Virus record (IMG/VR): IMGVR_UViG_3300023049_000005 | Coordinates: 1-64,000 of that record | Length of the DNA: 64,000 nucleotides | Reading direction: 5' to 3' (one strand) | Shown: piece after piece, positions 1 to 64,000 of the stretch | How the letters are laid out: every line of letters starts with the position of its first letter | Numbering within the stretch: position 1 is the stretch's first letter | Made by a program: the position numbers and the translations under genes | Notes under the pieces: generated by a model | The model's database searches: none | What the model was told of the DNA's origin: nothing | The model's input: only the letters and a program-made list of their open reading frames with translations

Positions 1-16
1 TCATAATAATAACGCC

Positions 17-136
17 ACATAACAACGTGTCATAAAACATTGCCTTTCGTGGTCTTTTTAAGTTTATACTAAATTTATAATTCTGTTCATTTTATTAAAT
101 TCTGTATTGGCAACGTTTCATACACCAACGTTACCT
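17..136 (+). mobile_element. attC-like recombination site 1 (integron cassette-type)
   Basis: ACATAAC (17-23) ... GTTACCT (130-136) flank an imperfect inverted repeat (GTGTCATAAAACATTGC 27-43 / GCAACGTTTCATACAC 110-125); 120 bp. Confidence 0.7.
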
Positions 137-175
137 GCAAGTGCTTAATTCAGTCCATTAAATAAAGTTGGTGCT

Positions 176-997
176 TCAATCTCTTTTTCTTTTCTTTTTT
201 CTTTTTTCTTCCCACGCTTTTTTTATTCTCGAATCGGCTATATTAAAATATTTATCTTCTAACTCAATCCCAATAAACCTTCTATTTGTATTCACACAAC
301 CAACGCCTGTCGTTCCGCTTCCCATTGTATTATCAAGAACTAACTCGCCTTCATTAGAGTATGTTTTTATTAAATACTCTATCAAGTCTAAAGGTTTTTG
401 TGTTGGGTGCAAACCTCTCTCTCTATTAAATTTCTGCACACTACTTGGGTATCTTAAATCAGGTCTGTTACTACTTACACCTTTATCGCCTATTAAGCCA
501 CCACTTCCGTAAACTTCGGCACTTGTATTATAATTCACTTTTGTTTTCACTCTCGCTTTACCGCTTTCAGCACGTTCTTCCATTATTGGGTTATAACACA
601 CCTTTCCGCCACCATTACTAAACACCACTATACTTTCGTGTTCTTTAAATGGTTGGTATTTAACAGTTCCAAAATTACTACCTGCATTTTTTTTCCAAAT
701 CCATTCGTGCTTAAAAAACTTAACGTGTTCATAGACCAAAGTAGATGTAAAAGGCTGTGAAGCAAACAAGACTATTGCACCATTCTTTTTTAATACCCTA
801 TAATATTCACTAAAAAGAAATGTTAAGTCTATTTGGCTATCCCATTTGCAGTCCGTAGTTCCGTATGGTAAATCGCAAAGAACCATATCTATACTTTTGT
901 CGTGTATTTGCGTGAAGTAATCTTCACAATAACCTTTGTGTAATTCTATATTATTCATAAGTTTTAATTTTATCAAATTAATTTTGCCAACGCTCAA
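176..997 (-). CDS. DNA N4/N6 methyltransferase (beta-class order), cassette-borne; ATG at 958 is a likely start
   Basis: Catalytic DLPYG motif near the N-terminus, HPTQKP, SAM-binding LDNTMGSGTT, FIGIELE. Confidence 0.9.
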   Translation of the reverse strand: MSVGKINLIKLKLMNNIELHKGYCEDYFTQIHDKSIDMVLCDLPYGTTDCKWDSQIDLTFLFSEYYRVLKKNGAIVLFASQPFTSTLVYEHVKFFKHEWIWKKNAGSNFGTVKYQPFKEHESIVVFSNGGGKVCYNPIMEERAESGKARVKTKVNYNTSAEVYGSGGLIGDKGVSSNRPDLRYPSSVQKFNRERGLHPTQKPLDLIEYLIKTYSNEGELVLDNTMGSGTTGVGCVNTNRRFIGIELEDKYFNIADSRIKKAWEEKRKKKRKRD

Positions 998-1058
998 AAA
1001 AGAAAAGAAAAAGGTTCAGTTCTGTTAATTAAGTTTTAGCGTTTAAAGTCGCACCAGT

Positions 1059-1121
1059 AGGTAACACGTAATATAATTAATTGGCAAAAAAGCCAACTAA
1101 CCATATTACCATCCGTTATCT
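1059..1121 (+). mobile_element. attC-like recombination site 2
   Basis: AGGTAAC (1059-1065) ... GTTATCT (1115-1121); inner stems GTAATAT/ATATTAC and TTGGC/GCCAA; 63 bp. Confidence 0.7.
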
Positions 1122-1127
1122 TTAATA

Positions 1128-1277
1128 CTACTTCGGTGCTTCTAAATGAGCCTTATTTATCAAGTAGGTTATGTAACCGCTAATGTTTTCAGTTCCTAAC
1201 GTCAAAACAGAAAGGTTTAACGCTCTTTGTTTTGTTTCTTCGGTCATTGTAACCGTCACTTTTTTAGTCTTTGTCAT
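1128..1277 (-). CDS. 49-aa ribbon-helix-helix-like protein (not in ORF track)
   Basis: Manual translation MTKTKKVTVTMTEETKQRALNLSVLTLGTENISGYITYLINKAHLEAPK; alternating beta strand then two helices; ATG overlaps the upstream TAA. Confidence 0.6.
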   Translation of the reverse strand: MTKTKKVTVTMTEETKQRALNLSVLTLGTENISGYITYLINKAHLEAPK

Positions 1278-1444
1278 TATTTTTTATTTTCCAACCATAT
1301 TAAAAAATTTAATTTCATCTCATCTAAGTTGAATTTCATAGAAAGTAGTTTACTTTCATAGTAAAAATAAAAAGTGTCAACACCCTTGCCACTTATAAGG
1401 TAATCTACAAAATCTAGCTTAGTCATTTTTTCAATATGTATCAT
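1277..1444 (-). CDS. hypothetical protein (cassette 2)
   Basis: ORF track 1277..1474; ATG at 1444 preferred because the TTG lies within the TATCTTTG promoter box (1472-1479). Confidence 0.55.
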   Translation of the reverse strand: MIHIEKMTKLDFVDYLISGKGVDTFYFYYESKLLSMKFNLDEMKLNFLIWLENKK

Positions 1445-1542
1445 TTTATTTGTTTTAAGTTTAACATACGTCAAAGATAGTAAATACTTTGCAAATACAA
1501 AAGGAATGCTAATAAAGTTTAGTTTTTATTTTACCGTACTAA

Positions 1543-1610
1543 AGGTAACACTACCTATAATGCAGTTTTTAAGAAAAATAAAAACCGACATCATAGCCAA
1601 AACGTTATAT
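1543..1610 (+). mobile_element. attC-like recombination site 3
   Basis: AGGTAAC (1543-1549) ... GTTATAT (1604-1610); inner stems CTATAATG/CATCATAG and GTTTTTA/TAAAAAC; 68 bp. Confidence 0.65.
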
Positions 1611-1684
1611 GTAAATCTTTAACAAAATTTACTATAATAAGGGCTAAAAAACATCCATAACGATGTTTAGTTTGGTGTTACTGA

Positions 1685-2278
1685 TTAGGCTGTGTTTCCC
1701 TGTCTGTCTAATATTTTTAAAAGTTCTTCCTTCCTAACGAATTTAGGAAAGTTTTCCGTTTCTTCTCTATTGACTAATTCCCACTCATTTTTATTAGAGG
1801 TCTGATATAGAAATGATTCACCTTCTTCCTCAATTTCTATTGTTCTATTAGTTAACTTATCATAGAAGTTAGAAAACTCACCATTTATTTGGTATAATTT
1901 AACACTATTCCAATCTTGTTGCGTAGAATTAAATGTTTGGATGAAAATATAATCAGGGTCTTGTAGGTCTGTTTTATTATTAGATCTTACTAACAAAAAT
2001 TTAAATGGGTTCAATAAGAAGGTTTCATAATCATCCGTTAATTCGACTACTCCTCTTTTAAGATTTTTTAATCTTAATATTTTTTGAAACTCACTATTAT
2101 TATCAAGATTTTCTAAATCTGTTATATCTATATCACCAATGAAGCTTTCTATATTAAGTAGCTCTGCTTGGACACTATCTAATATACTTTTCTCAACAAC
2201 CGATAACTTTTCTAATAGTTCATCCATTGTGCTAGGTTCTTCGATTTTAAATGATTCAAAGGTTCTAAGGTGCTTCAT
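1685..2278 (-). CDS. hypothetical protein with N-terminal capsid-targeting-like motif
   Basis: 197 aa, starts MKHLRTFESF; TAATATATA 4 nt before ATG. Confidence 0.75.
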   Translation of the reverse strand: MKHLRTFESFKIEEPSTMDELLEKLSVVEKSILDSVQAELLNIESFIGDIDITDLENLDNNSEFQKILRLKNLKRGVVELTDDYETFLLNPFKFLLVRSNNKTDLQDPDYIFIQTFNSTQQDWNSVKLYQINGEFSNFYDKLTNRTIEIEEEGESFLYQTSNKNEWELVNREETENFPKFVRKEELLKILDRQGNTA

Positions 2279-2291
2279 ATACTATATATTA

Positions 2292-2558
2292 TTACTTACT
2301 AATCATTTTTACTTCAATAGTAGAATCGTTATCCCATTCATAAGTATGATCATCAAAGGATATCATTTCTATATGAATATACTTAGTATTACTATCAGAT
2401 TCCAAACAAAAAGAACCATTGAAATCAGTATAAGTTGTGTCTATATTATTATAGACCTTAGCTCCAACGATATCATAGTTATTTTTATCGTGAACATTAC
2501 CCGTTATTATGACGGGGGTTAAAAATTGAATTATTACATTAAGGTATATTAAAATCAT
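2292..2558 (-). CDS. small CarboxypepD_reg-like domain protein
   Basis: ITGNVHD..IVGAKV..TYTDFNGSFCL pattern after a hydrophobic N-terminus. Confidence 0.55.
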   Translation of the reverse strand: MILIYLNVIIQFLTPVIITGNVHDKNNYDIVGAKVYNNIDTTYTDFNGSFCLESDSNTKYIHIEMISFDDHTYEWDNDSTIEVKMISK

Positions 2559-2589
2559 GTCTTATATATTATTTATGAAGTATATATAT

Positions 2590-2598
2590 TAATATATA
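2590..2598 (+). promoter_or_regulatory. putative late promoter box TAATATATA (representative of at least 18 copies)
   Basis: WATATATA exactly 4 nt upstream of 16 start codons in the window. Confidence 0.7.
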
Positions 2599-2602
2599 CT
2601 TC

Positions 2603-3943
2603 ATGAGATACTTAAAAAATTTAGAACTTTTCTTAGAGTCAACTAAGAGTAATACAAACCTGATTACTGATATATGTATTGCTATGTTATTGATCAACCC
2701 TGACTTCCTTAATAGTATATTAGACAAGGGAATGCATACAAGATATAAGTATAATAACTTAGTGTTTATCAATGATCTGAAACAACTTTTAATGAAGGAA
2801 AATAGATTAATTTTAGGTAAAAAGAACGAAGAAACAGGTAGATATGAAGAAGAAGATAATATCGGTAAGATTAATTCTTATTTCAATGATCACTCTAAGG
2901 AGTTCAATATCGAAAAAGATTTCAAAAAGTTAGAGAAAGCAAGAAATATCGCAAGAAACATACAAGATAAATTATTAGTAGAAGATAAACTAAGAGCAGA
3001 AATGGTTCAGAAAGTTTATTGGATCAGTCCTAATAAAGAAAGAGGAATAAAAGAAGATATCGTTATAGAACTAGTGGGCAGTAAACAATATCCTATCGTA
3101 GTTAATAGTAATATAAATAGTTCTAAAACTAAGAGCTTTAATACATTATTAGACGTAATGTTAGATAGTGATGCTGATATACTATTCTCTGATAAGTACA
3201 TCGATCTTTGGGATAAACTTACAGTGAATTGGTTCAATGCAGTTTATAAAAACGCTAAAACAGATTATAAGATAATGATCGATCAATTCATAGATGCTTC
3301 TAGGGCAGATAGTTTAACTTTTTTCGATTACCAAAACATCGAAATATTAGACGAAAAATATAAGATATTGGGTCAATTCTTTGCGCCTTTAAATAAGAAT
3401 TATAAAGAACTACCTAAATTAATGAATGATATTTGGAAAGATAGAAAGAAAAGTATCAACAATTATCAAGAAGTAGAAAAAGAATGGGATGAAACTAAGA
3501 AAGTTTTATTAAATAATAGAATCATTGAAGATATTATCATCGGTAGTATAGAAGAATTAATAGAAGGTGAAATAAAAAAAGATGAAAATAAATTTATCAT
3601 TGCTAATAATAAAATAAAGTCTAGGTTATTAAGACTTATATTAGATATTATCTCTGTTGAAGATATCGATGTATATTATGCAGGTTCTTCAAGTTTTTAT
3701 CACTTACCATCTAAGAAATGGTTCAGGGATAACTATAATAGACTTACAGTGAAGTATGATTATCATCAAGAATTGAGTGATGATAATGATTCTCAATTTG
3801 ATATTAGAATCGAATTAGACGAGAAACCATTAATGGATCTTGAAATAAGAACAGGATTTACTAGTAATGAAATGGGGAACAAACTTAGTAGTAAAATTAA
3901 GATCAACTACACTTCTAATTTCAATCAGAAAGTTAAACAATAA
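2603..3943 (+). CDS. hypothetical protein, probable internal virion protein
   Basis: 446 aa, starts MRYLKNLELFLES; late box upstream. Confidence 0.8.
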   Translation: MRYLKNLELFLESTKSNTNLITDICIAMLLINPDFLNSILDKGMHTRYKYNNLVFINDLKQLLMKENRLILGKKNEETGRYEEEDNIGKINSYFNDHSKEFNIEKDFKKLEKARNIARNIQDKLLVEDKLRAEMVQKVYWISPNKERGIKEDIVIELVGSKQYPIVVNSNINSSKTKSFNTLLDVMLDSDADILFSDKYIDLWDKLTVNWFNAVYKNAKTDYKIMIDQFIDASRADSLTFFDYQNIEILDEKYKILGQFFAPLNKNYKELPKLMNDIWKDRKKSINNYQEVEKEWDETKKVLLNNRIIEDIIIGSIEELIEGEIKKDENKFIIANNKIKSRLLRLILDIISVEDIDVYYAGSSSFYHLPSKKWFRDNYNRLTVKYDYHQELSDDNDSQFDIRIELDEKPLMDLEIRTGFTSNEMGNKLSSKIKINYTSNFNQKVKQ

Positions 3944-3945
3944 AA

Positions 3946-4794
3946 TTATAACTTTTGCTTAAAAGCATGAAGTACATTTAATAAGAGAGAAGCCACCGTC
4001 ATCGGTCCTACTCCATTAGGCACGGGGGTCATAGCAGATACTTTATGTTTCAAATTGTCGTAATCGACATCACCACAAAGTTTACCTTCACTGTTTCTAT
4101 TAATACCAACATCAACAATAACTGACCCTTCCTTAACCATATCTTCGGTGATCATATTTTGTTTACCCACAGCACAAATAATAATATCAGCACTAATAGT
4201 CTTCTCTTTAAGATCTGATGTATTAACATGACAAGAAGTTACTGTTGCTTTGTCTTCATTACCTAACATAATAGATATAGGTAAACCAACGTGTTGTCCT
4301 CTACCAACTACTGTTACGTTCTTTCCTTCCCAATTAATATCATAATGTTCTAGTAATTTAAGAACACCTAATGCTGTCGCAGGTTTAATGCCAGGTAAGT
4401 CTAAACACATTCTTCCCATATTATCACTATGGAAACCATCTACATCCTTTTTTGGGCTGATCGTACTAATAATATTTTTATAACTAATATGATCGGGTAG
4501 TGGTGTTTGTACTATTATACCATCTGTGTATTCGTCTTCGTTAAAGAATTTTATTGCTTTTAATATTTCTTCTTCATTAGAAGATTCCGAATATTTAGAA
4601 AGTGTTGTCTTAACACCCACCTCATTTGAGGATCTGATTTTATTTCGGATATAGATATCAGAAGCTTTATCTTCTCCTACTTGTATGATAGCAAGTTTGG
4701 GTTGCTTCCCAAATTGATCTTTACAATGATCAATCTCTTTTTTTAAATCATCTTTAATAGACTGTGCTGCGTCCTTCCCGTTTAAAACTACCAT
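3946..4794 (-). CDS. folD: bifunctional methylenetetrahydrofolate dehydrogenase/cyclohydrolase
   Basis: GIIVQTPLP, KDVDGFH, VVGRGQHVGLP, IVDVGINR, TPVPNGVGPMT. Confidence 0.97.
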   Translation of the reverse strand: MVVLNGKDAAQSIKDDLKKEIDHCKDQFGKQPKLAIIQVGEDKASDIYIRNKIRSSNEVGVKTTLSKYSESSNEEEILKAIKFFNEDEYTDGIIVQTPLPDHISYKNIISTISPKKDVDGFHSDNMGRMCLDLPGIKPATALGVLKLLEHYDINWEGKNVTVVGRGQHVGLPISIMLGNEDKATVTSCHVNTSDLKEKTISADIIICAVGKQNMITEDMVKEGSVIVDVGINRNSEGKLCGDVDYDNLKHKVSAMTPVPNGVGPMTVASLLLNVLHAFKQKL

Positions 4795-4853
4795 AAAATT
4801 AATGTACTTCTTTTGGTCATTATATCAAAATACGACCATTAGTTTACTAAATA

Positions 4854-5195
4854 TTAATCTAAATCTACTTGATCAATTCGGTAGTCTCTCATAAGTATAA
4901 CGAGATCATTTTTAAGGAGATCGTAAACCGTTCCTTTCTCTCTGTAACCATAGTACGCATCTAATCCATTGATTGACTTCTTGTTATTCTGTACTACCTT
5001 TTTTATCACAGATAAAGGTATGTTTATTTTTTCCCTTTTTAAATATTTCAATAAATAGGAATCCTTTCTGTTTCTTTTAGTAGCGATAACAATAAACTTT
5101 ACTAAATCATCAATAGGATCATCATCTCCCTCAGATACATCACCAATTATTAGTAAGAATTGGCGTTTATCATAATAATCTTTATTACTTTTCAT
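4854..5195 (-). CDS. hypothetical protein with C-terminal RDxxID tag
   Basis: Ends RDYRIDQVDLD; overlaps upstream gene. Confidence 0.7.
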   Translation of the reverse strand: MKSNKDYYDKRQFLLIIGDVSEGDDDPIDDLVKFIVIATKRNRKDSYLLKYLKREKINIPLSVIKKVVQNNKKSINGLDAYYGYREKGTVYDLLKNDLVILMRDYRIDQVDLD

Positions 5196-5523
5196 CTATG
5201 ATATTATTTATATTCCAATCCCTTCTCAGGATTTTAATTTCTTTTTCTAACCCGTCTCTTTTTTTAGAAATTTCTCCAATGCTTTCAAAATCAAAAATAT
5301 TAATATCTTTAAATATTTTTTTTAATTTCGAAAAAGAAACATTTAATTTTATTCTTTTTATTTGTCCCATTAACTCAGTGGGTTTGTACCCAAAACCATA
5401 GATATTAGATAAAAAAGGTTGAGTATTGTCTCTCACATCTATCCCTTCTTGTCTTTTTCTTATTGTGTACGCAATTCTATTATTTCGCTTCTTTACTTGT
5501 TTACTATATCCTTTTCTATTCAT
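5185..5523 (-). CDS. hypothetical protein with C-terminal RDxxIN tag
   Basis: Ends RDWNINNIIDEK. Confidence 0.7.
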   Translation of the reverse strand: MNRKGYSKQVKKRNNRIAYTIRKRQEGIDVRDNTQPFLSNIYGFGYKPTELMGQIKRIKLNVSFSKLKKIFKDINIFDFESIGEISKKRDGLEKEIKILRRDWNINNIIDEK

Positions 5524-5932
5524 TTGAATATATTTTTTGCCTATTTACTATATAATAATAATCCCACTTATTTTCCTCTGTTGTTATGTTATATATATTT
5601 CTTTCTTCTACTACATAAAAGGTAGTCGTATCTGTGATATTATCAAAATCTATTAGTTTATCAAAGATTAATAAATCATCACTGTTTTTAATAGACACGT
5701 ATATTTCATACTTTCCTTTTGTAATACTTAGAACCTCTGCTTCTAAATCTGTTTTAGTAACCGTTGAAACCGAACCAATTAATCCCCAACAAACTAATCC
5801 GATTGCTACTAAGGCTATATAACCCACCAATGTATGATCCTCTGATCCTCTATAATGACCATATAGGGCTATCAAAAGAGATGAAGTGGTTAATATACTA
5901 AAAACTAATATCATTATTTCTCTCGCTTCCAT
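5516..5932 (-). CDS. hypothetical membrane protein
   Basis: Two N-terminal hydrophobic segments; coupled to pncB stop. Confidence 0.7.
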   Translation of the reverse strand: MEAREIMILVFSILTTSSLLIALYGHYRGSEDHTLVGYIALVAIGLVCWGLIGSVSTVTKTDLEAEVLSITKGKYEIYVSIKNSDDLLIFDKLIDFDNITDTTTFYVVEERNIYNITTEENKWDYYYIVNRQKIYSNE

Positions 5933-7140
5933 TATACTTCTAATTTTTCTCTATTAGTAACTGAATAGTTGAACACTTCTTGGTATCTATCAATGTCTTC
6001 TTTTCTGCCCGTGTGTTTATTTAAGTTATCAGAAAGTTTAACTAAGGATCTATCACCGTCTTCTCTAAATACTTTAACTGCTTTCATAACGATAGATAAG
6101 GTTTCATATCCCAAGTTGTTAGTAAGTTTAGTACCCCACCCAAATGATATCTTTATTCTACTAATAAACCTTTCGTATAATCCAATAATTTTATTCACAT
6201 CTAAACCATCAGAGAAAACAATAAGTTTTTCTTTAGGATCGATACCTAGATCTTCATAATACTTGATTACCTTTTCTCCAAATTCAAAAGGATCACCGCT
6301 ATCATGTCGGACTCCTTTCCACGAACTTGCTTTATCTTTAAAGTCTTCAAAAAAGAAATCTGTACCAAACGTATCAGTAAGACCAATACTCAATGGTTCG
6401 TCATACATTTCAAACCATTGGTTCATAATAATACTATGAGATTCTTTAAGACTAATATCATTATTATCATAGTAACCTGCAGCAATCATATAGATCTCAT
6501 GTGCATTTGTTCCAATAGGTGTGATTCCGTATTTCTTAGCAAAATAAACATTAGATGTCCCTGAGAAAGAAGGATCGGTAGAAATGTGTTCTATAACCTT
6601 ATCTTGCCAATCATGTGAGAATCTTCTTCTTGTGCCGAAATCAGTTATTACTTGTGGAATACTGTATTCATCCAATACATAAAGATGATCTCTTAAGTTA
6701 CATAAACCTTCGAGTTCGTCTTCAAGTCTATTTCTTTCAGGATACTTATATCTGTAATATAATTCGTTTACTGTAGAAAGTACAATAGTTTCCCATAACG
6801 TAGCAGCAAACCAATAGGTGTTTTCATCAGTATAAATATCTAAGTCCTCTGTTACATGGATCTCAGGTAGTTGATACCCAATTAGAGATGTTGTATAATC
6901 CATATTGAATATACCTAAGTTATTCAAATAGTCTATTTCATCTATTTGGAATCTAAGTTCTCTAATTTTAGCGAACTCTTCATCAAGTATTTCTTTGGTT
7001 AAATACTGCTTGAGGTCAACATTGGTTCTGTTTTTGAATTGGAATTGCGCTCTCAGTCTTGGGTAATATGTCCAAGCAAACTGCATCATTGTGAGTTTGT
7101 AGAGATCTAAATCTAATAGGCTTCTTACGGTTGTTTTCAT
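5932..7140 (-). CDS. pncB: nicotinate phosphoribosyltransferase
   Basis: DLDLYKLTM, DFGTRRRFS, GTSNV, GTNAHE, RHDSGDP, VFSDGLD, KLSDN. Confidence 0.93.
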   Translation of the reverse strand: MKTTVRSLLDLDLYKLTMMQFAWTYYPRLRAQFQFKNRTNVDLKQYLTKEILDEEFAKIRELRFQIDEIDYLNNLGIFNMDYTTSLIGYQLPEIHVTEDLDIYTDENTYWFAATLWETIVLSTVNELYYRYKYPERNRLEDELEGLCNLRDHLYVLDEYSIPQVITDFGTRRRFSHDWQDKVIEHISTDPSFSGTSNVYFAKKYGITPIGTNAHEIYMIAAGYYDNNDISLKESHSIIMNQWFEMYDEPLSIGLTDTFGTDFFFEDFKDKASSWKGVRHDSGDPFEFGEKVIKYYEDLGIDPKEKLIVFSDGLDVNKIIGLYERFISRIKISFGWGTKLTNNLGYETLSIVMKAVKVFREDGDRSLVKLSDNLNKHTGRKEDIDRYQEVFNYSVTNREKLEV

Positions 7141-7400
7141 AATATTTCGTATCCTAGTTTTGGTGCGTTTTCTTTTAATTTCTTGTAATACATATTTATA
7201 TATTCACCACTATCCCCATTACAAGGATGTGACATACCTGTAATCTTCTCCGCTAGAAAATTAATAAGATCACCTCTCTCCAATGTATCAAAACATTCAA
7301 TAGGATTCTCATCAAGAAATTCTTGTATTTGTTCATCAGTTAAGTTAAAACCGAATAATTTCAACATTTCTTCTTTAATAGATGGAATAAGGTGTATCAT
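7137..7400 (-). CDS. hypothetical protein
   Basis: 87 aa; TATTTTTG box at 7415-7422. Confidence 0.65.
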   Translation of the reverse strand: MIHLIPSIKEEMLKLFGFNLTDEQIQEFLDENPIECFDTLERGDLINFLAEKITGMSHPCNGDSGEYINMYYKKLKENAPKLGYEIL

Positions 7401-7437
7401 GTTTTTATTTTACACAAAAATAAAGATAAATAATCTA

Positions 7438-8166
7438 TTAACCAAATTTAAGTTCATTCATTCGATCTACACACATAGAAGTATAAATTTTATAATCCAT
7501 TCCATATGATCCAATAGCCCACATATCATTAACTTCTATTAACATAGTCTCACCTTTATCATTAACACCTACATCTAATGTATATGCGATTGGAGAACTA
7601 TCATAATCTCTAATCATCTTTTCAACAAGAGAAGCATCAATATACTTTCTGAAATCACCCGCATAATATTGGATTCCTTTAAGTTCCTTTTTATGAACAA
7701 AACACCTATATTCTGAAACTATATTAATAGGATCACTGATATAAAGTTCCATATCATTTGTAAGATCACAGTAATCTCTCATAAACTTCAATGATTCTTC
7801 TTTCTCGATTAATTCACCCGTAAAAAGTTTAACATCATCAGCAGGTTTTATAAAAAATGGATAATCTTTAGTGTTATTATTTAGATTACTTTTTGTAATA
7901 TCTCTCTTTAAATACTTTTTTAGTGTATCAGGATATCCTAAGTACTTAGGTACTTCTATATCTATCTTATTGAAGAAATCGGTTGTAGCCTGTACAGAAG
8001 CTATAATAATATCTGATTCTTTATATACAGGAACAGAAATCATATCCGTAAACGGAACTACTTTAAACCCCCTGTTATATAGCTCGTTATGGCATATATA
8101 CACGAAATCATCAAACCATTCGTCGTTGACAGGATCTTTCTCTAAAAAGGCTCTTTTTTCTTTCAT
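7438..8166 (-). CDS. ATP-grasp domain protein (DUF4343/R2K-like)
   Basis: FIKP..KLFTG, EYRCFV, AYTLDVG, LIEVND..AIGSYG. Confidence 0.8.
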   Translation of the reverse strand: MKEKRAFLEKDPVNDEWFDDFVYICHNELYNRGFKVVPFTDMISVPVYKESDIIIASVQATTDFFNKIDIEVPKYLGYPDTLKKYLKRDITKSNLNNNTKDYPFFIKPADDVKLFTGELIEKEESLKFMRDYCDLTNDMELYISDPINIVSEYRCFVHKKELKGIQYYAGDFRKYIDASLVEKMIRDYDSSPIAYTLDVGVNDKGETMLIEVNDMWAIGSYGMDYKIYTSMCVDRMNELKFG

Positions 8167-8194
8167 TCTACAAATATAATAAAATATATAGTAT

Positions 8195-8884
8195 ATGAAC
8201 TATTTAAAACTATTTGAAAATTGGTATGATAATAGAACAATTAAAGGGAGGAAAGATTATTCTCAAATAAATTTAGATTGGTCTAAGTTCCTAAAAGATG
8301 TTGATTACACATTCGATATTATTAAACAAGTCAATCCTAGATTGGAAACTCAATGGATAGAGCCTTTTGGTAATTACCTGACATTAATAGAAGGCGGTGA
8401 ATTAGATGATTATCATGAGATAGAAACCATCGAAGAATACGAAAACAGTTATATAAAACAACCTATTAAAGATTATATAAAGTTATTTAAGAAAACCAAG
8501 GATCGAGGATATTTGGAGGTAACTAGGATATTGACTGTTGATGATTTAAGTGAAATTGATTTTAGTAAAATAGGTAAGTATTGGTCATTCTGCGATAACC
8601 CAAGTCAAAAATTTGATAATATCTACAAAAAACAATATATCAAATTAATAGCTAAAGCTAGATTAGATAGTATAGATTGGTTAAATAGTTTAGACAATTA
8701 TGTATATTATGGGGATGATGAATGTGAGATAACACTAAGAGAAGGCGCATCTATTTTCATTGAAAAGATGATAAACGATAAAAGAACTCCTAGTGATTAT
8801 AAGACTAAGAAGGATAATAAAACTTTTTATAATTTTACAGGAAATAAGGAAACTATCGATTTAAATAAGAAGGCTAAAATTTAA
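8195..8884 (+). CDS. hypothetical protein with capsid-targeting-like motif
   Basis: Starts MNYLKLFENW; AAATATATA 4 nt before ATG. Confidence 0.75.
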   Translation: MNYLKLFENWYDNRTIKGRKDYSQINLDWSKFLKDVDYTFDIIKQVNPRLETQWIEPFGNYLTLIEGGELDDYHEIETIEEYENSYIKQPIKDYIKLFKKTKDRGYLEVTRILTVDDLSEIDFSKIGKYWSFCDNPSQKFDNIYKKQYIKLIAKARLDSIDWLNSLDNYVYYGDDECEITLREGASIFIEKMINDKRTPSDYKTKKDNKTFYNFTGNKETIDLNKKAKI

Positions 8885-9581
8885 GATCTAATATAACCGA
8901 ATTATCTTGTTCTAATATATCTAAATAATATTCTATTATAAAAGTTTTACTATAGTAATCCATATCTGCTCTAACATAAATCCCCTTTATATCAAAATAA
9001 ACAGCAGGTGTTAATAATACTTGGTTAGGGTCTAATAAATTATTTTCATTAATAGTCAAATTAAAATCAGGTCTTTTCATATAATGATAAATATTCATAT
9101 CTACTTCAAGATAACTATATTTAATATAATTCAATTTCCCGTGTAATTCATTAATATTATTAATAGGTTCGACTTTAATATTCTGTAACATTTGTTGGAA
9201 TTGGGTATATAATTGTCTTTCAAAATCTCTTACAAGATATGGGATGTAGTCAATATTCATATCCATATTTAACTTTACGGTAAACTGATGACTATCTAAT
9301 CTATGTGTATGGATAATAGGAGCTATTACACCTATATAATCCTTATCTCGTGTAGCTATATTAAATACTTCCGCTTTCTTATTAGTATATTCACTCTCGT
9401 TTATATCATCTAATAACATATCTATTTCTATATCCCTTAATTTAGTAGTTCTTTCGGCTTGAGACTGTGTTTCTTCTTTTACTATCTTATGATAATGGAT
9501 AACATCTTTATTTCTAGGATAATCTACGAAATAATATTTCTCTCTTAAATATTTTTCTACTTCTTCTAATTCGTTATTCAT
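8874..9581 (-). CDS. hypothetical protein
   Basis: 235 aa; internal RDIEIDMLL motif. Confidence 0.7.
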   Translation of the reverse strand: MNNELEEVEKYLREKYYFVDYPRNKDVIHYHKIVKEETQSQAERTTKLRDIEIDMLLDDINESEYTNKKAEVFNIATRDKDYIGVIAPIIHTHRLDSHQFTVKLNMDMNIDYIPYLVRDFERQLYTQFQQMLQNIKVEPINNINELHGKLNYIKYSYLEVDMNIYHYMKRPDFNLTINENNLLDPNQVLLTPAVYFDIKGIYVRADMDYYSKTFIIEYYLDILEQDNSVILDLKF

Positions 9582-10267
9582 TTAAATAGTAACTTTTTTA
9601 TCTCATCATTTTTAAGATACTTCTGTATCTGATGTACACCTAATGGGTCTTCGTAGAACATAGATTCTACTGCAAATCTCTTTTTAGTTTCTAATGGTAT
9701 GTCATCTTTGATAGCATTAGAGAAATACATATCTTCGAATTCGTAATCCTGTTCAATGTTCTCTATTATATCTACCATTTTACTTCTCTTCCTAAGAGAG
9801 AAACCGCCATTACCACCATTCTTAAAATCTTTTAGATCTTTATATCGTTTATCACGATAATCACCGTATGCCCAATACCAAGGTGCGCCTATATAATCAT
9901 AACTTAAAAATTCTTCTATACCACTTCTTAATACAAAGCTATCGTGTTGGAAAACTAAAATGTTTTCATATTCTATATCGTTCCAAAAGTGGATATCTTT
10001 AAATATTTTATTATAGTCTATGCTCTCAGGTATAATACTTTTTTCCACATCGTTTATACAATTCTTAGACACATGAGAACAGAAGTACCTTATAGGTAAA
10101 TTTAAATGATGTTTCACTGTGTCTGTAACCCAATCTAAATAATCGAGATTTCTCGTTTCTACGATGATAGCTAAACAGTTTAAATCAGAAGAATTAGGAT
10201 TATAATCCATTATAGGTTTATAGTCTGTTTCTTCTTTATATTTTTTTATCAAAGAATGATTAAACAT
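9578..10267 (-). CDS. DUF5672-like (glycosyltransferase-like) protein
   Basis: ILVFQHDS, YDYIGAPW, GGNGGFSLR, EDMYFS. Confidence 0.75.
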   Translation of the reverse strand: MFNHSLIKKYKEETDYKPIMDYNPNSSDLNCLAIIVETRNLDYLDWVTDTVKHHLNLPIRYFCSHVSKNCINDVEKSIIPESIDYNKIFKDIHFWNDIEYENILVFQHDSFVLRSGIEEFLSYDYIGAPWYWAYGDYRDKRYKDLKDFKNGGNGGFSLRKRSKMVDIIENIEQDYEFEDMYFSNAIKDDIPLETKKRFAVESMFYEDPLGVHQIQKYLKNDEIKKLLFK

Positions 10268-11010
10268 TATGGTATCATTAATTCTCTTTCAGTGTATTTG
10301 TGTATATTAGAAGATTTCTTAGTATTAGAAATAGCATATTTATATAAACTCTGTGGTTCTGCTTCCATTACCTTTTCTAAATGTTTACTACTTCTAGCTG
10401 AATCTTCATCTGAAATCTTTGGTTTATCAGTATCAAATACATATGTTTTAATTCCATTTACCTTACCTGATGAAATCAAGTTAGTGTTTTTCTTATCTTG
10501 TAATACATAAAGGTCTTCACTGAATACACTTTCGTCCCATGTTCCTACCTTATATAAATCATCGTATTTATAATAAACAATACCATGTGATGCCTTTTCT
10601 TCGCCTTTTAAATCCGCAGGTAGTTCTTTTTTATCAGTTTGTTGTTGATTTAAATAAACAACTTCGTCTTGTAGATATAAACAACCGTGATCTGTATTCT
10701 TTTGAATAACTGCCATAATTGTTTTGATGGTCGGCACAAGAGACATCTCACCAAAAAATAATTTATCAGTACTTGTGTTTCTCGTTCCTATATTATATAA
10801 CCAACCTAAGTTCCACTTTTTACTTTCTACGAAAACGTGTTTACATTTCATATCCTGATTCTTTAAGAAAGAGTGTTTTCCTGTTTCCACAACGATAATT
10901 TCTATCATTGGATTCTGTAATAATATATTGATATTATATTTAAGAGCATTTAAGTTCCTTCTACTATGTGAATAAGGAATTATATAACTGCATATGTAAC
11001 TAGTTTTCAT
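10267..11010 (-). CDS. divergent GT2/GT7-like glycosyltransferase homolog
   Basis: SYIIPY, EIIVVE, WNLGWLYNIG, VGTWDE; DxD motif not evident. Confidence 0.55.
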   Translation of the reverse strand: MKTSYICSYIIPYSHSRRNLNALKYNINILLQNPMIEIIVVETGKHSFLKNQDMKCKHVFVESKKWNLGWLYNIGTRNTSTDKLFFGEMSLVPTIKTIMAVIQKNTDHGCLYLQDEVVYLNQQQTDKKELPADLKGEEKASHGIVYYKYDDLYKVGTWDESVFSEDLYVLQDKKNTNLISSGKVNGIKTYVFDTDKPKISDEDSARSSKHLEKVMEAEPQSLYKYAISNTKKSSNIHKYTERELMIP

Positions 11011-11060
11011 AGAGTAATTTCTTTTTCTTTTATATAGTTTTTATACACTTTTGTTTAAAT

Positions 11061-11090
11061 AAAAAAAGTGCAGCACCTGCTGCACTTTTT
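11061..11090. terminator. intrinsic terminator after hsp20
   Basis: AAAAAGTGCAGCA-CC-TGCTGCACTTTTT hairpin with A/T tracts. Confidence 0.8.
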
Positions 11091-11111
11091 CAGATGAAAT
11101 TAAAGGAAAAT

Positions 11112-11492
11112 TTAGCTGACTGTAATTAATTTTTTATTTGAGACTTTTTCCCTTTTTGGTAAATTGATAGAAAGGATACCGTCTTCCATTTTACAACTAA
11201 TTTCATCCTGATTAATATCACCACTTAGACGCATTTGTTTTCTGAAGTCTTCGTAATACCAACTATTTTCTTCTTTTTCTTCATTTTCTGATATTATCTT
11301 TAAATATCCATCCTCTATTTCTATTTTGATATCTTCTTTCGATACACCTGCTAGTATCATTTCATATAAGTAATGGTCTTCGTTTTCAATAAAGTTTGTT
11401 TCTTTCTTAGGTATTTGTCCACCAAAGAAATCTCTTGTGAATGGCTCAAAGTCCATTAATTCATTTAATAAATCTTTTCTAATCGTTAACAT
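11112..11492 (-). CDS. Hsp20/alpha-crystallin small heat shock protein
   Basis: LAGVSKEDIKIEIEDGYLKI, F.K..RL, EISCKMEDGILSINLPK. Confidence 0.9.
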   Translation of the reverse strand: MLTIRKDLLNELMDFEPFTRDFFGGQIPKKETNFIENEDHYLYEMILAGVSKEDIKIEIEDGYLKIISENEEKEENSWYYEDFRKQMRLSGDINQDEISCKMEDGILSINLPKREKVSNKKLITVS

Positions 11493-11542
11493 AATTCTCA
11501 ATTATTTTTTTTTTCTGTTAATCACTTAACTACTTAATAGTA

Positions 11543-11583
11543 AGCAAATTAGATACCAATAGATATTAAGTGACATTATGGCA
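11543..11583 (-). promoter_or_regulatory. sigma54-type -24/-12 promoter with upstream TGNCA-N3-TGTCA box (hsp20)
   Basis: Minus strand TGCCATAATGTCA-N12-TGGTATCTAATTTGCT; same layout upstream of dnaK. Confidence 0.6.
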
Positions 11584-11682
11584 CTATGTCTGCAATATTT
11601 TCATGTAGATATAAATAATTAAATGAAATAACTCAAAACTTTATACTAATAAATCTATATAAAAGAAAATATAAACCAATTA

Positions 11683-12540
11683 ATGAAACCAATTTATAAA
11701 TGGACAGGTGGAAAAAGAAAAGAGATTGATATAATCAGAGAATACACACCACAATATATTAAAGAAGAAAAAGAATATACTTTCATAGAACCATTTTTTG
11801 GTGGCGGTGCTGTGTATTGGAATTTAGAAAACAATGATAATATCATAAATGATGTTGATACCGAAGTAATAAATTTTCTTAATACTATAAAATCTAATCC
11901 CAACGAAGTATCTAAAGTATTAGATCAGTTAAGTAAAGATATAGCAATCATAACAACAAGAGAAAAAAACGAAGAATTATCTATATCAGAAGCAAAAACC
12001 GAAAGAGGTAAATATTTCTATGAGTGGAGAAATAAAGATAGAGACGGTGGAATGACTAACTTATCTGAAATAGAACGTGCTATTCGATTTTATATAGTGA
12101 ATCAGTTATCATTTAATGGTATGAGAAGATTTAATAATAAGGGAGAATTCAATGTACCTTATGGTAATTATAAAACATTTAATAGACAATACACGGAAGA
12201 TCATATTTCTTTATTACATAATACTACAATAAACTGTGGTGATTATAGAGATATTATTAAAAAGACTGATAAAGATACTTTTGTGTTTATTGATCCTCCT
12301 TATACAAGAGAATTTAATGAATATAGCCACGGCAATTCTTTTGGCAATAAAGAACAAATGGAGCTTTGTGATTTATTCAAGAGTTCAGATTGTGATATAA
12401 TGATCGTAATCAATAAAGATGATTTCACGACTGAATTATATGACGGATATATTAAGGATGTATATGAATTAAAATACTCCACTAATATCAAGAATAGATT
12501 CTCGAATACAGTGGAGCATTTAATGATCACTAATTACTAA
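11683..12540 (+). CDS. Dam-like (D12 class) DNA adenine methyltransferase
   Basis: KWTGGK, FIEPFFGGGAV, FNVPYG, FIDPPY. Confidence 0.92.
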   Translation: MKPIYKWTGGKRKEIDIIREYTPQYIKEEKEYTFIEPFFGGGAVYWNLENNDNIINDVDTEVINFLNTIKSNPNEVSKVLDQLSKDIAIITTREKNEELSISEAKTERGKYFYEWRNKDRDGGMTNLSEIERAIRFYIVNQLSFNGMRRFNNKGEFNVPYGNYKTFNRQYTEDHISLLHNTTINCGDYRDIIKKTDKDTFVFIDPPYTREFNEYSHGNSFGNKEQMELCDLFKSSDCDIMIVINKDDFTTELYDGYIKDVYELKYSTNIKNRFSNTVEHLMITNY

Positions 12541-12549
12541 AAATTGGTA

Positions 12550-13533
12550 CTATTTCACTAGTTTGAATTTTTTGCCTTCCTTAGCAGCAACAGTATTATA
12601 AAATTCTAGTAGAGCTTTTACAATATGTTTTACTTTTTTACCATCAAGGAAATCTTTGCTTTCCAATTCGTTAATCACACTCTTTTTAGTAAGCATTTTT
12701 TCGAAAATTCTACGCTCATAATTTTCATATGAATAGAGGTTAACAACGGCTCTTTGGAAATATCTATTTCTAACTGTTTTTCCTGAGAGTTTTTTAGGTA
12801 AATCCATAAGCATCCAATCTAGAAAATCAATTACTTCCTTTTCAGATCTAACAAATCTTAGATCCCCGTTGTTAAAAGGTTTGTGTATAGTAGCTGCACT
12901 AAACGCCTTATGACCCGTGATGAGCATTCTGAGTTCATTGTGCTGAATACTCTTGTACTGTATAAGCTTTTTGTTATTATACCTGTCGTATATCTTTTTA
13001 TACTTAGTATAAGTATTACCTTTCTTAGTACCACTTTTCTCTTGTTGAACAAAGTGTTTTAAGTAGCCGTTCACATCCCAAGGTTTACCTTGTTGTATCG
13101 CAGCTAGATCAGCTTCTGTTACATTTTTACTAATGAAGAAATAAACAGGAAGTTCTAAGGCTGCTCTTGCTGCAAGTCTATGTTGTCCGTCCATCACACG
13201 CAAATCAGAATCCATCATAAAGGGAATATCTAAGTCTTTCCCATTATCGGAAATTTCTTTCTTCCACCATTCGATTTGTTTTCGATTCTTGTCACGGTTT
13301 GATTCGACTATACTAAACGAATCATAACTCTTTGTCTTGAAAATGATATTCTCAATTCCTACATCCATTCCCTTAGCTTTCATTTTAGCTAAAGTCTCTA
13401 GATATCCTGATTCTTCCATCTTAGTCAAGAACTGCGCAATAAGTTCATTCTTATACATTTCTACTGCAAGTGATTGGTTTCTACTCGTAGCCTTTTTTGC
13501 TACTTTTTTCTTTGGGGTTGCTATACTAGCCAT
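12550..13533 (-). CDS. ParB/Srx-like domain protein (paralog A)
   Basis: SNR..., IPFM...VMDGQHRLAA. Confidence 0.65.
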   Translation of the reverse strand: MASIATPKKKVAKKATSRNQSLAVEMYKNELIAQFLTKMEESGYLETLAKMKAKGMDVGIENIIFKTKSYDSFSIVESNRDKNRKQIEWWKKEISDNGKDLDIPFMMDSDLRVMDGQHRLAARAALELPVYFFISKNVTEADLAAIQQGKPWDVNGYLKHFVQQEKSGTKKGNTYTKYKKIYDRYNNKKLIQYKSIQHNELRMLITGHKAFSAATIHKPFNNGDLRFVRSEKEVIDFLDWMLMDLPKKLSGKTVRNRYFQRAVVNLYSYENYERRIFEKMLTKKSVINELESKDFLDGKKVKHIVKALLEFYNTVAAKEGKKFKLVK

Positions 13534-13554
13534 AATATACTTATTTAGGTTAAA

Positions 13555-14442
13555 TTATTTATTTTTACTAAGGATGTATTTCTTTCCTTTCTTTTTCGCT
13601 ACTTCGTTATAGAAGTCCAATACTTTTGTTACTTTATCTTCTGCTTTTGCTTTCTTGATAAAATCAAATTCTTCTAAACTATTTGCGTATTTCTTTATCG
13701 AAATCATTTTCTCGAAGATATCTTTATCAAAATTATCATATGAGTATAAATTAACGACTGCTCTTTGGAAGTATCTATCCCTTACTAAATCACCTTTTAA
13801 TTTAGTTGGTATAAAATAGAACATCCACTCCAAAAACTGATTCACTTCCTCGTATGATCTGACGAATTTCATATCACCTCTCTCAAACGGAGCTTTGATA
13901 CTCTTGCTACTAAATGCAGCATGTCCCATCACAATCATTCTAAGTTCGTTGTGGTTGATCCACCTCTTTGCCTTTTGATTAAACTTATCATAGATTACCT
14001 TATATTTTTTATATGCGGTATTTCCTTTTTTGGTGAAATACTTCAGGTAATCTTTAATTGTCCATTTGTTCCCTTTCTGTAGATCAGCAATATGCTCTTT
14101 TTTGATATTTCTGCTGATATAAAACAAAATAGGTAAACCTAATTTTTTTCTACCACCAAATCTATGTTGTCCCTCAAGTATATTCATGTTTTCGTCAACA
14201 ATAATTGGGATGTCTAAATCCTTTTTCTTTTCCCCTATTTCTACGACCCACCTTTCTACTGCTTTCGTATCGATATCTCTGTTTTCGGGAAGAAAACTAA
14301 AAGCATCATAATTGAAAGTCTGAAAATGAAAGTTATTAATTTTCATATCAGGTGTTTTACTGAGTACGTCAATTAAAAATTCGTCATTGATATTTATTGA
14401 AAATGACTTTTGTTCTTTTGTTGCTATTTTTTGTTTACACAT
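13555..14442 (-). CDS. ParB/Srx-like domain protein (paralog B)
   Basis: ENRDID, IPIIVD..ILEGQHR; shares HNELRM, FVRS, RYFQRAVVNLYSY with paralog A. Confidence 0.65.
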   Translation of the reverse strand: MCKQKIATKEQKSFSININDEFLIDVLSKTPDMKINNFHFQTFNYDAFSFLPENRDIDTKAVERWVVEIGEKKKDLDIPIIVDENMNILEGQHRFGGRKKLGLPILFYISRNIKKEHIADLQKGNKWTIKDYLKYFTKKGNTAYKKYKVIYDKFNQKAKRWINHNELRMIVMGHAAFSSKSIKAPFERGDMKFVRSYEEVNQFLEWMFYFIPTKLKGDLVRDRYFQRAVVNLYSYDNFDKDIFEKMISIKKYANSLEEFDFIKKAKAEDKVTKVLDFYNEVAKKKGKKYILSKNK

Positions 14443-14492
14443 GGTGTTATATTTATGTTTAAAATTAGATTAGATTACAAATATATTAAAAA

Positions 14493-15140
14493 TTATTTGA
14501 TGTTGTATTTTTTGAAAATTTTATTTAAAATAATTTCCAATTCGATATTAGTGTTTACCCAAGACATGATGCTACTATAATTTAGACCAATTCTTTTTGA
14601 GAAATCAAGACCGCCCACTATCTCTAGGTTAGTGTTTCTTTTTTGGTTCAGGTTTAATTTACAAGAACCCTTTGCTTTACCACTAGTAGTTTCTAATGAA
14701 ACTATCATGGCTTTGGATTTAAAAGGTAAGTTAGTTTGTATTTTTAACATTTCCGTTAATTTATGATAAATACCATAAATATTTGTAGTATCTATGTTAC
14801 TAATATCCTTTCTCAGTTCAACGAAATATACTATATCCCTTTCTATAAAAATAGCATTACATATCTTCCTACTACCGTCATTTAAAAACACATCTACTTT
14901 ACTTTGGAAAAGGTTTTTACCATCACGATCAATATAAGGAAAGGAATTTTTAATTTGAGTTAACGAAGTAGAATTATCCTGTATAATAAGTTTAGTATTT
15001 TTACTTTGATTATCTTCGATTTGATTATATAAATAATGTTCAAATCGATATCCCTTATTTATGTTATTTTTATGACACTCGGTATGTATTTCTTCCGTTA
15101 ATTCAAGTATGTCTTCTTTGATAATAGTATATTTATCCAT
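14493..15140 (-). CDS. hypothetical protein, possible PD-(D/E)xK nuclease-like
   Basis: FEHYL..., VDVF..., YFVELR; weak pattern only. Confidence 0.5.
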   Translation of the reverse strand: MDKYTIIKEDILELTEEIHTECHKNNINKGYRFEHYLYNQIEDNQSKNTKLIIQDNSTSLTQIKNSFPYIDRDGKNLFQSKVDVFLNDGSRKICNAIFIERDIVYFVELRKDISNIDTTNIYGIYHKLTEMLKIQTNLPFKSKAMIVSLETTSGKAKGSCKLNLNQKRNTNLEIVGGLDFSKRIGLNYSSIMSWVNTNIELEIILNKIFKKYNIK

Positions 15141-15212
15141 ATTTTTATAAATTCAATTTCGACAAATGTAATAATAATTTTTACAATATTCCATAAAAAT
15201 AAAAAAAAGTTG

Positions 15213-15220
15213 TATATTTG
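15213..15220 (+). promoter_or_regulatory. Bacteroidota-type sigma70 -7 element TAnnTTTG (representative of 11 copies)
   Basis: TATATTTG 4 nt before ATG 15225; recurs before other operon-leading genes. Confidence 0.7.
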
Positions 15221-15224
15221 TCAT

Positions 15225-15812
15225 ATGAAATTAGACATAGGTAAGACATACGTAGCTTTTCGGATAAAAAAAGATAAACCATTGGCGTTCGGTTTTTATA
15301 TTAAACCTGCTTATTATAGTGAATGGGAGAAGGGAGAAGAATGGATAAGTTTTATAGAAACTAATATATTAGATAATATCAAAGATATTAAAGTGGATGT
15401 TCAAGAAGATTATCTAATTAAACAAATCCGAAGTAGGACTACGGGTGAATATGTAATGGATTATAAAGATCTTGATAAAAAATTAGAAAATAAAATAGGT
15501 GACCTATTTTATTCATTTAGAGAACAACTTGATCTTGATTTTAATGGTGATGAGACTTTGTTTTTTAGATATAAAGGTTGGAATGTAGAATATCATACAC
15601 CTAAAGAATATATATCTAATTTCTATAAAGGTGATTATTTTGATAATAATTTTTTCTGTATTCCGTTAGATGTTGCTAAAAAAGACTATCCTTTTATGTT
15701 TATTTCTGATTATAATTCATCGGAAGAAGGGGCGTTACCATTTTTAAATGAAAACAATAGGAAGTTTATAGTAAGAGATTATAAGATTAAACAAGTATTA
15801 GACCTCTGTTAA
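15225..15812 (+). CDS. hypothetical protein with C-terminal RDxxI tag
   Basis: Ends RDYKIKQVLDLC; the track TTG start is upstream of the promoter box. Confidence 0.75.
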   Translation: MKLDIGKTYVAFRIKKDKPLAFGFYIKPAYYSEWEKGEEWISFIETNILDNIKDIKVDVQEDYLIKQIRSRTTGEYVMDYKDLDKKLENKIGDLFYSFREQLDLDFNGDETLFFRYKGWNVEYHTPKEYISNFYKGDYFDNNFFCIPLDVAKKDYPFMFISDYNSSEEGALPFLNENNRKFIVRDYKIKQVLDLC

Positions 15813-15814
15813 TA

Positions 15815-16276
15815 TTAAATGACCCTTAACCGAGTAGTATCTACCCATATAGAGTAATATAACTTACCTGTTTCTATGTTATGTGATACGTTAGTCACCA
15901 AGAAAACCTCATAAGAAACTTCATCGAACGTAAAATTTACTTTTATATTCTCTTTATCTACCTTTTCTACATGTGTTATAACTTCATCATTTAAGTTAGT
16001 AATGAATAGTTCTAAATCATCAGTAATTTTATTCACATTACTCATAGGGTAGTAATATATATCTGATAAACCATCTGATAATGATAAAGCTGAACTCATG
16101 GTTGAACTCATGGTTGAACTCATGGTTGAACTCATGGTTGAACTCAACGTAATGCCTATAGATTCCGTACTTAATGTTAAACTACTATTTGTAGTTTGTA
16201 TTATATTTAGGAACTCAGTACGTATAATGAAGAATCTTTCTTCGACACCTGCTATTACATCTACATTAACACTCAT
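15815..16276 (-). CDS. hypothetical protein with (SSTM)4 repeat
   Basis: 153 aa ORF. Confidence 0.7.
   Translation of the reverse strand: MSVNVDVIAGVEERFFIIRTEFLNIIQTTNSSLTLSTESIGITLSSTMSSTMSSTMSSTMSSALSLSDGLSDIYYYPMSNVNKITDDLELFITNLNDEVITHVEKVDKENIKVNFTFDEVSYEVFLVTNVSHNIETGKLYYSIWVDTTRLRVI
16091..16146. repeat. 12-bp tandem repeat TGAACTCATGGT x4 plus partial
   Basis: Directly visible; in frame, encodes SSTM. Confidence 0.95.
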
Positions 16277-16542
16277 TATTTAACTTTTATATTTATATTT
16301 ATATTAGCTTCCACTTCTACTTCCATATTATTATCTAATTCACTTATAGTAGATCTGAAATTTTTTAATTCTTCTCTTAATTCTTCTATTCTTTTATCAC
16401 ACCCTTTATCGTCACCAAAACGTTCTTGGTTTGAAAATGATTTTGATGATAGTGATTTAATTTTACTTCGGAAAAGATCTGAAATTATTTCTAAAGCGTC
16501 TTCTTTATTATAAGTGTTTTTAACTATACTGAAATCTTTCAT
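16276..16542 (-). CDS. hypothetical protein (coiled coil)
   Basis: 88 aa, tightly packed in operon. Confidence 0.7.
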   Translation of the reverse strand: MKDFSIVKNTYNKEDALEIISDLFRSKIKSLSSKSFSNQERFGDDKGCDKRIEELREELKNFRSTISELDNNMEVEVEANININIKVK

Positions 16543-16543
16543 A

Positions 16544-16759
16544 TTATTTATCTAATCTTCTTTCTATTTCTGTCTCTAATTCACTTAATGAATAGTTACT
16601 AGTATTTAATTTTTCTCCATATGGTGAATAATGATCATCTCTTACTGCATTCTCATAGAAATCTAAAAGTGATTGAGTTGACATATCTTCTAATTTACTT
16701 TCCTGATCAGGATTATATCTTTCGTTAAACTTGTCTATCTTCTTCATCTTATTTTTCAC
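16544..16759 (-). CDS. small protein with capsid-targeting-like motif
   Basis: MKKIDKFNER near the N-terminus. Confidence 0.65.
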   Translation of the reverse strand: MKNKMKKIDKFNERYNPDQESKLEDMSTQSLLDFYENAVRDDHYSPYGEKLNTSNYSLSELETEIERRLDK

Positions 16760-17174
16760 ATAGTTTTTTTAAATCTTCATACCAATTGTTGTATTCGATT
16801 TTAACATCTTTATCACCATCAAAGTATTCAACACCTTCGATTAAAACACCTTGTACAGTATTCTCTAAGTCGTGTTCCCATAGATCTGCTTGACAACTAT
16901 CCATTTTATCAACTATCTTTTGTAATTCTTCATTATCTTTAGTTAATTCAGTTAAGTCTTCTGACCAACCGTTGTATATTACACTACCTTCTTGACCGCT
17001 ATTTGCGTCTTCTACTGCGATAAATTCATGGGATTCATTTAAATCATCATCTGATCCTAACCAACCTGATGTAAGGTTATCATCTATCTTATCACATAAT
17101 TCTTTTACGTTAGTAGCTGCTTTGAACTCTGTTTTAGTACTTTCGTTAAATTGCTCAAATCTTTTAATCTTCAT
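16749..17174 (-). CDS. acidic protein with capsid-targeting-like motif
   Basis: Starts MKIKRFEQFNES. Confidence 0.75.
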   Translation of the reverse strand: MKIKRFEQFNESTKTEFKAATNVKELCDKIDDNLTSGWLGSDDDLNESHEFIAVEDANSGQEGSVIYNGWSEDLTELTKDNEELQKIVDKMDSCQADLWEHDLENTVQGVLIEGVEYFDGDKDVKIEYNNWYEDLKKLCEK

Positions 17175-17208
17175 GACATTATTTTATTTTCTTTATATAT
17201 TAAAAATA

Positions 17209-20200
17209 TTATAGGAAACTTTTAAGGTCTTTCAAATCATCTGACCAAAGATCTTTTGGTGATTTCTTTTTCAATGCATTATATTCAGCTTTCTTATTCT
17301 TTAATTTCTCTGAAAGTTCATCTACTTTCTCTTTAGTTAAACTATAAATAGGCATACCTAATAGGTAGTCATATGAATCATTATATAGATCAAATTTATT
17401 CTTCTTTAAATCTTTAATAATGATATCTTTCTTTCTATTATTCACTTTAAGCTCATCTTTGATAACCATCTTAATAAATCTAACCTGATTATCTAATTTA
17501 GTTTTCTCGACGTTTAATACATCTAATAGACTTTTCTTTCTCTTAGTATAATCATCTAATCTCTTATCATAAAATACATCAATGATTTCTTCTACTTGGT
17601 CAAATTTTCTGATATTACCATCTACAAATAAGTGCATATTAGAAGTATATAATCTAGAAGATAATTTGAATTTATCAATTAGTTTCTCCTTTTTAGAAAC
17701 CTTCATCATATTCTCTCTACTTATTGTAATAGTAATATCTACTTCTTGCTCGGTACTATTATCTAAAAATTCTTTGATGAATTTAGCTTCAATTAACTTA
17801 TGTAAATGCTCAGTGAAGTTATGTGTCCAATATCCAATAGGTAACTCTGTTATTCTAACAGTAGTAGTGTTAACTATATCTACATTACCGTAAGTAATAT
17901 ATCCATTGTCAGTTTCTTCAATAGATCCTTTAAACCCGTTATAATGTGGATGGATTCTATGTGATTTCTTACCACTCATTTTATTCTCTATTACTCTAAT
18001 CAAATCATTAGGATTATATTTAGGAATATATGTTGACCAACCTGTGCCAATACCTTCTGCGCCATTCACTAACACCATTGGTATAATAGGCTTGAAATGC
18101 TTAGGTTCGATGACTACACCATCTTCTTGTAAATATTCTAAGATATCTTCATCTCTTTTATCAAATATAGTTTTAGTAGCATCACTTAAAAATGTATTAA
18201 TATATCTTGAACTCGCAGCATCTTTACCACCTTGTAAACGTGTACCAAAGTTTCCATTAGGTACAAGTAAAGGAATGTTATTCGATCCCACAAAATCTTG
18301 TGCTAGGTTTACAATACCCATTTCAAGAGACTGTTCACCATGATGGTATTTTTGTGTCTCTTTAACTGATCCACCAAGAGATGATACAGGAGTATCTTTA
18401 ATAATATTCCTCTTTATTACTGTATTCATAATCTTTCTATGAGATGGTTTTAATCCATCATATAGATCAGGAATAGATCTGATGTTATCTTCTAATGAGA
18501 AACCAATCATTTCATTATTAATAAAACTAGATATAGGTGTTGGAGTTTTATATTTAACCACATCTTTAACATTATTCTTAATCATCCAATCTTTTCTTTC
18601 ATCACTTCTAGATTTATTAAATACTAAATCAATATAATCATGATTCTTGTCTGTATCCCAATTAAACGGAAGAAGGTGATTATTAAGGTCAGAAAAATAC
18701 TCTTTAGCTTCCTTAGCCGTAGAAGTACCCAATCCTTTATAATACTTAACACTCCATCCCTTAACATCAGTGGCTAACCATTTCTGATATTCTTTTATAG
18801 TATAGAAACTTTTCACTTGTTTTGCTTTTCTTACTTTAAGAATAGGAGTAATGAATTCATATAAGATGTCCAATTTTAACAGTTCGGGCCAATTATCCTC
18901 AAAAAAGTTAATCAACAGCCCTTTAATATGGATACCATCCAAATCTGAATCTGTTAGAATGATTATCTTCCCATATCTCAAATCTGATGTATCTTCATAT
19001 TTCTTACCGAACTGAAGTCCAACGATATCTAATAAACTTTGGATCTCTTTATTTCTTTTAATCTTCTGTGCAGACGTATCTCTCGTATTAAGTATCTTTC
19101 CTTTAAGTGGGAAAGCACCATAATAATCTCTACCTACAATTGACATACCTGCTACAGCAAAACCTAATGCTGAATCTCCTTCTGTTAATAATAAAGAACA
19201 TTTATCACTTTCTCTTGTACCCGCTTTATTAGCATCAACGAGCTTAGGCATATTCACATTAGATTTTTTACCACCGCCCATTTTCTTCAATTGAAGCTTT
19301 TCTCTCATCTCCATTTCTTCTATGATAGCCTGATATATATCAGACTTCATTACCTTACGGATAGTGTTATCTTTAACCTCAACATTCTGATGAATATCAA
19401 CAGTCATTTTATTTGTTAAATTCTCTTTAGTCTGTGTATCAAAAGTTGGATTAGGTATTTTACATACTAAAAATATATGTAGTTTATTCTTTACGTCTTG
19501 CCAACTAACTTTCTTCTTAATCTTACCTGCAATTTGTTTAGCTAAATTAAGTGACACATGATTAATATGTGTACCACCTCTATGTGTAGTAATACCATTA
19601 CAAATAGAATTAAATACAAAACCGTGTTCATTAGATTTAGCAATTCCTATTTCCCAACCATTATCCATTTGTTCATAGAAAAAGTCTTGTCCTTCCTCTA
19701 AGTGTAATTTCATATAATCACTTAATCTCTTAATAGGTAATGTTTTACCATCTAAGCTGATTCTAACATCAGGTATATAAGCAGCTACATCTAAACATCT
19801 TTTATACATAATCGATTTTAAATCCTCTGTTAAAGAATCAAAATCAAATTGTGAATAATCAGGATAATATGTAATACGTGTGAAACTTTTGGTGTCCTTA
19901 ACATTGGTGATCTCAGGTTCTTCGATATCTTTCATGTTGTTCTTACTCCATTGACGGTACATCTTTTTACCATCACAACACTCTACTTTGAATTTCTTTG
20001 AGAATACGTTACAAAGTTTAGCACCAAGACCATTACGCCCACCCGTTAATCTTTTTTCAGTATCATCATAATTCTCTCCTGTTAATAAATGACTAAATAT
20101 TAATTCAGGATTATATACTTTTTCTTTACTGTGTTTTTCTATCGGAATGGTCGGTCCGTCATTCTCTATTACAATCTTCTTATCATCAATAATAACTTTG

Positions 20201-20445
20201 ATCATTTTAACCTTACCTGTGCGAATAGCGTGATCCGATGCGTTGGTTAATATTTCATCATATAACTTAATAAAGGCAGGGTTATGATTAACCTTCTTCT
20301 TTTCTATTACTATATTATTTAGATCATTATCTTTAATAACGAACATCTCTTGTTCTTCTGTTACCTTAGATCCAACATAGGTTTCTGATCTTTTTAGGAT
20401 GTGTTCTCTTTGACTTAACTTTACATACTTATTCTCTTTAGCCAT
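17209..20445 (-). CDS. single-polypeptide type IIA DNA topoisomerase (ATPase, TOPRIM and breakage-reunion domains fused)
   Basis: DEILTNASDH, GGRNGLGAK, TEGDSA, PLKGKILN, DSDLDG, YYKGLGTS, DGLKP, YHHGE, catalytic SRY. Confidence 0.96.
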   Translation of the reverse strand: MAKENKYVKLSQREHILKRSETYVGSKVTEEQEMFVIKDNDLNNIVIEKKKVNHNPAFIKLYDEILTNASDHAIRTGKVKMIKVIIDDKKIVIENDGPTIPIEKHSKEKVYNPELIFSHLLTGENYDDTEKRLTGGRNGLGAKLCNVFSKKFKVECCDGKKMYRQWSKNNMKDIEEPEITNVKDTKSFTRITYYPDYSQFDFDSLTEDLKSIMYKRCLDVAAYIPDVRISLDGKTLPIKRLSDYMKLHLEEGQDFFYEQMDNGWEIGIAKSNEHGFVFNSICNGITTHRGGTHINHVSLNLAKQIAGKIKKKVSWQDVKNKLHIFLVCKIPNPTFDTQTKENLTNKMTVDIHQNVEVKDNTIRKVMKSDIYQAIIEEMEMREKLQLKKMGGGKKSNVNMPKLVDANKAGTRESDKCSLLLTEGDSALGFAVAGMSIVGRDYYGAFPLKGKILNTRDTSAQKIKRNKEIQSLLDIVGLQFGKKYEDTSDLRYGKIIILTDSDLDGIHIKGLLINFFEDNWPELLKLDILYEFITPILKVRKAKQVKSFYTIKEYQKWLATDVKGWSVKYYKGLGTSTAKEAKEYFSDLNNHLLPFNWDTDKNHDYIDLVFNKSRSDERKDWMIKNNVKDVVKYKTPTPISSFINNEMIGFSLEDNIRSIPDLYDGLKPSHRKIMNTVIKRNIIKDTPVSSLGGSVKETQKYHHGEQSLEMGIVNLAQDFVGSNNIPLLVPNGNFGTRLQGGKDAASSRYINTFLSDATKTIFDKRDEDILEYLQEDGVVIEPKHFKPIIPMVLVNGAEGIGTGWSTYIPKYNPNDLIRVIENKMSGKKSHRIHPHYNGFKGSIEETDNGYITYGNVDIVNTTTVRITELPIGYWTHNFTEHLHKLIEAKFIKEFLDNSTEQEVDITITISRENMMKVSKKEKLIDKFKLSSRLYTSNMHLFVDGNIRKFDQVEEIIDVFYDKRLDDYTKRKKSLLDVLNVEKTKLDNQVRFIKMVIKDELKVNNRKKDIIIKDLKKNKFDLYNDSYDYLLGMPIYSLTKEKVDELSEKLKNKKAEYNALKKKSPKDLWSDDLKDLKSFL

Positions 20446-20546
20446 CTTATAACTTTTAATTTTTAGACTTATATATAGAATAAAATTTATTTCCCTATAT
20501 ATAGTCAGTTATATGATTTATTAAAAAGTTTATAAAAAGTTTATTT

Positions 20547-21275
20547 TTAAATTAATTCAACAAAAGAAGTTGTATTAAAATCGAATACCATTTCGTTCTT
20601 AGAAGTGTTTATATAAACATCATCAATACTTGGTAATTTCATTAGACACTCTTCTAATTTCATCCATGTATTAGGAGTTAATTTTTCATTAGTAACATTC
20701 ATAATCACCTCTAATCTATCTCCCATTTTAGGAGTTTCGTTAAATGTATTTCCTACTCTTTCTCTGTTTTCTTTAAAGTAATCACTCTTTTTGAATTCAA
20801 GAATAACACCTAAGCTTTCTTCTATATGCTGAAAATATTTACTAAGATTTATTTTAGTATTATCTCCATCTACTTCATATGTATCTTCAAGATTAATAAC
20901 TTCTGTTTCTTCTGTTTCAACATCCTCATTGATCATTTCAACCTTTAATGAACTAAGGTATTCTTTATCCATCTTACCTTCTTTAATAATATCAGCTATC
21001 GTAGGTGCAATTTGATTGATCCCTGTTCTATATCCAATATAGTTCTTTTCATTAATAGGGTTATCACTATAACTCCATTCTATAACAGGATTCATATTAG
21101 TCAAATTATTAGTCTTAACTACTACTTTCATTTGAAGAGCTTCACTAACATTTTCCATAATAGGTTTACTTAATGTAAATTTAACGAATCTGTGATTAGA
21201 TGTATCTACTTCTGATATATTGAAGTTTTTCTTCAATTCGTAGTTAATGTGGTTTATATTTTTCTGAAATGACAT
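20547..21275 (-). CDS. hypothetical protein
   Basis: 242 aa; TAATATATA about 23 nt upstream. Confidence 0.75.
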   Translation of the reverse strand: MSFQKNINHINYELKKNFNISEVDTSNHRFVKFTLSKPIMENVSEALQMKVVVKTNNLTNMNPVIEWSYSDNPINEKNYIGYRTGINQIAPTIADIIKEGKMDKEYLSSLKVEMINEDVETEETEVINLEDTYEVDGDNTKINLSKYFQHIEESLGVILEFKKSDYFKENRERVGNTFNETPKMGDRLEVIMNVTNEKLTPNTWMKLEECLMKLPSIDDVYINTSKNEMVFDFNTTSFVELI

Positions 21276-21339
21276 AATATTATAATATTTATTTACACTA
21301 TATATTATTTATTCTATATCCAATTTTAATATATAAGAT

Positions 21340-21636
21340 ATGATTACTAGTTTTAAAGTGTTTGAAGGATTAAATATTCAACCATTAGTTGATAAAGTTG
21401 TAAAATATGGTAATATGGAAGCATTTCAATATTTAAAAAATATGAAATTTGATCTGAGTGTTAATAATAATATAATCATTGAAGTGGCTTCATCAAATAT
21501 ATATAATGAAATAGTTAAGGATATATATCATGCCATAGAAGAAGCCGCTAAATTTGGATTAGATATAGATCCGATAGATGATAATATTATATTCGATGAA
21601 AAGGAAAATAGATATAAAATAATAGATTACCTTTAA
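21340..21636 (+). CDS. small protein with capsid-targeting-like motif and a degenerate ankyrin-like repeat
   Basis: MITSFKVFEG; KYGNMEAFQYL..DLSVNNNIIIEVAS. Confidence 0.55.
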   Translation: MITSFKVFEGLNIQPLVDKVVKYGNMEAFQYLKNMKFDLSVNNNIIIEVASSNIYNEIVKDIYHAIEEAAKFGLDIDPIDDNIIFDEKENRYKIIDYL

Positions 21637-21692
21637 TAGACTCTCAATGTTTTATATATATTATGAATTAATAAAAAAACAAGAATTAATTT

Positions 21693-22979
21693 ATGGGATT
21701 AACTAAGCTTAATAATCAAGGAGATACTATCTTAAAAGATATCTTCGAAGACGTAATTACTGTGTATGAAGATATACAAGGATCAAAAATGATCGTTAAT
21801 TTTAACGGTAAAGATTTTGAATTCAGAACTAAAAGTATAAACAATGATCCGATCTCTCTGATCGATGTATCGTTACAAAAATATTATAATAAAGCATTTA
21901 ACTTCTTCTATTCATTAGATGAACGTGTACTTAGTTTAATACCTAAAAATTGGTATTTCTGTTTTGAGTACTTTCCCGATAACCAACCTGCTCATATAGA
22001 GTATAAAAAAAGCCCTAAGAATAGCTTAATATTAACGGGTATAATTAAAGGAAGTAAAAAGAAGTTTAAATATAACATTGAAGAAATTATAGAGTTTTCT
22101 AATCTATTTAATTGTGATCCTTTACCTGTTGTATTTCATGGTAAATTGAATCAGAAACAAAAGGAAGGTATTAAGTATTTCTTACATACCTCAAAAGAAG
22201 ATTTAGAATATGTATTTGGTGATAAGAACTTTTCCTTTTTCTTTTATAAACTATTAGACCCTACCCATAAACATTCATTTTTAATGGAAGAAGGAGAGTT
22301 TCAGCCTAATACACAAAGACTTATTATCAAAACAAATAGCAACGATCATAAGTATGAAGTATTGAATCCTTTATATGAAAGAACAGTAGAGAATATAGAT
22401 ACGGAATTCACAGAAGTATACTCATTAATAATATTAAACTTCTTAAATTATATACAGAACGTAGATCTAAGTGATCTTAAATTAAGTGGTAAAAAGTATG
22501 ATGAAGTCTATATGAATCTTATATGTAAGTTATATAATATGTATATGAACGATAATAGTGAAGAATTAGTGGAGTTTGAATTCAGTATACCTAAGTTCTT
22601 TAATAAAGATAAGTTTAAGATCAATACTAAGTTCATCTCAAATAACCTGACAAAAAAGTATGTAAATAAGAATGATAAATTCGAATACATCTTTAAATCT
22701 ATATTAGGATCATTTAGACAGAAGAAGACAAAAGAGATTGGTCTTTTCAATAAAAACTCTTTAGTGTTATTTAATAAGTTTATCGATAGCTTAAATGATA
22801 TCATACATGATTACTTAAATAAGATGAAAGAGGATAAACTTAGAAATACTAATCTAATGGACTTCGGAAGATATTACGATTTCCAATATGATACTGATGC
22901 TGATGGTAAAGTTTATCCTGATGTATATACTGAATTTGAAGCAGATAGCATTGATAAGAAAAAAAAATTAAAAAAATAA
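21693..22979 (+). CDS. hypothetical protein with RNA-ligase-like N-terminal region (probably inactive)
   Basis: YEDIQGS resembles ligase motif I without the Lys; FCFEYF. Confidence 0.55.
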   Translation: MGLTKLNNQGDTILKDIFEDVITVYEDIQGSKMIVNFNGKDFEFRTKSINNDPISLIDVSLQKYYNKAFNFFYSLDERVLSLIPKNWYFCFEYFPDNQPAHIEYKKSPKNSLILTGIIKGSKKKFKYNIEEIIEFSNLFNCDPLPVVFHGKLNQKQKEGIKYFLHTSKEDLEYVFGDKNFSFFFYKLLDPTHKHSFLMEEGEFQPNTQRLIIKTNSNDHKYEVLNPLYERTVENIDTEFTEVYSLIILNFLNYIQNVDLSDLKLSGKKYDEVYMNLICKLYNMYMNDNSEELVEFEFSIPKFFNKDKFKINTKFISNNLTKKYVNKNDKFEYIFKSILGSFRQKKTKEIGLFNKNSLVLFNKFIDSLNDIIHDYLNKMKEDKLRNTNLMDFGRYYDFQYDTDADGKVYPDVYTEFEADSIDKKKKLKK

Positions 22980-23055
22980 TTTAATTCTCCTTTTTCATTT
23001 AATATTTATTCCTATATTTGTAGTCTAAAATGTAATAAAAATTAAACTTATCATT

Positions 23056-24411
23056 ATGGATAACAAACAAAACGTCAAAAAGGTAACACCTGTTTACCAA
23101 ACAGCAAAATTTAACAGGGATATTAAAACATTAACTAAGAGAGAGTTTAAGTACTTTGCTCTTATGAGGTCACAATACGGAGTTCCTTTTATTAAGGCAA
23201 AACCAGGTGTGGCTAAATCGGCTATTGTAAGAACTATTGCCGAAAAGCTCGATATGCAATATATCGATCTTCGTCTTTCTATGGCAGATGAAACTGATAT
23301 GCAGTTTCCTAATCTTACTTTCAGTGAAAAGCATGGTGTACATGTAATTGAGAGTGCGATTCCTGAGTGGGCTGCATTATCAAATGAAAGACCAACTATC
23401 ATTCACTTTGAAGAATTAAACCGTGCGAGGTTGGAAGTTAGAAATGCCGCACTTCAAATTCTTCTTGAAAGAACTATTGGACACAAGTTCAAGTTCAATG
23501 AAAATGTATTTATGATATCAAGTGGTAACTTAGGTGACGAAGATGACACCGATGTTGAAGAATTTGATACTGCTTTAAATAACCGTTTGATTCACGTTAA
23601 GCACACACTTACTGTTGATGAATGGTTAGCATGGGCGAGAGATTTCGGACACATTCACCCTGATATTATTCAGTTCATCGAACTTGATGGAACTAAGCTT
23701 GTAACCAAGCCTGCGGATAATGAAGGTTCTAGTGGGGGCGCACATGCTACACCAAGATCTTGGGAGATGTTAAGTAAGTTTATTGTTGCCAACTTCGGTG
23801 GTGGAAGTAAATTAGATGAAGAAGGGAATATCATCTGTGATGAAGAAGGTAATCCTATTCGTTTCTATGATGGTTGGAAAACTGACAAGAAAGGTAATCC
23901 TATTTTCAACAAAGTTGTAGATGGATCAGAAGAAATGGAAACCGTATCTTCTAGTGATGCTAGAATTAATGGTATCAGAAACTACGGAGATACCACAGAA
24001 TACTTACCTGTGGTAAGTGAATTCGGTTCGGGTTTCATCGGTGCAAGTGCTTGGAATAGATTTGCTAGATTCTTGAAAGACCGTATCAACCTTAATCTTA
24101 GAGATATTCTTGAAGATTTTAAGAAAAGAGAAGCAGATCTTGCTAATTTCAAGAGAGATAAATACTCTGAACTTATTTCGGAAGCTAAGGGTGCTGATAT
24201 CTCTAAGTGGAGTTCTAAGAACGTTGATAACTTCTCATTATTCTTGATGAAGTGTAGTGCTGACGAAAGAACAGGTTTCCTACTTCACGTAGTGGATAAA
24301 GCAAACAACAACTTCGGTAAAGCTGTTGCTGACAGTTCAGTGAAATCACTTCTTAGAAAGTTCCCTAATGAATTGAAGAAAATTAAATCACTTAATCAGA
24401 ACAACAGATAA
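23056..24411 (+). CDS. MoxR-like AAA+ ATPase
   Basis: Walker A AKPGVAKS, Walker B IHFEELNRA, SSGN, ALNNRL, TPRSWE. Confidence 0.85.
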   Translation: MDNKQNVKKVTPVYQTAKFNRDIKTLTKREFKYFALMRSQYGVPFIKAKPGVAKSAIVRTIAEKLDMQYIDLRLSMADETDMQFPNLTFSEKHGVHVIESAIPEWAALSNERPTIIHFEELNRARLEVRNAALQILLERTIGHKFKFNENVFMISSGNLGDEDDTDVEEFDTALNNRLIHVKHTLTVDEWLAWARDFGHIHPDIIQFIELDGTKLVTKPADNEGSSGGAHATPRSWEMLSKFIVANFGGGSKLDEEGNIICDEEGNPIRFYDGWKTDKKGNPIFNKVVDGSEEMETVSSSDARINGIRNYGDTTEYLPVVSEFGSGFIGASAWNRFARFLKDRINLNLRDILEDFKKREADLANFKRDKYSELISEAKGADISKWSSKNVDNFSLFLMKCSADERTGFLLHVVDKANNNFGKAVADSSVKSLLRKFPNELKKIKSLNQNNR

Positions 24412-24445
24412 TAGTATTTAAATAATAAAAATAAACAGATAGATT

Positions 24446-25858
24446 ATGAGCGATGTAGTAGATATGGGGTCTAACCACCCTACCTTAGTAGAAGCTGTGG
24501 AAAGAATGTTAATTGACGTAAAGTTTGAATTACCTTTCTATGGAGAGTTTAACCTAAACATTAATTTCAGAGATTCCACTAAGAAAATGCGTACTTGTGC
24601 GACCAATGTTAAATCCACGGGTATGTATTTCTACTACAACGCTAATTTTCTATCTAGTTTAAATACTATTGATGGAGAAATCAGTGGAGTTGGGGAAGAA
24701 GAAATTAAATTCAATGAGTGGGAAAGACAGAAGCAAGTAAACTTTTTACTTCTTCATAATAATTACCACTTACTTTTCAATCACCCACAAAGGATGATTG
24801 CGGGTAACTTTAAGCCTAGTTTCTCTAATATTGCCCAAGATATGATTATCAACTCAACTTTATGGGCTGATATCACACAAGAGTTTATTTCAGTTCCTAA
24901 GTATCCTATTAATGATGAAAACCGTAGTAAGGATATTGATAATAAACATATGGCACTCTTTATCCCTAGAAAGTTCGCAGAACAAGGTGGTGAGCCTATC
25001 TTCGAAGAACTATATAGTTGGTTGAGAGAAGAGCATATGCTTTGGGATAATAACAGAAAACAAAATCCTGATCAACCTAATACTGATCCTATGTATGGTG
25101 ATTATGGTGTATATGGCGAAAATAATAACTCAGTTAATATGTTCTCTTTAGATTACATTTTCAATCAACTTGATGAAAACGAAGGATCTTTTATGGACGA
25201 GCATATGGATGACACCGTACCTGAGGAAGTAAGAGAAAACTTTGTAAACGATGTAATCGAAGGTTTAAGAGGTAGAGGTCTTGTTAAAGGTGATATCGAA
25301 ACTACTTTAGATAAACTAAGAAAGAAAAGAAAGGATTATTTAAGGGAAATTAAAAGATGTATTTCTAATGATATTCTTGGTAATATCAAACAAAGAAGTC
25401 TTGCTAAACCTAACCGTAGAGGTATTAAGGGGTTGAAAGGTAATAGAAAAATTAAAGCTGAGATTAATGTTATCTTAGATACATCAGGATCTATGGGAGG
25501 TCTTTTTGAAAAAGTGCTTTCTTTTGTATTTCAAAGAGATATTACTATTAATATGTTACAAGTAGATACCGAGGTACATGGTGTTAAGAAAATCACATCT
25601 CTGAGAGAGATGCAACAAATTGACATCAAAGGTCTTGGTGGTACTATGTTACAACCAGGTATTGATATGTTGACAGAGAAAGGATCTGAGTACCAAAATT
25701 ATAATACAGTTATCTTAACTGATGGATATTGTGATACTTTAGATTTATCTAAAGTTAATGGTAGAGTACTTGGTATCACAACAGGATGTGCTATCCCAAT
25801 GTCTAAAAAACCAAAGAATGGTTTTTATAAAGAAATTTTCGTAGACGAATCATTATAA
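24446..25858 (+). CDS. DUF2201-like peptidase-fold plus VWA domain protein
   Basis: LLHNNYHLLFNH, NIAQDMIIN, MIDAS DTSGS, GLGGT, ILTDGY. Confidence 0.82.
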   Translation: MSDVVDMGSNHPTLVEAVERMLIDVKFELPFYGEFNLNINFRDSTKKMRTCATNVKSTGMYFYYNANFLSSLNTIDGEISGVGEEEIKFNEWERQKQVNFLLLHNNYHLLFNHPQRMIAGNFKPSFSNIAQDMIINSTLWADITQEFISVPKYPINDENRSKDIDNKHMALFIPRKFAEQGGEPIFEELYSWLREEHMLWDNNRKQNPDQPNTDPMYGDYGVYGENNNSVNMFSLDYIFNQLDENEGSFMDEHMDDTVPEEVRENFVNDVIEGLRGRGLVKGDIETTLDKLRKKRKDYLREIKRCISNDILGNIKQRSLAKPNRRGIKGLKGNRKIKAEINVILDTSGSMGGLFEKVLSFVFQRDITINMLQVDTEVHGVKKITSLREMQQIDIKGLGGTMLQPGIDMLTEKGSEYQNYNTVILTDGYCDTLDLSKVNGRVLGITTGCAIPMSKKPKNGFYKEIFVDESL

Positions 25859-25861
25859 AAA

Positions 25862-26230
25862 ATGAAACTAGTAAACACAAAACTAAGAGTTGTATATATC
25901 CCACAAGTTCCTATGAAGGGATTTAAAGTGGTAGTCAATAATGAGCGTGAGGCATATATTGTTTATAATGCTCTTATTAACCAACACAACTTTCTACTTG
26001 ATGAGAAAGTAATTCCTGATCACTTAAATGTTATTTTTGTAGAAATGGTTGATGAAAGTGGAGAATGGGTTGAGTACTACAATGAAGAAGAAATGGTTGA
26101 ATGGGAAGAATTTTGTGAAGAATATGATGCCTATATAAAAGGGGATTATATCATTGGACAAAATGATGATATAGATCATCTATCCGATGGTAATTATATC
26201 GGTGGATTAACAATGCCTAAAAAAGATTAA
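25862..26230 (+). CDS. P22 gp17-like (superinfection-exclusion family) protein
   Basis: KLRVVYIPQVPMKGF..IPDHLN resembles the LRVWHIPQVPMKPF signature. Confidence 0.6.
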   Translation: MKLVNTKLRVVYIPQVPMKGFKVVVNNEREAYIVYNALINQHNFLLDEKVIPDHLNVIFVEMVDESGEWVEYYNEEEMVEWEEFCEEYDAYIKGDYIIGQNDDIDHLSDGNYIGGLTMPKKD

Positions 26231-26260
26231 ACAACAATAAACAACTTGAACGATTAAATA

Positions 26261-27319
26261 TTGGAAAATATGGAAAATAAAAAACTTTCTCAGGAAATTG
26301 AATTGTCTAAAGCAGACAAAAAGGTAGCTTTAGAAACAGCTAAAAAAATTGATACAAGTGATCCGAATTCTATCTTAGAATATGGTAATGATGTACAAAA
26401 GAAATTAGGTGATTTCTCTACTGATATTTTAAAGAATATAAAGAAGAATGATAATAATGAGATCAATGATCTTATTAACGACCTTCTACATGATATACAA
26501 CATATCGAAAGTAGTACTAATCCTTCTATTATGGATAGAGTTGTTAGTGTACTTCCATATGGAAAGAAACTCCAAAAAGGTGCTAGAAAGATGATCGCTA
26601 AATATGAAGGTGTTGAGTCTAATATTGATAATATCGTTGTTAAAATCGATAAAAAGAGATTACACCTTTATCAAGATAACGAGCTTTTAAATCAATTATT
26701 TGCTCAAAATCTTGACAACCTTAAAGAACTTAAGGTTTATATCGAAGGTGCTGAGATCAGATTAAAAGAATTAAAAGAAGAAGTAGTAACTATCGATGGT
26801 AGTACTATTGAAAATCAATACTTGATTAACGATAAGAAAAACTTCATTAATCGATTAGAGAAAAAAATTACTGACCTTAAAACATCAGGGGCAGTAACTT
26901 TACAAACACTTCCTCAAATAAGAATTATTCAAGATAATAATTCAACTCTTATTGAGAAGATCCAAAGTTCTATCAATAGTACTATTCCTCTTTGGAAGAA
27001 TCAGTTTGTTATTGCGGTATCACTCCAAAGACAACAAAATGCTATTGAAATCAAAAATAAGATTGATGATACTACTAATGATATTCTAAAAAAGAACTCA
27101 TTAGCGTTGAAACAAAATGCTATCGAAACTGCTAAGGCTAATGAGAGAAGTACTATCGATATCTCAACTCTTAAATCAGTAAATGATAATCTTATTTCTA
27201 CATTACAGGAAATTAAGAAAATCAAGAAAGGTGGAGAACAAAAGAGAAAAGAAGTTGATAAAGAACTTCAGAATATCAAAGACACACTTAAAAAAGGACT
27301 ATTAGAAGATCAAGACTAA
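26261..27319 (+). CDS. telA: toxic anion resistance protein TelA family
   Basis: ILEYG..VQ, QTLPQIRIIQDNN..LIEKIQS...TIPLWKNQ. Confidence 0.88.
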   Translation: MENMENKKLSQEIELSKADKKVALETAKKIDTSDPNSILEYGNDVQKKLGDFSTDILKNIKKNDNNEINDLINDLLHDIQHIESSTNPSIMDRVVSVLPYGKKLQKGARKMIAKYEGVESNIDNIVVKIDKKRLHLYQDNELLNQLFAQNLDNLKELKVYIEGAEIRLKELKEEVVTIDGSTIENQYLINDKKNFINRLEKKITDLKTSGAVTLQTLPQIRIIQDNNSTLIEKIQSSINSTIPLWKNQFVIAVSLQRQQNAIEIKNKIDDTTNDILKKNSLALKQNAIETAKANERSTIDISTLKSVNDNLISTLQEIKKIKKGGEQKRKEVDKELQNIKDTLKKGLLEDQD

Positions 27320-27320
27320 T

Positions 27321-28664
27321 ATGTTTTCCCAAGCCGAATGTGTCCAAGTACTTAAAGGTAAATTAGATCCTAAAGACTTTCCTTCTTTAGATAAGATGAG
27401 ATTGTACAAATTAGAACATGTACTTAGAGAGCTTATTGGGGGACAACTTAGTGATAGTATTAAGAAACAATATGTAGTAAATTTTCTACATATTGTTAAT
27501 CTTAATTTAGAGAAGATCAATTACTTTGATATCAACCTTTTCAAATATCTTAAATTCAATATCTTAGATACCTCATTATTTTATGATAAACTAATATTTA
27601 ATCAGAGTCTTATTTCTAAGATATTCAATCTAAAAAAGAAGATTTTAATCAGAGAAGGTAAATGGGAAGAATGGAGTAAGTATAGAAAATATTTTACTTC
27701 AAATAATGATAATTGGATCAAAGAATCTTCTGATAGAATTGATCATCTAAAGTCTATTAATAAGAAATTCAAAGATAGTAGATTAGAGCAGATCGTTAGT
27801 ATATCCGAAAATATACATAGTTATATTAAAGATAATAAAAAAGTTAAACTAACTAAATTAGAGCAATTCCATATTTACTATTCTGATAATCTTATTCAAC
27901 TACTAGATGATTATGTTTATCAAATAGAAAAAGAGGCAGAATCTATTATCTCTTATAATAAGAAGTATAATCAAGAAATTGATGTTTATAAACAGAACTA
28001 TGTAGATAAACTTACTGATATCAAGAAGTATTTTTCTAATCTATCTTATATATCCGAAAATAAAATTGATCATACTATAAGTAGATATAATAGAGTATTA
28101 AGTGAATCACAGATGTATAATAATTATATCAAAAAGGGTGATAGTATTAAATTAAATCTTTATAAAAAAGAACAAAAAAGTATCTGTTTCTATGATACTA
28201 ATAATATAGCCTCTTGTGATAAAATTTATAACACTAGTACTTTCGTAAGAAAATATACGTTTATAACAAAAGGTAAATATGGTGTAGATATGAAACTATT
28301 ATCTATTTTACACAATATATCATTTAATCTTATTGATGAATTTAATTCAGATAGTAATGTTACATATTTTGAAACTAATGATGACACAGGTGTTTCACAT
28401 TGTCTGTGTATTAGATATGAGAATGATATTACATTATTATATTTAGTAGATAGAAGATTTATACATTCAGATAAAACAGGAAATAGATATAAAAAAATTG
28501 AAGTCAAAATCAATTATAATCTTAATGATGAATTAAATGAATTATTAGATCAATATAAAACTAAAATAGAATCGTATATTGATGATAATGTTAAACCAAA
28601 GGCTGATGAAATACTAAAAAGTAAACTTATCTCAGCTATGAAAGATGAAGTAACCGATATATGA
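27321..28664 (+). CDS. hypothetical protein, possible XpaC-like segment
   Basis: Directly follows telA; LEQFHIYYSDNLIQLLDDY resembles the XpaC motif. Confidence 0.55.
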   Translation: MFSQAECVQVLKGKLDPKDFPSLDKMRLYKLEHVLRELIGGQLSDSIKKQYVVNFLHIVNLNLEKINYFDINLFKYLKFNILDTSLFYDKLIFNQSLISKIFNLKKKILIREGKWEEWSKYRKYFTSNNDNWIKESSDRIDHLKSINKKFKDSRLEQIVSISENIHSYIKDNKKVKLTKLEQFHIYYSDNLIQLLDDYVYQIEKEAESIISYNKKYNQEIDVYKQNYVDKLTDIKKYFSNLSYISENKIDHTISRYNRVLSESQMYNNYIKKGDSIKLNLYKKEQKSICFYDTNNIASCDKIYNTSTFVRKYTFITKGKYGVDMKLLSILHNISFNLIDEFNSDSNVTYFETNDDTGVSHCLCIRYENDITLLYLVDRRFIHSDKTGNRYKKIEVKINYNLNDELNELLDQYKTKIESYIDDNVKPKADEILKSKLISAMKDEVTDI

Positions 28665-29131
28665 ATATTAAAGATATAATAAAAGAAGAAGGCGATTCCT
28701 TCCATGGTATACATAAAAGTATACTCTATTATGGTATAAGACATGATCATTTAGGAATGTGGTGCGGTTATATAGTAATCAAACCTAATCATCCATTTTA
28801 TAAAACCACAGAAAAACAATCAGGATATTTCCATGTACATGGTGGTGTTACTTTTGTTAAATATGTAAATGAGAGTTATCAGAAAATTTTAATAGACAAA
28901 AATATTGATAATATCTTAATAAAAGATTACGTAATAGGATTTGATTGTGGTCATAGTGGTGATTTAGTTCCGAGCATGTTTGAGTTATATGATGGTATCA
29001 CAAGAAATGATGTTTATAGGGATAAAAAATACGTCATTGAAGAATGTAAAAATATGATAAATCAATTAGATAAAAAATATCCTAAATTTTTCGGTGAATA
29101 TAAGGAAATGTTTAAAAAACTAAATTCCTAA
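28661..29131 (+). CDS. conserved phage hypothetical protein
   Basis: WCGY..HP, VHGGVTF, GFDCGH.GD. Confidence 0.75.
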   Translation: MNIKDIIKEEGDSFHGIHKSILYYGIRHDHLGMWCGYIVIKPNHPFYKTTEKQSGYFHVHGGVTFVKYVNESYQKILIDKNIDNILIKDYVIGFDCGHSGDLVPSMFELYDGITRNDVYRDKKYVIEECKNMINQLDKKYPKFFGEYKEMFKKLNS

Positions 29132-30703
29132 TAGACGCTTAGTTATTTTATAAGGATATTCGTGTTTATTATACATCTTTTCTCTTTCTACTCCATGTTT
29201 CTTTAATATATTATTACTATCCTCAGTAAACATATCAACTAAATCATAAATAGAAGCAACATCCTTAGTATCATGAAGTCTTAAACTTCTACCGATACTC
29301 TGAATAGTCCTTTGTTCTACTTTGAAACCTTCAGCGAATATTATATTATGGATATTCTTTATACTAACCCCTGTACTTAATGTACCATATGTAGCTAAAA
29401 GTATTCTTAATTTACCATCCTCTTTTTCTAGTTCCTTTTTAATCTCTTCTCTTTTATCTTTCTTTACGCCACCGTTAATCATATAGATTACTAAGTTATC
29501 ATTATGATAATGTTCTTCTAAATATTCCTTTAATTTATCACCGAATTCAATTATGTTATATAATACTAACGTGTTCTTATTAATATTATTTAATAGTTTT
29601 ACAATGAAATCTTTTCTTGGTTCACTATTTCTAATATACTCCCCTTCTAATCTGTATATTTCAGATCCTGATCCACCGTTCTTTCTAGCACCTTTTAAAT
29701 TATCATAAAACTCAGGATCATCATGATTTAATAATATTTGTGATATCCTTACATATGATATAATACCTTTATCTTGTAACTCCTTGGCTTTGATCTTCGC
29801 CACCTTCGGTCCTGTCAGACTTTGAATAGTAATATAATCAGCAAAACCATCGTCTTGGAAAGTACCCGATACACCAAATTGATATGAACTATTCTTAATC
29901 GTTCTACCCATAATATCAATAAAACTTTTACTCTTAGCAAGGTGAGCTTCATCACAAGCTATACAATCAAACTGAGTGTAAAATTCTTCACCTGTTTTAT
30001 CGGGTTTTGATAAACTCTGAAAAGTAGATATAAATATATTAGGTTCTTTCTCCCCTCTCCATTTTCTAGGTTTACTACTCATTATTTCATTCACTCTAAG
30101 ATCTAACTTTCTACTATTCTCACCATTGAATCCTTCATTATAGTCTACGATATCATCATAAAATTGCGTTACAAGGTCAATAGAAGGCACTATAAGCAAC
30201 ATCTTTAAGTCGTTGTCCTCTTGTAATAGATAGAAGAATACAATCGATATAATCAAAGATTTACCACCACCTGTGGCAACTTCTGCAGTGCAATACATAT
30301 TTCTTAATATATGATAGGCTGTTTCGATCTGATGATCATATGGATAGAAATCTACTTCCTTACCATCTTTCATAACTTTATGATCTTTGAAAAAAGTTTC
30401 ACAAAATTTCTGAACCTTCTCTAAAGTAACATCTCTATTAAGTGGGAAATCTTTTTTATTACTAACTTCCATTTTACTCTGAACTTTATTCATAGCAACA
30501 ACAGTCTCTTTCCAAAGACCTAATGGAATTTTATCTGATTTGAAATGTTTTATTTCTCCATCCCATATACCTCGTTTAAAACTAGGCATAAATTGGAAAC
30601 CCTTCACTTTTCTATTCAGTGAGAGTTTTAATTGGTTGTATTCTAATGTAGTTGCTTTTTCTACTTTAAACCATTTATTTTCAGCATCATATGATAATAA
30701 CAT
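29120..30703 (-). CDS. uvsW: UvsW-like superfamily 2 DNA helicase
   Basis: ATGGGKS, DEAH, GVSGT, LSTGVSIKN, QSIGRSLR. Confidence 0.88.
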   Translation of the reverse strand: MLLSYDAENKWFKVEKATTLEYNQLKLSLNRKVKGFQFMPSFKRGIWDGEIKHFKSDKIPLGLWKETVVAMNKVQSKMEVSNKKDFPLNRDVTLEKVQKFCETFFKDHKVMKDGKEVDFYPYDHQIETAYHILRNMYCTAEVATGGGKSLIISIVFFYLLQEDNDLKMLLIVPSIDLVTQFYDDIVDYNEGFNGENSRKLDLRVNEIMSSKPRKWRGEKEPNIFISTFQSLSKPDKTGEEFYTQFDCIACDEAHLAKSKSFIDIMGRTIKNSSYQFGVSGTFQDDGFADYITIQSLTGPKVAKIKAKELQDKGIISYVRISQILLNHDDPEFYDNLKGARKNGGSGSEIYRLEGEYIRNSEPRKDFIVKLLNNINKNTLVLYNIIEFGDKLKEYLEEHYHNDNLVIYMINGGVKKDKREEIKKELEKEDGKLRILLATYGTLSTGVSIKNIHNIIFAEGFKVEQRTIQSIGRSLRLHDTKDVASIYDLVDMFTEDSNNILKKHGVEREKMYNKHEYPYKITKRLLGI

Positions 30704-30726
30704 TAATGATTATATGAAAAAATAGA

Positions 30727-31470
30727 TTATTGTTTAAATCTTTTGTAACTTTTAATGTAACTTTCGTTTATTTCGACTTCTTCTAAGGCTTCATTATAAG
30801 AATTCTTTACAAAATCTAAGATATATGTATTTTCTATAAACGCATATACAAAATCTGTCTTATATTTTTCAGGATCTTCTAAATTAGATAAAATATAATT
30901 TAACATTACTGCAACTACATATTCTTCATCTTCTATCTTATTTTCTAATATCTTTTCTATATCTTGTATAGAATTTGGCATAAATGAAATAAAACCTGAT
31001 CTAGAACGATATGTCTCATGTAAGTATTCATTGAAATCATCCTCTTTTATTTTAGATTTGAATTTATTCCAAAACGTTTTAACATCTTCATTTAAATAAA
31101 TATCAAAATATAAGTTATCCGTAGTATAATTATATGATTTAGGACTCACTATTTTTATAACTTTTCCTGAATCAATAAAAGAAACTTTCTTTTTCATATC
31201 AGGTAAGTAACTTTCATTGAATATTTTTTTAGCACATTCTAATACATGTTCTTCAAAAACATCGTTATCAAAATGATCGTAATAAAAATCTCTATATGCA
31301 TCAGCGTCTTCAAAACGATCTTGTAATTCTATACTTCCTTCGTATTCACTACTAAAATCATCAATAGTAAAAAGATTATCAGGACTGTAAGATTGGTACA
31401 TATCAACTGATATGAAAGGAACTAATTCTGTAGTAAGTTCAACTTTATATAACTCATTATTAATAAACAT
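30727..31470 (-). CDS. hypothetical protein (late); capsid-targeting-like motif at the C-terminus
   Basis: TAATATATA-N4-ATG; ends INESYIKSYKRFKQ. Confidence 0.7.
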   Translation of the reverse strand: MFINNELYKVELTTELVPFISVDMYQSYSPDNLFTIDDFSSEYEGSIELQDRFEDADAYRDFYYDHFDNDVFEEHVLECAKKIFNESYLPDMKKKVSFIDSGKVIKIVSPKSYNYTTDNLYFDIYLNEDVKTFWNKFKSKIKEDDFNEYLHETYRSRSGFISFMPNSIQDIEKILENKIEDEEYVVAVMLNYILSNLEDPEKYKTDFVYAFIENTYILDFVKNSYNEALEEVEINESYIKSYKRFKQ

Positions 31471-31485
31471 ATCTTATATATTAAA

Positions 31486-31959
31486 TTACTTATTTAGTTT
31501 TAGTATTAAATCAGTAATAAGTAATTTACCATATTCGGCTATTTCTTCATCTGTTAGCTTATCCCTTACTCTTTTATCACGTAATAAAAGTATTACTATA
31601 TCATCATGACCTCTCTTTGCTGCCCATCGTATAGCCATATTATTTATTGTACTAGGATCAACTCTTGGATCTTTAAGTAATAGTTTAACAATTTCTAGAT
31701 GATTCGATTCTGCTGCTAATCGTATAGCATAGTTTTTTTCATCACTAGGATCAACTCTATCATCTTTTAATAACTCTCGGACTACTTCTATATGACCATT
31801 ACAAGATGCCCATACTATACCATTATTTCCATTATTACTAGGATCAACTCTTGGGTCTTTTAAAAACAATTTAACTAAATTTAGATCACCTATTTTACAA
31901 GCCTCAATAAATTCTTGTTGTTTATTATCTGATTCGAATAGTTTATAACTTTTAATTAT
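31486..31959 (-). CDS. ankyrin repeat protein with non-canonical or disrupted start
   Basis: LLKDxRVDPS ankyrin repeats; the frame extends upstream of TTG 31869 as IIKSYKLFESDNKQQEFIEACKIGDLNLVKL, with no ATG/GTG. Confidence 0.75.
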   Translation of the reverse strand: MIKSYKLFESDNKQQEFIEACKIGDLNLVKLFLKDPRVDPSNNGNNGIVWASCNGHIEVVRELLKDDRVDPSDEKNYAIRLAAESNHLEIVKLLLKDPRVDPSTINNMAIRWAAKRGHDDIVILLLRDKRVRDKLTDEEIAEYGKLLITDLILKLNK

Positions 31960-32022
31960 AAACTGATCTAATTTATCACGTATTTATATAACTATTCTAT
32001 TTTAGTTATATATTAAATATAA

Positions 32023-32337
32023 TTAGATAATAATTAAAGAGTCGATGAACTCATCTCTTTTCTGAGCTAAGAGATTTTGACGCATTTTATCATCAAATTT
32101 ATAATAATGAATAGAGTCGATATTATTAACCACATAGAAAAAAATATTAACTCTATCATATTTAGTCTTGAATAATTCATCCCCTATTTTTATGAGATAT
32201 TTATTGAGATGAATGATAATGCCATCGTGATCGAATACAGTTATATTAGATAAACGAATATATGTAGGTGTTATATCTACAGATGAATCATTTTTATGTT
32301 CATCAATATAATCGTATATCCGTTCTTCAATAGTCAT
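32023..32337 (-). CDS. hypothetical protein with C-terminal RDxxID tag
   Basis: Ends RDEFIDSLIII; TACCTTTG 5 nt before ATG. Confidence 0.7.
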   Translation of the reverse strand: MTIEERIYDYIDEHKNDSSVDITPTYIRLSNITVFDHDGIIIHLNKYLIKIGDELFKTKYDRVNIFFYVVNNIDSIHYYKFDDKMRQNLLAQKRDEFIDSLIII

Positions 32338-32416
32338 AGATACAAAGGTAATGAATTATAACTGAAACACCCATAATTAATTATATTTTATTATTATATT
32401 ATAATGTTGCACCTTT

Positions 32417-33193
32417 TTAGTTTCTGTACCTCTTCATGATCTCAATTAAGAATGGATCTCTTACAATATCATCGTCTTCGAATTTAAAGTATCCGACACC
32501 ATCGAGACTTTCTAATCGTTCTGCAGCATCAACTGCCCCACACTTTTCATTATTTCTCGTTTTAATATCGATTTGATCAGGATCATATAGTACTACTATT
32601 TTACTATCTTCTCCTAAACGAGATAAATAAGTTTTCATTTCATTAATAGAAGTATTCTGCCCTTCATCTAAAATACAGAAGACACCTGTTGGTTCGCCTT
32701 CTTCATTAACATTACCAAAGGTTTCTCCTCTCATATAATTAATGATTCTTTCTTCTATTAGATTATTTCTAAGAAATTTAGCAACTTCCTTATCTACTAT
32801 TTTATCTAAGTTAGCATAAATAGAATTGAAATAGATATAAGTTTTATCATTGATGTCGCCTGGTAAAGCCCCTATATCATAGCTAACACTTACTATTGGT
32901 TTAGTTATCATAATATTAGAGATATTATATTCTTCGGGATGTTTTAATATTTCTAAGCCCGTTTTAAGTGAGATTAAGGATTTACCTGTACCTGCGGGTC
33001 CTTCCACGAAGGTGATTCTATTCTCTTTAATCATCTGAGCCATTTCTTTCTGTTTCTTATTCTTGAATTTTGTTCTAATATTAAATTGTAAATTAGAAAG
33101 TTCTTTTCTTTTACGAGCGTTAAGTTCGTCCATTTCGTTTGCTGCATCTCTTAGCAATTGGCTTTTAGGTGATTTCTTAGTTTTCCTTGGCAT
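32417..33193 (-). CDS. phoH: PhoH-like ATPase
   Basis: GPAGTGKS, IGALPG, YMRGETF, ILDEGQN, SRLGE, DIVR. Confidence 0.9.
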   Translation of the reverse strand: MPRKTKKSPKSQLLRDAANEMDELNARKRKELSNLQFNIRTKFKNKKQKEMAQMIKENRITFVEGPAGTGKSLISLKTGLEILKHPEEYNISNIMITKPIVSVSYDIGALPGDINDKTYIYFNSIYANLDKIVDKEVAKFLRNNLIEERIINYMRGETFGNVNEEGEPTGVFCILDEGQNTSINEMKTYLSRLGEDSKIVVLYDPDQIDIKTRNNEKCGAVDAAERLESLDGVGYFKFEDDDIVRDPFLIEIMKRYRN

Positions 33194-33261
33194 ATAAAAT
33201 TTATTTTTTTATTATTCTATATATTTTATTACCTTTGTCATCTATTATTAAAAAAGAAATT

Positions 33262-33681
33262 ATGGTAATTTTTAATCTACTTACACTTGTTTATATCATT
33301 TCTCATCTAAAGATAGCGTTGAATCCTGATTTGTTGATTAGTGGTTATAATGAAGTAAACGAAAGAAGTGAAGCTATAAAAGAAGGACGTGAGTTAAAAA
33401 AACTAACTAAGGAAACTATAACAATAACAAGAATTAGTATACTTACTTTGATATGGAGAATTAGTGGATTATTAACATCCGATTGGATTATATTTTTAAT
33501 TTATAACATATATATCCAAGTCTATTCTCTTTTTATGAAGAAAAAAAGAGGCACACCTTCTTATAGAACAGCCATTGTTATTACTTCATATATAGCTTTT
33601 TCTTTTTCTACTATATTATTTTTGAAGAATATCTTCTTTGAAAATATGAATGTTTCGGAAAAAATTATCGCTTTATTTTGA
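33262..33681 (+). CDS. hypothetical membrane protein
   Basis: Several hydrophobic segments; TACCTTTG at 33230-33237 favours ATG 33262. Confidence 0.6.
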   Translation: MVIFNLLTLVYIISHLKIALNPDLLISGYNEVNERSEAIKEGRELKKLTKETITITRISILTLIWRISGLLTSDWIIFLIYNIYIQVYSLFMKKKRGTPSYRTAIVITSYIAFSFSTILFLKNIFFENMNVSEKIIALF

Positions 33682-34873
33682 TCTTAATTGTGATCCAAAA
33701 TTTAGAAGCGTCTATATTGAAAAGTACTTTCTTATCTATTTTCTTTTTCTTACAATAAGAGATAAATTCGTTTCTTACTTTATCTAAACTTTCTTTCTCT
33801 ATAATACCGTCTTTCCATTCTCCCATACCGTAGTACCTTTGTATGATAGATTTATCTTTGATATAAGGATTAGTCTTTTTCTCAAAATAACCAGGTGAGA
33901 AATCAGACATCAGCTTCTTAATTTTCATATGAGAAATAACATCTTCCTTTGATAAACTATCAATATCATCTCTTAACTGTTGTAATACTTTACCTTTACT
34001 ATCCTTAAGTTCTTTGAAGTTTCTTTTAGAAAGTTTATATTCACCTACTTTTATTTTCTGATCACTATCATCTATATTAATACCATACTCTAAGAATAGA
34101 GAAGTAGTATAAGTTATTCCGAAATATAATTTAATGCTGCCTTGTGACTGAGTTATATAATCTGAAATTTGTTCCATTGATTTAAATCGCTCTAAGATAG
34201 AAAGTAACCTTTCTTTATTAACTGATTCAGTGATATAAAAAGAAAAGAAACTATTAGGGCATCTATCTTCTTCTTTTGTTAATTCAGGAAGTGATAATGC
34301 TGTTAATATTTTTAAGAAACTATTGAATCCTGTTTTATTAAGTACTATTAAGTTTTTAATATTAAGATCTTCGAATTTATTACTTTCTTCTATTTTAAAG
34401 TTATCATTGATCGATTTAACTAATGCCATTTGATCATAAGGATTAAGTATATTTACTGCCTTAGAAATACGAATTGAAGTATCAACTGATTTATCATTAA
34501 ATCTTTTTCTGTAATGATCAATAATATCTTCCTTTTTTAATGTTTCATTAGGTGCATTTTGTATATCACTTTCGTTGATATTATGACTAACTATATAACT
34601 TCTTCCTTTCTTCTCAACTATTTTAACAGGTGTTAACATGTTGTTATACCAATACTCAGTAAGGACTATATCATTTTCATCAAATTTCTTTGAATCGTTT
34701 TTACCCACAGGTAGTTTAAGATATTCCCCAAGGATTCTTGAAAAGTCTTCTTTTTCTTCATTCTTAATATTATCATATACGTGTTCAACATATTCACCAA
34801 GTGAACCGTATTCATTTTTAATATCAGCGTATATTCCTTCGTTTATTTTAAAGTTATTGAATTTGGTAATCAT
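33665..34873 (-). CDS. hypothetical protein with capsid-targeting-like motif
   Basis: Starts MITKFNNFKINEG; TAATATATA-N4-ATG. Confidence 0.8.
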   Translation of the reverse strand: MITKFNNFKINEGIYADIKNEYGSLGEYVEHVYDNIKNEEKEDFSRILGEYLKLPVGKNDSKKFDENDIVLTEYWYNNMLTPVKIVEKKGRSYIVSHNINESDIQNAPNETLKKEDIIDHYRKRFNDKSVDTSIRISKAVNILNPYDQMALVKSINDNFKIEESNKFEDLNIKNLIVLNKTGFNSFLKILTALSLPELTKEEDRCPNSFFSFYITESVNKERLLSILERFKSMEQISDYITQSQGSIKLYFGITYTTSLFLEYGINIDDSDQKIKVGEYKLSKRNFKELKDSKGKVLQQLRDDIDSLSKEDVISHMKIKKLMSDFSPGYFEKKTNPYIKDKSIIQRYYGMGEWKDGIIEKESLDKVRNEFISYCKKKKIDKKVLFNIDASKFWITIKIKIKR

Positions 34874-34888
34874 ATCTTATATATTAAA

Positions 34889-36320
34889 CTATTGATTTAA
34901 CTTTGTTAACATATCACCCACATATGGTTTAGTTATTTTGAGAAGTTCCTTTTCTGTTAACTTTTCTCTCACTCTTTCGTCTCTCAATAATTGTAATATT
35001 AATTCTTTTTCGTCCTTAAAGTCTCTTAGTGTTCTATTTAAAACATAATTAGAATTAGCACTTGGATCAACTCTATCGTCTTTTAATAACACCTTCACTA
35101 AATCTATTTCACCTACAAAAATTGCATTTCCTATAATAATATTATCATTAACACTTGGATCAACTCTATCATCTTTTAATAATAATCTTACGATATTAAA
35201 ATAGCCTTTTTTAGATGCTTCTATTATGTTTATATTATCACCATCACTAGGATCAACTCTATCATCTTTCATCAATAGGCTTACTAATGCCATATCTCCC
35301 CTCTCCACTGCTGCCCTTATAGTCCAATTATTCACATCAGTTGGATCTACTTTAGGGTGTTTTAATAACATATGCACTATCGAAATTTCTCCATATAATG
35401 ATGCCATTCGTATAGCGTAGTTAGCCTCTATACTAGGATCAACTCTTTTATCATTTAGTAAAAGTTTAACTACTTTGATATGTCCGTTTTCTGCTGCACT
35501 TTTTATAGCTTTACCACCTTTAGCATTAGGATTAACTTCCTCAAATCCTAATAAATATTCTACTACTTCGGGGTTATTGTTATTCGCAGCTATTCTTATA
35601 GCTTGGTCTTCAAATGCTGTTGGGTCTAAATCATATTCTTCTATAAATAATTTAACTAAATTTAGATGACCCCAAGCTGCTGCTGATATTAAATTATTTT
35701 CAGTAGGAAGATTCCCTGTTTCGATTATTTTTTTAATCATTTCCATATCAACATTAGGCTTCTCTATTTCTAACATTAAAGCCATCTCATGTTTGAGGTC
35801 TTCAATGAAATTATCTTCATTTAATTTTTGGATCATACTACTAACAAGTGGTCTACCTTTAGCATATCTCTTAATTTCTTTTTTAGATAAATGTTTATAT
35901 ACCTCAGGTTGATTGAGTAGTAGATATACCACATCATCATGACCATTTTCATATGCGTATTCTATGGGAGTATTACTATCTAAATATCCACTTGCGTTAA
36001 ACCTGCCGTCTTTTAAAAGTAATTTAATAATTTCTAAATAACCTTCTTGTGCAGCCGTTTCTATTAAATCGTGTTCTCTTCTTTTATCTACCCCTTTATA
36101 TCTTAATAGAAACTTCAGAAGTTCAGGTTGATTCATACGAACTGCATAATATATAGGTGAATTTTTATTAGTAGTTGGTTTAATTTTTTCTTTACGAATC
36201 ATTTTTTTTAACATGTTCGATATCCCCCTCCATTGAAGCATATACTATTTGTTCCTTAGGGTCTAAAATATACCCCCCGTTTTTAGTAGTATATCCTTCA
36301 TATAATTTAATATATTTCAT
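34889..36320 (-). CDS. long ankyrin repeat protein, frameshifted at an A8 run near its 5' end
   Basis: Multiple DxRVDPS ankyrin repeats in 34889..36241; upstream 42-aa ORF 36192..36320 (MKYIKLYEGY...YASMEGDIEHVKK) joins in frame if T8 at 36202-36209 is T7. Confidence 0.8.
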
Positions 36321-36366
36321 ATCATATATATTATATTGAAGAAATGCTTTGCTTAATATATACTAA

Positions 36367-36585
36367 GTGAATGATAAAGATAGGATAATATATGATCTAC
36401 TATTTAGTGAAAAAACTGAGTTCAGTTTTGAAATATCATCTCTTTTTGAGTTCATAGAAGATTACAGAGATGTGATCGAAAGTATAGTAAAGAGTGCTAA
36501 TAAAGGTAGAGTTAGTATAGTGAAAGATATTATTGAAGTAAAAGGCGATGATATTTTTTGGAATATAAAAATAAAAAGAAAGTAA
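36367..36585 (+). CDS. hypothetical protein (late)
   Basis: TAATATATA-N4-GTG; precedes the giant gene. Confidence 0.7.
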   Translation: MNDKDRIIYDLLFSEKTEFSFEISSLFEFIEDYRDVIESIVKSANKGRVSIVKDIIEVKGDDIFWNIKIKRK

Positions 36586-36586
36586 T

Positions 36587-39500
36587 ATGTGGGATTATTC
36601 CTCAATAGAAGACAATTTTAAAAAGAGAACAGGAAAGCTTGATAAAAAGACATTTAACTTTCTTAGACAAGAAATAGATTCAGTTCGCTTTTATTCTAAG
36701 TGTTTAGATGGAAGTAGCTATGTTTATTCTGATGACTTAAATAATATTTATGACCTTCAGTTTAGAGACTATAATACTTATAAAATAAGCAGCGAATATT
36801 CTACATATTATAACGGTGGTGATGCTGATGGTATTGCTATTGATAGACAAGGAAACAGTGATCTTGGATTTTATAACAGATATAAAAACGATTATGGTTA
36901 TACAGTTAAAAACTTATTTAGTCCTAAGCGTTTATTTAATTATACAAATTATTATAACGTAGACCTTGCTACTACTCAACCAATAGACTTCGATCTAGTT
37001 GATGATAAACTTACTATTGATGGAGAAATTGTGATAATCGGACAAAGAATACTAGTAAAAGATAATATATCTACTGTAACATTAGACAGTAGTATTGATG
37101 CTGAAACATTTTTAAACACTGACGTAACAGTTGTTCAAACTATTGGTGGACAAATAACTTATCAATATTCTAATAACGAGAATGGTGTTTATAGATACGA
37201 TGGTTTACAACTTATAAGAGAAAACGATTTAGATACAGTAGATAATGTCAGAAATTATTCTGTGTATGTAAAATTAGGAAGCAGTAATATAACAAAAAGT
37301 TTCCATTTAAATAGATTAACAAACGGGGCATTTCCTTTAATAACCAATAATGAAAATATATCATTTACAGAAAAAAATGATTATGTGATCAGAAATTCTG
37401 TTGATTATAGAAACGTACTTGATAATAATTTTGCTACATCGTTGGCTCAACTTGAAACAGTATTTAGTTTCAGGGGTAATACATATGATATACCAAATAG
37501 AAATATTACAGTTGGTGATTTTGGCTTGATATTAAATTACCAAAATAACTATATGAATATTGTTAAAAACAGATTCAAAGAAGATCTCAAAGATATCATA
37601 GAATTAAATAATAAGTATCTAATCGTTGGTAACAACGGCACTCTTTTATCTATGGATAAAGTTTACTTTGATCTAAGTATTATCGAAATTGATTCTATTG
37701 AGGATCTACTTTCAATTGATATTAGAAACGGTAAAGGAATTATAGTAGGATCGAACGGTAGTATATTAACATCTATTAATAATAATAATTGGAATGAATT
37801 AGATAACCCAATAGAAAATAACATTAATGCAGTACAATATTTTAATTTAGCTAAGGCTAATTATATAGGAAATAATGGGGTTTTTGGTGAGGTTAATGTA
37901 AGCGGAGATCAGTTTAAAATAACAGAAAAAGAATTAACTATTCGTCCTAATTTATTCGACGAAAGGATAATAAGAGATGATTTACATAACATAAATAACG
38001 TAGAAATAGAGAACCAATTTTTCAAATACACAGGTGCAGATTGGGTAGACATACCTAAAGATATAAACAGTAGCTTTAGTTTTGATTTTAGTTTCAAACC
38101 AACAGACTTAGAAGCTAATGATACACAAGTATTATTCTCTATTACACCTACACCTTCGGCTACACAAAGCGCAGTTAATATTAAAGGGTTTAAAGTGTTT
38201 ATTGAAAAAGAAAATAATGATTATAGACTTAGATTATCGATTACTGATCCAAATGGAAATGAAGTTAAATTAGATGGTGATATATCTCTTTCTAATGATA
38301 AATGGTATAAAGTATTCATAACTCGTTTCAAAAACGAATATGAATTTTTTGTGAATAATAGATTAGGCGCAGAAACAGCATTGGGCTTTGATAGTAACTT
38401 TGATAACTTCAATGATACTATCAGATTAGGTGCGGAATTAACATATGATTTTAATAATTCACAATATTTAACTGCAAGTTATAATAACTTTATTGGTACA
38501 ATTGATAATGTGAGATTATGGGATAAGCGTTTAGATAACCAAGAAGTATTTAGTTATGGTAATTACTATTCAGATGATTTACCAAATCTAGTTACTTGGT
38601 ATAAATTTAAAGTAACTAAGAACGCTAGTGGTGATAAAATAATATTAACAAATGATGTAGTAGATAATAGATCTCTTTCGTTACCAAGTAATTCTAATAT
38701 AACTTTTTATAATGCAAATACTTCGGCTACTGCGATGTTAGAAATTGAATTATTTAAGGGAACGTCCATCATAGGAGATAATATAATTGTATTTGATTTA
38801 GAAGATCAATCTAATTATTCAGATATAACAACTAATACACAGTTTTATATTACATTTGATAATGAAAGCCCTAAGAACTTACGATATTATAGTACAGATG
38901 GTTATTATTATGGGGTATCTGATCAGAGAAGTTTTAGAATAGATTCATTTAAATTAGACTTCAACTTACTGAATTATATCAATGATATAGAAGTAGAATT
39001 AGAACCTATTTCAAATAAAGGATATGACAATTTAAGTATAAACTTTAACCTTCAAGAATTATTATTAATCGGAAGTGTAGAAAATAATGAGATTGATAAA
39101 ATCGATCTCAATAATGTGTGTGTTATACAACCTGTTGATAGATTAGAAGGTTGTACTATATCTTCTACTGTTTCGATAATAGACACTACAAATAGTATTG
39201 ATATTGAAAATGATTATAAAGATAATGTAACAGACGAAGTTAATGTTTGTAGCATTAACTATATTAAAGCATTAGGTTTCCCTTCGTCAACACAATCAGT
39301 ATGTACGTTCTATGTACCTAATGGTGATGGACAACCATTTGATCTTTATCAAGAAGTGTATTTAGTGGGAGAAGTAGAAGATCAATTAAATGGATATTTT
39401 GAGGTTAGTTTTAACGGAGTAGACTTTGAAGAAATAAGAGGTAATGGTGAATTTATCGTACCATTAGGAGTAGGGGCAGATTCATCTCTAACATTTAGAA

Positions 39501-42500
39501 CACGATTAGCAGAAGGTGCTGATGGTAATAAAGTAAAAGGATTAATTAAGAATTTAAAAGTATATGATAATTGTGTTAGAGATTTGTTCCCTGAACAGTA
39601 TACAGGTAATGCAGTAGAAGTTAAGAAATTATACTTTTCTCAGTTTGATAAAACGACTGAGGTTGATAAGATAACAGCTAGTAACTATTTATATTCATAT
39701 ATAGATCTTAAGAGCTTACAGATAAATAATATTGAAGAAATAAATTTAGCTACATATCAATCAGAGGGGTTTCCTGTGAGATTATTTGAATCACAAGTAG
39801 TTAATAATGCACTTGTGAACTGTCAAAATACAGGATTATGTTCAAGATCTACTTTCTTAACTAATAATACTATAGACAGAATTCAATACGGACTTGGATT
39901 ATCGCTTAGTTTAACAGGTGATGATTATGTATATAATAATACATCATATAATTTATTAGAACCACTTACATTAACTAATGTTCAATTATTTGGAATCGAT
40001 GATCATGAAGTGGGTGGATTAAATAGTCCATACCACATAGGTTTTGATATTTCTAAAAATTTCTATTTTGAAGTGGATTCAGTAATAATAACAGAAGAAG
40101 ATCTATTAAATAGTGATATCACAAATGGTGCATATATTACCCAATCTGTTGAAATGTCAGCGACATCATCATTAGGTTCAGGATTAGCAGCAGATGTGTT
40201 TAATCAAATAGTGTTCACAGGTAGTTTAGCCACATATAGTGTACTTACTGATGTAACATTAAATGAGAATTCTAAATATTTATTGGAATTGGAAATAGAC
40301 GGTGATCTTGATTTCACATTCGGTACAAACTCATATTCAGTAACGGGATCTAATACATTTGTTAGTCAGATAGTAGAGGTAAACCAAGATAGTGATTTTA
40401 TTGTAATGAAAGCAAACTCTAACACTACTATTACTAACTTAGTTGTATCAGATCGAGTTCCAACTAAGTCATTCATTAAATGGGATACAGAAACATGTGA
40501 TCTAACATATAAATTAAGTGGTGTTAGTGTAGAAGAAGGATTCATTCAAAGTGATGGTGAAAGATTTTTACCACAGTGTGTGTTACAACAAGATTGTGAT
40601 ATAACAGTGGAGAGTATAGTGAATACTCAATATTGGGAAGACTATGATCCGAAATTACTTTTCTTAAACTATGATGTAGCCAATAAATTATATTTCTTTG
40701 ATTTAGAAACAGGAGAATACCAACTTCCACAAAACGCTCAGTTATTCGATGTAAGAGAATTAACAATAGAAAGCCTTAGTGGGGAAAAGTCTTGGTTAGA
40801 TTACGTAAGAGATACGACAAAAGAATTTTTATATGCTGCTGTGAAATCAACAGGCAATACAGTCCCTTGGTCAAATTCATTTATATTATGTGGTAATATT
40901 ACTTCATATACTTTAACATTAAATACTAATACTACAAACGATCTTTCGGAGATCAACGGTGTAGCATCAGGATTATTACCTAACTATGCAACGGGTAGTA
41001 CAATATCAATTGGTGTGCCACCTGTTTCAAAGGATGTTTATTTATATAAAAATGCTATGGTAATAAAAATACCAACAACGTTTGATATAGAAATAGGAGA
41101 TGTTATTAAGTTTACGAACAGTTTAATAGATATAAATTTAATTACAATCGATCTTTTAGATGATGGTGGGAATACATACGCATATTTCAAAACAGGATTC
41201 GATGATTACTTAATTAGTAGATTAGTAAGTTGGACAAAGACAACTACTATAACTAACTTAAACAGATTTAAAGACATAGATGAACTATTATTAAATTTTA
41301 ATCTCCATCCAATTAGTATAGGATATACTTTATCAGAAATAAATGGCGGTGTTGAACTATCACCTAAGTATAATTACCAAACAGCATACTATAATTTACA
41401 GTGTAATATCTCTGTTAGAAACAATGATTTAATTGTTACGGATACTCAAATGAGATATAGAGATAAAGTGACATTATTTGATTATTCTCCTAATTATAGC
41501 ATATTATCATATTTAACTAAAGATAGTCGATTTGATGCAAGTTTTAAATTAAGATCGTTGCCTGAATATAATTTCCCTAATAATAACAGTGGAGTATTAT
41601 ATACACTTTCAACAGGTGAGATATCATTCAATTCTAGCTTAAAAGCAGAGTGGGAATCTATTCCAATATACACTTTCATAGATCTAGTATATGATACTGC
41701 TTCAATAAGAAGTGTATTAATAATGAGTAAAAATTATGATGAAGTAACAGAAAGATATATTATTAAGACATATGATTATTATGATGATGTAATTCAACAA
41801 TCTGATTTAACAGGAGCTAATTTTAATTTAAGAGTAAGAAATACACTTGGTGAAATATCAGAAGATCTTAAAAAACTTGATAATATCCAAAGGGTTGAAT
41901 CTGATGAATATGATATTACGAATTTAAATGCTACTATTTTCAGTAGTTATAAAAACTTAAAATCAGATCTTAACTTCAAACCATATACAGATAGTTATGC
42001 GAAGGCATTCTTATCACAAAAAGAAATAAAAGAATATTTAAGTGGTATAGTTTATACCGACTTTAATAATAACTTAGCGATGAATATCATAAATCTAACT
42101 AAGGATGATTATTTCCCAATCACAGGTATTAGTAAGTATTATATAGATTGTGAAGATTGTGTTCACGATAATTTTATATCATTTGATGGATTTAATCAGT
42201 TCTCTTATTTTGGAGCAGCTACAAGTTCAACGAATCGTGTACCATTCGAAACATATGGGTTTAATAATCAAATTCAAGTTTTTGGGGCAACAGGTGCTAC
42301 ATTTGTAGATATACCATTAAACTATGCAACACAAAGTGGTACGTCATCAAGAATGATAGAATTCGATATACAAGAATTAGAAAACGCAACAATAGAATTA
42401 AGAAAAGGTGGAACAAGTTTAACAACAATTAGCCGTGTCCCAAATGAAATAACTAAAGTTCAATTTATATCAGATGATACAAGTGATCTATTATTTAGAA

Positions 42501-44653
42501 TAAATTATGATCCTGAAAATAGAACAGTTATAAATGATATAAGAGCAGGTGATATAGAATGTTTAGATAATTGTTATTTAACAACATTAAGAATACCTGA
42601 TCATGGATTACAAATCGGTGATGAATTTACAGTTAAGATAGAAGATGATATTTTTGAATTAGTTAATTTATATGAATCTGATTTTGCTTTCGCAACACAA
42701 AGTGGTTGGGTACAAAATGTGAATGGCGTAGAAACTGCTATCCCATTACTTAATGGACAGATAGATGACTATTCTGTAGTAAATAGTGTTGATAGTATCT
42801 ATTATGATCAACCAATTGGTGTTACTGTTGGAAGAACATATAGAATAAGTTTTGATTACAGTATGTTCGCATTTGGTGGCGGCACACCTAGTTTAGATGT
42901 AGCTTTCGGGGCAACACCTTCTCCTACATTTAATACAGTAATTAATGAATTAAGTGTAGCGAATAATCAAAGAGTAGAAACTAATTTTATTGCAACTACT
43001 TCTAGTATATACGTAGGATTCAATACAGAAAATCCTCAAATATTGACACTTCGTAATATAACAGTAGATGATATAACAAATAGGAGTAAGTATTATGATG
43101 GTAGACAAATAGCCTTTGATGTATTAAATGAAGATGTGATTGTAATTGATACAGATTATATTGGTGATGTAGTAGAAACATCAGCTACTTATACTGCGAT
43201 AAACCCCTGTGGTAAAAAAGTAATTAGAGAAAGAATAACTTCTCTTGTTGGTACAATAAGCGTATCAGAGTTCGATCCTTATTTGAATTATGAGCCAATA
43301 GATCTATATGATTTAGGTAATGATAATAAGATTAAGTACCCTACGGAGATAAACGATATTAATTGGAATATTAATGATGAAGTAGTTAATATAACAGGAA
43401 TTGATAATAACCCATATAGGTTTAGGTTAATTGATAATTTAACTTTTGATGAAATATTAGATAAATATCCTTGGTTATTAGAAGCTGAAATAAGAAATGC
43501 TGTTATTGGTAAAGATCAGAACGGATTAGTATGGTACAAAGGTACATGGGATTGTGGAAGATGGTTAGGTGGTACTTGGTATTCAGGTACATGGAAAACA
43601 GGAGTATGGTATAACGGTACTTGGTTTAATAGTAGAGTAACAACAGATAATAATAGTGCTACTATCGATGTGATAGATGCTTTCGGTGATTATAGTGTAT
43701 GGAAAGGTGGAACATGGTTCAACGGTACTAAGAAAGGTGGTCGTTGGGAATCAGGTGATTGGTTTGATGGTACTTGGGAAAAAGGCGATTGGTTAGGTGG
43801 CACTTGGAGAGGTGGTACATGGATAGACGGTAATTTCAAAAGAGGTAATTGGTTTGATGGTACATGGACAAAGGGTACATTCAATTCTGATTTTGGATTG
43901 AGTAGATGGTTTGATGGTAATTGGCTAAGAGGTGATTTTGAAAACGGTATATGGTTCAAAGGAAGATTCGAAAGTATCGGAGCGCAATCTACATTTGGTA
44001 ACAGAGCTACATTATCTAGAAAAGCTATTTGGGAAAATGGTTTTATGGTAGCAGGAACAGTTAATAGTGGAGATAATAGTAGACATGATCTTACGGTTTG
44101 GAAAACAGGTAGAGCTAATTTCCTATTATGGAATGGTGGTACAATGTTCCAAAACAATATAAACAATTGTGTATGGCAAGACGGTGTTGTTAAAGACATT
44201 GATATATTAGCTTTCTATGGGGATAATACAGGTGATTACTATTTTATAGTAGACGGAGAATATCGTTTCGAAGATGGTAATAACTTTTGGGTAATCAATA
44301 ATGACACATATAATCCTATATATGGCGCAGATACTACACCGAATAGATATACAGTTGATTTAGATTATCTAAGTTTAGATAACGGAAGGTTGACTAAGGT
44401 ATATGTTTCTAATCTACCTAGTGCTTTACTTGCTGTGATAAATAATAACGGAAGTTACGTAGAAGGGTTTTCTGATAATAATAATCCTGTTGATACAGAA
44501 GTAGATGGTACAATATTAACTAAATTAGTATCTGAGTTCTCTAAGACGAGTTGGTTTAATGGTAGAATCGAGAACTGTATATTTGATGATAGATTTATCA
44601 GAAGTGTGTATTGGGAAAACGGTTACTTCAAATCAGGTGATTTTGGATTTTAA
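36587..44653 (+). CDS. giant (2688 aa) virion structural/adhesion protein
   Basis: Tail-fibre-type VDLATT..IDG..RILVKD..ENGVY motif, propeller-like VGNNG repeats, LamG-like KWY..F.GTIDNVRLW, C-terminal GxW pentapeptide repeats. Confidence 0.75.
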   Translation: MWDYSSIEDNFKKRTGKLDKKTFNFLRQEIDSVRFYSKCLDGSSYVYSDDLNNIYDLQFRDYNTYKISSEYSTYYNGGDADGIAIDRQGNSDLGFYNRYKNDYGYTVKNLFSPKRLFNYTNYYNVDLATTQPIDFDLVDDKLTIDGEIVIIGQRILVKDNISTVTLDSSIDAETFLNTDVTVVQTIGGQITYQYSNNENGVYRYDGLQLIRENDLDTVDNVRNYSVYVKLGSSNITKSFHLNRLTNGAFPLITNNENISFTEKNDYVIRNSVDYRNVLDNNFATSLAQLETVFSFRGNTYDIPNRNITVGDFGLILNYQNNYMNIVKNRFKEDLKDIIELNNKYLIVGNNGTLLSMDKVYFDLSIIEIDSIEDLLSIDIRNGKGIIVGSNGSILTSINNNNWNELDNPIENNINAVQYFNLAKANYIGNNGVFGEVNVSGDQFKITEKELTIRPNLFDERIIRDDLHNINNVEIENQFFKYTGADWVDIPKDINSSFSFDFSFKPTDLEANDTQVLFSITPTPSATQSAVNIKGFKVFIEKENNDYRLRLSITDPNGNEVKLDGDISLSNDKWYKVFITRFKNEYEFFVNNRLGAETALGFDSNFDNFNDTIRLGAELTYDFNNSQYLTASYNNFIGTIDNVRLWDKRLDNQEVFSYGNYYSDDLPNLVTWYKFKVTKNASGDKIILTNDVVDNRSLSLPSNSNITFYNANTSATAMLEIELFKGTSIIGDNIIVFDLEDQSNYSDITTNTQFYITFDNESPKNLRYYSTDGYYYGVSDQRSFRIDSFKLDFNLLNYINDIEVELEPISNKGYDNLSINFNLQELLLIGSVENNEIDKIDLNNVCVIQPVDRLEGCTISSTVSIIDTTNSIDIENDYKDNVTDEVNVCSINYIKALGFPSSTQSVCTFYVPNGDGQPFDLYQEVYLVGEVEDQLNGYFEVSFNGVDFEEIRGNGEFIVPLGVGADSSLTFRTRLAEGADGNKVKGLIKNLKVYDNCVRDLFPEQYTGNAVEVKKLYFSQFDKTTEVDKITASNYLYSYIDLKSLQINNIEEINLATYQSEGFPVRLFESQVVNNALVNCQNTGLCSRSTFLTNNTIDRIQYGLGLSLSLTGDDYVYNNTSYNLLEPLTLTNVQLFGIDDHEVGGLNSPYHIGFDISKNFYFEVDSVIITEEDLLNSDITNGAYITQSVEMSATSSLGSGLAADVFNQIVFTGSLATYSVLTDVTLNENSKYLLELEIDGDLDFTFGTNSYSVTGSNTFVSQIVEVNQDSDFIVMKANSNTTITNLVVSDRVPTKSFIKWDTETCDLTYKLSGVSVEEGFIQSDGERFLPQCVLQQDCDITVESIVNTQYWEDYDPKLLFLNYDVANKLYFFDLETGEYQLPQNAQLFDVRELTIESLSGEKSWLDYVRDTTKEFLYAAVKSTGNTVPWSNSFILCGNITSYTLTLNTNTTNDLSEINGVASGLLPNYATGSTISIGVPPVSKDVYLYKNAMVIKIPTTFDIEIGDVIKFTNSLIDINLITIDLLDDGGNTYAYFKTGFDDYLISRLVSWTKTTTITNLNRFKDIDELLLNFNLHPISIGYTLSEINGGVELSPKYNYQTAYYNLQCNISVRNNDLIVTDTQMRYRDKVTLFDYSPNYSILSYLTKDSRFDASFKLRSLPEYNFPNNNSGVLYTLSTGEISFNSSLKAEWESIPIYTFIDLVYDTASIRSVLIMSKNYDEVTERYIIKTYDYYDDVIQQSDLTGANFNLRVRNTLGEISEDLKKLDNIQRVESDEYDITNLNATIFSSYKNLKSDLNFKPYTDSYAKAFLSQKEIKEYLSGIVYTDFNNNLAMNIINLTKDDYFPITGISKYYIDCEDCVHDNFISFDGFNQFSYFGAATSSTNRVPFETYGFNNQIQVFGATGATFVDIPLNYATQSGTSSRMIEFDIQELENATIELRKGGTSLTTISRVPNEITKVQFISDDTSDLLFRINYDPENRTVINDIRAGDIECLDNCYLTTLRIPDHGLQIGDEFTVKIEDDIFELVNLYESDFAFATQSGWVQNVNGVETAIPLLNGQIDDYSVVNSVDSIYYDQPIGVTVGRTYRISFDYSMFAFGGGTPSLDVAFGATPSPTFNTVINELSVANNQRVETNFIATTSSIYVGFNTENPQILTLRNITVDDITNRSKYYDGRQIAFDVLNEDVIVIDTDYIGDVVETSATYTAINPCGKKVIRERITSLVGTISVSEFDPYLNYEPIDLYDLGNDNKIKYPTEINDINWNINDEVVNITGIDNNPYRFRLIDNLTFDEILDKYPWLLEAEIRNAVIGKDQNGLVWYKGTWDCGRWLGGTWYSGTWKTGVWYNGTWFNSRVTTDNNSATIDVIDAFGDYSVWKGGTWFNGTKKGGRWESGDWFDGTWEKGDWLGGTWRGGTWIDGNFKRGNWFDGTWTKGTFNSDFGLSRWFDGNWLRGDFENGIWFKGRFESIGAQSTFGNRATLSRKAIWENGFMVAGTVNSGDNSRHDLTVWKTGRANFLLWNGGTMFQNNINNCVWQDGVVKDIDILAFYGDNTGDYYFIVDGEYRFEDGNNFWVINNDTYNPIYGADTTPNRYTVDLDYLSLDNGRLTKVYVSNLPSALLAVINNNGSYVEGFSDNNNPVDTEVDGTILTKLVSEFSKTSWFNGRIENCIFDDRFIRSVYWENGYFKSGDFGF
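43532..44180 (+). repeat. GxWxx pentapeptide repeat coding region (probable beta-helix)
   Basis: KGTWDCGRWLGGTWYSGTWKTGVWYNGTW and following repeats. Confidence 0.85.
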
Positions 44654-44663
44654 TATATATACT

Positions 44664-45044
44664 GTGATCAAAAGTTATAAAATATTCGAATCAGATAATA
44701 AGGAACGAAGACTTAATCAAGCTGCTATAAAAGGAGATTTAAAAGAAGTAAAGAAATTACTTAACGACTCTGATGTAGATATAGAGCATTATGATAATTC
44801 CGCACTTTGGTATGCAGTAGCATATAATCGTTTAGATGTAATAAAAGAATTATTAAAAGACCCTAGAATTGATCCTACTTATGATAAGAACCGTGCTATT
44901 AAATTAGCATCATCAAATGGTGATGATGAGATAGTATTATTGTTGTTACATGACAAAAGAGTACAAAAAAGTCTATCTAAAAAAAAATTAGCAGAGTTTG
45001 GTAAACTACTTACTGCTGATTTGATAGTAAATCTAAATAAGTAA
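44664..45044 (+). CDS. ankyrin repeat protein with capsid-targeting-like motif
   Basis: TAATATATA-N4-GTG; MIKSYKIFESDNK; LLKDPRIDPT; paralog of the 31486 gene. Confidence 0.8.
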   Translation: MIKSYKIFESDNKERRLNQAAIKGDLKEVKKLLNDSDVDIEHYDNSALWYAVAYNRLDVIKELLKDPRIDPTYDKNRAIKLASSNGDDEIVLLLLHDKRVQKSLSKKKLAEFGKLLTADLIVNLNK

Positions 45045-45060
45045 TTTAATATATAATATA

Positions 45061-45624
45061 ATGGATAAGTTTAGTAAATTAAAGAAGAAGAAAAAGAAAA
45101 AGGGTGATAAACTTTTATATGAAGGAGATTACCTGAAGGTTTATAAAAGAGATGATTGGGCATATATCAAAGAACCTGATAATGCTTGTGTAGTTCCTAT
45201 TTTATTAGATAGTGATGAATTCTTAGTAAGGATGGAAGTAATACCAAGTTTCCAATCGAGAGATGATCAAGATTATCACTTAACATGTATTAGCGGAACA
45301 ATCGAAGATGAAGAATCTCCTAAGATGTGTTTAGTTAGAGAACTAGAAGAAGAAGCGGGTATCCGTTTAAAAGATAATGTTAATATCGAATTCTTTGATG
45401 TTTTATATAAATCTAAAAGTCAGAGTTCTCAATTCCATTTATGTATATTACCATTATTATCTTATCAATTTGATGAAGTAGTAGCTAAAGGAGATGGATC
45501 TAATATAGAGAAGATGTCTAAAACAGTAGCAGTTTCTTATGATAATATAGATAGACTATTCCCATCTGATATAGTAACCTCATTACTTTTAGAGAAGGTT
45601 AAAGAACATTTTAAGAAGAAATAA
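45061..45624 (+). CDS. Nudix hydrolase (ADP-ribose pyrophosphatase-like)
   Basis: Nudix box GTIEDEESPKMCLVRELEEEAG. Confidence 0.85.
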   Translation: MDKFSKLKKKKKKKGDKLLYEGDYLKVYKRDDWAYIKEPDNACVVPILLDSDEFLVRMEVIPSFQSRDDQDYHLTCISGTIEDEESPKMCLVRELEEEAGIRLKDNVNIEFFDVLYKSKSQSSQFHLCILPLLSYQFDEVVAKGDGSNIEKMSKTVAVSYDNIDRLFPSDIVTSLLLEKVKEHFKKK

Positions 45625-45709
45625 ATAAACTTTCCTTTTAATATTTTATATACTTAAAACAAATTAGTACTTTTACATCAAGTTAAATTTTAATCTAAAA
45701 ACAATTTTT

Positions 45710-46423
45710 ATGAATAATGAAAAAAAATCAGGAAGTATCGTAGACCTTCCTTCTAATTCTATGACTCCTTATATATTAGAGGAAAGACAAATGAATGTTA
45801 CGCAGATGGATGTGTTCAGTCGTTTGTTACAAGACAGAATCATCTTTGTATCGGGTGTAGTTAATGAATATATGTGTAATGTAATCCAAGCACAGCTTCT
45901 TTTCTTAGAGTCTGCGGATGCATCGAGAGACATTACATTGTATATCAACAGCCCAGGCGGGAGTGTAATCCACGGTCTTGGTATCGTAGACGTAATGAAC
46001 TACATTAAGCCTGATGTAGCAACAATCAATGTTGGTATGTGTGCATCTATGGGATCTGTTCTATTATCAGCAGGAGCAGAAGGAAAAAGATCAACATTAG
46101 TTTCGGCTAAAGTGATGATCCACCAAGCAAGTAGTGGAACACAAGGTAATGTACAAGATCAGGCTATTTCTTTAAGAGAAACACACATGTATAATTACAT
46201 CTTACTTAAAACTTTAGCCAAGAACACAGGACAGACATTAGAGAACATGATTAAATTTTCTGAAAGGGATCTTTGGTTGGATTCTGATGAGTCCAAAGAA
46301 TTTGGTATAGTGGACGAAGTTATTATTCCTGATGGGTCAGAATCTATCTCTGAGCTTAAACAAGGTTTCAATGAGTATATGGAATCAGTTAACAGTAAGC
46401 ACGTATATAAAAATAATAAGTAA
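45710..46423 (+). CDS. clpP: ATP-dependent Clp protease proteolytic subunit
   Basis: DVFSRLLQDRIIF, YINSPGG, GMCASMG (catalytic Ser), MIHQ, ERD. Confidence 0.96.
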   Translation: MNNEKKSGSIVDLPSNSMTPYILEERQMNVTQMDVFSRLLQDRIIFVSGVVNEYMCNVIQAQLLFLESADASRDITLYINSPGGSVIHGLGIVDVMNYIKPDVATINVGMCASMGSVLLSAGAEGKRSTLVSAKVMIHQASSGTQGNVQDQAISLRETHMYNYILLKTLAKNTGQTLENMIKFSERDLWLDSDESKEFGIVDEVIIPDGSESISELKQGFNEYMESVNSKHVYKNNK

Positions 46424-46674
46424 TGAGTTCAAAACTATTAACCAAACAGTACTCGGTTATTAATACACCTATCACTAATGTGAATTTTGACGAACAAGAG
46501 ATCATTGATAACACTATGGTGTTAGAAACTGTGTTCGTTTGTGGAACAGTAGTAAAAACATTGAATGGTGGTAGGATAAAAGACAAGGAGATTGAGCATC
46601 TAAATGAAGATGATATTATCTCTGTTAATAATAGTCTATATAAAGTAGTGAATATTATAGAAGATTATAAGTAA
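46423..46674 (+). CDS. hypothetical protein
   Basis: Coupled to the clpP stop (TAATG). Confidence 0.6.
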   Translation: MSSKLLTKQYSVINTPITNVNFDEQEIIDNTMVLETVFVCGTVVKTLNGGRIKDKEIEHLNEDDIISVNNSLYKVVNIIEDYK

Positions 46675-47021
46675 TTTTCTATTTCAAATGGGAGGTTAGT
46701 TTTATCGAAAGTAACAGGTTTACTTAACATAAAGTTAGCTTCCCATAATTCACTTAAGCCTAATGTTTTCTTTTCTATTTTCTTCTCGTTTTGAGAAGTA
46801 ACTAAAGGTCTGATTGCAGTAACTACGTAATTACCATTAGTCGTTTCTTTATCGAAGTATAATTTTAAGACATCCCCTTTCTTAATATCAACATCTATTT
46901 CAATATCAGATCCTGCGAAAATATCTAATTTATAATTCTCTGTGAATTTAACTATCTCATATTTTCTAAACACAGTAGTATTAGATTCTAAGAATAATTT
47001 ATAATTTTTAATGTTCTTCAT
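46665..47021 (-). CDS. hypothetical protein with capsid-targeting-like motif
   Basis: Starts MKNIKNYKLFLES; TTATATATA-N4-ATG. Confidence 0.75.
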   Translation of the reverse strand: MKNIKNYKLFLESNTTVFRKYEIVKFTENYKLDIFAGSDIEIDVDIKKGDVLKLYFDKETTNGNYVVTAIRPLVTSQNEKKIEKKTLGLSELWEANFMLSKPVTFDKTNLPFEIENYL

Positions 47022-47095
47022 ATCCTATATATAAAAAAAAAGAATAGTATATTTGTATCTATGGGATATGATTATCACAAAGAAAATATTAGCAG

Positions 47096-47440
47096 ATGAA
47101 AAGATATAGTTTAGATTTACAGGTATGTGAGTTAATTGAAAAGAATATAGAGTTTATTCAATATGAAGAATTCATTTCTTGTTACTCTATTGAAAATAAT
47201 GGAGTTTCTGTTAAAATATATAAAAGAAACCTATCGGACTTATTAATATCTGTATATGTTATAGACAGCATTTATTATAAAGAGTATAAACTTAGTGAGC
47301 AGATTTCTTCTAAAATAAGAAGAATAATAACGAGTTACGAAGATAATAATGATTCTAAATTAGAAAATGATCTAGAGTCTATTAAAAATTTACTTAATAC
47401 GTTTAATGAAGATACAAAGCTACAAAAATCGGAAGATTAA
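47096..47440 (+). CDS. hypothetical protein
   Basis: 114 aa downstream of TATATTTG (47048-47055). Confidence 0.55.
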   Translation: MKRYSLDLQVCELIEKNIEFIQYEEFISCYSIENNGVSVKIYKRNLSDLLISVYVIDSIYYKEYKLSEQISSKIRRIITSYEDNNDSKLENDLESIKNLLNTFNEDTKLQKSED

Positions 47441-47780
47441 TCATAATAAACCTGTACAAGTATATAGGTGTTTGAATCGAAAGGGGTTTGTTTTTTCTAT
47501 AAAACAAGGATCTCATGTTGTTGCACACACTTCAGAATTAACACTAAATAATGTGTCTTTTCATGTGGGTCAAGCAGGCAGAGAACGCTGTTTAAAAGAA
47601 AAACAAAGAAATGTACATGCTTGGGTAATTGGAACTATTAATGGTTCTATTATCGAATGTGATAATACTATTTATTATAACCCATATAAAACAAATAGTT
47701 TCATATCAACTAAAGATGGATCTAAGATAGATCACACCGATTTCCTGACTATAAAGGATAATACTATTTCTATCAAATAA
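47406..47780 (+). CDS. conserved phage hypothetical protein
   Basis: VYRCLN..FSIK, AGRER..EKQRNVHAWV.G, YNPY. Confidence 0.7.
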   Translation: MKIQSYKNRKINHNKPVQVYRCLNRKGFVFSIKQGSHVVAHTSELTLNNVSFHVGQAGRERCLKEKQRNVHAWVIGTINGSIIECDNTIYYNPYKTNSFISTKDGSKIDHTDFLTIKDNTISIK

Positions 47781-47810
47781 AAAAGAGAGTATTTCTACTC
47801 CCTTTCTTTT
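47781..47810. terminator. probable bidirectional terminator between convergent genes
   Basis: GAGTA-TTTC-TACTC stem flanked by A and T tracts. Confidence 0.5.
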
Positions 47811-48166
47811 TAATTTAAAGCTTCGTTTATATTTGCTTCTCTGTGATCGATGATTAAATTATTTGTCCTCATTATATTTACCATAGTATGTGGAGATAAT
47901 ATCTCACTGTTTTGAATAAAGTACTCTTTGATTTCTTTATTTTCAATACCAAAAACATTATTATCATATTTTGATAAATATTCTGATATCATTTCACGCA
48001 TATCATATGAATTTGCTTCTCTCTTAATAACACTTAAATAAAAATCTCTTTCTTCTTCTGTTAACTTAAAGATAGCATCAAAATCAATTTGATATCTTAA
48101 CGATTGTTTAGGCATTGTATCTATCTCTTCGATATCGTGACCTTTTGTAGTTTCTACTTTTTCCAT
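47810..48166 (-). CDS. hypothetical protein with C-terminal RExxIN tag
   Basis: Ends REANINEALN. Confidence 0.7.
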   Translation of the reverse strand: MEKVETTKGHDIEEIDTMPKQSLRYQIDFDAIFKLTEEERDFYLSVIKREANSYDMREMISEYLSKYDNNVFGIENKEIKEYFIQNSEILSPHTMVNIMRTNNLIIDHREANINEALN

Positions 48167-48218
48167 AATAATCTTTTTGTTTATTATATCAAAAAATAAA
48201 CAAAAAGTTTAAGCATAA

Positions 48219-48247
48219 AAAAAGAGGAACATTACATTCCTCTTTTT
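48219..48247 (-). terminator. intrinsic terminator after dnaK
   Basis: AAAAAGAGGAA-CATTACA-TTCCTCTTTTT. Confidence 0.75.
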
Positions 48248-48266
48248 AAAAATAAATATTAAATGA

Positions 48267-50156
48267 TTATTCATCATCTTTCACTTCCTCAAAATCTACA
48301 TCATTGACTTCTTGTTCAGTGTTATCTGTTGAACCTTCCTCTGTATTAGATTCTTGTTCTTGTTGATATAACTTAGTAGAAATAGTAGACCAAGACTGTT
48401 GAAGATCTTCCATCAATGAATCAATAGAATCTAGATCTTTATTCTCATGTGCTTCTTTTAAAGCTTTAGACTTTTCTTCTAACTCAGTTCGATCAGAATC
48501 TTCTAACTTATCTTCGCTTTCTTTGATGAATTTCTCAGTTGAAAAAATTAACTGATCCGCAGAGTTTAGTTTATCAACTTCCTCTTTCTTTTTCTTATCA
48601 GCTTCTGCGTTTTCTTCCGCATCTTTCTTCATTTTCTCGATTTCTTCGTCTGACAGTTGACCGCCATTTTCGATTCTAATATCGTTTTCTTTACCCGTAG
48701 CTTTATCAACAGCTTTAACTGTTAATACACCATTAGCATCGATATTAAAACTAACTTCGATTTGTGGTACTCCTCTTGGAGATGGTGGAATTCCATCTAA
48801 GTGAAACGTACCTAGTGTCTTATTGTCGGTAAAGAACTCACGTTCTCCTACACCAACATTAATCTGAACACTTGGTTGATTATCACTAGCCGTACTATAC
48901 ACTTCCTTCTTTTCAGCAGGGATAGTAGTATTGGCTTCGATCATCTTAGTGAATACACCACCCATTGTTTCAATACCCATACTCATTGGAGTAACATCCA
49001 ATAGAAGAATATCTTCTACTTCATTGTTTAATACACCACCTTGTATAGCAGCACCTAGAGATACGACCTCATCAGGGTTAACACTCTTATTGGGTGCTTT
49101 ACCAAAGAATTTTTCAACAGCTTCTTGTACAGCAGGAATTCTAGTAGATCCACCCACTAAGATTATCTCATCGATATCACTATTCTTAATACCTGCGTTT
49201 TTCATTGCGTTCTTACACGGCTTCAAAGTTCTAGCAATAAATGAATCGATCAATTTATTGAACTCACTTCTAGAAAGAGTTTTCACGTAATGTTTAGGAT
49301 TGTTATCTACTACCGTAATATAAGGCAAGTTAATTTCAGTTGAAGTAGTAGATGATAATTCTATCTTAGCTTTTTCAGCAGCTTCTTTCAATCTCTGTAA
49401 TGCCATAGAATCTTCTTTTAGATCCATACCATTTTCTTCTTTGAACCCATCATTTAACCAATCGATTAATATTTCATCTACATTATCACCACCTAAATGA
49501 ACATCACCATCAGTAGACTTAACCTCAAATACACCATCACCTAGATCTAAGATAGAGATATCAAATGTACCACCACCTAAATCATATACTGCGATAGTTT
49601 TATCTTCTTCGGTTTTATCTAAACCATATGCTAATGCTGCAGCAGTAGGCTCATTGATAATTCTTTTTACCTCAAGACCTGCAATTTTACCTGCCTCAAT
49701 AGTAGCGTTTCTTTCTTGGTCATTAAAGAAAGCAGGAACTGTAATCACACATTCCTTAACATCTTGTCCTAGATAAGACTCAGCAGATTTCTTTAACTTT
49801 TGTAATATCATTGAAGATATTTCTTGTGGTGTGTATTCTCTGTCTCCGATCTTTACCACAGGGATATTTGCTTTATTTTTCACTACTTTAAAAGAAACGT
49901 TTTTTATTTCGTTTTTTACTTCATTGTAGTTCTTCCCAATAAATCTTTTAATTGAGAATACTGTGCTTTCAGGATTGGTTACCATTTGTCTCTTAGCACT
50001 ATCTCCTACTTTTCTTTCACCATCTTCTCCAAATGCTACAATAGAAGGCGTAGTTCTTTTTCCTTCTTCGTTATTAATAACAGTAGCTTTACCGCTTTCG
50101 ATTACTGATACACAACTATTTGATGTACCTAAATCAATTCCTATAATTTTACCCAT
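48267..50156 (-). CDS. dnaK: Hsp70 chaperone DnaK
   Basis: [54 protein letters not shown]. Confidence 0.98.
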
Positions 50157-50205
50157 AATTTTTATTTCTTTTTTTATTTAGTTATTACTAATATAATTAC
50201 TATTA

Positions 50206-50246
50206 ATCAATATGAATGCCATTGTATATAACATGACATACTGACA
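50206..50246 (-). promoter_or_regulatory. sigma54-type promoter with upstream TGNCA-N3-TGTCA box (dnaK)
   Basis: Minus strand TGTCAGTATGTCA-N12-TGGCATTCATATTGAT. Confidence 0.6.
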
Positions 50247-50281
50247 TAGTATTATATTTATTTATTGGAATTTGTTGTTAA

Positions 50282-50845
50282 TTATTTTACATTTCTATAT
50301 GTTAAAAGATAAAAATCTTTTCTTGGTATAATACACTTATTAAACCTTTCTTTAACCCTTCTATTTATCTTTCTTTCCCATTTGCTAGATCCTTCTGATA
50401 TCAACAATAAACTTCTTGGTTCTACTAGAAAGTCTAATATCAGATCATCATTTTTCTTAAGGTTATAAACGAAAGAAGATCCTAATACAATTATTATAAC
50501 ATTGTCTTGGAAGACATCACCTTCCTTCATGTAATTATGACCGTCTTCTTTTCTGAAATGTTGTATAACTAATTGGTCATAATTCAGACCCATTGGTTTT
50601 AGTAAATTAAGATAATCAGGAAGTGGCTCTTTTTCTTTATTATGATGTTTCCTATTAAATTTATAATCTAATCCGAAAAACTTAGTTGGTCTACCATTCG
50701 ATAAGTTATAATCTAACTTTTGAAGAAAACTGAACAATTCATCGTGTTTTTCTTTTGTTAAGAAATTTGGATGATATTGTAGACCGTCTATTTTATCCAC
50801 GATCTTTTTAGTTAATTCCGAGTTTTTTCTATAAGCAACTTCCAT
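50282..50845 (-). CDS. AlkB-like 2OG-Fe(II) oxygenase-fold protein lacking metal ligands
   Basis: GLQYHPNFLT, DQLVIQHF, VLGS, EPRSLLLIS, LTYR; HxD..H absent. Confidence 0.65.
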   Translation of the reverse strand: MEVAYRKNSELTKKIVDKIDGLQYHPNFLTKEKHDELFSFLQKLDYNLSNGRPTKFFGLDYKFNRKHHNKEKEPLPDYLNLLKPMGLNYDQLVIQHFRKEDGHNYMKEGDVFQDNVIIIVLGSSFVYNLKKNDDLILDFLVEPRSLLLISEGSSKWERKINRRVKERFNKCIIPRKDFYLLTYRNVK

Positions 50846-50865
50846 AACCTATATATTAATGTAGG

Positions 50866-51990
50866 TTATCTGTTCCAAGGATATTTTGGATCATAGTCTT
50901 GGAAAGCATTATGTATAACAAACATACTTAATCCAAAGTTTAATATGATAGATATAACAATATTCCAAATATATTGAGAAGTAGTTAATTTAACTTCTAA
51001 ATAATCGAAGTCAGTAAACTCTTTTCTCTTGTAGTTTTTCTTAATTTGTTTATATGAATAATCCACTATCTTAGACAAATCTAATTTTTCTTGATCCATC
51101 ACATAATCTCTGATATTAACCTTAGCTAATTCTTTCTCACTCCATGAGAATGGCAGACACCAAATAGGCTTACTGTTATCATCAATACTGATTGGGATAA
51201 TAAACTCATTCTTATTACCGCCTTTCCATAAGGCTTCTTGTAAATTAGCAGCCTTCATCGGTTGGTTATTATATACTAATATAAAAACCTTTACTTGTTT
51301 CTTGTTTCCTAAATCACCATTTAAGATCTGTAACAGTTTAGTTGCTTTTTTATCATTGTACCCTAATAATGACCTTTGGGTATGTCTGTATATTTGAGGA
51401 TATGTAAATAATCTATATTTACTAATATCCAAAGAATCTACATCAGGGTATTCGAATATATTAGGAACAGCTTGTGTTTTATTCTCGTAAATATGTGCAG
51501 TAGTAATACATTCATATGTGATTGTATCTTTGTTCCACATAGTATAATACATATCACCATCTACTGAATGGTAATCTCTACGCATATCTTTGAATTGACT
51601 ATTGCCGTTTTTCTTTTTAAGTCTTAAATATTCACTTTTAGAAGTATAATGTCCATTGTTTAGATGATCTACTTTGATCCATTTAGCAGGATGGTTTTGT
51701 ACGTAAGAACAATCATACGTTTCAGTAGAACAGTTATTCCCTTTAGAATCACAACAACAAGTTCTTGTACAAGTCTGATGGATATATTCATCCCATCTTT
51801 CGTGATACTCCACTCTTTCGAAGCGAGTACCCCAATATTCAACATCTTTAGTAAGGCTATCAACAGCAAAGTATCTAAATATGATCGCTACTAAAACAGA
51901 CATTACTAATAGTAGGATAATTTCCCACCAAACGATCTTTGACTTAAAAAAAGTAAGCAGCAGGATAACAGTTAATATTGTTATTCCCAC
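50866..51990 (-). CDS. membrane-anchored phage protein with Cys-rich extracytoplasmic domain
   Basis: N- and C-terminal TM segments; ERWDEYIHQTC..TYDCSYV, WKGGNKNE. Confidence 0.75.
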   Translation of the reverse strand: MGITILTVILLLTFFKSKIVWWEIILLLVMSVLVAIIFRYFAVDSLTKDVEYWGTRFERVEYHERWDEYIHQTCTRTCCCDSKGNNCSTETYDCSYVQNHPAKWIKVDHLNNGHYTSKSEYLRLKKKNGNSQFKDMRRDYHSVDGDMYYTMWNKDTITYECITTAHIYENKTQAVPNIFEYPDVDSLDISKYRLFTYPQIYRHTQRSLLGYNDKKATKLLQILNGDLGNKKQVKVFILVYNNQPMKAANLQEALWKGGNKNEFIIPISIDDNSKPIWCLPFSWSEKELAKVNIRDYVMDQEKLDLSKIVDYSYKQIKKNYKRKEFTDFDYLEVKLTTSQYIWNIVISIILNFGLSMFVIHNAFQDYDPKYPWNR

Positions 51991-52047
51991 TGCTGATATA
52001 ATTACCTCTAACCTTACTCTTCCGATATAAGAATTACTATATGTTCG

Positions 52048-53012
52048 TTATTTAATTTGTAAAGTATCTAAATTTTTATTGAATAGTGTCTTATATATGT
52101 TATTGACTGAGAATTCAGGTCTGTTTTGTGTACCAAATAATGATCTCGGTGAAAAAACAACCTCGATTTTATCATTACCTACTTCTTTGATATCATGTAT
52201 AGTTATCCGATATCCCGCAATACTATTTGATGAGGTAAAAGTTAATGATCCTGTCCCACCAAAATCAAATTCAAAGTACACTAAGTCATATGTATTAACA
52301 AATGACTTATTATATGTACTAAATAATGCTTTTAATTTTTCTGTTTCATAATCAAATATGAAATTTTCTATATTACCTTCTACATAAGAATCGAAAAATT
52401 CCACGTCATACGTATCAGTAGATAAATCATATTTAGATATACGCAATTCACTTGTGGTTGTTACACCTGCTTGCCCCCTTTGGTAATATATCTTACTATT
52501 ATTTCTATCATAGTAGATAGGCGTAACGGATCTTAAATCATTGGATACGTCCAATGAATCACCCGAAGTCCTAGAATATGTTCCAATAATATTTATTGTA
52601 CTATTGGTCAAATCGTTTTGGTCAAATCGTTTTGGTCGATTTGCCACTCTGTCCACTTAGCTCTATATCCATTAGTGGATGTAGCACCACCGACTATTTC
52701 ATCATCTGCTGTCATGGGAAATATAAAATTACCCGTATCATAATCATATAAAACAAAATTTTGTCTATATAATTGACCATAAGAAGCACCATATGTATCA
52801 TTAGGTGTCCAAGATTCTTCGCTACTTAAATCGAAATTTAAATTGTACCTAGACACAGAAACAGTGCCTGTAGTCTGACCATTGACCCCATGTTCAAATC
52901 TATATACCCATCCCCTTATTTCGTCTGTTATAATCAACCCGTCTGTGTCTATATACCCATTAGTTGATAGGTCAAAATCTTCTACTATTCCCAATTCTAT
53001 ATTACTAGTCAT
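52048..53012 (-). pseudogene. late gene (about 316 aa if intact) split by a 14-bp tandem duplication
   Basis: ORFs 52608..53012 and 52048..52656 fuse in frame (QIDQNDLTNSTINII) when one TTGGTCAAATCGTT copy is removed. Confidence 0.75.
52604..52637. repeat. 14-bp tandem duplication TTGGTCAAATCGTT x2 plus TTGGTC
   Basis: Directly visible. Confidence 0.95.
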
Positions 53013-53047
53013 ACGATTATATATTAAATATAATTAAGACGCTAATT

Positions 53048-53073
53048 AAACTTTATTAATCTGTTCTATATAA
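53048..53073 (+). promoter_or_regulatory. putative middle promoter AAAC(T/A)-N14/15-NATATAA (representative)
   Basis: Same bipartite motif before folD, GT, dam, clpP, 48166, polymerase, clamp loader and 62123. Confidence 0.5.
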
Positions 53074-53091
53074 GAGTAAACGTTTTATAAT

Positions 53092-54600
53092 ATGCTAATA
53101 GAAACACAATACTTAACTAGGACAAAGAAATTACTAGTATCCTTCATCAACGCAGAAGGAAAAACAGAACTAAAATACTTTGATTGGGAGCATCCCTTCA
53201 AGTATCAAATATGTAATCCAAGCGATCCTGATATTGATCCTAAATATAAAAGTTGGGATGGTAAACATATTAAAAAAATCTATAATGTATACCCTGATAG
53301 GTATGCTACTTATGAATTTTTAGATGCGTTACCCAAAGAAGAAACTGAAGAAATATTTAAATTCTATTTACCTAATATATATTTTATTGATATCGAAACA
53401 GAAATTGTCGATGGGTTTCCTGATCCTGCAGAAGCAGCTACTATGATACAGTCTATATCTATTGTGTATGATGATCAAATCGTACTTCTTGGGTTGAAAG
53501 ATATGTCAGAGGAAGTAAGGGCTAGGATAGAAGAAAACACTAATAAGTATTTTGAAAAATTTGAAGCAAATTATAAATTGAAATATGTTAAGTATGATTG
53601 TGAATTTGATATGCTTCAAGATTTCTTTGATAAGGCAAAGAAAATGCCTTGTATAACAGGATGGAACTTCTTAGATTTTGACTTTAGATTCTTAGTCAAT
53701 AGAGCAAGAAAATTATCTAAGGACTATAAAGGTAAAACGTATCATATAGATCCTGCATCTTGTTCTTACACTAGGAGATTAAATAAGATATTTAGAACTG
53801 ATTATGAAATACCTGCTCATAAATTGGTATATGATTACATGCTATTATATGATAGTTTAGATACTTCTGTTAAAGTTAAGGAGAGTAAATCACTTGATTT
53901 CGTATCAAATGCTTTATTAGGAGTAAAGAAAATCGATTTCAAAGGTAGTTTGACTAAGTTATATGAAGAAGATTTCGAAACCTTTATGTATTATAACGCA
54001 GTGGATAGTGTACTTGTACAAAAAATACACGATAAGGGTAAATATATTGATATTATCTTTGCGATTGCTTCATTGTCTAAGATTAGAGCAGTGGATGTGT
54101 ATTCGTATGCGAACGGTGCATTAGGCTCTCTTGCTGTAACAGAGGGGGTATTAAGAGAAATGTTTAGGGAAGATGAAAATATACTATTAGTACCTAGGAC
54201 ACAAGAAGAAAAAGAGAGAACGTATCCTCGTATCGCAGGTGGGTGGGTAAAAGACCCTGCTGTTGGTATGAATAGTTGGGTAGCTTGTTATGACTTTGCT
54301 TCTCTTTATCCTACTACACAAAGACAATTTTATATTGCGCCTGAGAACTATAAAGGGATACGTGTAATAGATGATCCTGAATATTACCTCTGTAATAAGA
54401 CACAACAAAGATTAAAAATCGATAAAACAGATGTGATATGTAGTAACGGTTGTGTATTTAGGAAAAAGAAATCACCTACACTTAAAATGCTTGAGAATGT
54501 ATATAAGGAAAGGAAAGAAAAAAAGAAGATCATGCAGACTAAAAAATTAGAGCGTGATGAATTAAAGAAAGAGTTAGAAGAACTTAAAAATAGTATGTGA
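53092..54600 (+). CDS. family B DNA polymerase N-terminal subunit (gp43A-like)
   Basis: ExoI FIDIETE, ExoII GWNFLDFD, ExoIII YNAVD, motif A YDFASLYP; ends in the first fingers helix; motifs B and C absent. Confidence 0.88.
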   Translation: MLIETQYLTRTKKLLVSFINAEGKTELKYFDWEHPFKYQICNPSDPDIDPKYKSWDGKHIKKIYNVYPDRYATYEFLDALPKEETEEIFKFYLPNIYFIDIETEIVDGFPDPAEAATMIQSISIVYDDQIVLLGLKDMSEEVRARIEENTNKYFEKFEANYKLKYVKYDCEFDMLQDFFDKAKKMPCITGWNFLDFDFRFLVNRARKLSKDYKGKTYHIDPASCSYTRRLNKIFRTDYEIPAHKLVYDYMLLYDSLDTSVKVKESKSLDFVSNALLGVKKIDFKGSLTKLYEEDFETFMYYNAVDSVLVQKIHDKGKYIDIIFAIASLSKIRAVDVYSYANGALGSLAVTEGVLREMFREDENILLVPRTQEEKERTYPRIAGGWVKDPAVGMNSWVACYDFASLYPTTQRQFYIAPENYKGIRVIDDPEYYLCNKTQQRLKIDKTDVICSNGCVFRKKKSPTLKMLENVYKERKEKKKIMQTKKLERDELKKELEELKNSM

Positions 54601-55157
54601 TGAAAGATAGGTTTTTAATTCATATTAAATATCTTGATATTAAGAAAAAAGAGATCGTTGTAAATTATATAGACGATAGCGAAATAGAATTGTTTTACCA
54701 AATAAGAGATAGACAAAATGAGAGTGGAAACTTATTATCGGTTCTTAGTTTGGGTCAAAACATCACGAGTTTTTTTGAAGGTTGTACAGAGACTTATTAT
54801 TACATAAATCGTGAAATAGTAAATAACACAGCAACATATAATATTGACAAGGAAAAACCTACTTCTGAAGAAGTAATAGAGTTAATAGGTTCGGTAGTGA
54901 AGCTACCCGAATATGCTCCCATGGATGTATTTGATGAAGAGGATCTATATTACTATAATATAACTAAAGAATATAATTTCTTTTTCAATTATTATCAATA
55001 TAAAAGAATTAAATATTTTATTGGTGATGTATGTAATGATAAGATTCTCAACGATAAAGATGAAGAATATTTTTGTAGACGTATAATAGGAAGAAAATTT
55101 GTTCCTCATAAAATAGCTAATAGGGATAATATAATTGATGGAGTATTAAACAAATAA
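54597..55157 (+). CDS. hypothetical protein with C-terminal RDxxID tag
   Basis: Ends RDNIIDGVLNK. Confidence 0.7.
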   Translation: MMKDRFLIHIKYLDIKKKEIVVNYIDDSEIELFYQIRDRQNESGNLLSVLSLGQNITSFFEGCTETYYYINREIVNNTATYNIDKEKPTSEEVIELIGSVVKLPEYAPMDVFDEEDLYYYNITKEYNFFFNYYQYKRIKYFIGDVCNDKILNDKDEEYFCRRIIGRKFVPHKIANRDNIIDGVLNK

Positions 55158-55178
55158 TTTTTAAATAGTATAAAATTT

Positions 55179-56147
55179 ATGGACATTAAAAATAACTTAC
55201 TTTGGTTTAAATATAAACCACAAACATTAGATGATATCATTCTTTTACCACGGGTAAGAAAAATGGTAGAAAATGGAATCGATAATCACTTTTTGTTACA
55301 TGGTGATTTCGGTATAGGTAAATCCGCATTAATCGACATATTGACTACGGGCAAGCCAACACTTATGAAAAACACCTCTGTTGATACTTCTATTGATGTA
55401 TTAAGAGATGAAATTGATTCATATGTTACCTCGATGTCAGATATATTTGATTCAACAGATGATTTTAAATACGTATATCTAGATGAATTTGAGAAAGCTT
55501 CCCCTGCGTTTCAGAACGCACTAAAGAAGTATATAGATGATAAATCTGATACGGTTCGATTTGTATTTATTACAAACCATTTGAATAAAGTAGACGAAGG
55601 TATCAAAACAAGGTGTTCAACTATTAACTTTAACCCTAGTACTACCGAGGAAAGGAATTGGTGGAAGACTAAGTGTAAAGAAAAGTTAATGACTATTTCT
55701 TCTAAAGAAGAAATTGAGATCGAAGAAAAGGATATTAAAAAGATAGTTGTTAATAATTATCCTTCTTTACGTAAGATGATAATTGTTCTCTCAGAGATCA
55801 AGAAGACGGGTGTGGTCAAAAGCGATCAGACTTTATTTAAAAGTGAAATTGTTGGCGAATTATACAATTGTCTTACCACAGGTAGTACCGCAGATATGCA
55901 GACGTTTATTATGGAAAACTATGGTAATGATAATGTACAAGATTTAATGAACGCCTGTGGTAGACCATTATTAGAACATCTGATAGTAAATAGGAAAGAT
56001 CTTATACACACAGATAAATTAGGTGATATATATTCGTTAGTAGCCGAACACTCTATGTGGCTGAATACTATTAAAGGAGGTGATCCTATTGTAGTCGGTA
56101 CAAGTCTTTTACATAATATTAAAAAAATGATCAGAAGTGAAAGTTAA
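55179..56147 (+). CDS. clamp loader AAA+ subunit (T4 gp44/RFC-like)
   Basis: KYKPQTLDDIIL, GDFGIGKS, YLDEFE, QNALK, FITN, KTRC. Confidence 0.88.
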   Translation: MDIKNNLLWFKYKPQTLDDIILLPRVRKMVENGIDNHFLLHGDFGIGKSALIDILTTGKPTLMKNTSVDTSIDVLRDEIDSYVTSMSDIFDSTDDFKYVYLDEFEKASPAFQNALKKYIDDKSDTVRFVFITNHLNKVDEGIKTRCSTINFNPSTTEERNWWKTKCKEKLMTISSKEEIEIEEKDIKKIVVNNYPSLRKMIIVLSEIKKTGVVKSDQTLFKSEIVGELYNCLTTGSTADMQTFIMENYGNDNVQDLMNACGRPLLEHLIVNRKDLIHTDKLGDIYSLVAEHSMWLNTIKGGDPIVVGTSLLHNIKKMIRSES

Positions 56148-56448
56148 TCTAATTAACATTAGGGGTTATACTAATGATGATTATATCTATGTGGGGCGAC
56201 CTAGTAGATACGGAAACCCATATAGTTCTAAAGAAGATTCATTAGGAGAATATGTTGGAACTAAGGATGAAGCTATTAATAGATACGAGAAATACATTGA
56301 TGAAAATGATCATCTAATCGATGAACTGATATCAGAATTAAAGGAAAAGAATACTAATAAAATAGGATGTTGGTGTAGTCCGAGTAGATGCCATGGTGAT
56401 GTTTTAAAACAGAGGATAGAATTAAGGGGTTACGAATCAATCATCTAA
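56137..56448 (+). CDS. DUF4326-like protein
   Basis: IYVGRPS.YGNPY, GCWC.P..CHGDVL. Confidence 0.8.
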   Translation: MKVNLINIRGYTNDDYIYVGRPSRYGNPYSSKEDSLGEYVGTKDEAINRYEKYIDENDHLIDELISELKEKNTNKIGCWCSPSRCHGDVLKQRIELRGYESII

Positions 56449-56814
56449 TAGGTTATCGATAATATAATCTCTTTTTGCTCTTTTATCACCACGGCAGTAT
56501 TTTATCCAATCATAAAATTTCTCAGATTCTTTTTCTTTTATCTTTACTATATTTCTTTTATTATTTACATCAATTAAGAATTCCCTATTGAAATGGCAAT
56601 ATGTCTGATAATCTTTTCCCATATCTCCAAATACAGAAGGTCTTTTTTTAAGATCAATACTCCTAAAACTATTTATGATAACTTGCTTATTTAGTTTTGT
56701 TATATGTATTATAAGGTTCTCAGTATAGTTTTCGGGTCTATCACTCATATACTTTTTTTTGTATAAAACAAAATTTTCACCTAATTCGTATTCTTCTTTC
56801 TCTTCTACAAACAT
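56437..56814 (-). CDS. hypothetical protein with C-terminal RDxxID tag
   Basis: Ends RDYIIDNLLDD. Confidence 0.7.
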   Translation of the reverse strand: MFVEEKEEYELGENFVLYKKKYMSDRPENYTENLIIHITKLNKQVIINSFRSIDLKKRPSVFGDMGKDYQTYCHFNREFLIDVNNKRNIVKIKEKESEKFYDWIKYCRGDKRAKRDYIIDNLLDD

Positions 56815-56815
56815 A

Positions 56816-57196
56816 TTAATTTAATAAATTATCAATAAAATCATCTCTCATTTCTTCAATCGGTTTAGAAACTTCTACTATCCAATCAGCAATCTCCCTA
56901 GTTTCTTTTCTACTTATATGTACCTCAGGTTTCTTGTGTGTACCCGCACCTATTATTTTTATTCTAGGGAAAAATTTTATATATCCTAATTCGTTTTTTT
57001 GGAATATTTGATCCTTAATATCAGAAGAGTAGTAAGAAGATTGTAGACAAACCTTATCTGTTACCGTGTTTACAAGAGATACAACAACTGTATATTTTTT
57101 AGACCAATGGCTATATGTTTTAATTACATAAACTTGATGTATATCGTCCTCTAATTTGAATTCATATACATATGAATCTATATCAAAATCTCCCAT
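56816..57196 (-). CDS. hypothetical protein with C-terminal RDxxID tag
   Basis: Ends RDDFIDNLLN. Confidence 0.7.
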   Translation of the reverse strand: MGDFDIDSYVYEFKLEDDIHQVYVIKTYSHWSKKYTVVVSLVNTVTDKVCLQSSYYSSDIKDQIFQKNELGYIKFFPRIKIIGAGTHKKPEVHISRKETREIADWIVEVSKPIEEMRDDFIDNLLN

Positions 57197-57734
57197 CTAA
57201 ATATGTTTTAAATACTTTGATAGGCATACACTTCTTTACCTTATCGTATTGTTTACTTTTCATATACTCTCTTATATCAGTAGATGACATCGGTATCATC
57301 CCATCTATTTGATCTATGATATCAATAGCAGAATCTTCTTTAACATATCCTTCCCTTAATGATTCAATGAACTTATATTGTTTTATCTCATCATAGTTCT
57401 TCCAATTATGTATATTATTAACAACATCAGTTCCTACTAATATAGCAATATCACCATACTTTTCCTTTAGTTTTCTAAGGGTTTTATATGTATAATTGGG
57501 TTTTGGTAGATCGTTTTCTATCAAGTTGACCTTTGTTTTAAGACCGAGTTCTTCTATTGATTGTTCTAACATCCTAACCCTCAGTTCAAATGGTAATATA
57601 TTATTAAGATCTTTATCAGGATTATGCGGAGAAACAACTATTTCCACATCATATCCTTTCTGTTCACAGCTAGTAATTTGTTGTAAATGTCCGTAATGAA
57701 CAGGAGAAAAAGAACCAAAATAGAATACTTTCAT
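57183..57734 (-). CDS. nadD: nicotinate/nicotinamide mononucleotide adenylyltransferase
   Basis: FGSFSPVHYGHL (HxGH), SPHNP.K, YTYKTL, VGTD..W, SSTDIR; TACATTTG 4 nt before ATG. Confidence 0.9.
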   Translation of the reverse strand: MKVFYFGSFSPVHYGHLQQITSCEQKGYDVEIVVSPHNPDKDLNNILPFELRVRMLEQSIEELGLKTKVNLIENDLPKPNYTYKTLRKLKEKYGDIAILVGTDVVNNIHNWKNYDEIKQYKFIESLREGYVKEDSAIDIIDQIDGMIPMSSTDIREYMKSKQYDKVKKCMPIKVFKTYLDGRF

Positions 57735-57766
57735 AATACAAATGTACAAAATTTAATATATACAGT

Positions 57767-58144
57767 ATGGCAAATTTTGATTTTACTGACCTTTATATTA
57801 AATATCCTAGCCATCCGAACTACGACTCAACGAAAGTAGATGAAGATGATATAGTTAGAGTTATATTACAAAAGTATGAAATGATACTTTTTACAAACAA
57901 GGGGGAAGTATTAGGTGATCCTAACTTCGGTGCTGATATAAACAGACTTCTTTTTCAGACTAAAGTATCTAGTAGATATGTAGAAAGAATAATAAGAGAA
58001 CAGATAGCTAATTATATACCTGAACTAAACGGAATCGGATATGATTTAAATATTACTTTTCAACAAAATCCTAATAATTATTCTGATGTTATGTTAATAG
58101 ATTTTAAAGTAAGGGGTCAGGAAGTCAATGCATTTTTTGCCTAA
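57767..58144 (+). CDS. baseplate wedge protein, T4 gp25-like
   Basis: ILFTNKGEVLGDPNFG..LLF; late box upstream. Confidence 0.75.
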   Translation: MANFDFTDLYIKYPSHPNYDSTKVDEDDIVRVILQKYEMILFTNKGEVLGDPNFGADINRLLFQTKVSSRYVERIIREQIANYIPELNGIGYDLNITFQQNPNNYSDVMLIDFKVRGQEVNAFFA

Positions 58145-58646
58145 TTAGTTCTATAACATCTTCAGAATATTTATATCTTAATTTTTTATATAAATCTTGA
58201 AACTCTTCGATAAGATTTTTATCTACGTTTTTATCTAACTCACTATCATTAAAATATATCTCATATATTACATGACCATGACCATTTACTTTATATGAAA
58301 TGAAAAATGATTCTTCTGAAAAAGAACATACAATCCCACCTTGTCTTAGGTGATAACTATCACCCTCTTTTCCGAATTCTAAATTACTAGGATTATTTAT
58401 AAATAAACTGATTAAACGATTAGTTTGTTTTATTATTTCATCAGCGATAGGTTTCTCTCTCATCTCAGTGGTTGAAATATATTGAGTTCTAAAATCAGTG
58501 TAGAATCCACCCGAAGATACTGCCATAGTGACATCATCAGATTGGAATCCCCACATCATCAGCTTTCTGAGTTCGGAAAGAAGTTTATTATTCTTTTTAA
58601 TATATTTATTAATCCTTTTGGTGTACTTTTCTTTAAGTTCATTCAT
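58125..58646 (-). CDS. hypothetical protein
   Basis: 173 aa ORF. Confidence 0.7.
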   Translation of the reverse strand: MNELKEKYTKRINKYIKKNNKLLSELRKLMMWGFQSDDVTMAVSSGGFYTDFRTQYISTTEMREKPIADEIIKQTNRLISLFINNPSNLEFGKEGDSYHLRQGGIVCSFSEESFFISYKVNGHGHVIYEIYFNDSELDKNVDKNLIEEFQDLYKKLRYKYSEDVIELIRQKMH

Positions 58647-59199
58647 CTTCCAAGAAATCTAAGTTATTTAAAAATTCGGATCTAGATAATTTAGTCTTTT
58701 TTATAATAAAATCGAAACTCTTTATAACATCTTGTTTCTTTAATTTAGTATATTCCTCCTTTAATTTATCTATATAATTATTGATCTTATCTACGTCTAT
58801 TCCATCTAGTATTATTTCTTCATCTTTGATTACTAAGTTTATGACACCATTTCCTTTTTCCATTGTTATATGAATCCCCCACTCTGCTTTGGTAATAGAA
58901 TTAGGATCTTTTTCGAGATCCAAGAATATATTGGTTTTATGTATATCTTCGTGGTGATAGAAATTTATATCCATAACATCCTCTAATTCATTATTGAGTT
59001 GCCTTTCTATTAAGTTGAATACAGTTTCTACAAAAAAGGTATTTTCATCTTCTGTTAAATCTTCATAGAAATTATAATCATTAAAAACTAAGTCAGTCTT
59101 TCTTTCTGTTATGAGATTCTTATACATATCTTCTAACATATTAGACATCTTCTTTTGTTTCTTGGATATCTTTTTGAGTTCTTTTATTTCTTTTAGCAT
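58639..59199 (-). CDS. hypothetical protein
   Basis: 186 aa; weak C-terminal tag RSEFLNNL. Confidence 0.7.
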   Translation of the reverse strand: MLKEIKELKKISKKQKKMSNMLEDMYKNLITERKTDLVFNDYNFYEDLTEDENTFFVETVFNLIERQLNNELEDVMDINFYHHEDIHKTNIFLDLEKDPNSITKAEWGIHITMEKGNGVINLVIKDEEIILDGIDVDKINNYIDKLKEEYTKLKKQDVIKSFDFIIKKTKLSRSEFLNNLDFLEDE

Positions 59200-59214
59200 A
59201 ACTTTTATTGAATT

Positions 59215-59246
59215 AAAAAGGGAGAACTAATTTAGCTCTCCCTCTT
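59215..59246 (-). terminator. intrinsic terminator
   Basis: AGGGAGA...TCTCCCT stem with a T tract on the minus strand. Confidence 0.65.
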
Positions 59247-59272
59247 ATATAATATATTTAGAATTTGTTTAA

Positions 59273-59815
59273 TTAAAGTGGTAAATCTTCATCACTTTCT
59301 TCTGATTCTTCTTCATCAGCTTCGTCAGCAACTTCTTCTTCTTCCTCAGGAATTTCTTCAAACATTCCGTCTTCTGTGTCGTCTTGTGGTAATTCAACGT
59401 CTTCTTCTTCCTCAGTTTCTTCTTCCTCAGCGTCTTCTTCCTCAGTTTCTTCCATCTCAATACCTTCTTCTGAAACCTCAGCGTCTTCTTCTTCTACCGA
59501 TACTTCCTCAGCATCATCTTCCATTTCTTCGTCAACGTTAATTAAGATATCCATTGGTAAAGTATCACCGTCAGCGTTTTCACCTACGATGTAATTTATG
59601 ATCATTGAAGCGATTGTTTCTTCGCTAAATTGTTTTCTAACGTCTTTCTTAGCTTCTTTCTTGATCTTAGATATTAATTTGTTTACCACACTTCTTTTAA
59701 GTTCGATACCGTTCACGATGAACTTATCTCCCATAGGTACAACCGACTCATTTAAGTTAGCTTCCCCTGTTCTTTTTTCTCTAAAGTCAGTAAATTTTTT
59801 TATAAAATTTGGCAT
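59273..59815 (-). CDS. protein with very acidic C-terminus, possible prohead core/internal protein
   Basis: MPNFIKKFTDF..NLNES; long E/D tail. Confidence 0.7.
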   Translation of the reverse strand: MPNFIKKFTDFREKRTGEANLNESVVPMGDKFIVNGIELKRSVVNKLISKIKKEAKKDVRKQFSEETIASMIINYIVGENADGDTLPMDILINVDEEMEDDAEEVSVEEEDAEVSEEGIEMEETEEEDAEEEETEEEEDVELPQDDTEDGMFEEIPEEEEEVADEADEEESEESDEDLPL

Positions 59816-59876
59816 AATATTGTAATATTTTTCTATTATTATATATTAACTATAAAAACTAGTTTTTTCTCTTTTT

Positions 59877-60518
59877 TTATAGGAATATTATAATCATAAC
59901 CACAAATCCGATAGTACCTAATGCACCACCTTTGCTAAATAGTTTTAATTTCTTGTTCTCTTTTTCTAAATTAGAAATCTGCTTATCTTTATTAGCATCT
60001 ATTTCGCCTTGTTTAGCTTCTGATTCTTTGTATTTCTCAATGATCTTATATAATTGAGATATTTCTTGGTCTTTATCACCACTCTTACCTTCTAACACTT
60101 CTATCTTATTCTCATACTCTACTAACTTATTCTCTAAGTTATCTATGATCTGTATATAAGACGAATTCTCTAAGCCATACTTCTCGATCACCTTTTCCAT
60201 TAATTCTACTATTCTATATGTATTATTAATATTTTGCATATCAGACTTAGTGAAAGTAAAATATAATTCCCCATCTTCTGTGATCATAGCATCTCCTACC
60301 TTATCCCCATCGATATCTAATATCAATGTTTCTTTGATATACATCACTTCTGCTTCTTTGACTAATCTTTCAGTGTCGTCATTTAAAACAAGGTTAATAG
60401 AATCACTACCAACTATAATAGTATTACTATCGTTTCTAGTAGTATCACTAACTTGTGTGATAGCTAAAGAACTAAAGGATATCATTAATAGACTTATTAT
60501 TGTTAATATTCTTTTCAT
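59877..60518 (-). CDS. exported coiled-coil protein with C-terminal TM anchor
   Basis: Signal peptide MKRILTIISLLMISFSSLA, heptad region, hydrophobic C-terminus. Confidence 0.7.
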   Translation of the reverse strand: MKRILTIISLLMISFSSLAITQVSDTTRNDSNTIIVGSDSINLVLNDDTERLVKEAEVMYIKETLILDIDGDKVGDAMITEDGELYFTFTKSDMQNINNTYRIVELMEKVIEKYGLENSSYIQIIDNLENKLVEYENKIEVLEGKSGDKDQEISQLYKIIEKYKESEAKQGEIDANKDKQISNLEKENKKLKLFSKGGALGTIGFVVMIIIFL

Positions 60519-60916
60519 TTCCCCATTCTTTTTTGTGTATCTTTAATAAGATCATATGAATCATCCATTATAGTAGGGTTCTTCTTAAACTCTTCTAATT
60601 CGTTCTCAGCTTTTATTCTATCTCTCTTATTAGTTTCGAGTCTATTTTGTAACGCTTTATTTTTCTTATCTAAATTGGATATCGCTTCATTTAGCTCGTT
60701 TTCTCTTTCGATCCAATACTTCGCCCTCTTATCAAATATTGATAAACTATCTACTAATTGATCTATTTCGTTCTGTATCATTTCTTTTTCTTTAACTAAT
60801 ACAGCGTTTTCTTGTTTCAGTTCTTGATTAGGATCGGGATCTTTATCAAATATGATAAAGTATGCCAATGCAGCACCAAGTATTATTATAATTATCTGAT
60901 TTAAATTTAATTTCAT
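60515..60916 (-). CDS. N-terminal TM plus coiled-coil protein (i-spanin-like architecture)
   Basis: IIIIILGAALAYFIIF then coiled coil; late box upstream. Confidence 0.6.
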   Translation of the reverse strand: MKLNLNQIIIIILGAALAYFIIFDKDPDPNQELKQENAVLVKEKEMIQNEIDQLVDSLSIFDKRAKYWIERENELNEAISNLDKKNKALQNRLETNKRDRIKAENELEEFKKNPTIMDDSYDLIKDTQKRMGK

Positions 60917-60960
60917 GACTTATATATAAACTTTTTCGTTTCTAATACTATTATATTAAT

Positions 60961-61356
60961 ATGAAAGATAAAGTTTATTGTACCACAAGAGAACAAAAAA
61001 ATAGACAAATAATGGAAAACTCATTAAATGCCAAATATTTAAATATCATTAAGAAGTGTAGGTTTGTACCTAAGCCCGATGAGTGGTTTGTAGAAGGTGA
61101 GACATGTAACTTTATTGGTGTACCCTTCGGTAATTATGAAAAAGAATATAAATTCCACGACAAAGCAGGATATTTTGAAGGTTTGACCAATGAGACATTC
61201 ACAGGATATACAGGCGACTTATCAAGAATGGATGGAGAAACTTGTGTTTTTGAAGAATTTTATATCTACGATGAATATGATAATGAAATATCAGAACTAA
61301 CTTTAGAAGAATATATTGTATTACTTAGGGATCAGATAATTGATTACTTAGTCTGA
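60961..61356 (+). CDS. hypothetical protein with C-terminal RDxxID tag
   Basis: Ends RDQIIDYLV. Confidence 0.7.
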   Translation: MKDKVYCTTREQKNRQIMENSLNAKYLNIIKKCRFVPKPDEWFVEGETCNFIGVPFGNYEKEYKFHDKAGYFEGLTNETFTGYTGDLSRMDGETCVFEEFYIYDEYDNEISELTLEEYIVLLRDQIIDYLV

Positions 61357-62042
61357 GCTTGTTTTAATTGGTTAATCCATTTACTTTTCTTGGGTCTACC
61401 AAAGATCTGACGATCTCCGTAAGCAGGATAATAGGTTTGTACTTCGAAATCGAAACTCATTTTAACTAAGTCTTCTTCACCCATAGAGAAATCTCTTATA
61501 ATTTCAATATTATTTTCCTCAGGGAATGTAGCTACTGCATCAATATACATAAAATTATATTCAAAGAACATATGATCATAAAACATTAATGCGTTCATAA
61601 TAGACTCAGATGCTTTAAACGTATCCAATTCACTTCCTAATAAAAGAGTCCCACTAAACTTCGCAGATATAGGCATTGCTCTAACTTTAGTTAATACTTT
61701 TCTAATTTCTTCTGAATCTTCAATCACTTGTTGTAACCATATATTAGGGTTAGCGAACTCTGACCCTTTGATGTTCCAACTATCTAATGTGATATGCATT
61801 CTTGGTATTACATCAGTGTTCATATCTAATTTTCTAGCATCCCCTAATATATCATCTGAGAAACTATCTAATAAATAATCATCGTTTTTACCACTTAATG
61901 AATAGTAAACGGGGATATCAACTTGTACTTCCCCATCTGAGAAGTTATTGACCCATCCTATTCTTTCTTCCATCATTGCTAATGTGCATATAGTGAGATC
62001 CCTAAAGAAAACATCATCATAATTAAATTTCTTTCCTATCAT
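61344..62042 (-). CDS. tail sheath stabilizer/terminator, T4 gp15-like
   Basis: IPVYY, IPRM, ..F.FEVQTYYP pattern; late box upstream. Confidence 0.6.
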   Translation of the reverse strand: MIGKKFNYDDVFFRDLTICTLAMMEERIGWVNNFSDGEVQVDIPVYYSLSGKNDDYLLDSFSDDILGDARKLDMNTDVIPRMHITLDSWNIKGSEFANPNIWLQQVIEDSEEIRKVLTKVRAMPISAKFSGTLLLGSELDTFKASESIMNALMFYDHMFFEYNFMYIDAVATFPEENNIEIIRDFSMGEEDLVKMSFDFEVQTYYPAYGDRQIFGRPKKSKWINQLKQAQTK

Positions 62043-62122
62043 GTACTATATATAATTTTTTTGATCTTATCTAAACAATATTAGATCTCTTTAATATATA
62101 TTGTTAAAACCTTTATAAACAA

Positions 62123-62590
62123 TTGGAAAGAAAATGGGATAATATAGAATATGTTTTTCTTAAAAAGAAAAAAGCTAATGGTTTTCCTAATGGTCGAGAG
62201 ATCGGGGAAAAGCTAAAGGTTCTTGGTGTGTCCTATAGTAAGAACTATACATGTTTAATAATTAAAGGCAATAAAAATAATAACGATAGTTTCAAAATTC
62301 ATGAATCTTATGTAGATAATATAGCTGAGAAAAGAAATGATACTATTGTTTCCATCTTAACAGAAGGTCTAATATATTATTCTGATCATAAAAGACATCT
62401 AATTTGTTATCCGTATAGTATAGAGAATCTACATCTAATGGCAGAAGATTTACAGATAAACAATTGTTGGTTTCACAAAGATCATTATGATATACCCAAA
62501 AGAAGGATATCAGAGATAGCAAAAAAGACGGTGAATATTAGTAGTAAAGATATCGTAAGAATAATAAATGGAGAAAAATTATTTGTTTGA
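62123..62590 (+). CDS. two-domain protein with C-terminal DUF4031-like domain
   Basis: HL....IENLHLMA..L.I..CWFH.DHYDIP; RNDTIVSIL at the domain junction. Confidence 0.55.
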   Translation: MERKWDNIEYVFLKKKKANGFPNGREIGEKLKVLGVSYSKNYTCLIIKGNKNNNDSFKIHESYVDNIAEKRNDTIVSILTEGLIYYSDHKRHLICYPYSIENLHLMAEDLQINNCWFHKDHYDIPKRRISEIAKKTVNISSKDIVRIINGEKLFV

Positions 62591-62731
62591 TTTCTTGATA
62601 AGATCAATGAGTGAATAAACACAATCCCCCTCATATCTTTTCTTGTCCATCCTAGATATAGCCACGGCTATTTTATCTTCATAATATACATCAAAGACTT
62701 CGCCTTCTACATTTATTCTAATATTTCCCAT
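62579..62731 (-). CDS. 50-aa microprotein (not in ORF track)
   Basis: MGNIRINVEGEVFDVYYEDKIAVAISRMDKKRYEGDCVYSLIDLIKKSNK; TAATATATA-N4-ATG. Confidence 0.55.
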   Translation of the reverse strand: MGNIRINVEGEVFDVYYEDKIAVAISRMDKKRYEGDCVYSLIDLIKKSNK

Positions 62732-62748
62732 GGTCTATATATTACAGA

Positions 62749-62901
62749 TTAACAACCACAAAGTCTAATTTTTTGTATAAGATTCCAAGTACAGTTAGCT
62801 GTATATTCCTCACTTGTTTCGGGATCTTTTGCTGTGATACTATCAGAAGTTTCTTCTGATATTTCGTATATCTTATTATCTATGGTTATGCTAATTGTCA
62901 T
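62749..62901 (-). CDS. 50-aa microprotein (not in ORF track)
   Basis: MTISITIDNKIYEISEETSDSITAKDPETSEEYTANCTWNLIQKIRLCGC. Confidence 0.55.
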   Translation of the reverse strand: MTISITIDNKIYEISEETSDSITAKDPETSEEYTANCTWNLIQKIRLCGC

Positions 62902-62914
62902 ATCTTTATTGTTT

Positions 62915-63196
62915 TTAATCGGCATCTTCTATAGTAACAGAAAGACCCTGAGCTTGTAATTTTAATTTGATTTTCTTTAAATGGTCATCACTACCCTCAC
63001 ATACTCTAGTCTTTCCTTTATAGTGGACTTGTAACGTATGCTGCCATGCTGTTTCTTTATCCATCTTACAGATTTTGATAAGACAGCTATGTACGTGATC
63101 GAACGTATTGTAGTCATCGTTGTGTAGAATCACAACCTTTGGTCTACCCGTACTATCTTTAGTCTTTGACTTCTTTTTGGTAATTGTCTTTTCCAT
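62915..63196 (-). CDS. clpS: Clp protease adaptor ClpS
   Basis: VILHNDDYNTFDHV..CL, TLQVHYKGK. Confidence 0.88.
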   Translation of the reverse strand: MEKTITKKKSKTKDSTGRPKVVILHNDDYNTFDHVHSCLIKICKMDKETAWQHTLQVHYKGKTRVCEGSDDHLKKIKLKLQAQGLSVTIEDAD

Positions 63197-63230
63197 AACT
63201 TAATATATATTACAAAAGTAATTAAAAAAA

Positions 63231-63647
63231 ATGAAATTCATAAAAAAGATCAACGAATATTATAATAGTAGTGAACATTACTCACATAGTGATGAATATG
63301 GCTCAATAGAAGGCATAGTACATTATGATGAAGAAAAGGTGAGAAATAGATTTAGTAAAATGAGAGTTGATCCAAATGATTATATAGATGAGTTATTTTA
63401 CCCTGTTGCTTTTTTAAATAATATCAATATTAATGAAGAACATAGAAACAAAGGAGTTGGTGGTGCTATGTACTTTGATTTCGAATCTTTTTGTGAATTC
63501 AATGGGATAGAAAATATTGTATTAGAAGCCGATTTATTAGAAGCACAACAGGAAGGATTCGACCTGACTAAATGGTATAAGAAATTAGGTTTCGAAACAA
63601 TAGGGGAAACTAGCGACAATCCTATTATGGTCAAGTATTTAAGTTAA
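63231..63647 (+). CDS. GNAT-family acetyltransferase with capsid-targeting-like motif
   Basis: INEEHRNKGVG (motif A), WYKKLGF; starts MKFIKKINE. Confidence 0.75.
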   Translation: MKFIKKINEYYNSSEHYSHSDEYGSIEGIVHYDEEKVRNRFSKMRVDPNDYIDELFYPVAFLNNININEEHRNKGVGGAMYFDFESFCEFNGIENIVLEADLLEAQQEGFDLTKWYKKLGFETIGETSDNPIMVKYLS

Positions 63648-64000
63648 GGAACATCTTATTCAATTCTTTTTTATAATCAGAATATCGAATTACTATTGAA
63701 AACTTGAATGTCGCAGGATTTACATAATATATATCTCTTATAGAATATTTTGATAAATCTCTACGAAATATCATAAAATTCTCATAAGTTATCTTCTCTA
63801 AGCAGATAGAATTATATTTATACTGAAAATAATCAGTATGATCAAACTCAATATTATATATCTCTGAATAATTTTCTATACGGACAGTATACTTAAACTC
63901 AAATGTTATATCCTCAATATCCTCAAGATATTTCTCATCTAAATCGCTACTTTTTCTTGAGATAGTGCCATCTTTTTTATGTATAACTATGGTTTTCTTA
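63631..64000 (-). CDS. hypothetical protein, 5'-truncated by the window edge
   Basis: Open frame from the window end to TGA at 63631-63633 (..IRYSDYKKELNKMFLNLNT). Confidence 0.6.
   Translation of the reverse strand, partial: KKTIVIHKKDGTISRKSSDLDEKYLEDIEDITFEFKYTVRIENYSEIYNIEFDHTDYFQYKYNSICLEKITYENFMIFRRDLSKYSIRDIYYVNPATFKFSIVIRYSDYKKELNKMFLNLNT

Follow-up and report, generated by a model that had tools for sequence, protein, structure and literature searches.

A likely integron-like array of small gene cassettes beside an Xer-like recombinase gene in a giant phage genome

The first ~1.7 kb of the giant phage genome IMGVR_UViG_3300023049_000005, of which positions 1 to 64,000 (64,000 nucleotides, hereafter the window) were analysed, contain small gene units separated by imperfect palindromes bounded by TAAC...GTTA. 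From the letters of the sequence alone this region had been read as an integron-type cassette array carried by a phage, with exchange at G/TT by an IntI-type tyrosine recombinase of the phage or of its host. The locus therefore raises the questions whether such an array is real and mobile, and which enzyme serves it. The array reading held with respect to the sites, the staggered matches between them, a covariance model and cassette mobility, and all the TAAC and GTTA motifs it had listed were confirmed in position. We conclude that the region is the distal end of a genuine integron-like array of small, mobile cassettes, and that this array is probably the phage's own platform, served by an Xer-like recombinase and not by a classical integron integrase; the catalytic role of that enzyme is inferred from linkage only.

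The sequence-only reading had also predicted that the array continues to the left of the window, on the basis of a minus-strand ATG, and this was found to be correct. A near-identical contig (L001), showing one mismatch in 10,958 nt compared with the window, extends the array by ~0.86 kb and carries three further cassettes followed by a recombinase gene, so that both the tyrosine recombinase and the additional sites searched for on this side were found (Table 1). The left end of the array in L001 is a conserved attI-like site located 37 nt before the gene of a 268-aa tyrosine recombinase. A 93-aa cassette ORF may start at the ATG at 4-2; the contig of the window stops 4 nt into this ORF, and an alternative ATG for it is located at L001 10956 (window 3). 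Window positions 14-1681 represent the distal part, approximately two thirds, of a six-unit array. The possibility of a chimeric host contig was excluded, since the phage genes on both flanks of the array are joined in the independent assembly L001.

Table 1. Features of the cassette array and its flanks (window positions, unless L001 is named)
Feature	Position	Strand	Remarks
Recombinase gene, 268 aa	L001 11856-12662, left of window	minus (window orientation)	
attI-like site	L001 11816-11840 (window about -857 to -881)		conserved family junction
Unit order from attI			c1 (59-aa ORF), c2 (62 aa), c3 (93 aa), c4 (MTase), c5 (55 aa + 49 aa), short empty remnant
Cassette c3, right-hand end	1-130	minus	whole unit L001 10829-11210, window 130 back to -251
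c3 ORF, 93 aa	called L001 10919-11200		start inside window, with own upstream attC-like site
Site 1, attC-like, c3	14-139	minus	TAAC 20-23, GTTA 130-133; long class, 114 nt TAAC to GTTA
Cassette c4, 985 nt	131-1115	minus	DNA methyltransferase (MTase) gene, leader, own upstream attC-like site
N6/N4-type DNA methyltransferase	176-958	minus	260 aa from ATG 958; 273 aa if TTG 997 is used
Site 2, attC-like, c4	1056-1124	minus	TAAC 1062-1065, GTTA 1115-1118; short class
Cassette c5, 489 nt	1116-1604	minus	two overlapping genes, upstream attC-like site
c5 second ORF, 49 aa	1128-1277	minus	RHH label of the sequence-only reading unverified
c5 first ORF, 55 aa	1277-1444	minus	overlaps 49-aa ORF
Site 3, attC-like, c5	1540-1613	minus	TAAC 1546-1549, GTTA 1604-1607
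ORF-less unit, 73 nt, with degenerate site 4	1605-1681	none	status uncertain
Site 4, degenerate	TAAC 1658-1661, 15 nt, GTTA 1677-1680		doubtful
197-aa phage gene	1685-2278	minus	distal flank of array; not a cassette

Three of the four hairpin sites proposed within the window were confirmed. On the minus strand site 2 forms an 18-bp stem with G.T pairs and a 6-nt loop; its folding z-score is -3.8 and that of site 3 is -4.4, both sites fold best on the minus strand, and for neither did any of 200 shuffles fold as well. Site 1 forms a 13-bp stem with one bulge (-10.1 kcal/mol on the minus strand versus -6.2 on the plus strand), and its energy is not significant compared with shuffles (z -0.95). 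We accept this site because of its stem structure and homology, not its folding energy: a site in two other loci (L007/L008) matches it with 78% identity across 135 nt, and there precedes a different ORF with the same cassette ends. When the window was scanned on both strands, with filters off, using a covariance model trained only on sites of other loci (R1), the two best matches were site 2 (27.5 bits, E = 8e-4) and site 3 (26.4 bits, E = 1.5e-3), each over the span and on the strand given in Table 1, and the next match had E = 0.1. The possible fourth site (1651-1681) was not above chance, showing no fold (dG 0) and no match to the model.

It had been noticed that the right arm of each site pairs best with the left arm of the following one, as expected for circular cassettes integrated at one point. 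Scored as matches in the 10 nt beyond GTTA/TAAC, two of the three proposed pairings held: 130/1059 (7/10, 130 versus 1065) and 1115/1536 (8/10, 1115 versus 1549), against a background in the rest of the window of P(>=7) = 0.0097 and P(>=8) = 0.0021. The third, 1604/1651, failed, with 3/10 ungapped (1604 versus 1661), which is the chance level. Immediately to the left of the window, three further junctions gave scores of 9, 8 and 8 of 10, and at each of them an exact 10-mer GTTAxxxxxx is matched by its complement. The outer arm of site 1, GCCACATAAC (14-23), is complementary to GTTATGTGGC at window -252 without a mismatch (10/10). Five of six consecutive junctions therefore display staggered complementarity of 7-9/10 (background P about 0.01 or less each). 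Exact complementary 10-mers form a chain of three at the array, while the other four pairs in 74 kb are AT-rich, of low complexity and away from it; simulation gave a mean of 3.2 such pairs per 74 kb. The limits of cassette c4 illustrate the exchange point, with G|TTA at 130/131 and 1115/1116 and with complementary ends GTTACCT / AGGTAAC (7/10 in extension). The proposed G/TT crossover, as G|TTA on the plus strand of the window, and the antisense position of the cargo relative to the attC orientation both held. Because the stagger is unchanged by reverse complementation, the orientation of the sites cannot be derived from it and rests on the direction shown by the attI junction and by the cassette breakpoints.

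One could argue that these are ordinary terminators or regulatory hairpins, that the stagger arose by chance and that nothing is mobile. The sites are indeed intergenic and fold best on the transcribed strand, and the lone 7-mer match 130/1059 is weak when taken alone. This explanation is all but excluded by the chains of exact 10-mers, by the occurrence of identical cassettes in unrelated contexts and by an attI junction that differs between otherwise identical genomes (both described below); moreover, a terminator scan scored 0 sites, so the hairpins are not classical intrinsic terminators. An Rfam scan of window positions 1-6000 returned nothing at E <= 1.

The cargo was identified in part. 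The DNA methyltransferase of cassette c4, proposed earlier, was confirmed (PF01555, E = 6.4e-31; phrog_67, E = 6e-71). The exact protein is present on two contigs only, both representing this phage, and no second copy of the cassette was found in another context: other arrays gave only homologues with 22-57% identity, which are located inside 8 of them. The proposed RHH cargo remains unproven: the 49-aa protein of cassette c5, which has 39 homologues of 60-98% identity, showed no family or structure match in Pfam, PHROGs, NCBIfam, a PDB profile search or Foldseek, none of which supports the RHH assignment, and its AF2 model (pLDDT 70.6, low confidence) consists of an extended N-terminus followed by two helices. 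The ORF-less unit with site 4 is likely the distal terminus of the array, its own status being uncertain. The stop codon of the flanking 197-aa gene (1685-1687) is located 5 nt past site 4; this gene is not followed by a site and is present only in this phage.

Homologues of the recombinase are numerous (more than 3,000 at E <= 1e-20), and 80 viral loci encoding recombinases with 50-81% identity were fetched for comparison. Nearly all of the ~80 such contigs that include the upstream flank carry cassette arrays upstream of the recombinase gene; staggered pairs amount to 5.9 per 6 kb upstream versus 0.58 downstream (33 loci), and no conserved partner gene was found downstream. Model R1 gave 157 matches at E <= 0.01 in 1.18 Mb, all on the recombinase-sense strand. 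The short site motif is present in at least 120 stretches of the viral collection. The module is common to many unrelated phage contigs: when 28 flanking genes of this phage were compared with the other 90 loci, none was shared except for three weak matches (21-32% identity), and the module was therefore not simply inherited with one phage lineage. Among cultured phages, no megablast match to window positions 1-6000 was found, and those in the collection have no homologue of the recombinase above 38% identity. Polaribacter phage Freya, whose integrase (35% identical) is encoded behind a region that varies in length, was not counted as a member, no stagger signature being seen. No description of the module was found in the searchable literature.

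From these loci 213 distinct sites were collected, in which TAAC/GTTA is invariant and which fall into length classes of about 60, 90-105 and 130-140 nt. Beyond the R box TAAC/GTTA they have an unpaired, asymmetric spacer and then a stem with a variable loop, and 9 of their 20 base pairs show compensatory changes; the sites thus share a conserved, covarying hairpin geometry, which agrees with the canonical attC fold in part only. In 178 of 207 sites the sense strand folds more stably than its complement (p = 5e-29; median z-score -3.3). In 89% of the sites a G follows AAC on the better-folding strand, as in the bottom strand of attC (PMC2727003). The conserved unpaired bases form a fixed 3-nt bulge adjoining the cleaved arm which, together with a conserved G.T pair, is found on one strand only; no conserved extrahelical bases were seen in the stem.

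In 296 of 346 units the ORF is located on the opposite strand, and each attC-like site is positioned upstream of its own ORF. Of 83 long-class sites, 62 contain the start codon, and in the examples read an A-rich stretch comes before it. The invariant ATG of the short-class loop TCGTTTTAATG was considered as a start codon and rejected, because reading from it left just 5 of 20 ORFs open. Since the mRNA has the sense of the better-folding strand, selection on RNA structure could explain part of the strand bias.

Mobility was evident from cassettes shared between arrays. Two of the left-hand cassettes of this phage are present, at 99-100% identity, in other metagenome contigs whose flanks are unrelated, the homology breaking exactly at TAAC: cassette c1 does so over about 337 nt in 7 other contigs and c2 behaves similarly in 3. 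Another cassette is 100% identical over 315 nt between two loci with unrelated flanks (L004 and L068), and one is internal in an array (L028) and attI-adjacent in another (L036). Relatives of c5 in arrays L113-L118 share the site and leader (84-93% identical) as well as the 49-aa gene and cassette end (93-94% identical), with the first ORF replaced and homology stopping exactly at the TAAC of both ends. The JGI contig L095 equals L001 for 6,847 nt from the attI TAAC onward, while the 9 nt to the left differ; two otherwise identical phage copies thus carry different cassettes next to attI. The source samples are JGI 3300023049 and ENA ERZ27315366, and in the short-read assembly the attI-proximal part is interrupted on either side, from which several array variants are predicted. 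The earlier reading had proposed a comparison with related phages as a check, and these genomes do differ by whole cassettes exactly at GTT/AAC junctions. In all informative comparisons the breakpoints are within TAAC(G), with a stagger of 7-10 nt, and the exchange point cannot be placed more finely than these shared 4-5 nt. We consider the array, the covarying sites, their orientation relative to the recombinase, the attI-like junction, the shared-cassette breakpoints and the turnover at attI to be established.

A second rival explanation is homologous or illegitimate shuffling at promoter-plus-stem-loop elements, the recombinase being incidental (a dimer resolvase or a lysogeny integrase). 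Such PeSL 'mobile regulatory cassettes' have reportedly been found in hyperplastic regions of T4-type phages (Arbiol et al. 2010), where small phage ORFs, each after a promoter and stem-loop as here, are shuffled among related phages. In favour of this explanation are the start codons and A-rich stretches of the long sites, the conservation of site families between cassettes, and the replacement of one ORF of c5 with both ends kept. Against it, the breakpoints coincide at the same 4-5 nt (TAAC) even where the stems of the sites are unrelated, a stagger of 6-10 nt is what a circular intermediate cut at a single point leaves behind, and the arrays always abut an attI-like site by the recombinase gene and are strictly co-oriented; for PeSL, the proposed exchange is homologous or illegitimate, and no dedicated recombinase, fixed 4-nt point, stagger or attI is known. 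We therefore regard PeSL-like shuffling as very improbable.

The question of the enzyme is answered in part by the recombinase itself, which contains domains PF13495 and PF00589 and in which the catalytic residues R134, K159, H218, R221, H244 and Y253 are invariant (family alignment, 20 sequences). Its structural model (pLDDT 83) matches IntI4, XerA, XerH and Cre, with VchIntIA and archaeal XerA as the best matches, and the criteria of the tyrosine recombinase superfamily (R-K-H-R-H-Y and a two-domain fold, the fold being predicted by the model) are met. The claim of an IntI-type enzyme held only partly: this is a phage-own tyrosine recombinase, but the IntI-specific insertion (I2 helix region) is absent, residues 178-214 (37 aa) facing residues 179-263 (85 aa) of the VchIntIA chain; the Foldseek alignment spans 317 columns for the 268-aa query. 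The IntI models score below their cut-offs (TIGR02249, 148.4 bits in two stretches versus 265; PRK15417, 93 versus 435). Membership of the Xer dimer resolvases (XerC/XerD/XerA) is not met either, because these models also score below cut-off (XerA_Arch 185.6/220, XerD 147.8/329.6, XerC 140.1/335) and because the arrays to which the gene is linked comprise up to 20 or more sites instead of a single dif site. A junction 'xxxxxxTAAC TAT(A)TTATATATA' precedes the recombinase start in 64 of 73 loci, at about 40-100 nt in the loci printed; this attI-like site has no hairpin, and the bases left of the junction belong to the last cassette. The sequence GTTATATATG adjoining the recombinase gene was considered as an R' core and rejected, the family alignment showing it to be part of the conserved attI-like site. 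Between the phage's own and a host integrase, which the sequence-only reading had left undecided, the phage's own is favoured, its catalytic role being inferred.

Several features are shared with integrons, such as the Vibrio cholerae superintegron. In both systems a recombinase gene adjoins an attI or attI-like site at the end of a one-directional array of small, mostly single-ORF cassettes, which are located between imperfect palindromes with ...TAAC / GTTA... cores. Exchange occurs at G|TT and the stagger links the beginning of each cassette with the outer arm of the site belonging to it, while the sites are alike in structure over sequence (R box, unpaired spacer, L stem, variable loop). 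New cassettes are found beside attI and identical cassettes are common to unrelated arrays. The membership criteria for attI (cassettes inserted by the recombinase gene) and for attC (imperfect inverted repeats with RYYYAAC ... GTTRRRY cores, 57-141 bp) are both met.

There are also differences. Besides the missing insertion and the sub-cut-off scores of the recombinase, the phage ORFs are antisense to the attC top strand, with attC upstream and, in the long class, often holding the start codon. The phage array is transcribed toward the recombinase gene with no Pc-type arrangement evident, whereas integron arrays are transcribed away from it, from Pc. Phage sites have a 3-nt bulge on the R' side, in contrast to the extrahelical G and T on the R''-L'' arm of attC, and the host replicons are large phages, with some prophages or Bacteroidota contigs, instead of bacterial chromosomes or plasmids. 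These differences bear on a third rival, a canonical bacterial integron or fragment captured by a phage and served by a host IntI. In its support, the core motifs fit RYYYAAC/GTTRRRY, and integron fragments and small attC clusters have been reported in 21 phages (PMC9892861). Qi et al. 2023 described attC-like sites and methyltransferase cassettes in phages and proposed phage cassette exchange (PMC9892861), but their cases are canonical IntI integrons in prophages, or 2-3 predicted attC without an integrase. Capture is nevertheless very unlikely here, given that the recombinase beside the array does not belong to the IntI type, the ORFs run opposite to those of canonical cassettes, phage contigs with none of the flanking genes of this phage also carry the module, and array and phage have equal GC contents. 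One of the published cases, the phage attC cluster MW202573, was found to belong to an unrelated 34.6-kb P22-like phage with no annotated integrase or recombinase gene.

The most serious alternative is a double-stranded, Xer/dif-style exchange at short core sites, with hairpins serving only expression or termination. The pdif modules of Acinetobacter plasmids are gene modules bounded by Xer sites; like the phage cassettes they are small and occur in varied contexts, but their 28-bp duplex XerC/XerD sites alternate in orientation, are not known to have hairpins or a linked recombinase gene, and are found on plasmids. Duplex exchange is favoured by the Xer-like enzyme without an I2 region, by the absence of a hairpin at the attI-like site, and by a few minimal 24-nt sites 'xxxxxxTAAC ACTT GTTAxxxxxx' (L007 5593, L052 6449), which resemble a classical core with a 6-bp overlap. 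On the other hand, more than 95% of sites have 40-130 nt between TAAC and GTTA, a distance bridged only by folding or cruciform extrusion; in addition, the stems covary, the 3-nt bulge and the G.T pair are one-stranded, and 157/157 sites have one polarity. We judge duplex exchange to be unlikely.

Our preferred reading is thus a phage-borne integron-like platform with its own recombinase, which we consider likely. The mobile unit would be [TTA..., minus-strand ORF, ... attC-like hairpin ...G], exchanged within the invariant G|TTA of the window's plus strand, which reads TAA|C on the strand with the recombinase sense. The Xer-like tyrosine recombinase of 268 aa encoded next to the array is predicted to catalyse these exchanges, which is inferred from strict linkage only; no experiment is available and no circular cassette was observed. 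Its substrate would be the recombinase-sense strand folded as single-stranded DNA, with the R box TAAC/GTTA and conserved G.T pair, the 3-nt bulge and the variable stem and loop as the putative attC-like parts. Cassettes may pass through circular intermediates, entering at attI and leaving by site-by-site recombination, and the products would be resolved by replication, as in integrons and in CTX-phage integration. The single-stranded substrate, the circles and the replicative resolution are inferred, with only indirect support from the one-strand folding bias and the single site polarity. In the integron literature the I2 region is the key adaptation for single-stranded substrates (PMC7790495), and a recombinase without it would need another solution for hairpin recognition. 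CTX-phi and other IMEX elements are reported to integrate via XerC/XerD at a folded single-stranded attP (Val et al. 2005). This precedent, which includes an Xer-type recombinase without I2, a one-strand hairpin, a single strand exchange and resolution by replication, makes the proposed chemistry plausible; there, however, one whole phage genome enters the host dif via host enzymes, and neither arrays, nor an attI beside an element-encoded recombinase, nor a cassette pool are known.

As for its biological role, the platform likely allows co-infecting phages to gather and trade small accessory genes, a function that is inferred. Some of the cargo, namely several classes of DNA methyltransferase and an ADP-ribosyltransferase, possibly represents counter-defence; this rests on family names only and the function is untested. 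A bolder interpretation, towards which we lean by a narrow margin, is that of a second integron lineage, mainly of large phages probably infecting Bacteroidota, in which a compact Xer-like recombinase without I2 acts on folded single-stranded hairpins, and in which self-expressing inverted cassettes, rich in methyltransferases and other candidate counter-defence genes, make up a common pool from which otherwise unrelated phages exchange.

Integrons are held to be bacterial and, since 2022, also archaeal, with the gain of the I2 helix by an Xer-like ancestor as the key step (PMC7790495, PMC4792948). Here the integron logic (attI, hairpin sites, G|TT exchange and a cassette pool) occurs with a recombinase that never had, or has lost, I2, so that the origin of single-strand recombination becomes directly amenable to testing. 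Such arrays would presumably not be called complete integrons by tools that require an IntI-specific domain. The 268-aa recombinase, with its loose sequence requirements, is of interest as a genetic tool. For phage biology, the module supplies a mechanism, concrete and site-specific, for the hyperplastic regions with small accessory ORFs that have long been noted, and it would let unrelated phages share counter-defence genes.

The TAAC...GTTA sites at the left end of the window belong to an array of gene cassettes, which continues beyond the window towards a phage-borne tyrosine recombinase. The sequence-only reading, which had described three such sites and a possible degenerate fourth, with the right arm of each pairing best with the left arm of the next, was correct in the position of all its motifs. 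Sites 2 and 3 are strong hairpins (minus-strand z of -3.8 and -4.4), site 1 is a long imperfect hairpin for which energy alone is not significant, and site 4 gave no fold in the folding-energy test. The stagger, scored as matches within 10 nt beyond GTTA/TAAC, was 7/10, 8/10 and 3/10 at the three in-window junction pairs; against the background of every other GTTA/TAAC pair in the window (P(>=7) = 0.0097; P(>=8) = 0.0021), two of the three claimed matches are above chance and the third is not. The array model offers no explanation for site 4 and the 73-nt unit beside it, and their possible status as a remnant is not established. The expectation that the array continues to the left, with more sites and a tyrosine recombinase to be sought there, held: the near-identical contig L001 carries three more small ORFs (93, 62 and 59 aa), with a TAAC...GTTA site before each, and beyond them, on the same strand, the gene of a 268-aa tyrosine recombinase. 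All three L001 junctions show exact 10-mers against their own complements, and a stagger of at least 7/10 is found in five of the six consecutive junctions of window and L001. A covariance model (R1), built from 14 short-class sites of which none came from the studied phage, was run on both strands of the whole window; its best match was site 2 (E = 8e-4), followed by site 3 (E = 1.5e-3), with the next match only at E = 0.1. Weak model matches on both strands (E = 2-5) lie in an AT-rich stretch (15% GC) at the start of a 446-aa gene, which is likely a palindromic regulatory region and was not counted as a site.

The same reading would have been refuted by a chimeric host contig. In reverse orientation, the window forms the beginning of a 270,756-bp contig of the viral collection (JGI 3300023049, Ga0136601_1000001); it has a GC content of about 29% throughout and encodes phage-type functions (fused topoisomerase II, helicase, DNA polymerase, clamp loader, head maturation protease, PhoH, FolD and NAPRTase); "very large phage" is a fair description of the source. 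L001 (ENA ERZ27315366 k141_4805, 206,690 bp) is an independent assembly in the reverse orientation (window position = 10959 - L001 position), which overlaps window 1-10,958 with 1 mismatch and extends leftward. Since it both spans the region and runs on to the left, the region is not a chimera. Outside the array, the window also carries a second DNA methyltransferase, a pair of neighbouring paralogous ParB-like genes, and a 2,688-aa ORF without PHROG match about 1 kb upstream of the head maturation protease gene.

Coordinates of the array, its sites and other features in the window and in fetched loci
Feature	Sequence	Coordinates (strand)	Detail
Site 1	window	17-136
Site 2	window	1059-1121
Site 3	window	1543-1610
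Site 4	window	1651-1681
Cassette c1	L001	11485-11818	59 aa
Cassette c2	L001	11211-11484	62 aa
Cassette c3	L001		93 aa
Cassette c4	window	131-1115	methyltransferase
Cassette c5	window	1116-1604	55 + 49 aa
Exchanged part of c5	window	1277-1444	compared with L113-L118
Exact 10-mer junctions	window numbering	-252/14; -526/-372; -860/-652	in L001
AAACTT(T)A motif	window	52-60 (-)
AT-rich stretch	window	2570-2609
446-aa gene	window	2603-3943 (+)
FolD	window	3946-4794
NAPRTase	window	5932-7140
Second DNA methyltransferase	window	11683-12540 (+)	phrog_56, E = 1.6e-58
ParB-like pair	window	12550-14442 (-)	phrog_12305
Fused topoisomerase II	window	17209-20445
Tellurite-resistance-like	window	26261-27319
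PhoH-like	window	32417-33193
2,688-aa ORF	window	36587-44653 (+)
Head maturation protease	window	45710-46423 (+)
Assembly breaks	window; L095	1; 1-13
29-nt empty cassettes	L004; L029; L027; L031	9936-9964; 9923-9951; 276-304; 348-376
29-nt empty cassettes	L047; L053; L068	4485-4513 and 7971-7999; 9650-9678; 2107-2135
24-nt minimal sites	L007; L052	5593-5616; 6449-6472
Downstream clusters	L010; L011; L058	18268-20612; 19616-19683; 9271-11229

The module is widespread. Homologs of the recombinase number more than 3,000 at E <= 1e-20, and those at 50-81% identity are found on 80 viral contigs. Where upstream flank is available, nearly all loci have the region before the recombinase gene filled by chains of GTTAxxxxx(x) and their complements, which stop at a conserved junction ahead of its start; some arrays have at least 20 units. 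Staggered pairs reach 5.9 per 6 kb upstream versus 0.58 downstream; arrays were found by exact 9-mers, so that counts are lower bounds. A second, non-adjacent cluster of sites or staggered pairs was seen 8-10 kb downstream of the recombinase in three loci. By length, the 213 distinct sites group into classes of about 60, 90-105 and 130-140 nt. On 1.18 Mb of other loci, R1 gave 157 matches, 157/157 on the recombinase-sense strand, and the short-site pattern alone occurs in at least 120 stretches of the viral collection. For the short class, RNAalifold gave an R box TAAC/GTTA with a conserved G.T pair, a 3-nt bulge on the 5' arm, a 12-bp stem with compensatory changes in 9 of 20 pairs, and the loop TCGTTTTAATG. 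Because of the G.T pairs, 178 of 207 sites fold better as the recombinase-sense strand (p = 5e-29).

Several variants of these sites recur. Empty cassettes of 29 nt, GTTAxxxxx-TCGTTTTAATG-xxxxxTAAC, have as their body the 11-nt sequence that also forms the invariant short-class loop, and minimal 24-nt sites without hairpin (xxxxxxTAAC ACTT GTTAxxxxxx) resemble a classical core site on duplex DNA, with an overlap region of 6 bp. Of 149 long sites (95-160 nt, many loci), 55 have in their loop the motif AAACTT(T)A, which is present in the window; it stands most frequently 12 nt before an ATG and could be a cassette-borne promoter or translation signal.

The stagger is symmetric under reverse complement and therefore does not fix the orientation of the array. 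The DNA directly before the recombinase gene, xxxxxxTAAC TAT(A)TTATATATA, is conserved in 64 of 73 loci, and the variable bases on its left side are complementary to the beginning of the last cassette; this junction is an attI-like site, whose fixed half remains with the recombinase gene. Cassettes common to unrelated arrays (100% identity over 315 nt between loci L004 and L068, 97.9% over 419 nt between L061 and L073) run from the TAAC 5' of a site to the following TAAC, and the one common to L028 and L036 occupies an internal place in one array but adjoins attI in the other. From this junction and these cassette ends it follows that the mobile unit on the recombinase-sense strand consists of C, site, GTTAxxxxxx, ORF and xxxxxxTAA. 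Exchange occurs within TAA/C, which is G/TTA on the window + strand, with a resolution no finer than the common TAAC(G). On the same evidence, the claim that the cargo genes are antisense to the attC orientation held. The order integrase, attI, cassettes is that of the classical integron map, whereas the ORFs are inverted in the phage module.

Cassette change at GTT in related phages, proposed as a check of the sequence-only reading, was confirmed for c1, c2, c5 and the position next to attI and not for the methyltransferase cassette c4, for which no second context was found among the loci compared. Seven other metagenome contigs carry cassette c1 at 99-100% identity over about 337 nt, with unrelated flanks and breaks at TAAC on both sides; c2 shows the same pattern in three contigs. 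Homologs of c5 occur in six arrays (L113-L118), one of which (L114) terminates in a 267-aa recombinase, and the homology ends at TAAC motifs equivalent to window 1604-1607 and 1115-1118. These homologs keep the upstream site, leader, 49-aa gene and cassette end, while the first ORF is exchanged (55, 122, 130 or 42 aa) and always overlaps the 49-aa gene by ATGA, a case of mosaicism within one cassette. In the sample from which the window comes, the recombinase gene is on a separate contig (L095), identical to L001 for the 6,847 nt that begin with the attI TAAC; the preceding 9 nt differ, and the two therefore represent otherwise identical phages with different attI cassettes. The short-read assembly (JGI 3300023049) is broken at both ends of the attI-proximal part of the array, 15 nt after the G/TTA of site 1 and 9 nt before the attI TAAC, as might be expected of a population in which several cassette variants occur together.

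Across 346 units the median cassette body is 258 nt long, and 86% of units have their ORF in recombinase sense. Of 83 long-class cases, 62 place the start codon within the loop of the site, and in these the ORF reads on through the 3' arm. A stop codon formed by the TAA of TAAC itself is frequent (39 of 185 cases). Cargo in the window comprises an N6/N4 DNA methyltransferase and a two-gene unit of no assigned function; ten ORFs sampled from other arrays, which are among the largest and do not represent the small-ORF majority, included D12 and MT-A70 methyltransferases, an ART-PolyVal ADP-ribosyltransferase, an Rv2179c-like exoribonuclease, an RNA ligase and DUF5131.

The recombinase matches PF13495 and PF00589, and its six catalytic residues are invariant in the family alignment. 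It scores under every curated NCBIfam cut-off (XerA 185.6 vs 220; integron integrase 148.4 vs 265; XerD 147.8 vs 329.6). Opposite 85 residues of VchIntIA it has 37, so that about 48 residues are missing in that part of the catalytic domain in which IntI has its extra domain; the view that the missing stretch includes the I2 helix itself is taken from the literature and not from a residue-level check. The predicted structure (pLDDT 83) fits VchIntIA about as well as archaeal XerA. Relatives are found in genomes of Mesonia, Sunxiuqinia, Prolixibacteraceae and Flavobacteriaceae, the closest cultured ones being flavobacterial phages, and from these a host among the Bacteroidota is inferred. A bacterial chromosome contig of 697 kb (Mesonia aquimarina NZ_RCNV01000001; L086 and L081) has a recombinase of 51% identity, with the attI-like junction, adjoining a phage portal gene, and the M. 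aquimarina locus is likely a prophage carrying the module. Ten near-identical cultured phages, Polaribacter phage Freya_1 to Freya_10 (MT732463-MT732472), vary by 0-4 kb of small ORFs directly upstream of a 35%-identical integrase that starts, depending on the phage, anywhere between positions 44 and 4141; the TAAC/GTTA stagger was not seen in Freya_10.

Integron parts are known from 21 phages (PMC9892861). No description of this recombinase family or of these arrays was found in the literature searched; most subscription journals lay outside it, and an earlier description is possible. The array with its sites, their polarity, the attI-like junction, exchange within TAAC and cassette turnover are established by sequence comparison, without experiment. 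In the mechanism that we infer, the linked recombinase would catalyse the exchange on a folded single strand, with circular cassette intermediates and products resolved by replication. For a folded single strand as the substrate of a Xer-type enzyme, CTX-phage integration provides the precedent. Compared with integrons, the hairpin geometry of the phage sites differs and two defining features are not met, namely the IntI-specific domain and the orientation and expression of the cassettes; the phage system nevertheless works in the manner of an integron.

What the first reader, a model, noticed from the sequence alone, without database searches (positions are those of the whole stretch)
1685..63647. 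N-terminal capsid-targeting-like peptide on about 13 unrelated proteins
Seen: MKHLRTFES (2278), MRYLKNLELFLES (2603), MNYLKLFEN (8195), MKKIDKFNE (16747), MKIKRFEQFNES (17174), MITSFKVFEG (21340), IIKSYKLFES (31959), MITKFNNFKINEG (34873), MKYIKLYEG (36320), MIKSYKIFES (44664), MKNIKNYKLFLES (47021), MPNFIKKFTDF..LNES (59815) and MKFIKKINE (63231). A C-terminal copy (INESYIKSYKRF) is in 30727..31470. Most of these genes have the late box. Established: T4 internal proteins carry an ~10-aa capsid targeting sequence (MKTYQEFIAE type) cleaved after Glu by the prohead protease. Inference: a greatly expanded packaging tag that loads ankyrins, a GNAT and many unknown proteins into the head for injection.
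Basis: partly seen in the sequence, partly recalled or inferred. Interest (0 to 1): 0.72.

Follow-up and report, generated by a model that had tools for sequence, protein, structure and literature searches.

The report
Shared cleavable head-targeting-like tag
A lake-water giant phage related to T4 puts the same short N-terminal peptide, ending in what looks like its head-protease cutting site, on about 40 otherwise unrelated late proteins. This is most simply read as a greatly expanded T4-style address label for loading cargo into the capsid, though no virion data exist.

Summary
All 13 N-termini and the C-terminal copy are in the sequence. A pattern taken from them is about 5-fold enriched at N-termini in the rest of the 270.8-kb genome, and is also enriched in 65 related contigs. 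It is not enriched in the AT-rich control phage PTm1. Variable codons and spacing show the constraint is on the peptide.

The genome is a T4-like huge phage (Gp23 capsid protein, gp21-type S77 protease fused to a scaffold), probably infecting Bacteroidota. The tag has two parts:
- a basic/aromatic element, M-K-x-(I/L)-K-x-(F/Y);
- a site, hydrophobic-x-Glu followed by Ser/Asn/Gly, at residues 8-14.

The same site recurs at conserved positions in the scaffold (about ten 14-residue repeats, plus KLNE|S and KLFE|S), in the capsid protein's N-terminal domain, and at both ends of the protease domain.

Tagged genes are mostly unrelated and strongly linked to the late promoter box. About 110 of 120 orthologues of a tagged CCA-adding enzyme keep the tag, and AlphaFold leaves exactly residues 1-11 unfolded. 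Three proteins carry a mirrored C-terminal version.

Best reading (about 0.6): a T4-type capsid-targeting and cleavage tag, expanded to about 12% of genes. Packaging, cleavage and injection are inferred, not shown.

The parts
1685..2278 (-). 197-aa ORFan. Tag is MKHLRTFE|S (nt 2255-2278). The late box abuts the ATG.
   Evidence: PSSM 16.2; no family
2603..3943 (+). 446-aa ORFan. Tag is MRYLKNLELFLE|S (nt 2603-2638). The late box abuts the ATG.
   Evidence: (14.8 bits with the foreign PSSM)
8195..8884 (+). 229-aa ORFan. Tag is MNYLKLFE|N (nt 8195-8218). The late box abuts the ATG.
   Evidence: 18.2
16544..16747 (-). 67-aa ORFan. Tag is MKKIDKFNE|R (nt 16721-16747). It has no box of its own and lies directly downstream of 16749-17174. 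Moderate member.
   Evidence: 6.4 bits
16749..17174 (-). 141-aa ORFan. Tag is MKIKRFEQFNE|S (nt 17142-17174). The late box lies about 21 nt upstream.
   Evidence: 20.3 bits
21340..21636 (+). 98-aa ORFan. Tag is MITSFKVFE|G (nt 21340-21366). The late box abuts the ATG.
30727..31470 (-). 247-aa late protein with a mirrored C-terminal tag, ...EINE|SYIKSYKRFKQ*. The removable part is nt 30730-30762.
   Evidence: The same arrangement occurs in genome ORF 76998-77621 and in a protein of related locus L010.
31486..31959 (-). Ankyrin-repeat protein, paralogue of 44664-45044. The tag IIKSYKLFE|S starts at ATA, and there is no canonical start codon or adjacent late box. It may be a decayed copy.
   Evidence: no ATG variant in other samples
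33665..34873 (-). 402-aa ORFan. Tag is MITKFNNFKINE|G (nt 34838-34873). The late box abuts the ATG. The orthologue in L006 (47% identity) has a different tag sequence but keeps the VNE|N site.
34889..36320 (-). Ankyrin-repeat gene in two frames. The tag piece is MKYIKLYE|G... (36320 down to the A8 run at 36202-36209). The 450-aa ankyrin ORF is 34889-36241. The late box abuts the ATG at 36320.
   Evidence: The run is one base shorter in runs X2 and X3.
44664..45044 (+). 126-aa ankyrin-repeat protein with a GTG start. Tag is (M)IKSYKIFE|S (nt 44664-44690). The late box abuts the start.
46665..47021 (-). 118-aa ORFan. Tag is MKNIKNYKLFLE|S (nt 46986-47021), the best match to the clade-wide tag. 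The late box abuts the ATG.
   Evidence: 27 bits
59273..59815 (-). 180-aa very acidic ORFan with a long tag. MPNFIKKFTDF... is followed by a NLNE|S site at residue 23 (nt 59747-59815). The orthologue in LR745206 starts MKHIRTYE|N and has a second site, IIKE|S. Moderate member.
63231..63647 (+). 138-aa weak GNAT-like protein. Tag is MKFIKKINE|Y (nt 63231-63257). The late box lies about 22 nt upstream. Weakest member: P1' is Tyr, and the Pfam score is below cut-off.

Best explanation
The peptide is a two-part, removable address tag of the T4 capsid-targeting-sequence (CTS) kind, used on a much larger scale.

**Proposed mechanism**
1. Late in infection, about 40 proteins (about 12% of genes) are made with an 8-14-residue leader. 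They include ankyrin-repeat proteins, a CCA-adding/poly(A)-polymerase-like enzyme, a NUDIX hydrolase, a family of 600-1345-aa proteins and many ORFans. Most are made from a late promoter box that abuts the start codon.
2. The leader's basic/aromatic part, M-K-x-(I/L)-K-x-(F/Y), would bind the scaffolding core of the assembling prohead.
3. The leader's end, a hydrophobic-x-Glu site before Ser/Asn/Gly, would be cut by the phage's gp21-type prohead protease. That protease would also chop the repeat-built scaffold and trim the capsid protein.
4. The mature cargo would stay in the head and would enter the host with the DNA.

**Shown:** the tag is real, peptide-level, modular, late-linked and clade-wide. 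It lies outside the fold of the one tagged enzyme modelled. The protease family is present. The same site recurs in bona fide protease substrates.

**Inferred:** binding to the scaffold, cleavage, residence in the virion and injection.
For: **Phage type**
- It is T4-like: a Gp23 capsid protein (1.8e-30) and Peptidase_S77 above cut-off, in a 748-aa protease-scaffold ORF with invariant His75 and Ser130/131.
- T4 gp21 cuts after L/I-x-E. T4 CTSs are 10-19-residue N-terminal propeptides, with targeting residues 4 and 7 and processing residues 8 and 10 (PMC9026906).
- T4 IPII and IPIII begin MKTYQEFIAE|A.

**Enrichment and controls:**

**Peptide-level constraint**
- Ser at P1' is encoded by AGY 6 times and by TCN 5 times.
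- P3 uses 8 different codons.
- The Glu sits anywhere from residue 8 to 16.

**The same P3-P1' signature in known substrate types**
- Protease N-terminus: I-x-E8|N, matching T4's LIE-9.
- Invariant (I/L)NE169|S at the end of the protease domain.
- About ten 14-residue scaffold repeats, each carrying (I/L)AE|N.
- KLNE430|S and KLFE437|S.
- The protease-scaffold ORF has 22 sites against 4.1 expected (p = 5e-10).
- The capsid protein has LE16|N and NE40|N, invariant in 34 orthologues and also in PTm1.

**Late expression**
- Fisher p = 7e-6 for the link to the late box.
- The box also precedes the portal, tail sheath, baseplate hub and head-tail adaptor genes.

**Modularity:** only two paralogue groups among the candidates.

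**Conservation:** about 110 of 120 CCA-enzyme orthologues at 45-53% identity keep the tag ...K(Y/F)xxFLE|S ahead of the conserved core.

**Structure:** the AlphaFold model has mean pLDDT 93.6, and only residues 1-11 (the tag) fall below 50.

**Mirrored C-terminal versions**
- Three proteins have the site first and then the targeting-like peptide at the very C-terminus. This is what a removable tag requires.
- The targeting-like motif occurs 16 times in the proteome, 12 of them at termini.
Against: - There is no virion proteome, no N-terminal sequencing and no cultured close relative. Packaging and cleavage are therefore unobserved.
- The protease-plus-tag co-fold gave no answer.
- The tag has only pattern-level, not sequence-level, likeness to the T4 CTS. 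P3 is often Phe, and P2 is Phe/Leu/Asn rather than free.
- The mature parts of tagged proteins are more acidic than the rest of the proteome (-0.059 against -0.020 charge per residue, p = 0.008). T4 internal proteins are basic.
- Forty cargo species, including a CCA-adding enzyme, is far beyond T4 precedent.
- hydrophobic-x-Glu is a short motif, so some listed members must be chance. The PSSM false-discovery rate is about 20-25%. For example, genome ORF 101831, a homing-endonuclease-like gene, is not tagged in its orthologues.
- The phage also encodes ClpP and Hsp70, which could read N-terminal basic/hydrophobic peptides.
Confidence: 0.6

Rival explanations
1. The tag is a propeptide for the prohead interior only. 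Tagged proteins enter the prohead and are cut, but they act as accessory core or scaffold components, or stay inside the head. They are not injected effectors.
For: The cleavage-site evidence is the same as for the main explanation. The mature parts are acidic, like the very acidic scaffold C-terminal region, and unlike the basic T4 internal proteins. A paralogous family of large tagged proteins recalls the inner-body paralogue families of phiKZ-like phages (PMC5694885).
Against: Enzymes such as the CCA-adding enzyme and NUDIX hydrolase, and the ankyrin-repeat proteins, make more sense as proteins acting in the host than as structural filler. The tagged set differs widely between relatives, as expected for arms-race cargo.
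Confidence: 0.15
2. The tag is a recognition peptide for a chaperone or an ATP-dependent protease (phage Hsp70/DnaK or ClpP with a host unfoldase). It would control folding or timed degradation of late proteins, and would have nothing to do with the capsid.
For: The window encodes Hsp70 (48267-50156) and ClpP (45710-46423). From general knowledge, basic residues flanking a hydrophobic core is the DnaK-binding pattern, and Met-basic-hydrophobic N-termini can be ClpX signals.
Against: This reading does not explain several findings:
- the near-invariant Glu followed by Ser/Asn;
- its identity with conserved sites in the scaffold, capsid protein and protease;
- the mirrored C-terminal arrangement, with the site placed between the protein and the peptide.

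No Clp unfoldase (AAA_2) was found in the record.
Confidence: 0.08
3. The motif is a by-product of translation start on leaderless, AT-rich late mRNAs. It would be a codon-level requirement, not a protein signal.
For: The late box sits exactly 4 nt before the ATG in 44 genes, so many tagged genes are probably leaderless. The tag's residues (K, I, F, N, E, Y) have the most AT-rich codons. Lys is enriched at positions 2-6 in all genes.
Against: - Shuffling residues 2-20 removes the signal.
- Codons and spacing vary.
- 36 of 54 box-adjacent genes lack the tag, and about 22 tagged genes are not box-adjacent.
- PTm1, an equally AT-rich phage of Flavobacteriia, shows no enrichment.
- C-terminal copies exist.
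Confidence: 0.05
4. The pattern arises by chance or from composition in an AT-rich genome.
For: The motif is short and degenerate. Some listed members are weak (63231, 16544).
Against: Enrichment holds in held-out genes, in an independently trained PSSM and in relatives. Tag conservation across about 110 orthologues also argues against chance.
Confidence: 0.02

Closest known systems
T4 capsid targeting sequence (CTS) of internal proteins IPI/IPII/IPIII and Alt, cleaved by prohead protease gp21
   Same: - A short N-terminal leader on otherwise unrelated proteins.
- It starts M-K and has aromatic residues three positions apart.
- It ends in hydrophobic-x-Glu.
- The phage has a gp21-family protease, a Gp23 capsid protein and a scaffold full of the same sites.
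- T4 Alt and gp21 are also processed at the C-terminus (PMC9026906).
- T4 IPII and IPIII start MKTYQEFIAE|A.
   Different: - About 40 tagged genes here, against roughly 4-7 in T4.
- Tags of 8-14 residues in two length classes, against 10-19 residues in T4.
- P1' is Ser/Asn/Gly rather than Ala. P2 is biased to Phe/Leu/Asn.
- The cargo is acidic and includes recognisable enzymes and ankyrin repeats.
- The protease is fused to the scaffold.
- Mirrored C-terminal tags occur.
- There is no experimental evidence.
Processed head and ejection proteins of phiKZ-like giant phages (phiKZ, 201phi2-1, SPN3US)
   Same: Dozens of head proteins are present, many cleaved after Glu by a gp21-related protease. 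Paralogue families with conserved N-termini occur, and the proteins are ejected into the host (PMC5694885, PMC9026906).
   Different: There the cleavage motif is S/A/G-x-E, and propeptides are mostly longer than 100 residues. No single short shared tag is known. Here the tag is short, uniform and readable from sequence.
Huge Bacteroidota phages from metagenomes (LR745206 and LR7565xx records; 'moraphages', PMC12619734)
   Same: The capsid protein is 48-58% identical to those of the 634-735-kb records. Early promoters look like the Bacteroidota type. The phage carries DnaK and comes from lake water. The tag is present in LR745206 and in IMG/VR relatives.
   Different: The one paper on these phages that I opened (the moraphage paper) does not mention an N-terminal tag; the term 'N-terminal' occurs 0 times. 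I did not test whether this record belongs to the moraphage lineage.

Membership tests
T4-type capsid targeting sequence | Short (10-19 residue) N-terminal propeptide on the protein | tested here: met
   The predicted P1 Glu falls at residue 8-14 in 36 of 37 curated genes. The AlphaFold model of the tagged CCA enzyme leaves only residues 1-11 unfolded.
T4-type capsid targeting sequence | Ends at a prohead-protease site (L/I-x-Glu in T4) | tested here: met
   P3 is hydrophobic in 28 of 37, and P1' is Asn/Ser/Gly in 29 of 37. The same signature occurs at conserved positions in the scaffold, capsid protein and protease of 19-34 orthologues. Glu at P1 is partly by construction.
T4-type capsid targeting sequence | Phage encodes a gp21-family (S77) prohead protease, a T4-like capsid protein and a scaffold | tested here: met
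T4-type capsid targeting sequence | Shared by proteins that are otherwise unrelated | tested here: met
   Only two paralogue groups among 52 candidates after trimming the tag. A PSSM trained on one foreign family finds unrelated genes.
T4-type capsid targeting sequence | Carrier proteins are made when proheads assemble (late) | tested here: inconclusive
   There is a strong link to a promoter-like box that also precedes the portal, sheath, baseplate and adaptor genes. No transcript data exist: only DNA runs were found.
T4-type capsid targeting sequence | Carrier proteins are in the virion with the tag removed | not testable with these tools
   The phage is uncultured and no proteome exists.
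T4-type capsid targeting sequence | The tag alone suffices to load a foreign protein into the head | not testable with these tools
   This needs a packaging assay. The co-fold of protease and tag gave no answer.
T4-type capsid targeting sequence | Sequence homology to the T4 CTS (MKTYQEFIAE) | tested here: not met
   Only pattern likeness was found: M-K, aromatic residues three positions apart, and hydrophobic-x-Glu. There is no alignable identity. This is analogy, or very distant kinship.
phiKZ-type long propeptides | Propeptides longer than 100 residues, cut at S/A/G-x-Glu | tested here: not met
   Tags are 8-14 residues long and P3 is hydrophobic.
Sec or lipoprotein signal peptide | Hydrophobic core of 7-15 residues after a basic N-terminus | tested here: not met
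   Tags are 8-14 residues long and interrupted by Lys, Asn and Glu, with no hydrophobic run.

The most novel reading that the evidence does not exclude
A whole clade of uncultivated huge Bacteroidota phages uses one short, position-independent (N- or C-terminal) peptide to load dozens of different proteins into the capsid. The peptide may dock on the 14-residue repeats of the scaffold. If so, each phage's injected protein set can be read directly from its genome. That set would include RNA- and nucleotide-modifying enzymes (CCA-adding enzyme, NUDIX) and ankyrin-repeat proteins, delivered before any phage gene is expressed.
Probability: 0.4. Interest if true: 0.82.

Novelty: new variant of a known kind. 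Interest (0 to 1): 0.7.

Why it matters
If the reading is right, three things follow.
- The tag is a sequence-readable marker of the proteins a huge phage carries into its host. This class is normally found only by virion mass spectrometry of cultured phages. It could be applied to hundreds of metagenomic genomes with no cultured member.
- It would point to new anti-defence and host-takeover effectors. Examples are the ankyrin proteins, a packaged CCA-adding enzyme that could repair tRNAs cut by host anticodon nucleases, and a NUDIX hydrolase.
- It would show how far the T4 cargo-loading principle can be scaled, and would give a compact natural tag for loading proteins into large capsids.

The repeat-built scaffold and the mirrored C-terminal tags give concrete handles for testing how targeting works.

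Tried and rejected
- **Unconstrained motif discovery.** Expectation-maximisation on all N-termini collapsed to a weak general Lys/Ile pattern. I replaced it with held-out regex and PSSM tests.
- **Relatives of tagged ORFans.** The search for related loci with two tagged ORFans (33665-34873 and 2603-3943) found no relatives.
- **Family searches.** Pfam and PHROGs gave nothing for most tagged proteins. Atlas feature searches gave only sub-threshold leads, including an 'IpIV internal head protein' cluster at 0.69, which I do not use as evidence.
- **Solved structures.** PDB sequence and profile searches with the capsid protein found nothing. The capsid protein's maturation site was therefore inferred from conservation, not from alignment to T4 gp23.
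- **Co-fold.** I re-sent it without them. The result was 'no answer' and is not used either way.
- **C-termini.** The cleavage pattern shows no overall enrichment at C-termini (6 against 9 expected). Only the combined site-plus-targeting motif is concentrated at termini.
- **False positive.** Genome ORF 101831 (MEQKLLEIFE|S, after the capsid gene) was dropped because its orthologues lack the tag.
- **Literature.** One search was too loose and returned nothing relevant.
- **Transcripts.** Only DNA runs hold this phage, so transcript starts could not be checked.

Full report
**What the window is.** The 64-kb window is the first quarter of a 270,756-bp IMG/VR virus record (29% GC, CheckV completeness 89%).
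- The record has a T4-type major capsid protein (Pfam Gp23, 1.8e-30, genome 100033-101745) and no NCLDV capsid.
- Upstream of the capsid gene are a portal gene and a 748-aa ORF. The N-terminal part of that ORF is a gp21-type prohead protease (Peptidase_S77, above cut-off). The rest is an acidic, repeat-rich scaffold.
- The capsid protein is 48-58% identical to those of 634-735-kb uncultured huge phages. It is about 29% identical to those of Tenacibaculum phage PTm1 and the Lak phages.
- Early genes carry a TAnnTTTG-like element just before the ATG, which looks like a Bacteroidota promoter.
- The sequence occurs in several lake-water metagenomes.
- The window also encodes a fused type II topoisomerase, Hsp70, ClpP, TelA, NAPRTase and a UvsW-like helicase.

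**Checking the observation.** All 13 N-terminal peptides and the C-terminal copy are in the sequence. Four corrections:
- The 36320 peptide is on the minus strand. It sits in a 42-codon piece that is out of frame with the 450-aa ankyrin ORF 34889-36241. The frames change at an A8 run, 36202-36209.
- Contigs from two other lake samples have that run one base shorter, which places both pieces in one frame. The source sample agrees with the window. The tagged ankyrin gene is therefore intact elsewhere. Here it is either a homopolymer error or a real variant.
- The 31959 copy starts with ATA, and no ATG variant was seen. It may be a decayed paralogue.
- 44664 starts with GTG.

**Is it more than chance?**
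- I derived the pattern [FLIV][FNL]E[SGN], with Glu at residues 6-17, from the window's examples. I tested it on the 256 genes outside the window: 13 hits against 2.9 expected (p = 1e-5).
- Genome-wide there are 19 hits. Protein interiors predict 3.9, and shuffling residues 2-20 of each protein predicts 3.75 (maximum 11 in 500 shuffles).
- An iterated PSSM selects 29 genes against 6.7 expected.
- A fully independent PSSM was built only from the tags of CCA-enzyme orthologues in other phages. It finds 13 unrelated N-termini in this genome at 6 bits or more, against 0.5-1.1 expected.
- In 65 related IMG/VR loci plus LR745206, the pattern hits 81 of 1290 genes against 29 expected. Orthologues recurring across contigs inflate this count.
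- PTm1, an equally AT-rich T4-like phage of Flavobacteriia, shows no enrichment (2 against 1.9) and no copy of the targeting-like motif in 145 genes.
- Codons vary: Ser after the Glu is AGY six times and TCN five times, and the hydrophobic P3 uses eight codons. The Glu lies anywhere from residue 8 to 16. The constraint is on the peptide, not on the DNA or mRNA.
- After removing the first 22 residues, only two paralogue groups remain among 52 candidates: the ankyrin pair and a family of 600-1345-aa proteins.

My curated list has 37 genes plus the three ankyrin genes, about 12% of 336 ORFs. I expect a fifth or so of the weaker members to be chance.

**Anatomy of the tag.** It has two parts.
- The first part is basic and aromatic: Lys or Arg at residue 2 in 21 of 37, Ile or Leu at residue 4 in 21 of 37, Lys at residue 5, then Phe or Tyr.
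- The second part is hydrophobic-x-Glu followed by Asn, Ser or Gly. P3 is hydrophobic in 28 of 37, P2 is mostly Asn, Phe or Leu, and P1' is Asn/Ser/Gly in 29 of 37.
- Lengths cluster at 8-9 and 11-14 residues.
- The motif [IL]K.[FY][KNEQ].[FY] occurs 16 times in the whole proteome: 9 at N-termini, 3 in the last 15 residues and 4 inside proteins. In relatives the split is 16, 3 and 6.
- Two C-terminal copies here are each directly preceded by a hydrophobic-Asn-Glu|Ser site: window 30727-31470...EINE|SYIKSYKRFKQ, and genome 76998-77621...GVNE|SKGIKRFKDFN. One in relative L010 (...SLAE|SLKYLKRFNDF) is preceded by a Leu-Ala-Glu|Ser site.
- With the peptide at the C-terminus, the site lies between it and the protein. 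That order is what a removable targeting peptide needs.

**Link to the prohead protease.** T4 gp21 cuts after L/I-x-Glu. T4 CTSs are 10-19-residue N-terminal propeptides. Residues 4 and 7 of the IPIII CTS direct targeting, and residues 8 and 10 direct processing. gp21 itself carries LIE-9 (PMC9026906). T4 IPII and IPIII begin MKTYQEFIAE|A.

In this clade, alignments of 19 protease-scaffold and 34 capsid orthologues show conserved Glu positions with hydrophobic P3 and small or polar P1':
- I-x-E8|N at the protease N-terminus, which matches T4's LIE-9;
- an invariant (I/L)NE169|S at the end of the protease domain, kept as ISE|S in PTm1;
- VNE273|N;
- about ten tandem 14-residue scaffold repeats, each with (I/L)AE|N;
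- KLNE430|S and KLFE437|S;
- in the capsid protein, (V/I)LE16|N and (I/L)NE40|N, both invariant.

The protease-scaffold ORF holds 22 such sites against 4.1 expected (p = 5e-10). KLFE|S and (F/L/I)NE|S are exactly the endings of the tags. This is the strongest indirect evidence that the tags are substrates of the prohead protease. In T4 that protease is active only inside the prohead.

**Timing.** The box AATATATA lies exactly 4 nt before the ATG in 44 genes. It lies 18-28 nt upstream of others, including the portal, tail sheath, baseplate hub and head-tail adaptor genes. It therefore behaves as the late promoter.
- 13 of 19 strict tag hits have the box, against 72 of 336 genes overall (Fisher p = 7e-6).
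- With a looser pattern, 18 of 54 box-adjacent genes are tagged, against 16 of 249 genes without a box.

**What is tagged.** Most are ORFans with no Pfam or PHROG family. Recognisable ones are:
- three ankyrin-repeat proteins;
- a weak GNAT;
- a NUDIX hydrolase, whose domain starts at residue 19;
- a CCA-adding/poly(A)-polymerase-like enzyme, whose domain starts at residue 37.

For the last enzyme, about 110 of the 120 best homologues in public data carry the tag. They are 45-53% identical and include one on a 642-kb phage contig. Each begins M-(I/K)-I-(K/T)-K-(Y/F)-x-x-F-L-E|S, then has a few variable residues, then the conserved core. Three gene calls start at a Met just after the tag. An AlphaFold model built on 57 of these has mean pLDDT 93.6, and only residues 1-11 (the tag) fall below 50. 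The tag is thus a conserved, unfolded add-on to a normal enzyme. Where orthologues of other tagged genes exist, the tag sequence drifts but the pattern stays (33665-34873 against L006; 59273-59815 against LR745206).

**Interpretation.** The simplest account is a T4-style capsid-targeting and cleavage tag, expanded about ten-fold. I give it about 0.6. The steps not shown are binding to the scaffold, cleavage, presence in virions and injection.

Points against:
- The mature cargo is acidic on average, unlike T4 internal proteins.
- The cargo number is very large.
- hydrophobic-x-Glu is a short motif.
- The co-fold was uninformative.

Rivals:
- A propeptide for internal head components that are not injected (0.15).
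- A chaperone or degradation signal read by the phage Hsp70 or ClpP (0.08). This does not explain the Glu-Ser/Asn site or its mirror-image placement at C-termini.
- A translation effect on leaderless late mRNAs (0.05). The shuffles, the codon variation, untagged leaderless genes, the PTm1 control and the C-terminal copies all argue against it.
- Chance (0.02).

**Novelty.** The T4 CTS and the diversity of T-even internal proteins are well known (PMC3012670, PMC9026906). So are the many cleaved head proteins of phiKZ-like phages (PMC5694885). I found no report of a uniform short tag on about 12% of a phage's genes, conserved across a clade of huge Bacteroidota phages, with C-terminal mirror forms. 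The paper on related aquatic 'moraphages' does not mention it. My literature searches were limited to the held library. I rate this a new variant of a known kind.

Noticed in passing
genome-wide; e.g. window 2279-2295, 21324-21339, 34874-34889, 47022-47037: The late box AATATATA lies exactly 4 nt before the ATG in 44 genes, so these late mRNAs are probably leaderless or nearly so. Structural genes carry the same box 18-28 nt upstream. That gives two classes of late transcription unit.
   Followed up: partly
window 36202-36209: An A8 run splits the tagged ankyrin gene 34889-36320 (minus strand) into two frames, both in this assembly and in the source sample. Contigs from two other lake metagenomes have the run one base shorter, which gives one continuous frame.
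   Followed up: yes
genome 97691-99937 (outside the window), residues about 290-420: The scaffold part of the protease-scaffold fusion is built of about ten tandem 14-residue repeats (D-Y-I/L-A-E-N-L-x-K-S-I-E-Y-S). Each carries a predicted protease site. A very acidic Asp/Glu-rich stretch follows.
   Followed up: partly
window 45710-46423 and 48267-50156: The phage encodes ClpP (Pfam 5e-60) and a full-length Hsp70/DnaK. No Clp unfoldase domain (AAA_2) was found in the record.
   Followed up: partly
window 17209-20445: All type II topoisomerase domains (GyrB-like ATPase, Toprim, GyrA-like) are fused in a single 1078-aa protein, including the TOPRIM_C domain. T4 splits this enzyme into several genes.
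   Followed up: no
window 31400-32400: The ankyrin and tag region shows strain-level rearrangement joints and many loose contig ends across the lake metagenomes. It looks like a hypervariable spot.
   Followed up: no
genome 257164-258222 (outside the window), residue 262: A complete second tag preceded by Met (MSKIKKFEAFVE|S) lies inside a 352-aa ORF that also has an N-terminal tag. It could be a fusion of two tagged genes, an internal start, or a protein cut in two.
   Followed up: no
window 23056-28664: A block of four genes lies next to each other on the plus strand: a MoxR-like AAA ATPase, a DUF2201 metallopeptidase/VWA protein, TelA (Pfam 6e-87) and a 447-aa unknown.
   Followed up: no
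window 7438-8166, 15225-15812, 57183-57734 and others: Non-late genes have a TAnnTTTG-like element a few bases before the ATG. This looks like the Bacteroidota -7 promoter element, and fits a Flavobacteriia-type host and very short leaders on early genes as well.
   Followed up: no
genome 267108-267533 (outside the window): A tagged 141-aa protein (MKHIKLFE|N...) matches Pfam DUF6576 at residues 8-36 (5e-9), directly after the tag.
   Followed up: no

What the first reader, a model, noticed from the sequence alone, without database searches (positions are those of the whole stretch)
2279..62744. Late promoter box fixed 4 nt before start codons implies leaderless late mRNAs
Seen: WATATATA followed by exactly 4 nt and then ATG/GTG at starts 2278, 2558, 2603, 8195, 21340, 31470, 34873, 36320, 36367, 44664, 47021, 50845, 57767, 60916, 62042 and 62731, with a 5-nt spacer at 45061 and 53012. 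These include the gp25- and gp15-like genes. Established: T4 late promoters are a -10-only TATAAATA box read by gp55, with +1 a few nt downstream. Inference: +1 falls on or beside the start codon, so late translation would be largely leaderless. The palindrome TAATATATATTA (63201-63212) could drive both clpS and the GNAT gene.
Basis: partly seen in the sequence, partly recalled or inferred. Interest (0 to 1): 0.6.

Follow-up and report, generated by a model that had tools for sequence, protein, structure and literature searches.

The report
Promoter boxes abutting start codons: leaderless phage genes
A 271-kb T4-like jumbo phage of a Bacteroidota-type host places a fixed promoter box exactly four bases before the ATG of about a fifth of its genes, so these genes are most likely transcribed as leaderless mRNAs that begin with the start codon, although no RNA data exist to prove it.

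Summary
WATATATA-N4-RTG occurs 17 times in the window against 1.4 expected. Across the 270,756-bp phage genome, 51 called genes start exactly 4 nt after ATATATA.

The box (consensus tTTAATATATA) is the most enriched upstream 7-mer. It has no -35 partner. It precedes terminase, gp25-like baseplate and adaptor genes with no leader, and portal, protease, major capsid and sheath genes with 14-28 nt leaders.

The phage encodes a 122-aa gp55-like sigma whose model has its best PDB match in T4 gp55 (TM 0.75, rmsd 1.5 A).

The Bacteroidota sigma-A '-7' box TAnnTTTG, mapped by others at -12 to -5, also sits exactly 4 nt before 11 ATGs. Two unrelated promoter boxes sharing one geometry puts +1 on the A of ATG.

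No gene has a Shine-Dalgarno sequence. The box genes lack the A(-3)/A(-6) translation signals of the other genes. Position -1 is a pyrimidine in 47 of 51.

Metagenomic relatives, including published 640-735 kb huge phages, share the layout. One cultured Chryseobacterium relative does not.

'Largely leaderless' is overstated: about half of the promoters are leaderless and most genes are operon-internal. No TSS data exist. I rate this a new variant of known kinds.

The parts
2276..2290 (-). Late box AATATATA + 4 nt + ATG of gene 1685-2278 (197 aa)
2556..2570 (-). Late box + 4 nt + ATG of gene 2292-2558 (88 aa); back-to-back with the next box in a 44-nt divergent intergenic region
2591..2605 (+). 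Late box + 4 nt + ATG of gene 2603-3943 (446 aa)
8164..8178 (-). Host-type sigma-A '-7' box TATATTTG + 4 nt + ATG of gene 7438-8166 (ATP-grasp R2K protein)
8183..8197 (+). Late box + 4 nt + ATG of gene 8195-8884 (229 aa)
21328..21342 (+). Late box + 4 nt + ATG of gene 21340-21636 (98 aa)
31468..31482 (-). Late box + 4 nt + ATG of gene 30727-31470 (247 aa)
32335..32350 (-). Sigma-A-type box TACCTTTG + 5 nt + ATG of gene 32023-32337
34871..34885 (-). Late box + 4 nt + ATG of gene 33665-34873 (402 aa)
36318..36332 (-). Late box + 4 nt + ATG that opens only a 42-aa ORF overlapping the 5' end of the ankyrin gene 34889-36241; doubtful gene or frameshift
36355..36369 (+). Late box + 4 nt + GTG of gene 36367-36585 (72 aa), followed by the 2688-aa gene 36587-44653
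44652..44666 (+). Late box + 4 nt + GTG of a 126-aa ankyrin-like gene 44664-45044
45048..45063 (+). Late box + 5 nt + ATG of the Nudix hydrolase gene 45061-45624
47019..47033 (-). Late box (TATATATA) + 4 nt + ATG of gene 46665-47021
50843..50857 (-). Late box + 4 nt + ATG of gene 50282-50845
53010..53025 (-). Late box + 5 nt + ATG of gene 52608-53012
57755..57769 (+). Late box + 4 nt + ATG of the gp25-like baseplate wedge gene 57767-58144; 125-aa counterparts in relatives L017 (Pfam GPW_gp25) and L018 (same gene neighbourhood) keep box-N4-ATG with different spacer letters
60914..60928 (-). Late box (TATATATA) + 4 nt + ATG of gene 60515-60916 (weak Rz-like spanin match)
62040..62054 (-). Late box (TATATATA) + 4 nt + ATG of gene 61344-62042
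62729..62743 (-). Late box + 4 nt + ATG of a 50-aa ORF 62579-62731
63201..63212 (.). Palindrome carrying the box in both orientations; 21 nt from the ATG of the acetyltransferase gene (63231, +) and 7 nt from the ATG of the ClpS-like gene (63196, -); not the leaderless form
20445..20480 (-). Example of the leadered class: box ATATATA 24 nt upstream of the ATG of the topoisomerase II gene 17209-20445

Best explanation
The 8-mer [A/T]ATATATA, usually preceded by TTT, is the -10-like element of this phage's late promoter class. It has no -35 element. It is most likely read by the host RNA polymerase core carrying the phage's 122-aa gp55-like sigma (genome 88183-88551).

The box occupies -12 to -5, the same place as the Bacteroidota sigma-A '-7' element. 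When an ATG follows after exactly 4 nt, transcription therefore starts on the A of ATG. The mRNA then has no 5' leader and would be translated by the ribosome recognising a 5'-terminal AUG.

About half of the late-box promoters (57 of 113) and about 40% of the host-type TAnnTTTG promoters (14 of 33) are built this way. The rest give 14-28 nt A-rich leaders.

Shown: the motif, its spacing, its statistics, the gene classes, the sigma homologue, the absence of SD, and the conservation in relatives. Inferred: the transcription start point, which sigma reads the box, late timing, and leaderless translation.
For: 1. Spacing is a spike at 4 nt: 52 ORF starts, against 1 at spacer 3 and 6 at spacer 5. 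In 51 of 52 cases the ATG is the first start codon of the ORF. The excess over shuffles is about ten-fold.

2. In an unbiased hexamer count ending 4 nt before all 327 gene starts, TATATA ranks first (52) and TATTTG second (7). These are the late box and the sigma-A box.

3. TAnnTTTG sits exactly 4 nt before 11 ATGs and 5 nt before 3 more. In F. psychrophilum this box lies at -12 to -5 (PMC9723704). In F. johnsoniae it lies 4-5 nt from the TSS (PMC6847099). For that class, +1 is therefore the A of ATG.

4. Position -1 is a pyrimidine in 47 of 51 cases and +1 is A in 50 of 51, the usual Y(-1)R(+1) start context.

5. The same TTT-flanked box also lies 18-32 nt upstream of about 55 other ATGs, so it is not tied to the start codon. 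ATATATA is the most enriched upstream 7-mer: 96 of 177 intergenic regions against 6.3 expected.

6. There is no SD anywhere. Box genes have A at -3 in 6 of 51 and never at -6. Other genes have A at about 54% and 52% of those positions. A(-3) and A(-6) stimulate translation in Flavobacterium.

7. Box genes include terminase, gp25-like baseplate, adaptor and DNA end protector with no leader, and portal, protease, major capsid protein and sheath with a leader.

8. gp55-like sigma: phrog_234 E 9e-7. T4 gp55 (7d7c_F) is the top PDB hit by profile and by fold, with TM 0.75 and rmsd 1.5 A. The gp55 residues Y97 and T99, which contact the -12 and -8 adenines, are conserved. H95, in the -9 pocket, is F here, and -9 is the one base where TATATATA differs from TATAAATA.

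9. Box genes head transcription units: 26 of 51 are divergent from their upstream neighbour, against 32 of 180 box-less genes. Two promoters fit in 31-51 nt between divergent ATGs. Strong terminator hairpins abut the box at genome positions 69664 and 221607.

10. Relatives whose sigma is 44-81% identical keep the layout.
Against: - No transcript 5' ends exist for this phage or its clade. All public runs holding it are DNA metagenomes.
- If the box were numbered as in T4 (-13 to -6, PMC2988020), +1 would fall on the T of ATG, so the geometry argument needs a 1-nt shorter spacing than in T4.
- The 735-kb relative uses a 5-nt spacer, so spacing is lineage-specific.
- Leaderless mRNAs are rare in the Bacteroidota studied: 3.7-5.5%.
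- No gp45-type clamp was found with T4 profiles, and gp33 was not searched.
- The Y-R signal at +4/+5 is weak in the leadered class: 21 of 54.
- 'Late' timing is inferred only from gene functions. Non-structural genes such as Nudix hydrolases also carry the box, and topoisomerase II has an ATATATA 24 nt upstream.
Confidence: 0.7

Rival explanations
1. Same promoter and the same leaderless outcome, but the box is read by another factor than the gp55-like protein. Candidates are the phage's 286-aa sigma-70-family protein (genome 68723-69583) or a modified host holoenzyme.
For: A second sigma with region 2 (47 bits) and a weak region 4 match is encoded. It lies directly upstream of a terminator followed by a box gene. 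No clamp or gp33 partner of a T4-type system was found.
Against: The box has no -35-like partner, which fits a region-2-only sigma. It is 7 of 8 identical to the T4 gp55 box when it starts with T. The gp55 residues that hold the -12 and -8 adenines are conserved in the 122-aa protein. By tblastn, homologues of the 122-aa sigma were found in the relatives that also show the layout.
Confidence: 0.17
2. The box works at the RNA level inside longer transcripts. It would be an AU-rich, unstructured translation initiation region or the binding site of a translational regulator (RegA-like), and the promoters lie elsewhere.
For: The host type lacks SD and relies on AU-rich, unstructured initiation regions (PMC6847099). 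25 of the 51 box genes follow a co-directional gene and could be read from upstream transcripts.
Against: An invariant 7-8-mer is not what a low-structure region needs. The box genes lack the A(-3) and A(-6) that favour translation in Flavobacterium. The same box sits 18-32 nt from other ATGs. The unrelated DNA promoter element TAnnTTTG shows the same 4-nt spacing. Half of the box genes are divergent, with only 31-51 nt between ATGs. Terminators abut some boxes.
Confidence: 0.08
3. The box marks an RNA processing site. A phage or host endoribonuclease would cut long transcripts just upstream of the AUG, as MazF or RegB do at their own sites, and so create leaderless mRNAs after transcription.
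For: The fixed distance to AUG and the sequence specificity would fit a nuclease site. Primer-extension ends cannot tell processing from initiation, a caution raised for T4 in PMC2988020.
Against: This does not explain the similarity to the gp55 box, the parallel TAnnTTTG class, the divergent pairs or the terminator-box arrangement. No such nuclease was identified, but none was searched for.
Confidence: 0.04

Closest known systems
Bacteriophage T4 late promoters (TATAAATA, gp55/gp33/gp45)
   Same: An 8-bp AT-rich -10-like box without a -35 element. An A in place of the first T is a tolerated variant in both systems. Both have a small sigma with only a region-2-like domain, of the same fold. 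The box stands in front of head, tail and packaging genes, on both strands.
   Different: The fifth base of the box is T instead of A. The sigma is 122 aa rather than 185 aa and lacks the helix-loop-helix part. No gp45-type clamp was detected and gp33 was not searched. T4 late mRNAs have leaders with SD sequences, and in T4 +1 is the 6th nt after the box; here an ATG begins at the 5th nt in half of the promoters.
Leaderless transcripts of Thermus phages phiYS40 and Lalka27a
   Same: Phage promoters whose start point is the A or G of the start codon, for most or many genes, including promoters thought to need a phage-modified polymerase (bioRxiv 10.64898/2026.04.20.719267).
   Different: Thermus hosts themselves use leaderless mRNAs widely (about 39% in Deinococcus-Thermus, PMC3160421). 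Bacteroidota do so for only 3.7-5.5% of mRNAs. Those cases are experimentally mapped and this one is not. The promoter sequences are unrelated.
Bacteroidota sigma-A promoters (-7 TAnnTTTG)
   Same: An 8-mer at -12 to -5 with 4-5 nt to the TSS. The phage carries such boxes in front of 33 genes, and the late box takes the same position.
   Different: In the hosts, 87% or more of leaders exceed 10 nt. In the phage, 14 of 33 such boxes abut the ATG. A -33 TTTG partner is mostly absent here.
Jumbo phages with mapped transcriptomes (phiKZ, AR9)
   Same: Large genomes with distinct promoter classes.
   Different: phiKZ showed no leaderless transcript (PMC8244752). AR9 UTRs are 26-491 nt (PMC5312081). 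Both use their own multisubunit RNAPs, which this phage lacks.

Membership tests
T4-type late transcription system | gp55-family sigma (region-2-only) | tested here: met
   phrog_234 E 9.4e-7. A profile of 21 homologues has T4 gp55 (7d7c_F) as its top PDB hit, E 0.064. The AF2 model has pLDDT 82, and its Foldseek top hit is 7d7c_F with TM 0.75 and rmsd 1.5 A over 104 columns.
T4-type late transcription system | 8-bp AT-rich -10-like box resembling TATAAATA, no -35 element | tested here: met
   The box is [A/T]ATATATA, 6-7 of 8 identical to TATAAATA. There is no conservation from -30 to -17. The A-for-T first-base variant is also known in T4 (PMC2988020).
T4-type late transcription system | Box precedes late (virion and packaging) genes | tested here: met
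   Terminase, baseplate, adaptor, portal, protease, major capsid protein and sheath carry it. Some non-structural genes carry it too.
T4-type late transcription system | Sliding clamp (gp45) as activator | tested here: inconclusive
   phrog_223 and PF02916 find nothing in the genome. A gp44-like clamp loader is present at window 55179-56147. The genome record is 89% complete.
T4-type late transcription system | gp33 co-activator | not tested
   No search was made.
T4-type late transcription system | Transcription start about 6 nt after the box; dependence on replication | not testable with these tools
   No RNA runs hold this DNA.
Leaderless mRNA | Primary 5' end on the first base of the start codon | not testable with these tools
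   Only DNA metagenome runs hold the sequence.
Leaderless mRNA | -10-type promoter element ending a few nt before the start codon, at fixed distance | tested here: met
   The spike at 4 nt for two independent box types.
Leaderless mRNA | Strong preference for AUG; no upstream translation signals | tested here: met
   50 of 51 starts are ATG. There is no SD. A(-3) occurs in 6 of 51 and A(-6) in 0 of 51, against about half in other genes.
Bacteroidota sigma-A promoter | TAnnTTTG at -12 to -5 | tested here: inconclusive
   The motif lies in front of 33 genes, 14 of them at 4-5 nt from the ATG. TAnnTTTG-N4-ATG occurs 25 times against 7.2 +/- 2.8 in shuffles. The TSS itself was not measured.
Bacteroidota sigma-A promoter | -33 TTTG partner | tested here: not met
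   Only 20 TTTG-N17-21-TAnnTTTG matches genome-wide, and only 4 lie within 80 nt upstream of a gene start. This element is also weak in F. johnsoniae.

The most novel reading that the evidence does not exclude
A whole clade of jumbo and huge Bacteroidota phages (this one and the 460-735 kb 'huge phages') has rebuilt its gene expression around leaderless mRNAs in a host phylum that hardly uses them. It would couple this to phage-encoded translation parts (a bS21 homologue and a tmRNA are present here), so that ribosomes are biased toward 5'-AUG phage messages. That would be a translational takeover mechanism.
Probability: 0.15. Interest if true: 0.8.

Novelty: new variant of a known kind. Interest (0 to 1): 0.6.

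Why it matters
If the start points are confirmed, a T4-type late promoter fused to the start codon would be the main expression signal for about a fifth of the genes of a jumbo phage. It would also be a shared trait of the largest known phages of Bacteroidota.

It would mean that these phages rely on leaderless translation in hosts that lack Shine-Dalgarno pairing and rarely use leaderless mRNAs. That gives a concrete hypothesis for why such phages carry ribosomal protein bS21.

Practically, the box is an accurate start-codon and promoter predictor for annotating these poorly annotated genomes. It rescued the GTG start at 44664. It also offers very compact promoter-plus-start modules: two divergent genes fit within 31 nt.

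Tried and rejected
- phrog_12791, a second late-sigma family: no match.
- Near-identical phage records: none.
- Relatives of the 446-aa box gene 2603-3943 in IMG/VR: none confirmed.
- PHROG scans of the box-gene products tried: most gave no hit, so the functional class rests on a minority of them.
- Terminator hairpins directly upstream of the box: only 3 of 51 late-box genes and 1 of 11 sigma-A-box genes, against 1% at random positions. This is supportive anecdote, not a general rule.
- Y-R initiator in the leadered class: weak, 21 of 54.
- A third promoter motif for the second sigma: none was evident in a 7-mer enrichment.
- Cultured relative Chryseobacterium phage MA9V-1 (sigma 32% identical): it has no box-N4-ATG. 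By eye, several of its genes have a TATACATAC-like or TATACTA-like string some 15-35 nt upstream of the ATG, so it cannot serve as an experimental stand-in.
- The literature searches found no prior description of this box or of leaderless genes in Bacteroidota phages. The library is incomplete.
Full report
**What the window is.** The window is the first 64 kb of a 270,756-bp linear IMG/VR virus record. It is 89% complete by CheckV and has 29.8% G+C. The only public runs that hold it are lake-water DNA metagenomes.

It is a T4-like jumbo phage. It has a Gp23-family major capsid protein (PF07068, 102 bits). It also has portal, prohead protease, tail sheath, large terminase, a gp25-like baseplate wedge protein, a gp44-like clamp loader, fused topoisomerase II and a B-family DNA polymerase. 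It has no multisubunit RNA polymerase.

Its closest relatives by DnaK, topoisomerase, capsid and sigma are the unannotated 460-735 kb 'huge phage' records LR745206 and LR756500-LR756504. More distant relatives are the Prevotella Lak phages, Chryseobacterium phages MA9V-1 and MA9V-2, and Tenacibaculum phages. Every named host in that list is a member of the Bacteroidota.

**The observation.** WATATATA-N4-RTG occurs 17 times in the window, against 1.39 +/- 1.16 in dinucleotide-preserving shuffles. Genome-wide, ATATATA-N4-ATG occurs 57 times against 5.9 +/- 2.4.

The distance from ATATATA to the start of an ORF of at least 50 aa is a spike. Spacer 4 has 52 cases, spacer 3 has 1 and spacer 5 has 6. 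In 51 of 52 cases the ATG is the first start codon of its ORF.

The aligned sites give tTT-A-ATATATA, then a spacer [not T][T/G][A][T/C], then ATG. Position -1 is a pyrimidine in 47 of 51 sites, and the start codon is ATG in 50 of 51.

One listed site (36320, minus strand) opens only a 42-aa ORF. One (44664, GTG) heads a 126-aa ankyrin-like gene that my crude gene call had dropped.

**The box is not tied to the start codon.** With my own gene call of 327 genes, the genes fall into these classes:

| Class | Genes |
|---|---|
| Late box at 4 nt | 51 |
| Late box at 3 or 5 nt | 6 |
| Late box 10-45 nt upstream | 56 |
| TAnnTTTG at 4 nt | 11 |
| TAnnTTTG at 5 nt | 3 |
| TAnnTTTG 10-45 nt upstream | 19 |
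| Neither box | 181 |

The upstream TTT is equally enriched in the 4-nt class and the leadered class, but not at boxes far from genes. If transcription starts 5 nt after the box, most leaders of the second class would be 14-28 nt, with a mode of 16-20 nt. That is close to the short leaders typical of Bacteroidota: a median of 24 nt in F. psychrophilum and a mode of 23 nt in B. thetaiotaomicron.

ATATATA is the most enriched 7-mer in upstream intergenic DNA. It occurs in 96 of 177 regions, against 6.3 expected. ATATTTG is the next unrelated motif.

Genes with neither box follow a co-directional gene with a median gap of 5.5 nt, so they are operon-internal. By contrast, 26 of 51 leaderless-type genes diverge from their upstream neighbour.

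**The key extra finding.** No gene in this genome has a Shine-Dalgarno sequence. G is depleted and A enriched upstream of starts, which is the Bacteroidota pattern (PMC6847099).

The Bacteroidota primary-sigma '-7' element TAnnTTTG is present, mostly as TATATTTG. It sits exactly 4 nt before 11 ATGs and 5 nt before 3 more. One example in the window is at 8164-8178.

An unbiased count of hexamers ending 4 nt before all gene starts ranks TATATA first (52) and TATTTG second (7).

For TAnnTTTG the geometry has been measured by others. It occupies -12 to -5 in F. psychrophilum (PMC9723704). In F. johnsoniae it lies 4 or 5 nt from the TSS, with T-12, A-11, T-8, T-7, T-6 and G-5 (PMC6847099). TAnnTTTG-N4-ATG therefore places +1 on the A of ATG.

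The late box takes exactly the same position. Two unrelated DNA promoter elements sharing one sharp distance to the start codon is what RNA polymerase geometry predicts. A ribosome-binding signal does not predict it.

**Who reads the box.** A 122-aa ORF at genome 88183-88551 matches the PHROG family of T4 gp55 (E 9.4e-7). It has 43 metagenomic homologues. A profile of 21 of them has T4 gp55 (PDB 7d7c chain F) as its best PDB match.

An AlphaFold model (pLDDT 82) has 7d7c_F as its best structural match, with TM 0.75 and rmsd 1.5 A over 104 columns. Region 2 of other sigmas follows.

In the T4 open complex, gp55 flips out the adenines at -12, -9 and -8. Y97 and T99 hold -12 and -8, and N13 and H95 hold -9 (PMC7892883). 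In the profile alignment, Y97 and T99 correspond to the invariant Y77 and nearly invariant T79 here, while H95 corresponds to F75. The base at -9 is the one position where TATATATA differs from TATAAATA. This correlation is suggestive, not proof.

The protein ends in a disordered, conserved tail. This tail could be a clamp-binding motif, but no gp45-type clamp was detected.

A second sigma of 286 aa is also encoded, with region 2 at 47 bits and a weak region 4 match. It remains an alternative reader of the box.

**Is it 'late'?** Among box genes with a recognisable function, the following were identified:
- Leaderless type: large terminase (plus a separate N-terminal terminase-like piece), gp25-like baseplate, an adaptor-like protein, a DNA end protector and a tape-measure-like protein.
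- Leadered type: portal, prohead protease, major capsid protein and tail sheath.

Two Nudix hydrolases also carry the box, and topoisomerase II has an ATATATA 24 nt upstream. 'Late' is therefore an inference from function and from the T4 analogy, not a measurement.

**Arguments against an RNA-level role.**
- In F. johnsoniae, adenines at -3 and -6 stimulate translation.
- The box genes have A at -3 in only 6 of 51 cases and never at -6. The other genes have A at about half of those positions.
- Divergent pairs of leaderless-type genes leave only 31-51 nt between their ATGs.
- At genome positions 69664 and 221607, a strong terminator hairpin with a T-run is followed at once by the box and the ATG. 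At 115281 a weaker terminator-like hairpin precedes the box.

**Register and the T4 comparison.** In T4 the box is numbered -13 to -6, and P23 starts at the 6th nt after it. Copying that numbering would put +1 on the T of ATG.

I consider the A more likely for four reasons. It is the purine after a conserved pyrimidine. It lies 7 nt after the first six bases of the box, which from my own knowledge of sigma-70 promoters is the modal start position. The host's own box uses the same spacing. An ATG conserved at a fixed distance, and always the first in-frame start, has no reason to exist if it is not in the mRNA.

A start 1-2 nt upstream would still be functionally leaderless.

**Conservation.**
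- Loci from three metagenomic relatives, with the gp55-like sigma 81%, 64% and 56% identical, show 4, 6 and 2 ATATATA-N4-ATG gene starts per 20 kb. The GPW_gp25 gene of L017, and a 125-aa gene in the same neighbourhood in L018, keep the arrangement with different spacer letters.
- In a 42-kb stretch of the 642-kb huge phage LR756502, spacers of 4 and 5 nt both occur.
- In a 43-kb stretch of the 735-kb LR756501, the same AATATATA box sits 5 nt before 7 ATGs, again with a pyrimidine at -1.
- The cultured Chryseobacterium phage MA9V-1 has no such arrangement. By eye, several of its genes have a TATACATAC-like or TATACTA-like string some 15-35 nt upstream of the ATG.

The trait is therefore lineage-specific.

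**Comparison with what is known.** Leaderless phage transcripts are established for lambda cI and for Thermus phages phiYS40 and Lalka27a. Thermus itself uses leaderless mRNAs widely. Bacteroidota use them for only 3.7-5.5% of mRNAs. In phiKZ none were found, and in AR9 the shortest UTR is 26 nt.

My literature searches found no description of this box or of leaderless genes in Bacteroidota phages. The library does not hold all journals. I rate the finding as a new variant of known kinds: T4-type late promoters and leaderless mRNAs.

**Limits.**
- There is no direct evidence for any transcription start, for timing or for translation.
- The gene call is my own crude one.
- Functional labels rest on the minority of proteins that have family matches.
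- Relatives were sampled as 20-43 kb stretches, not as whole genomes.
- Read laying was not used because no RNA run exists.

Noticed in passing
genome-wide; window 8164-8178 (-) and 32335-32350 (-): The Bacteroidota sigma-A box TAnnTTTG sits exactly 4 nt (11 genes) or 5 nt (3 genes) before ATG.
   Followed up: yes
outside the window: genome 153945-154148 (+), locus L008:9945-10148: The phage encodes a ribosomal protein bS21 homologue (PF01165, 31-32 bits, above cut-off). It has a late box 20 nt upstream. It may be relevant to SD-less or leaderless translation.
   Followed up: partly
outside the window: genome 105538-105913 (-), locus L006:1538-1913: A phage-encoded tmRNA (Rfam RF00023, 59.3 bits, full length), also called by ARAGORN.
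   Followed up: partly
outside the window: genome 68723-69583 (+), locus L004:4723-5583: A second phage sigma factor of 286 aa (Sigma70_r2 at 47 bits, weak r4_2). It is followed by a strong terminator hairpin that abuts a late box and the ATG at 69664.
   Followed up: partly
outside the window: genome 73275-73762 and 157959-164004: Two tRNA clusters with 19 tRNA genes in all (Lys, Phe, Leu, Asn, Ile, Thr, Val, Met, Cys) by ARAGORN.
   Followed up: no
outside the window: genome 115281-117518, 184877-185374, 101831-103453, 121923-123647: A large terminase of 745 aa, plus a separate 165-aa ORF matching the N-terminal part of terminase families. Two homing-endonuclease genes (phrog_3339) sit directly after the capsid gene and after the sheath gene.
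   Followed up: no
window 36191-36320 (-) and 34889-36241 (-): A box-N4-ATG opens a 42-aa ORF that overlaps the 5' end of the 450-aa ankyrin-repeat gene in another frame. This may be a frameshift, an assembly error or a small gene.
   Followed up: partly
window 36587-44653 (+): A 2688-aa protein with only a Laminin_G_3 domain recognised and no PHROG match. It is preceded by a 72-aa box gene that starts with GTG.
   Followed up: no
window 48267-50156 (-), 62915-63196 (-), 26261-27319 (+): Host-like genes: DnaK (about 64% identical to that of huge phage LR756502), a ClpS-like adaptor and a tellurite-resistance-family protein (phrog_5890).
   Followed up: no
locus L023 (LR756501.1 657921-701070): In the 735-kb huge phage the same AATATATA box sits 5 nt, not 4 nt, before 7 ATGs in 43 kb. 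The spacer begins with G in 6 of the 7 and ends in a pyrimidine. The spacing differs between lineages.
   Followed up: partly
locus L025 (Chryseobacterium phage MA9V-1, OR050627.1 97103-137384): This cultured distant relative lacks box-N4-ATG. By eye, several genes have a TATACATAC-like or TATACTA-like string some 15-35 nt upstream of the ATG, possibly its own late promoter.
   Followed up: no
alignment A1, C-terminal 15 residues of the gp55-like sigma: A conserved, predicted-disordered tail (S-I-D-S-x-N-D-G-Q-G-M-H-N-I). It stands where T4 gp55 carries its sliding-clamp-binding motif. No clamp gene was identified.
   Followed up: no
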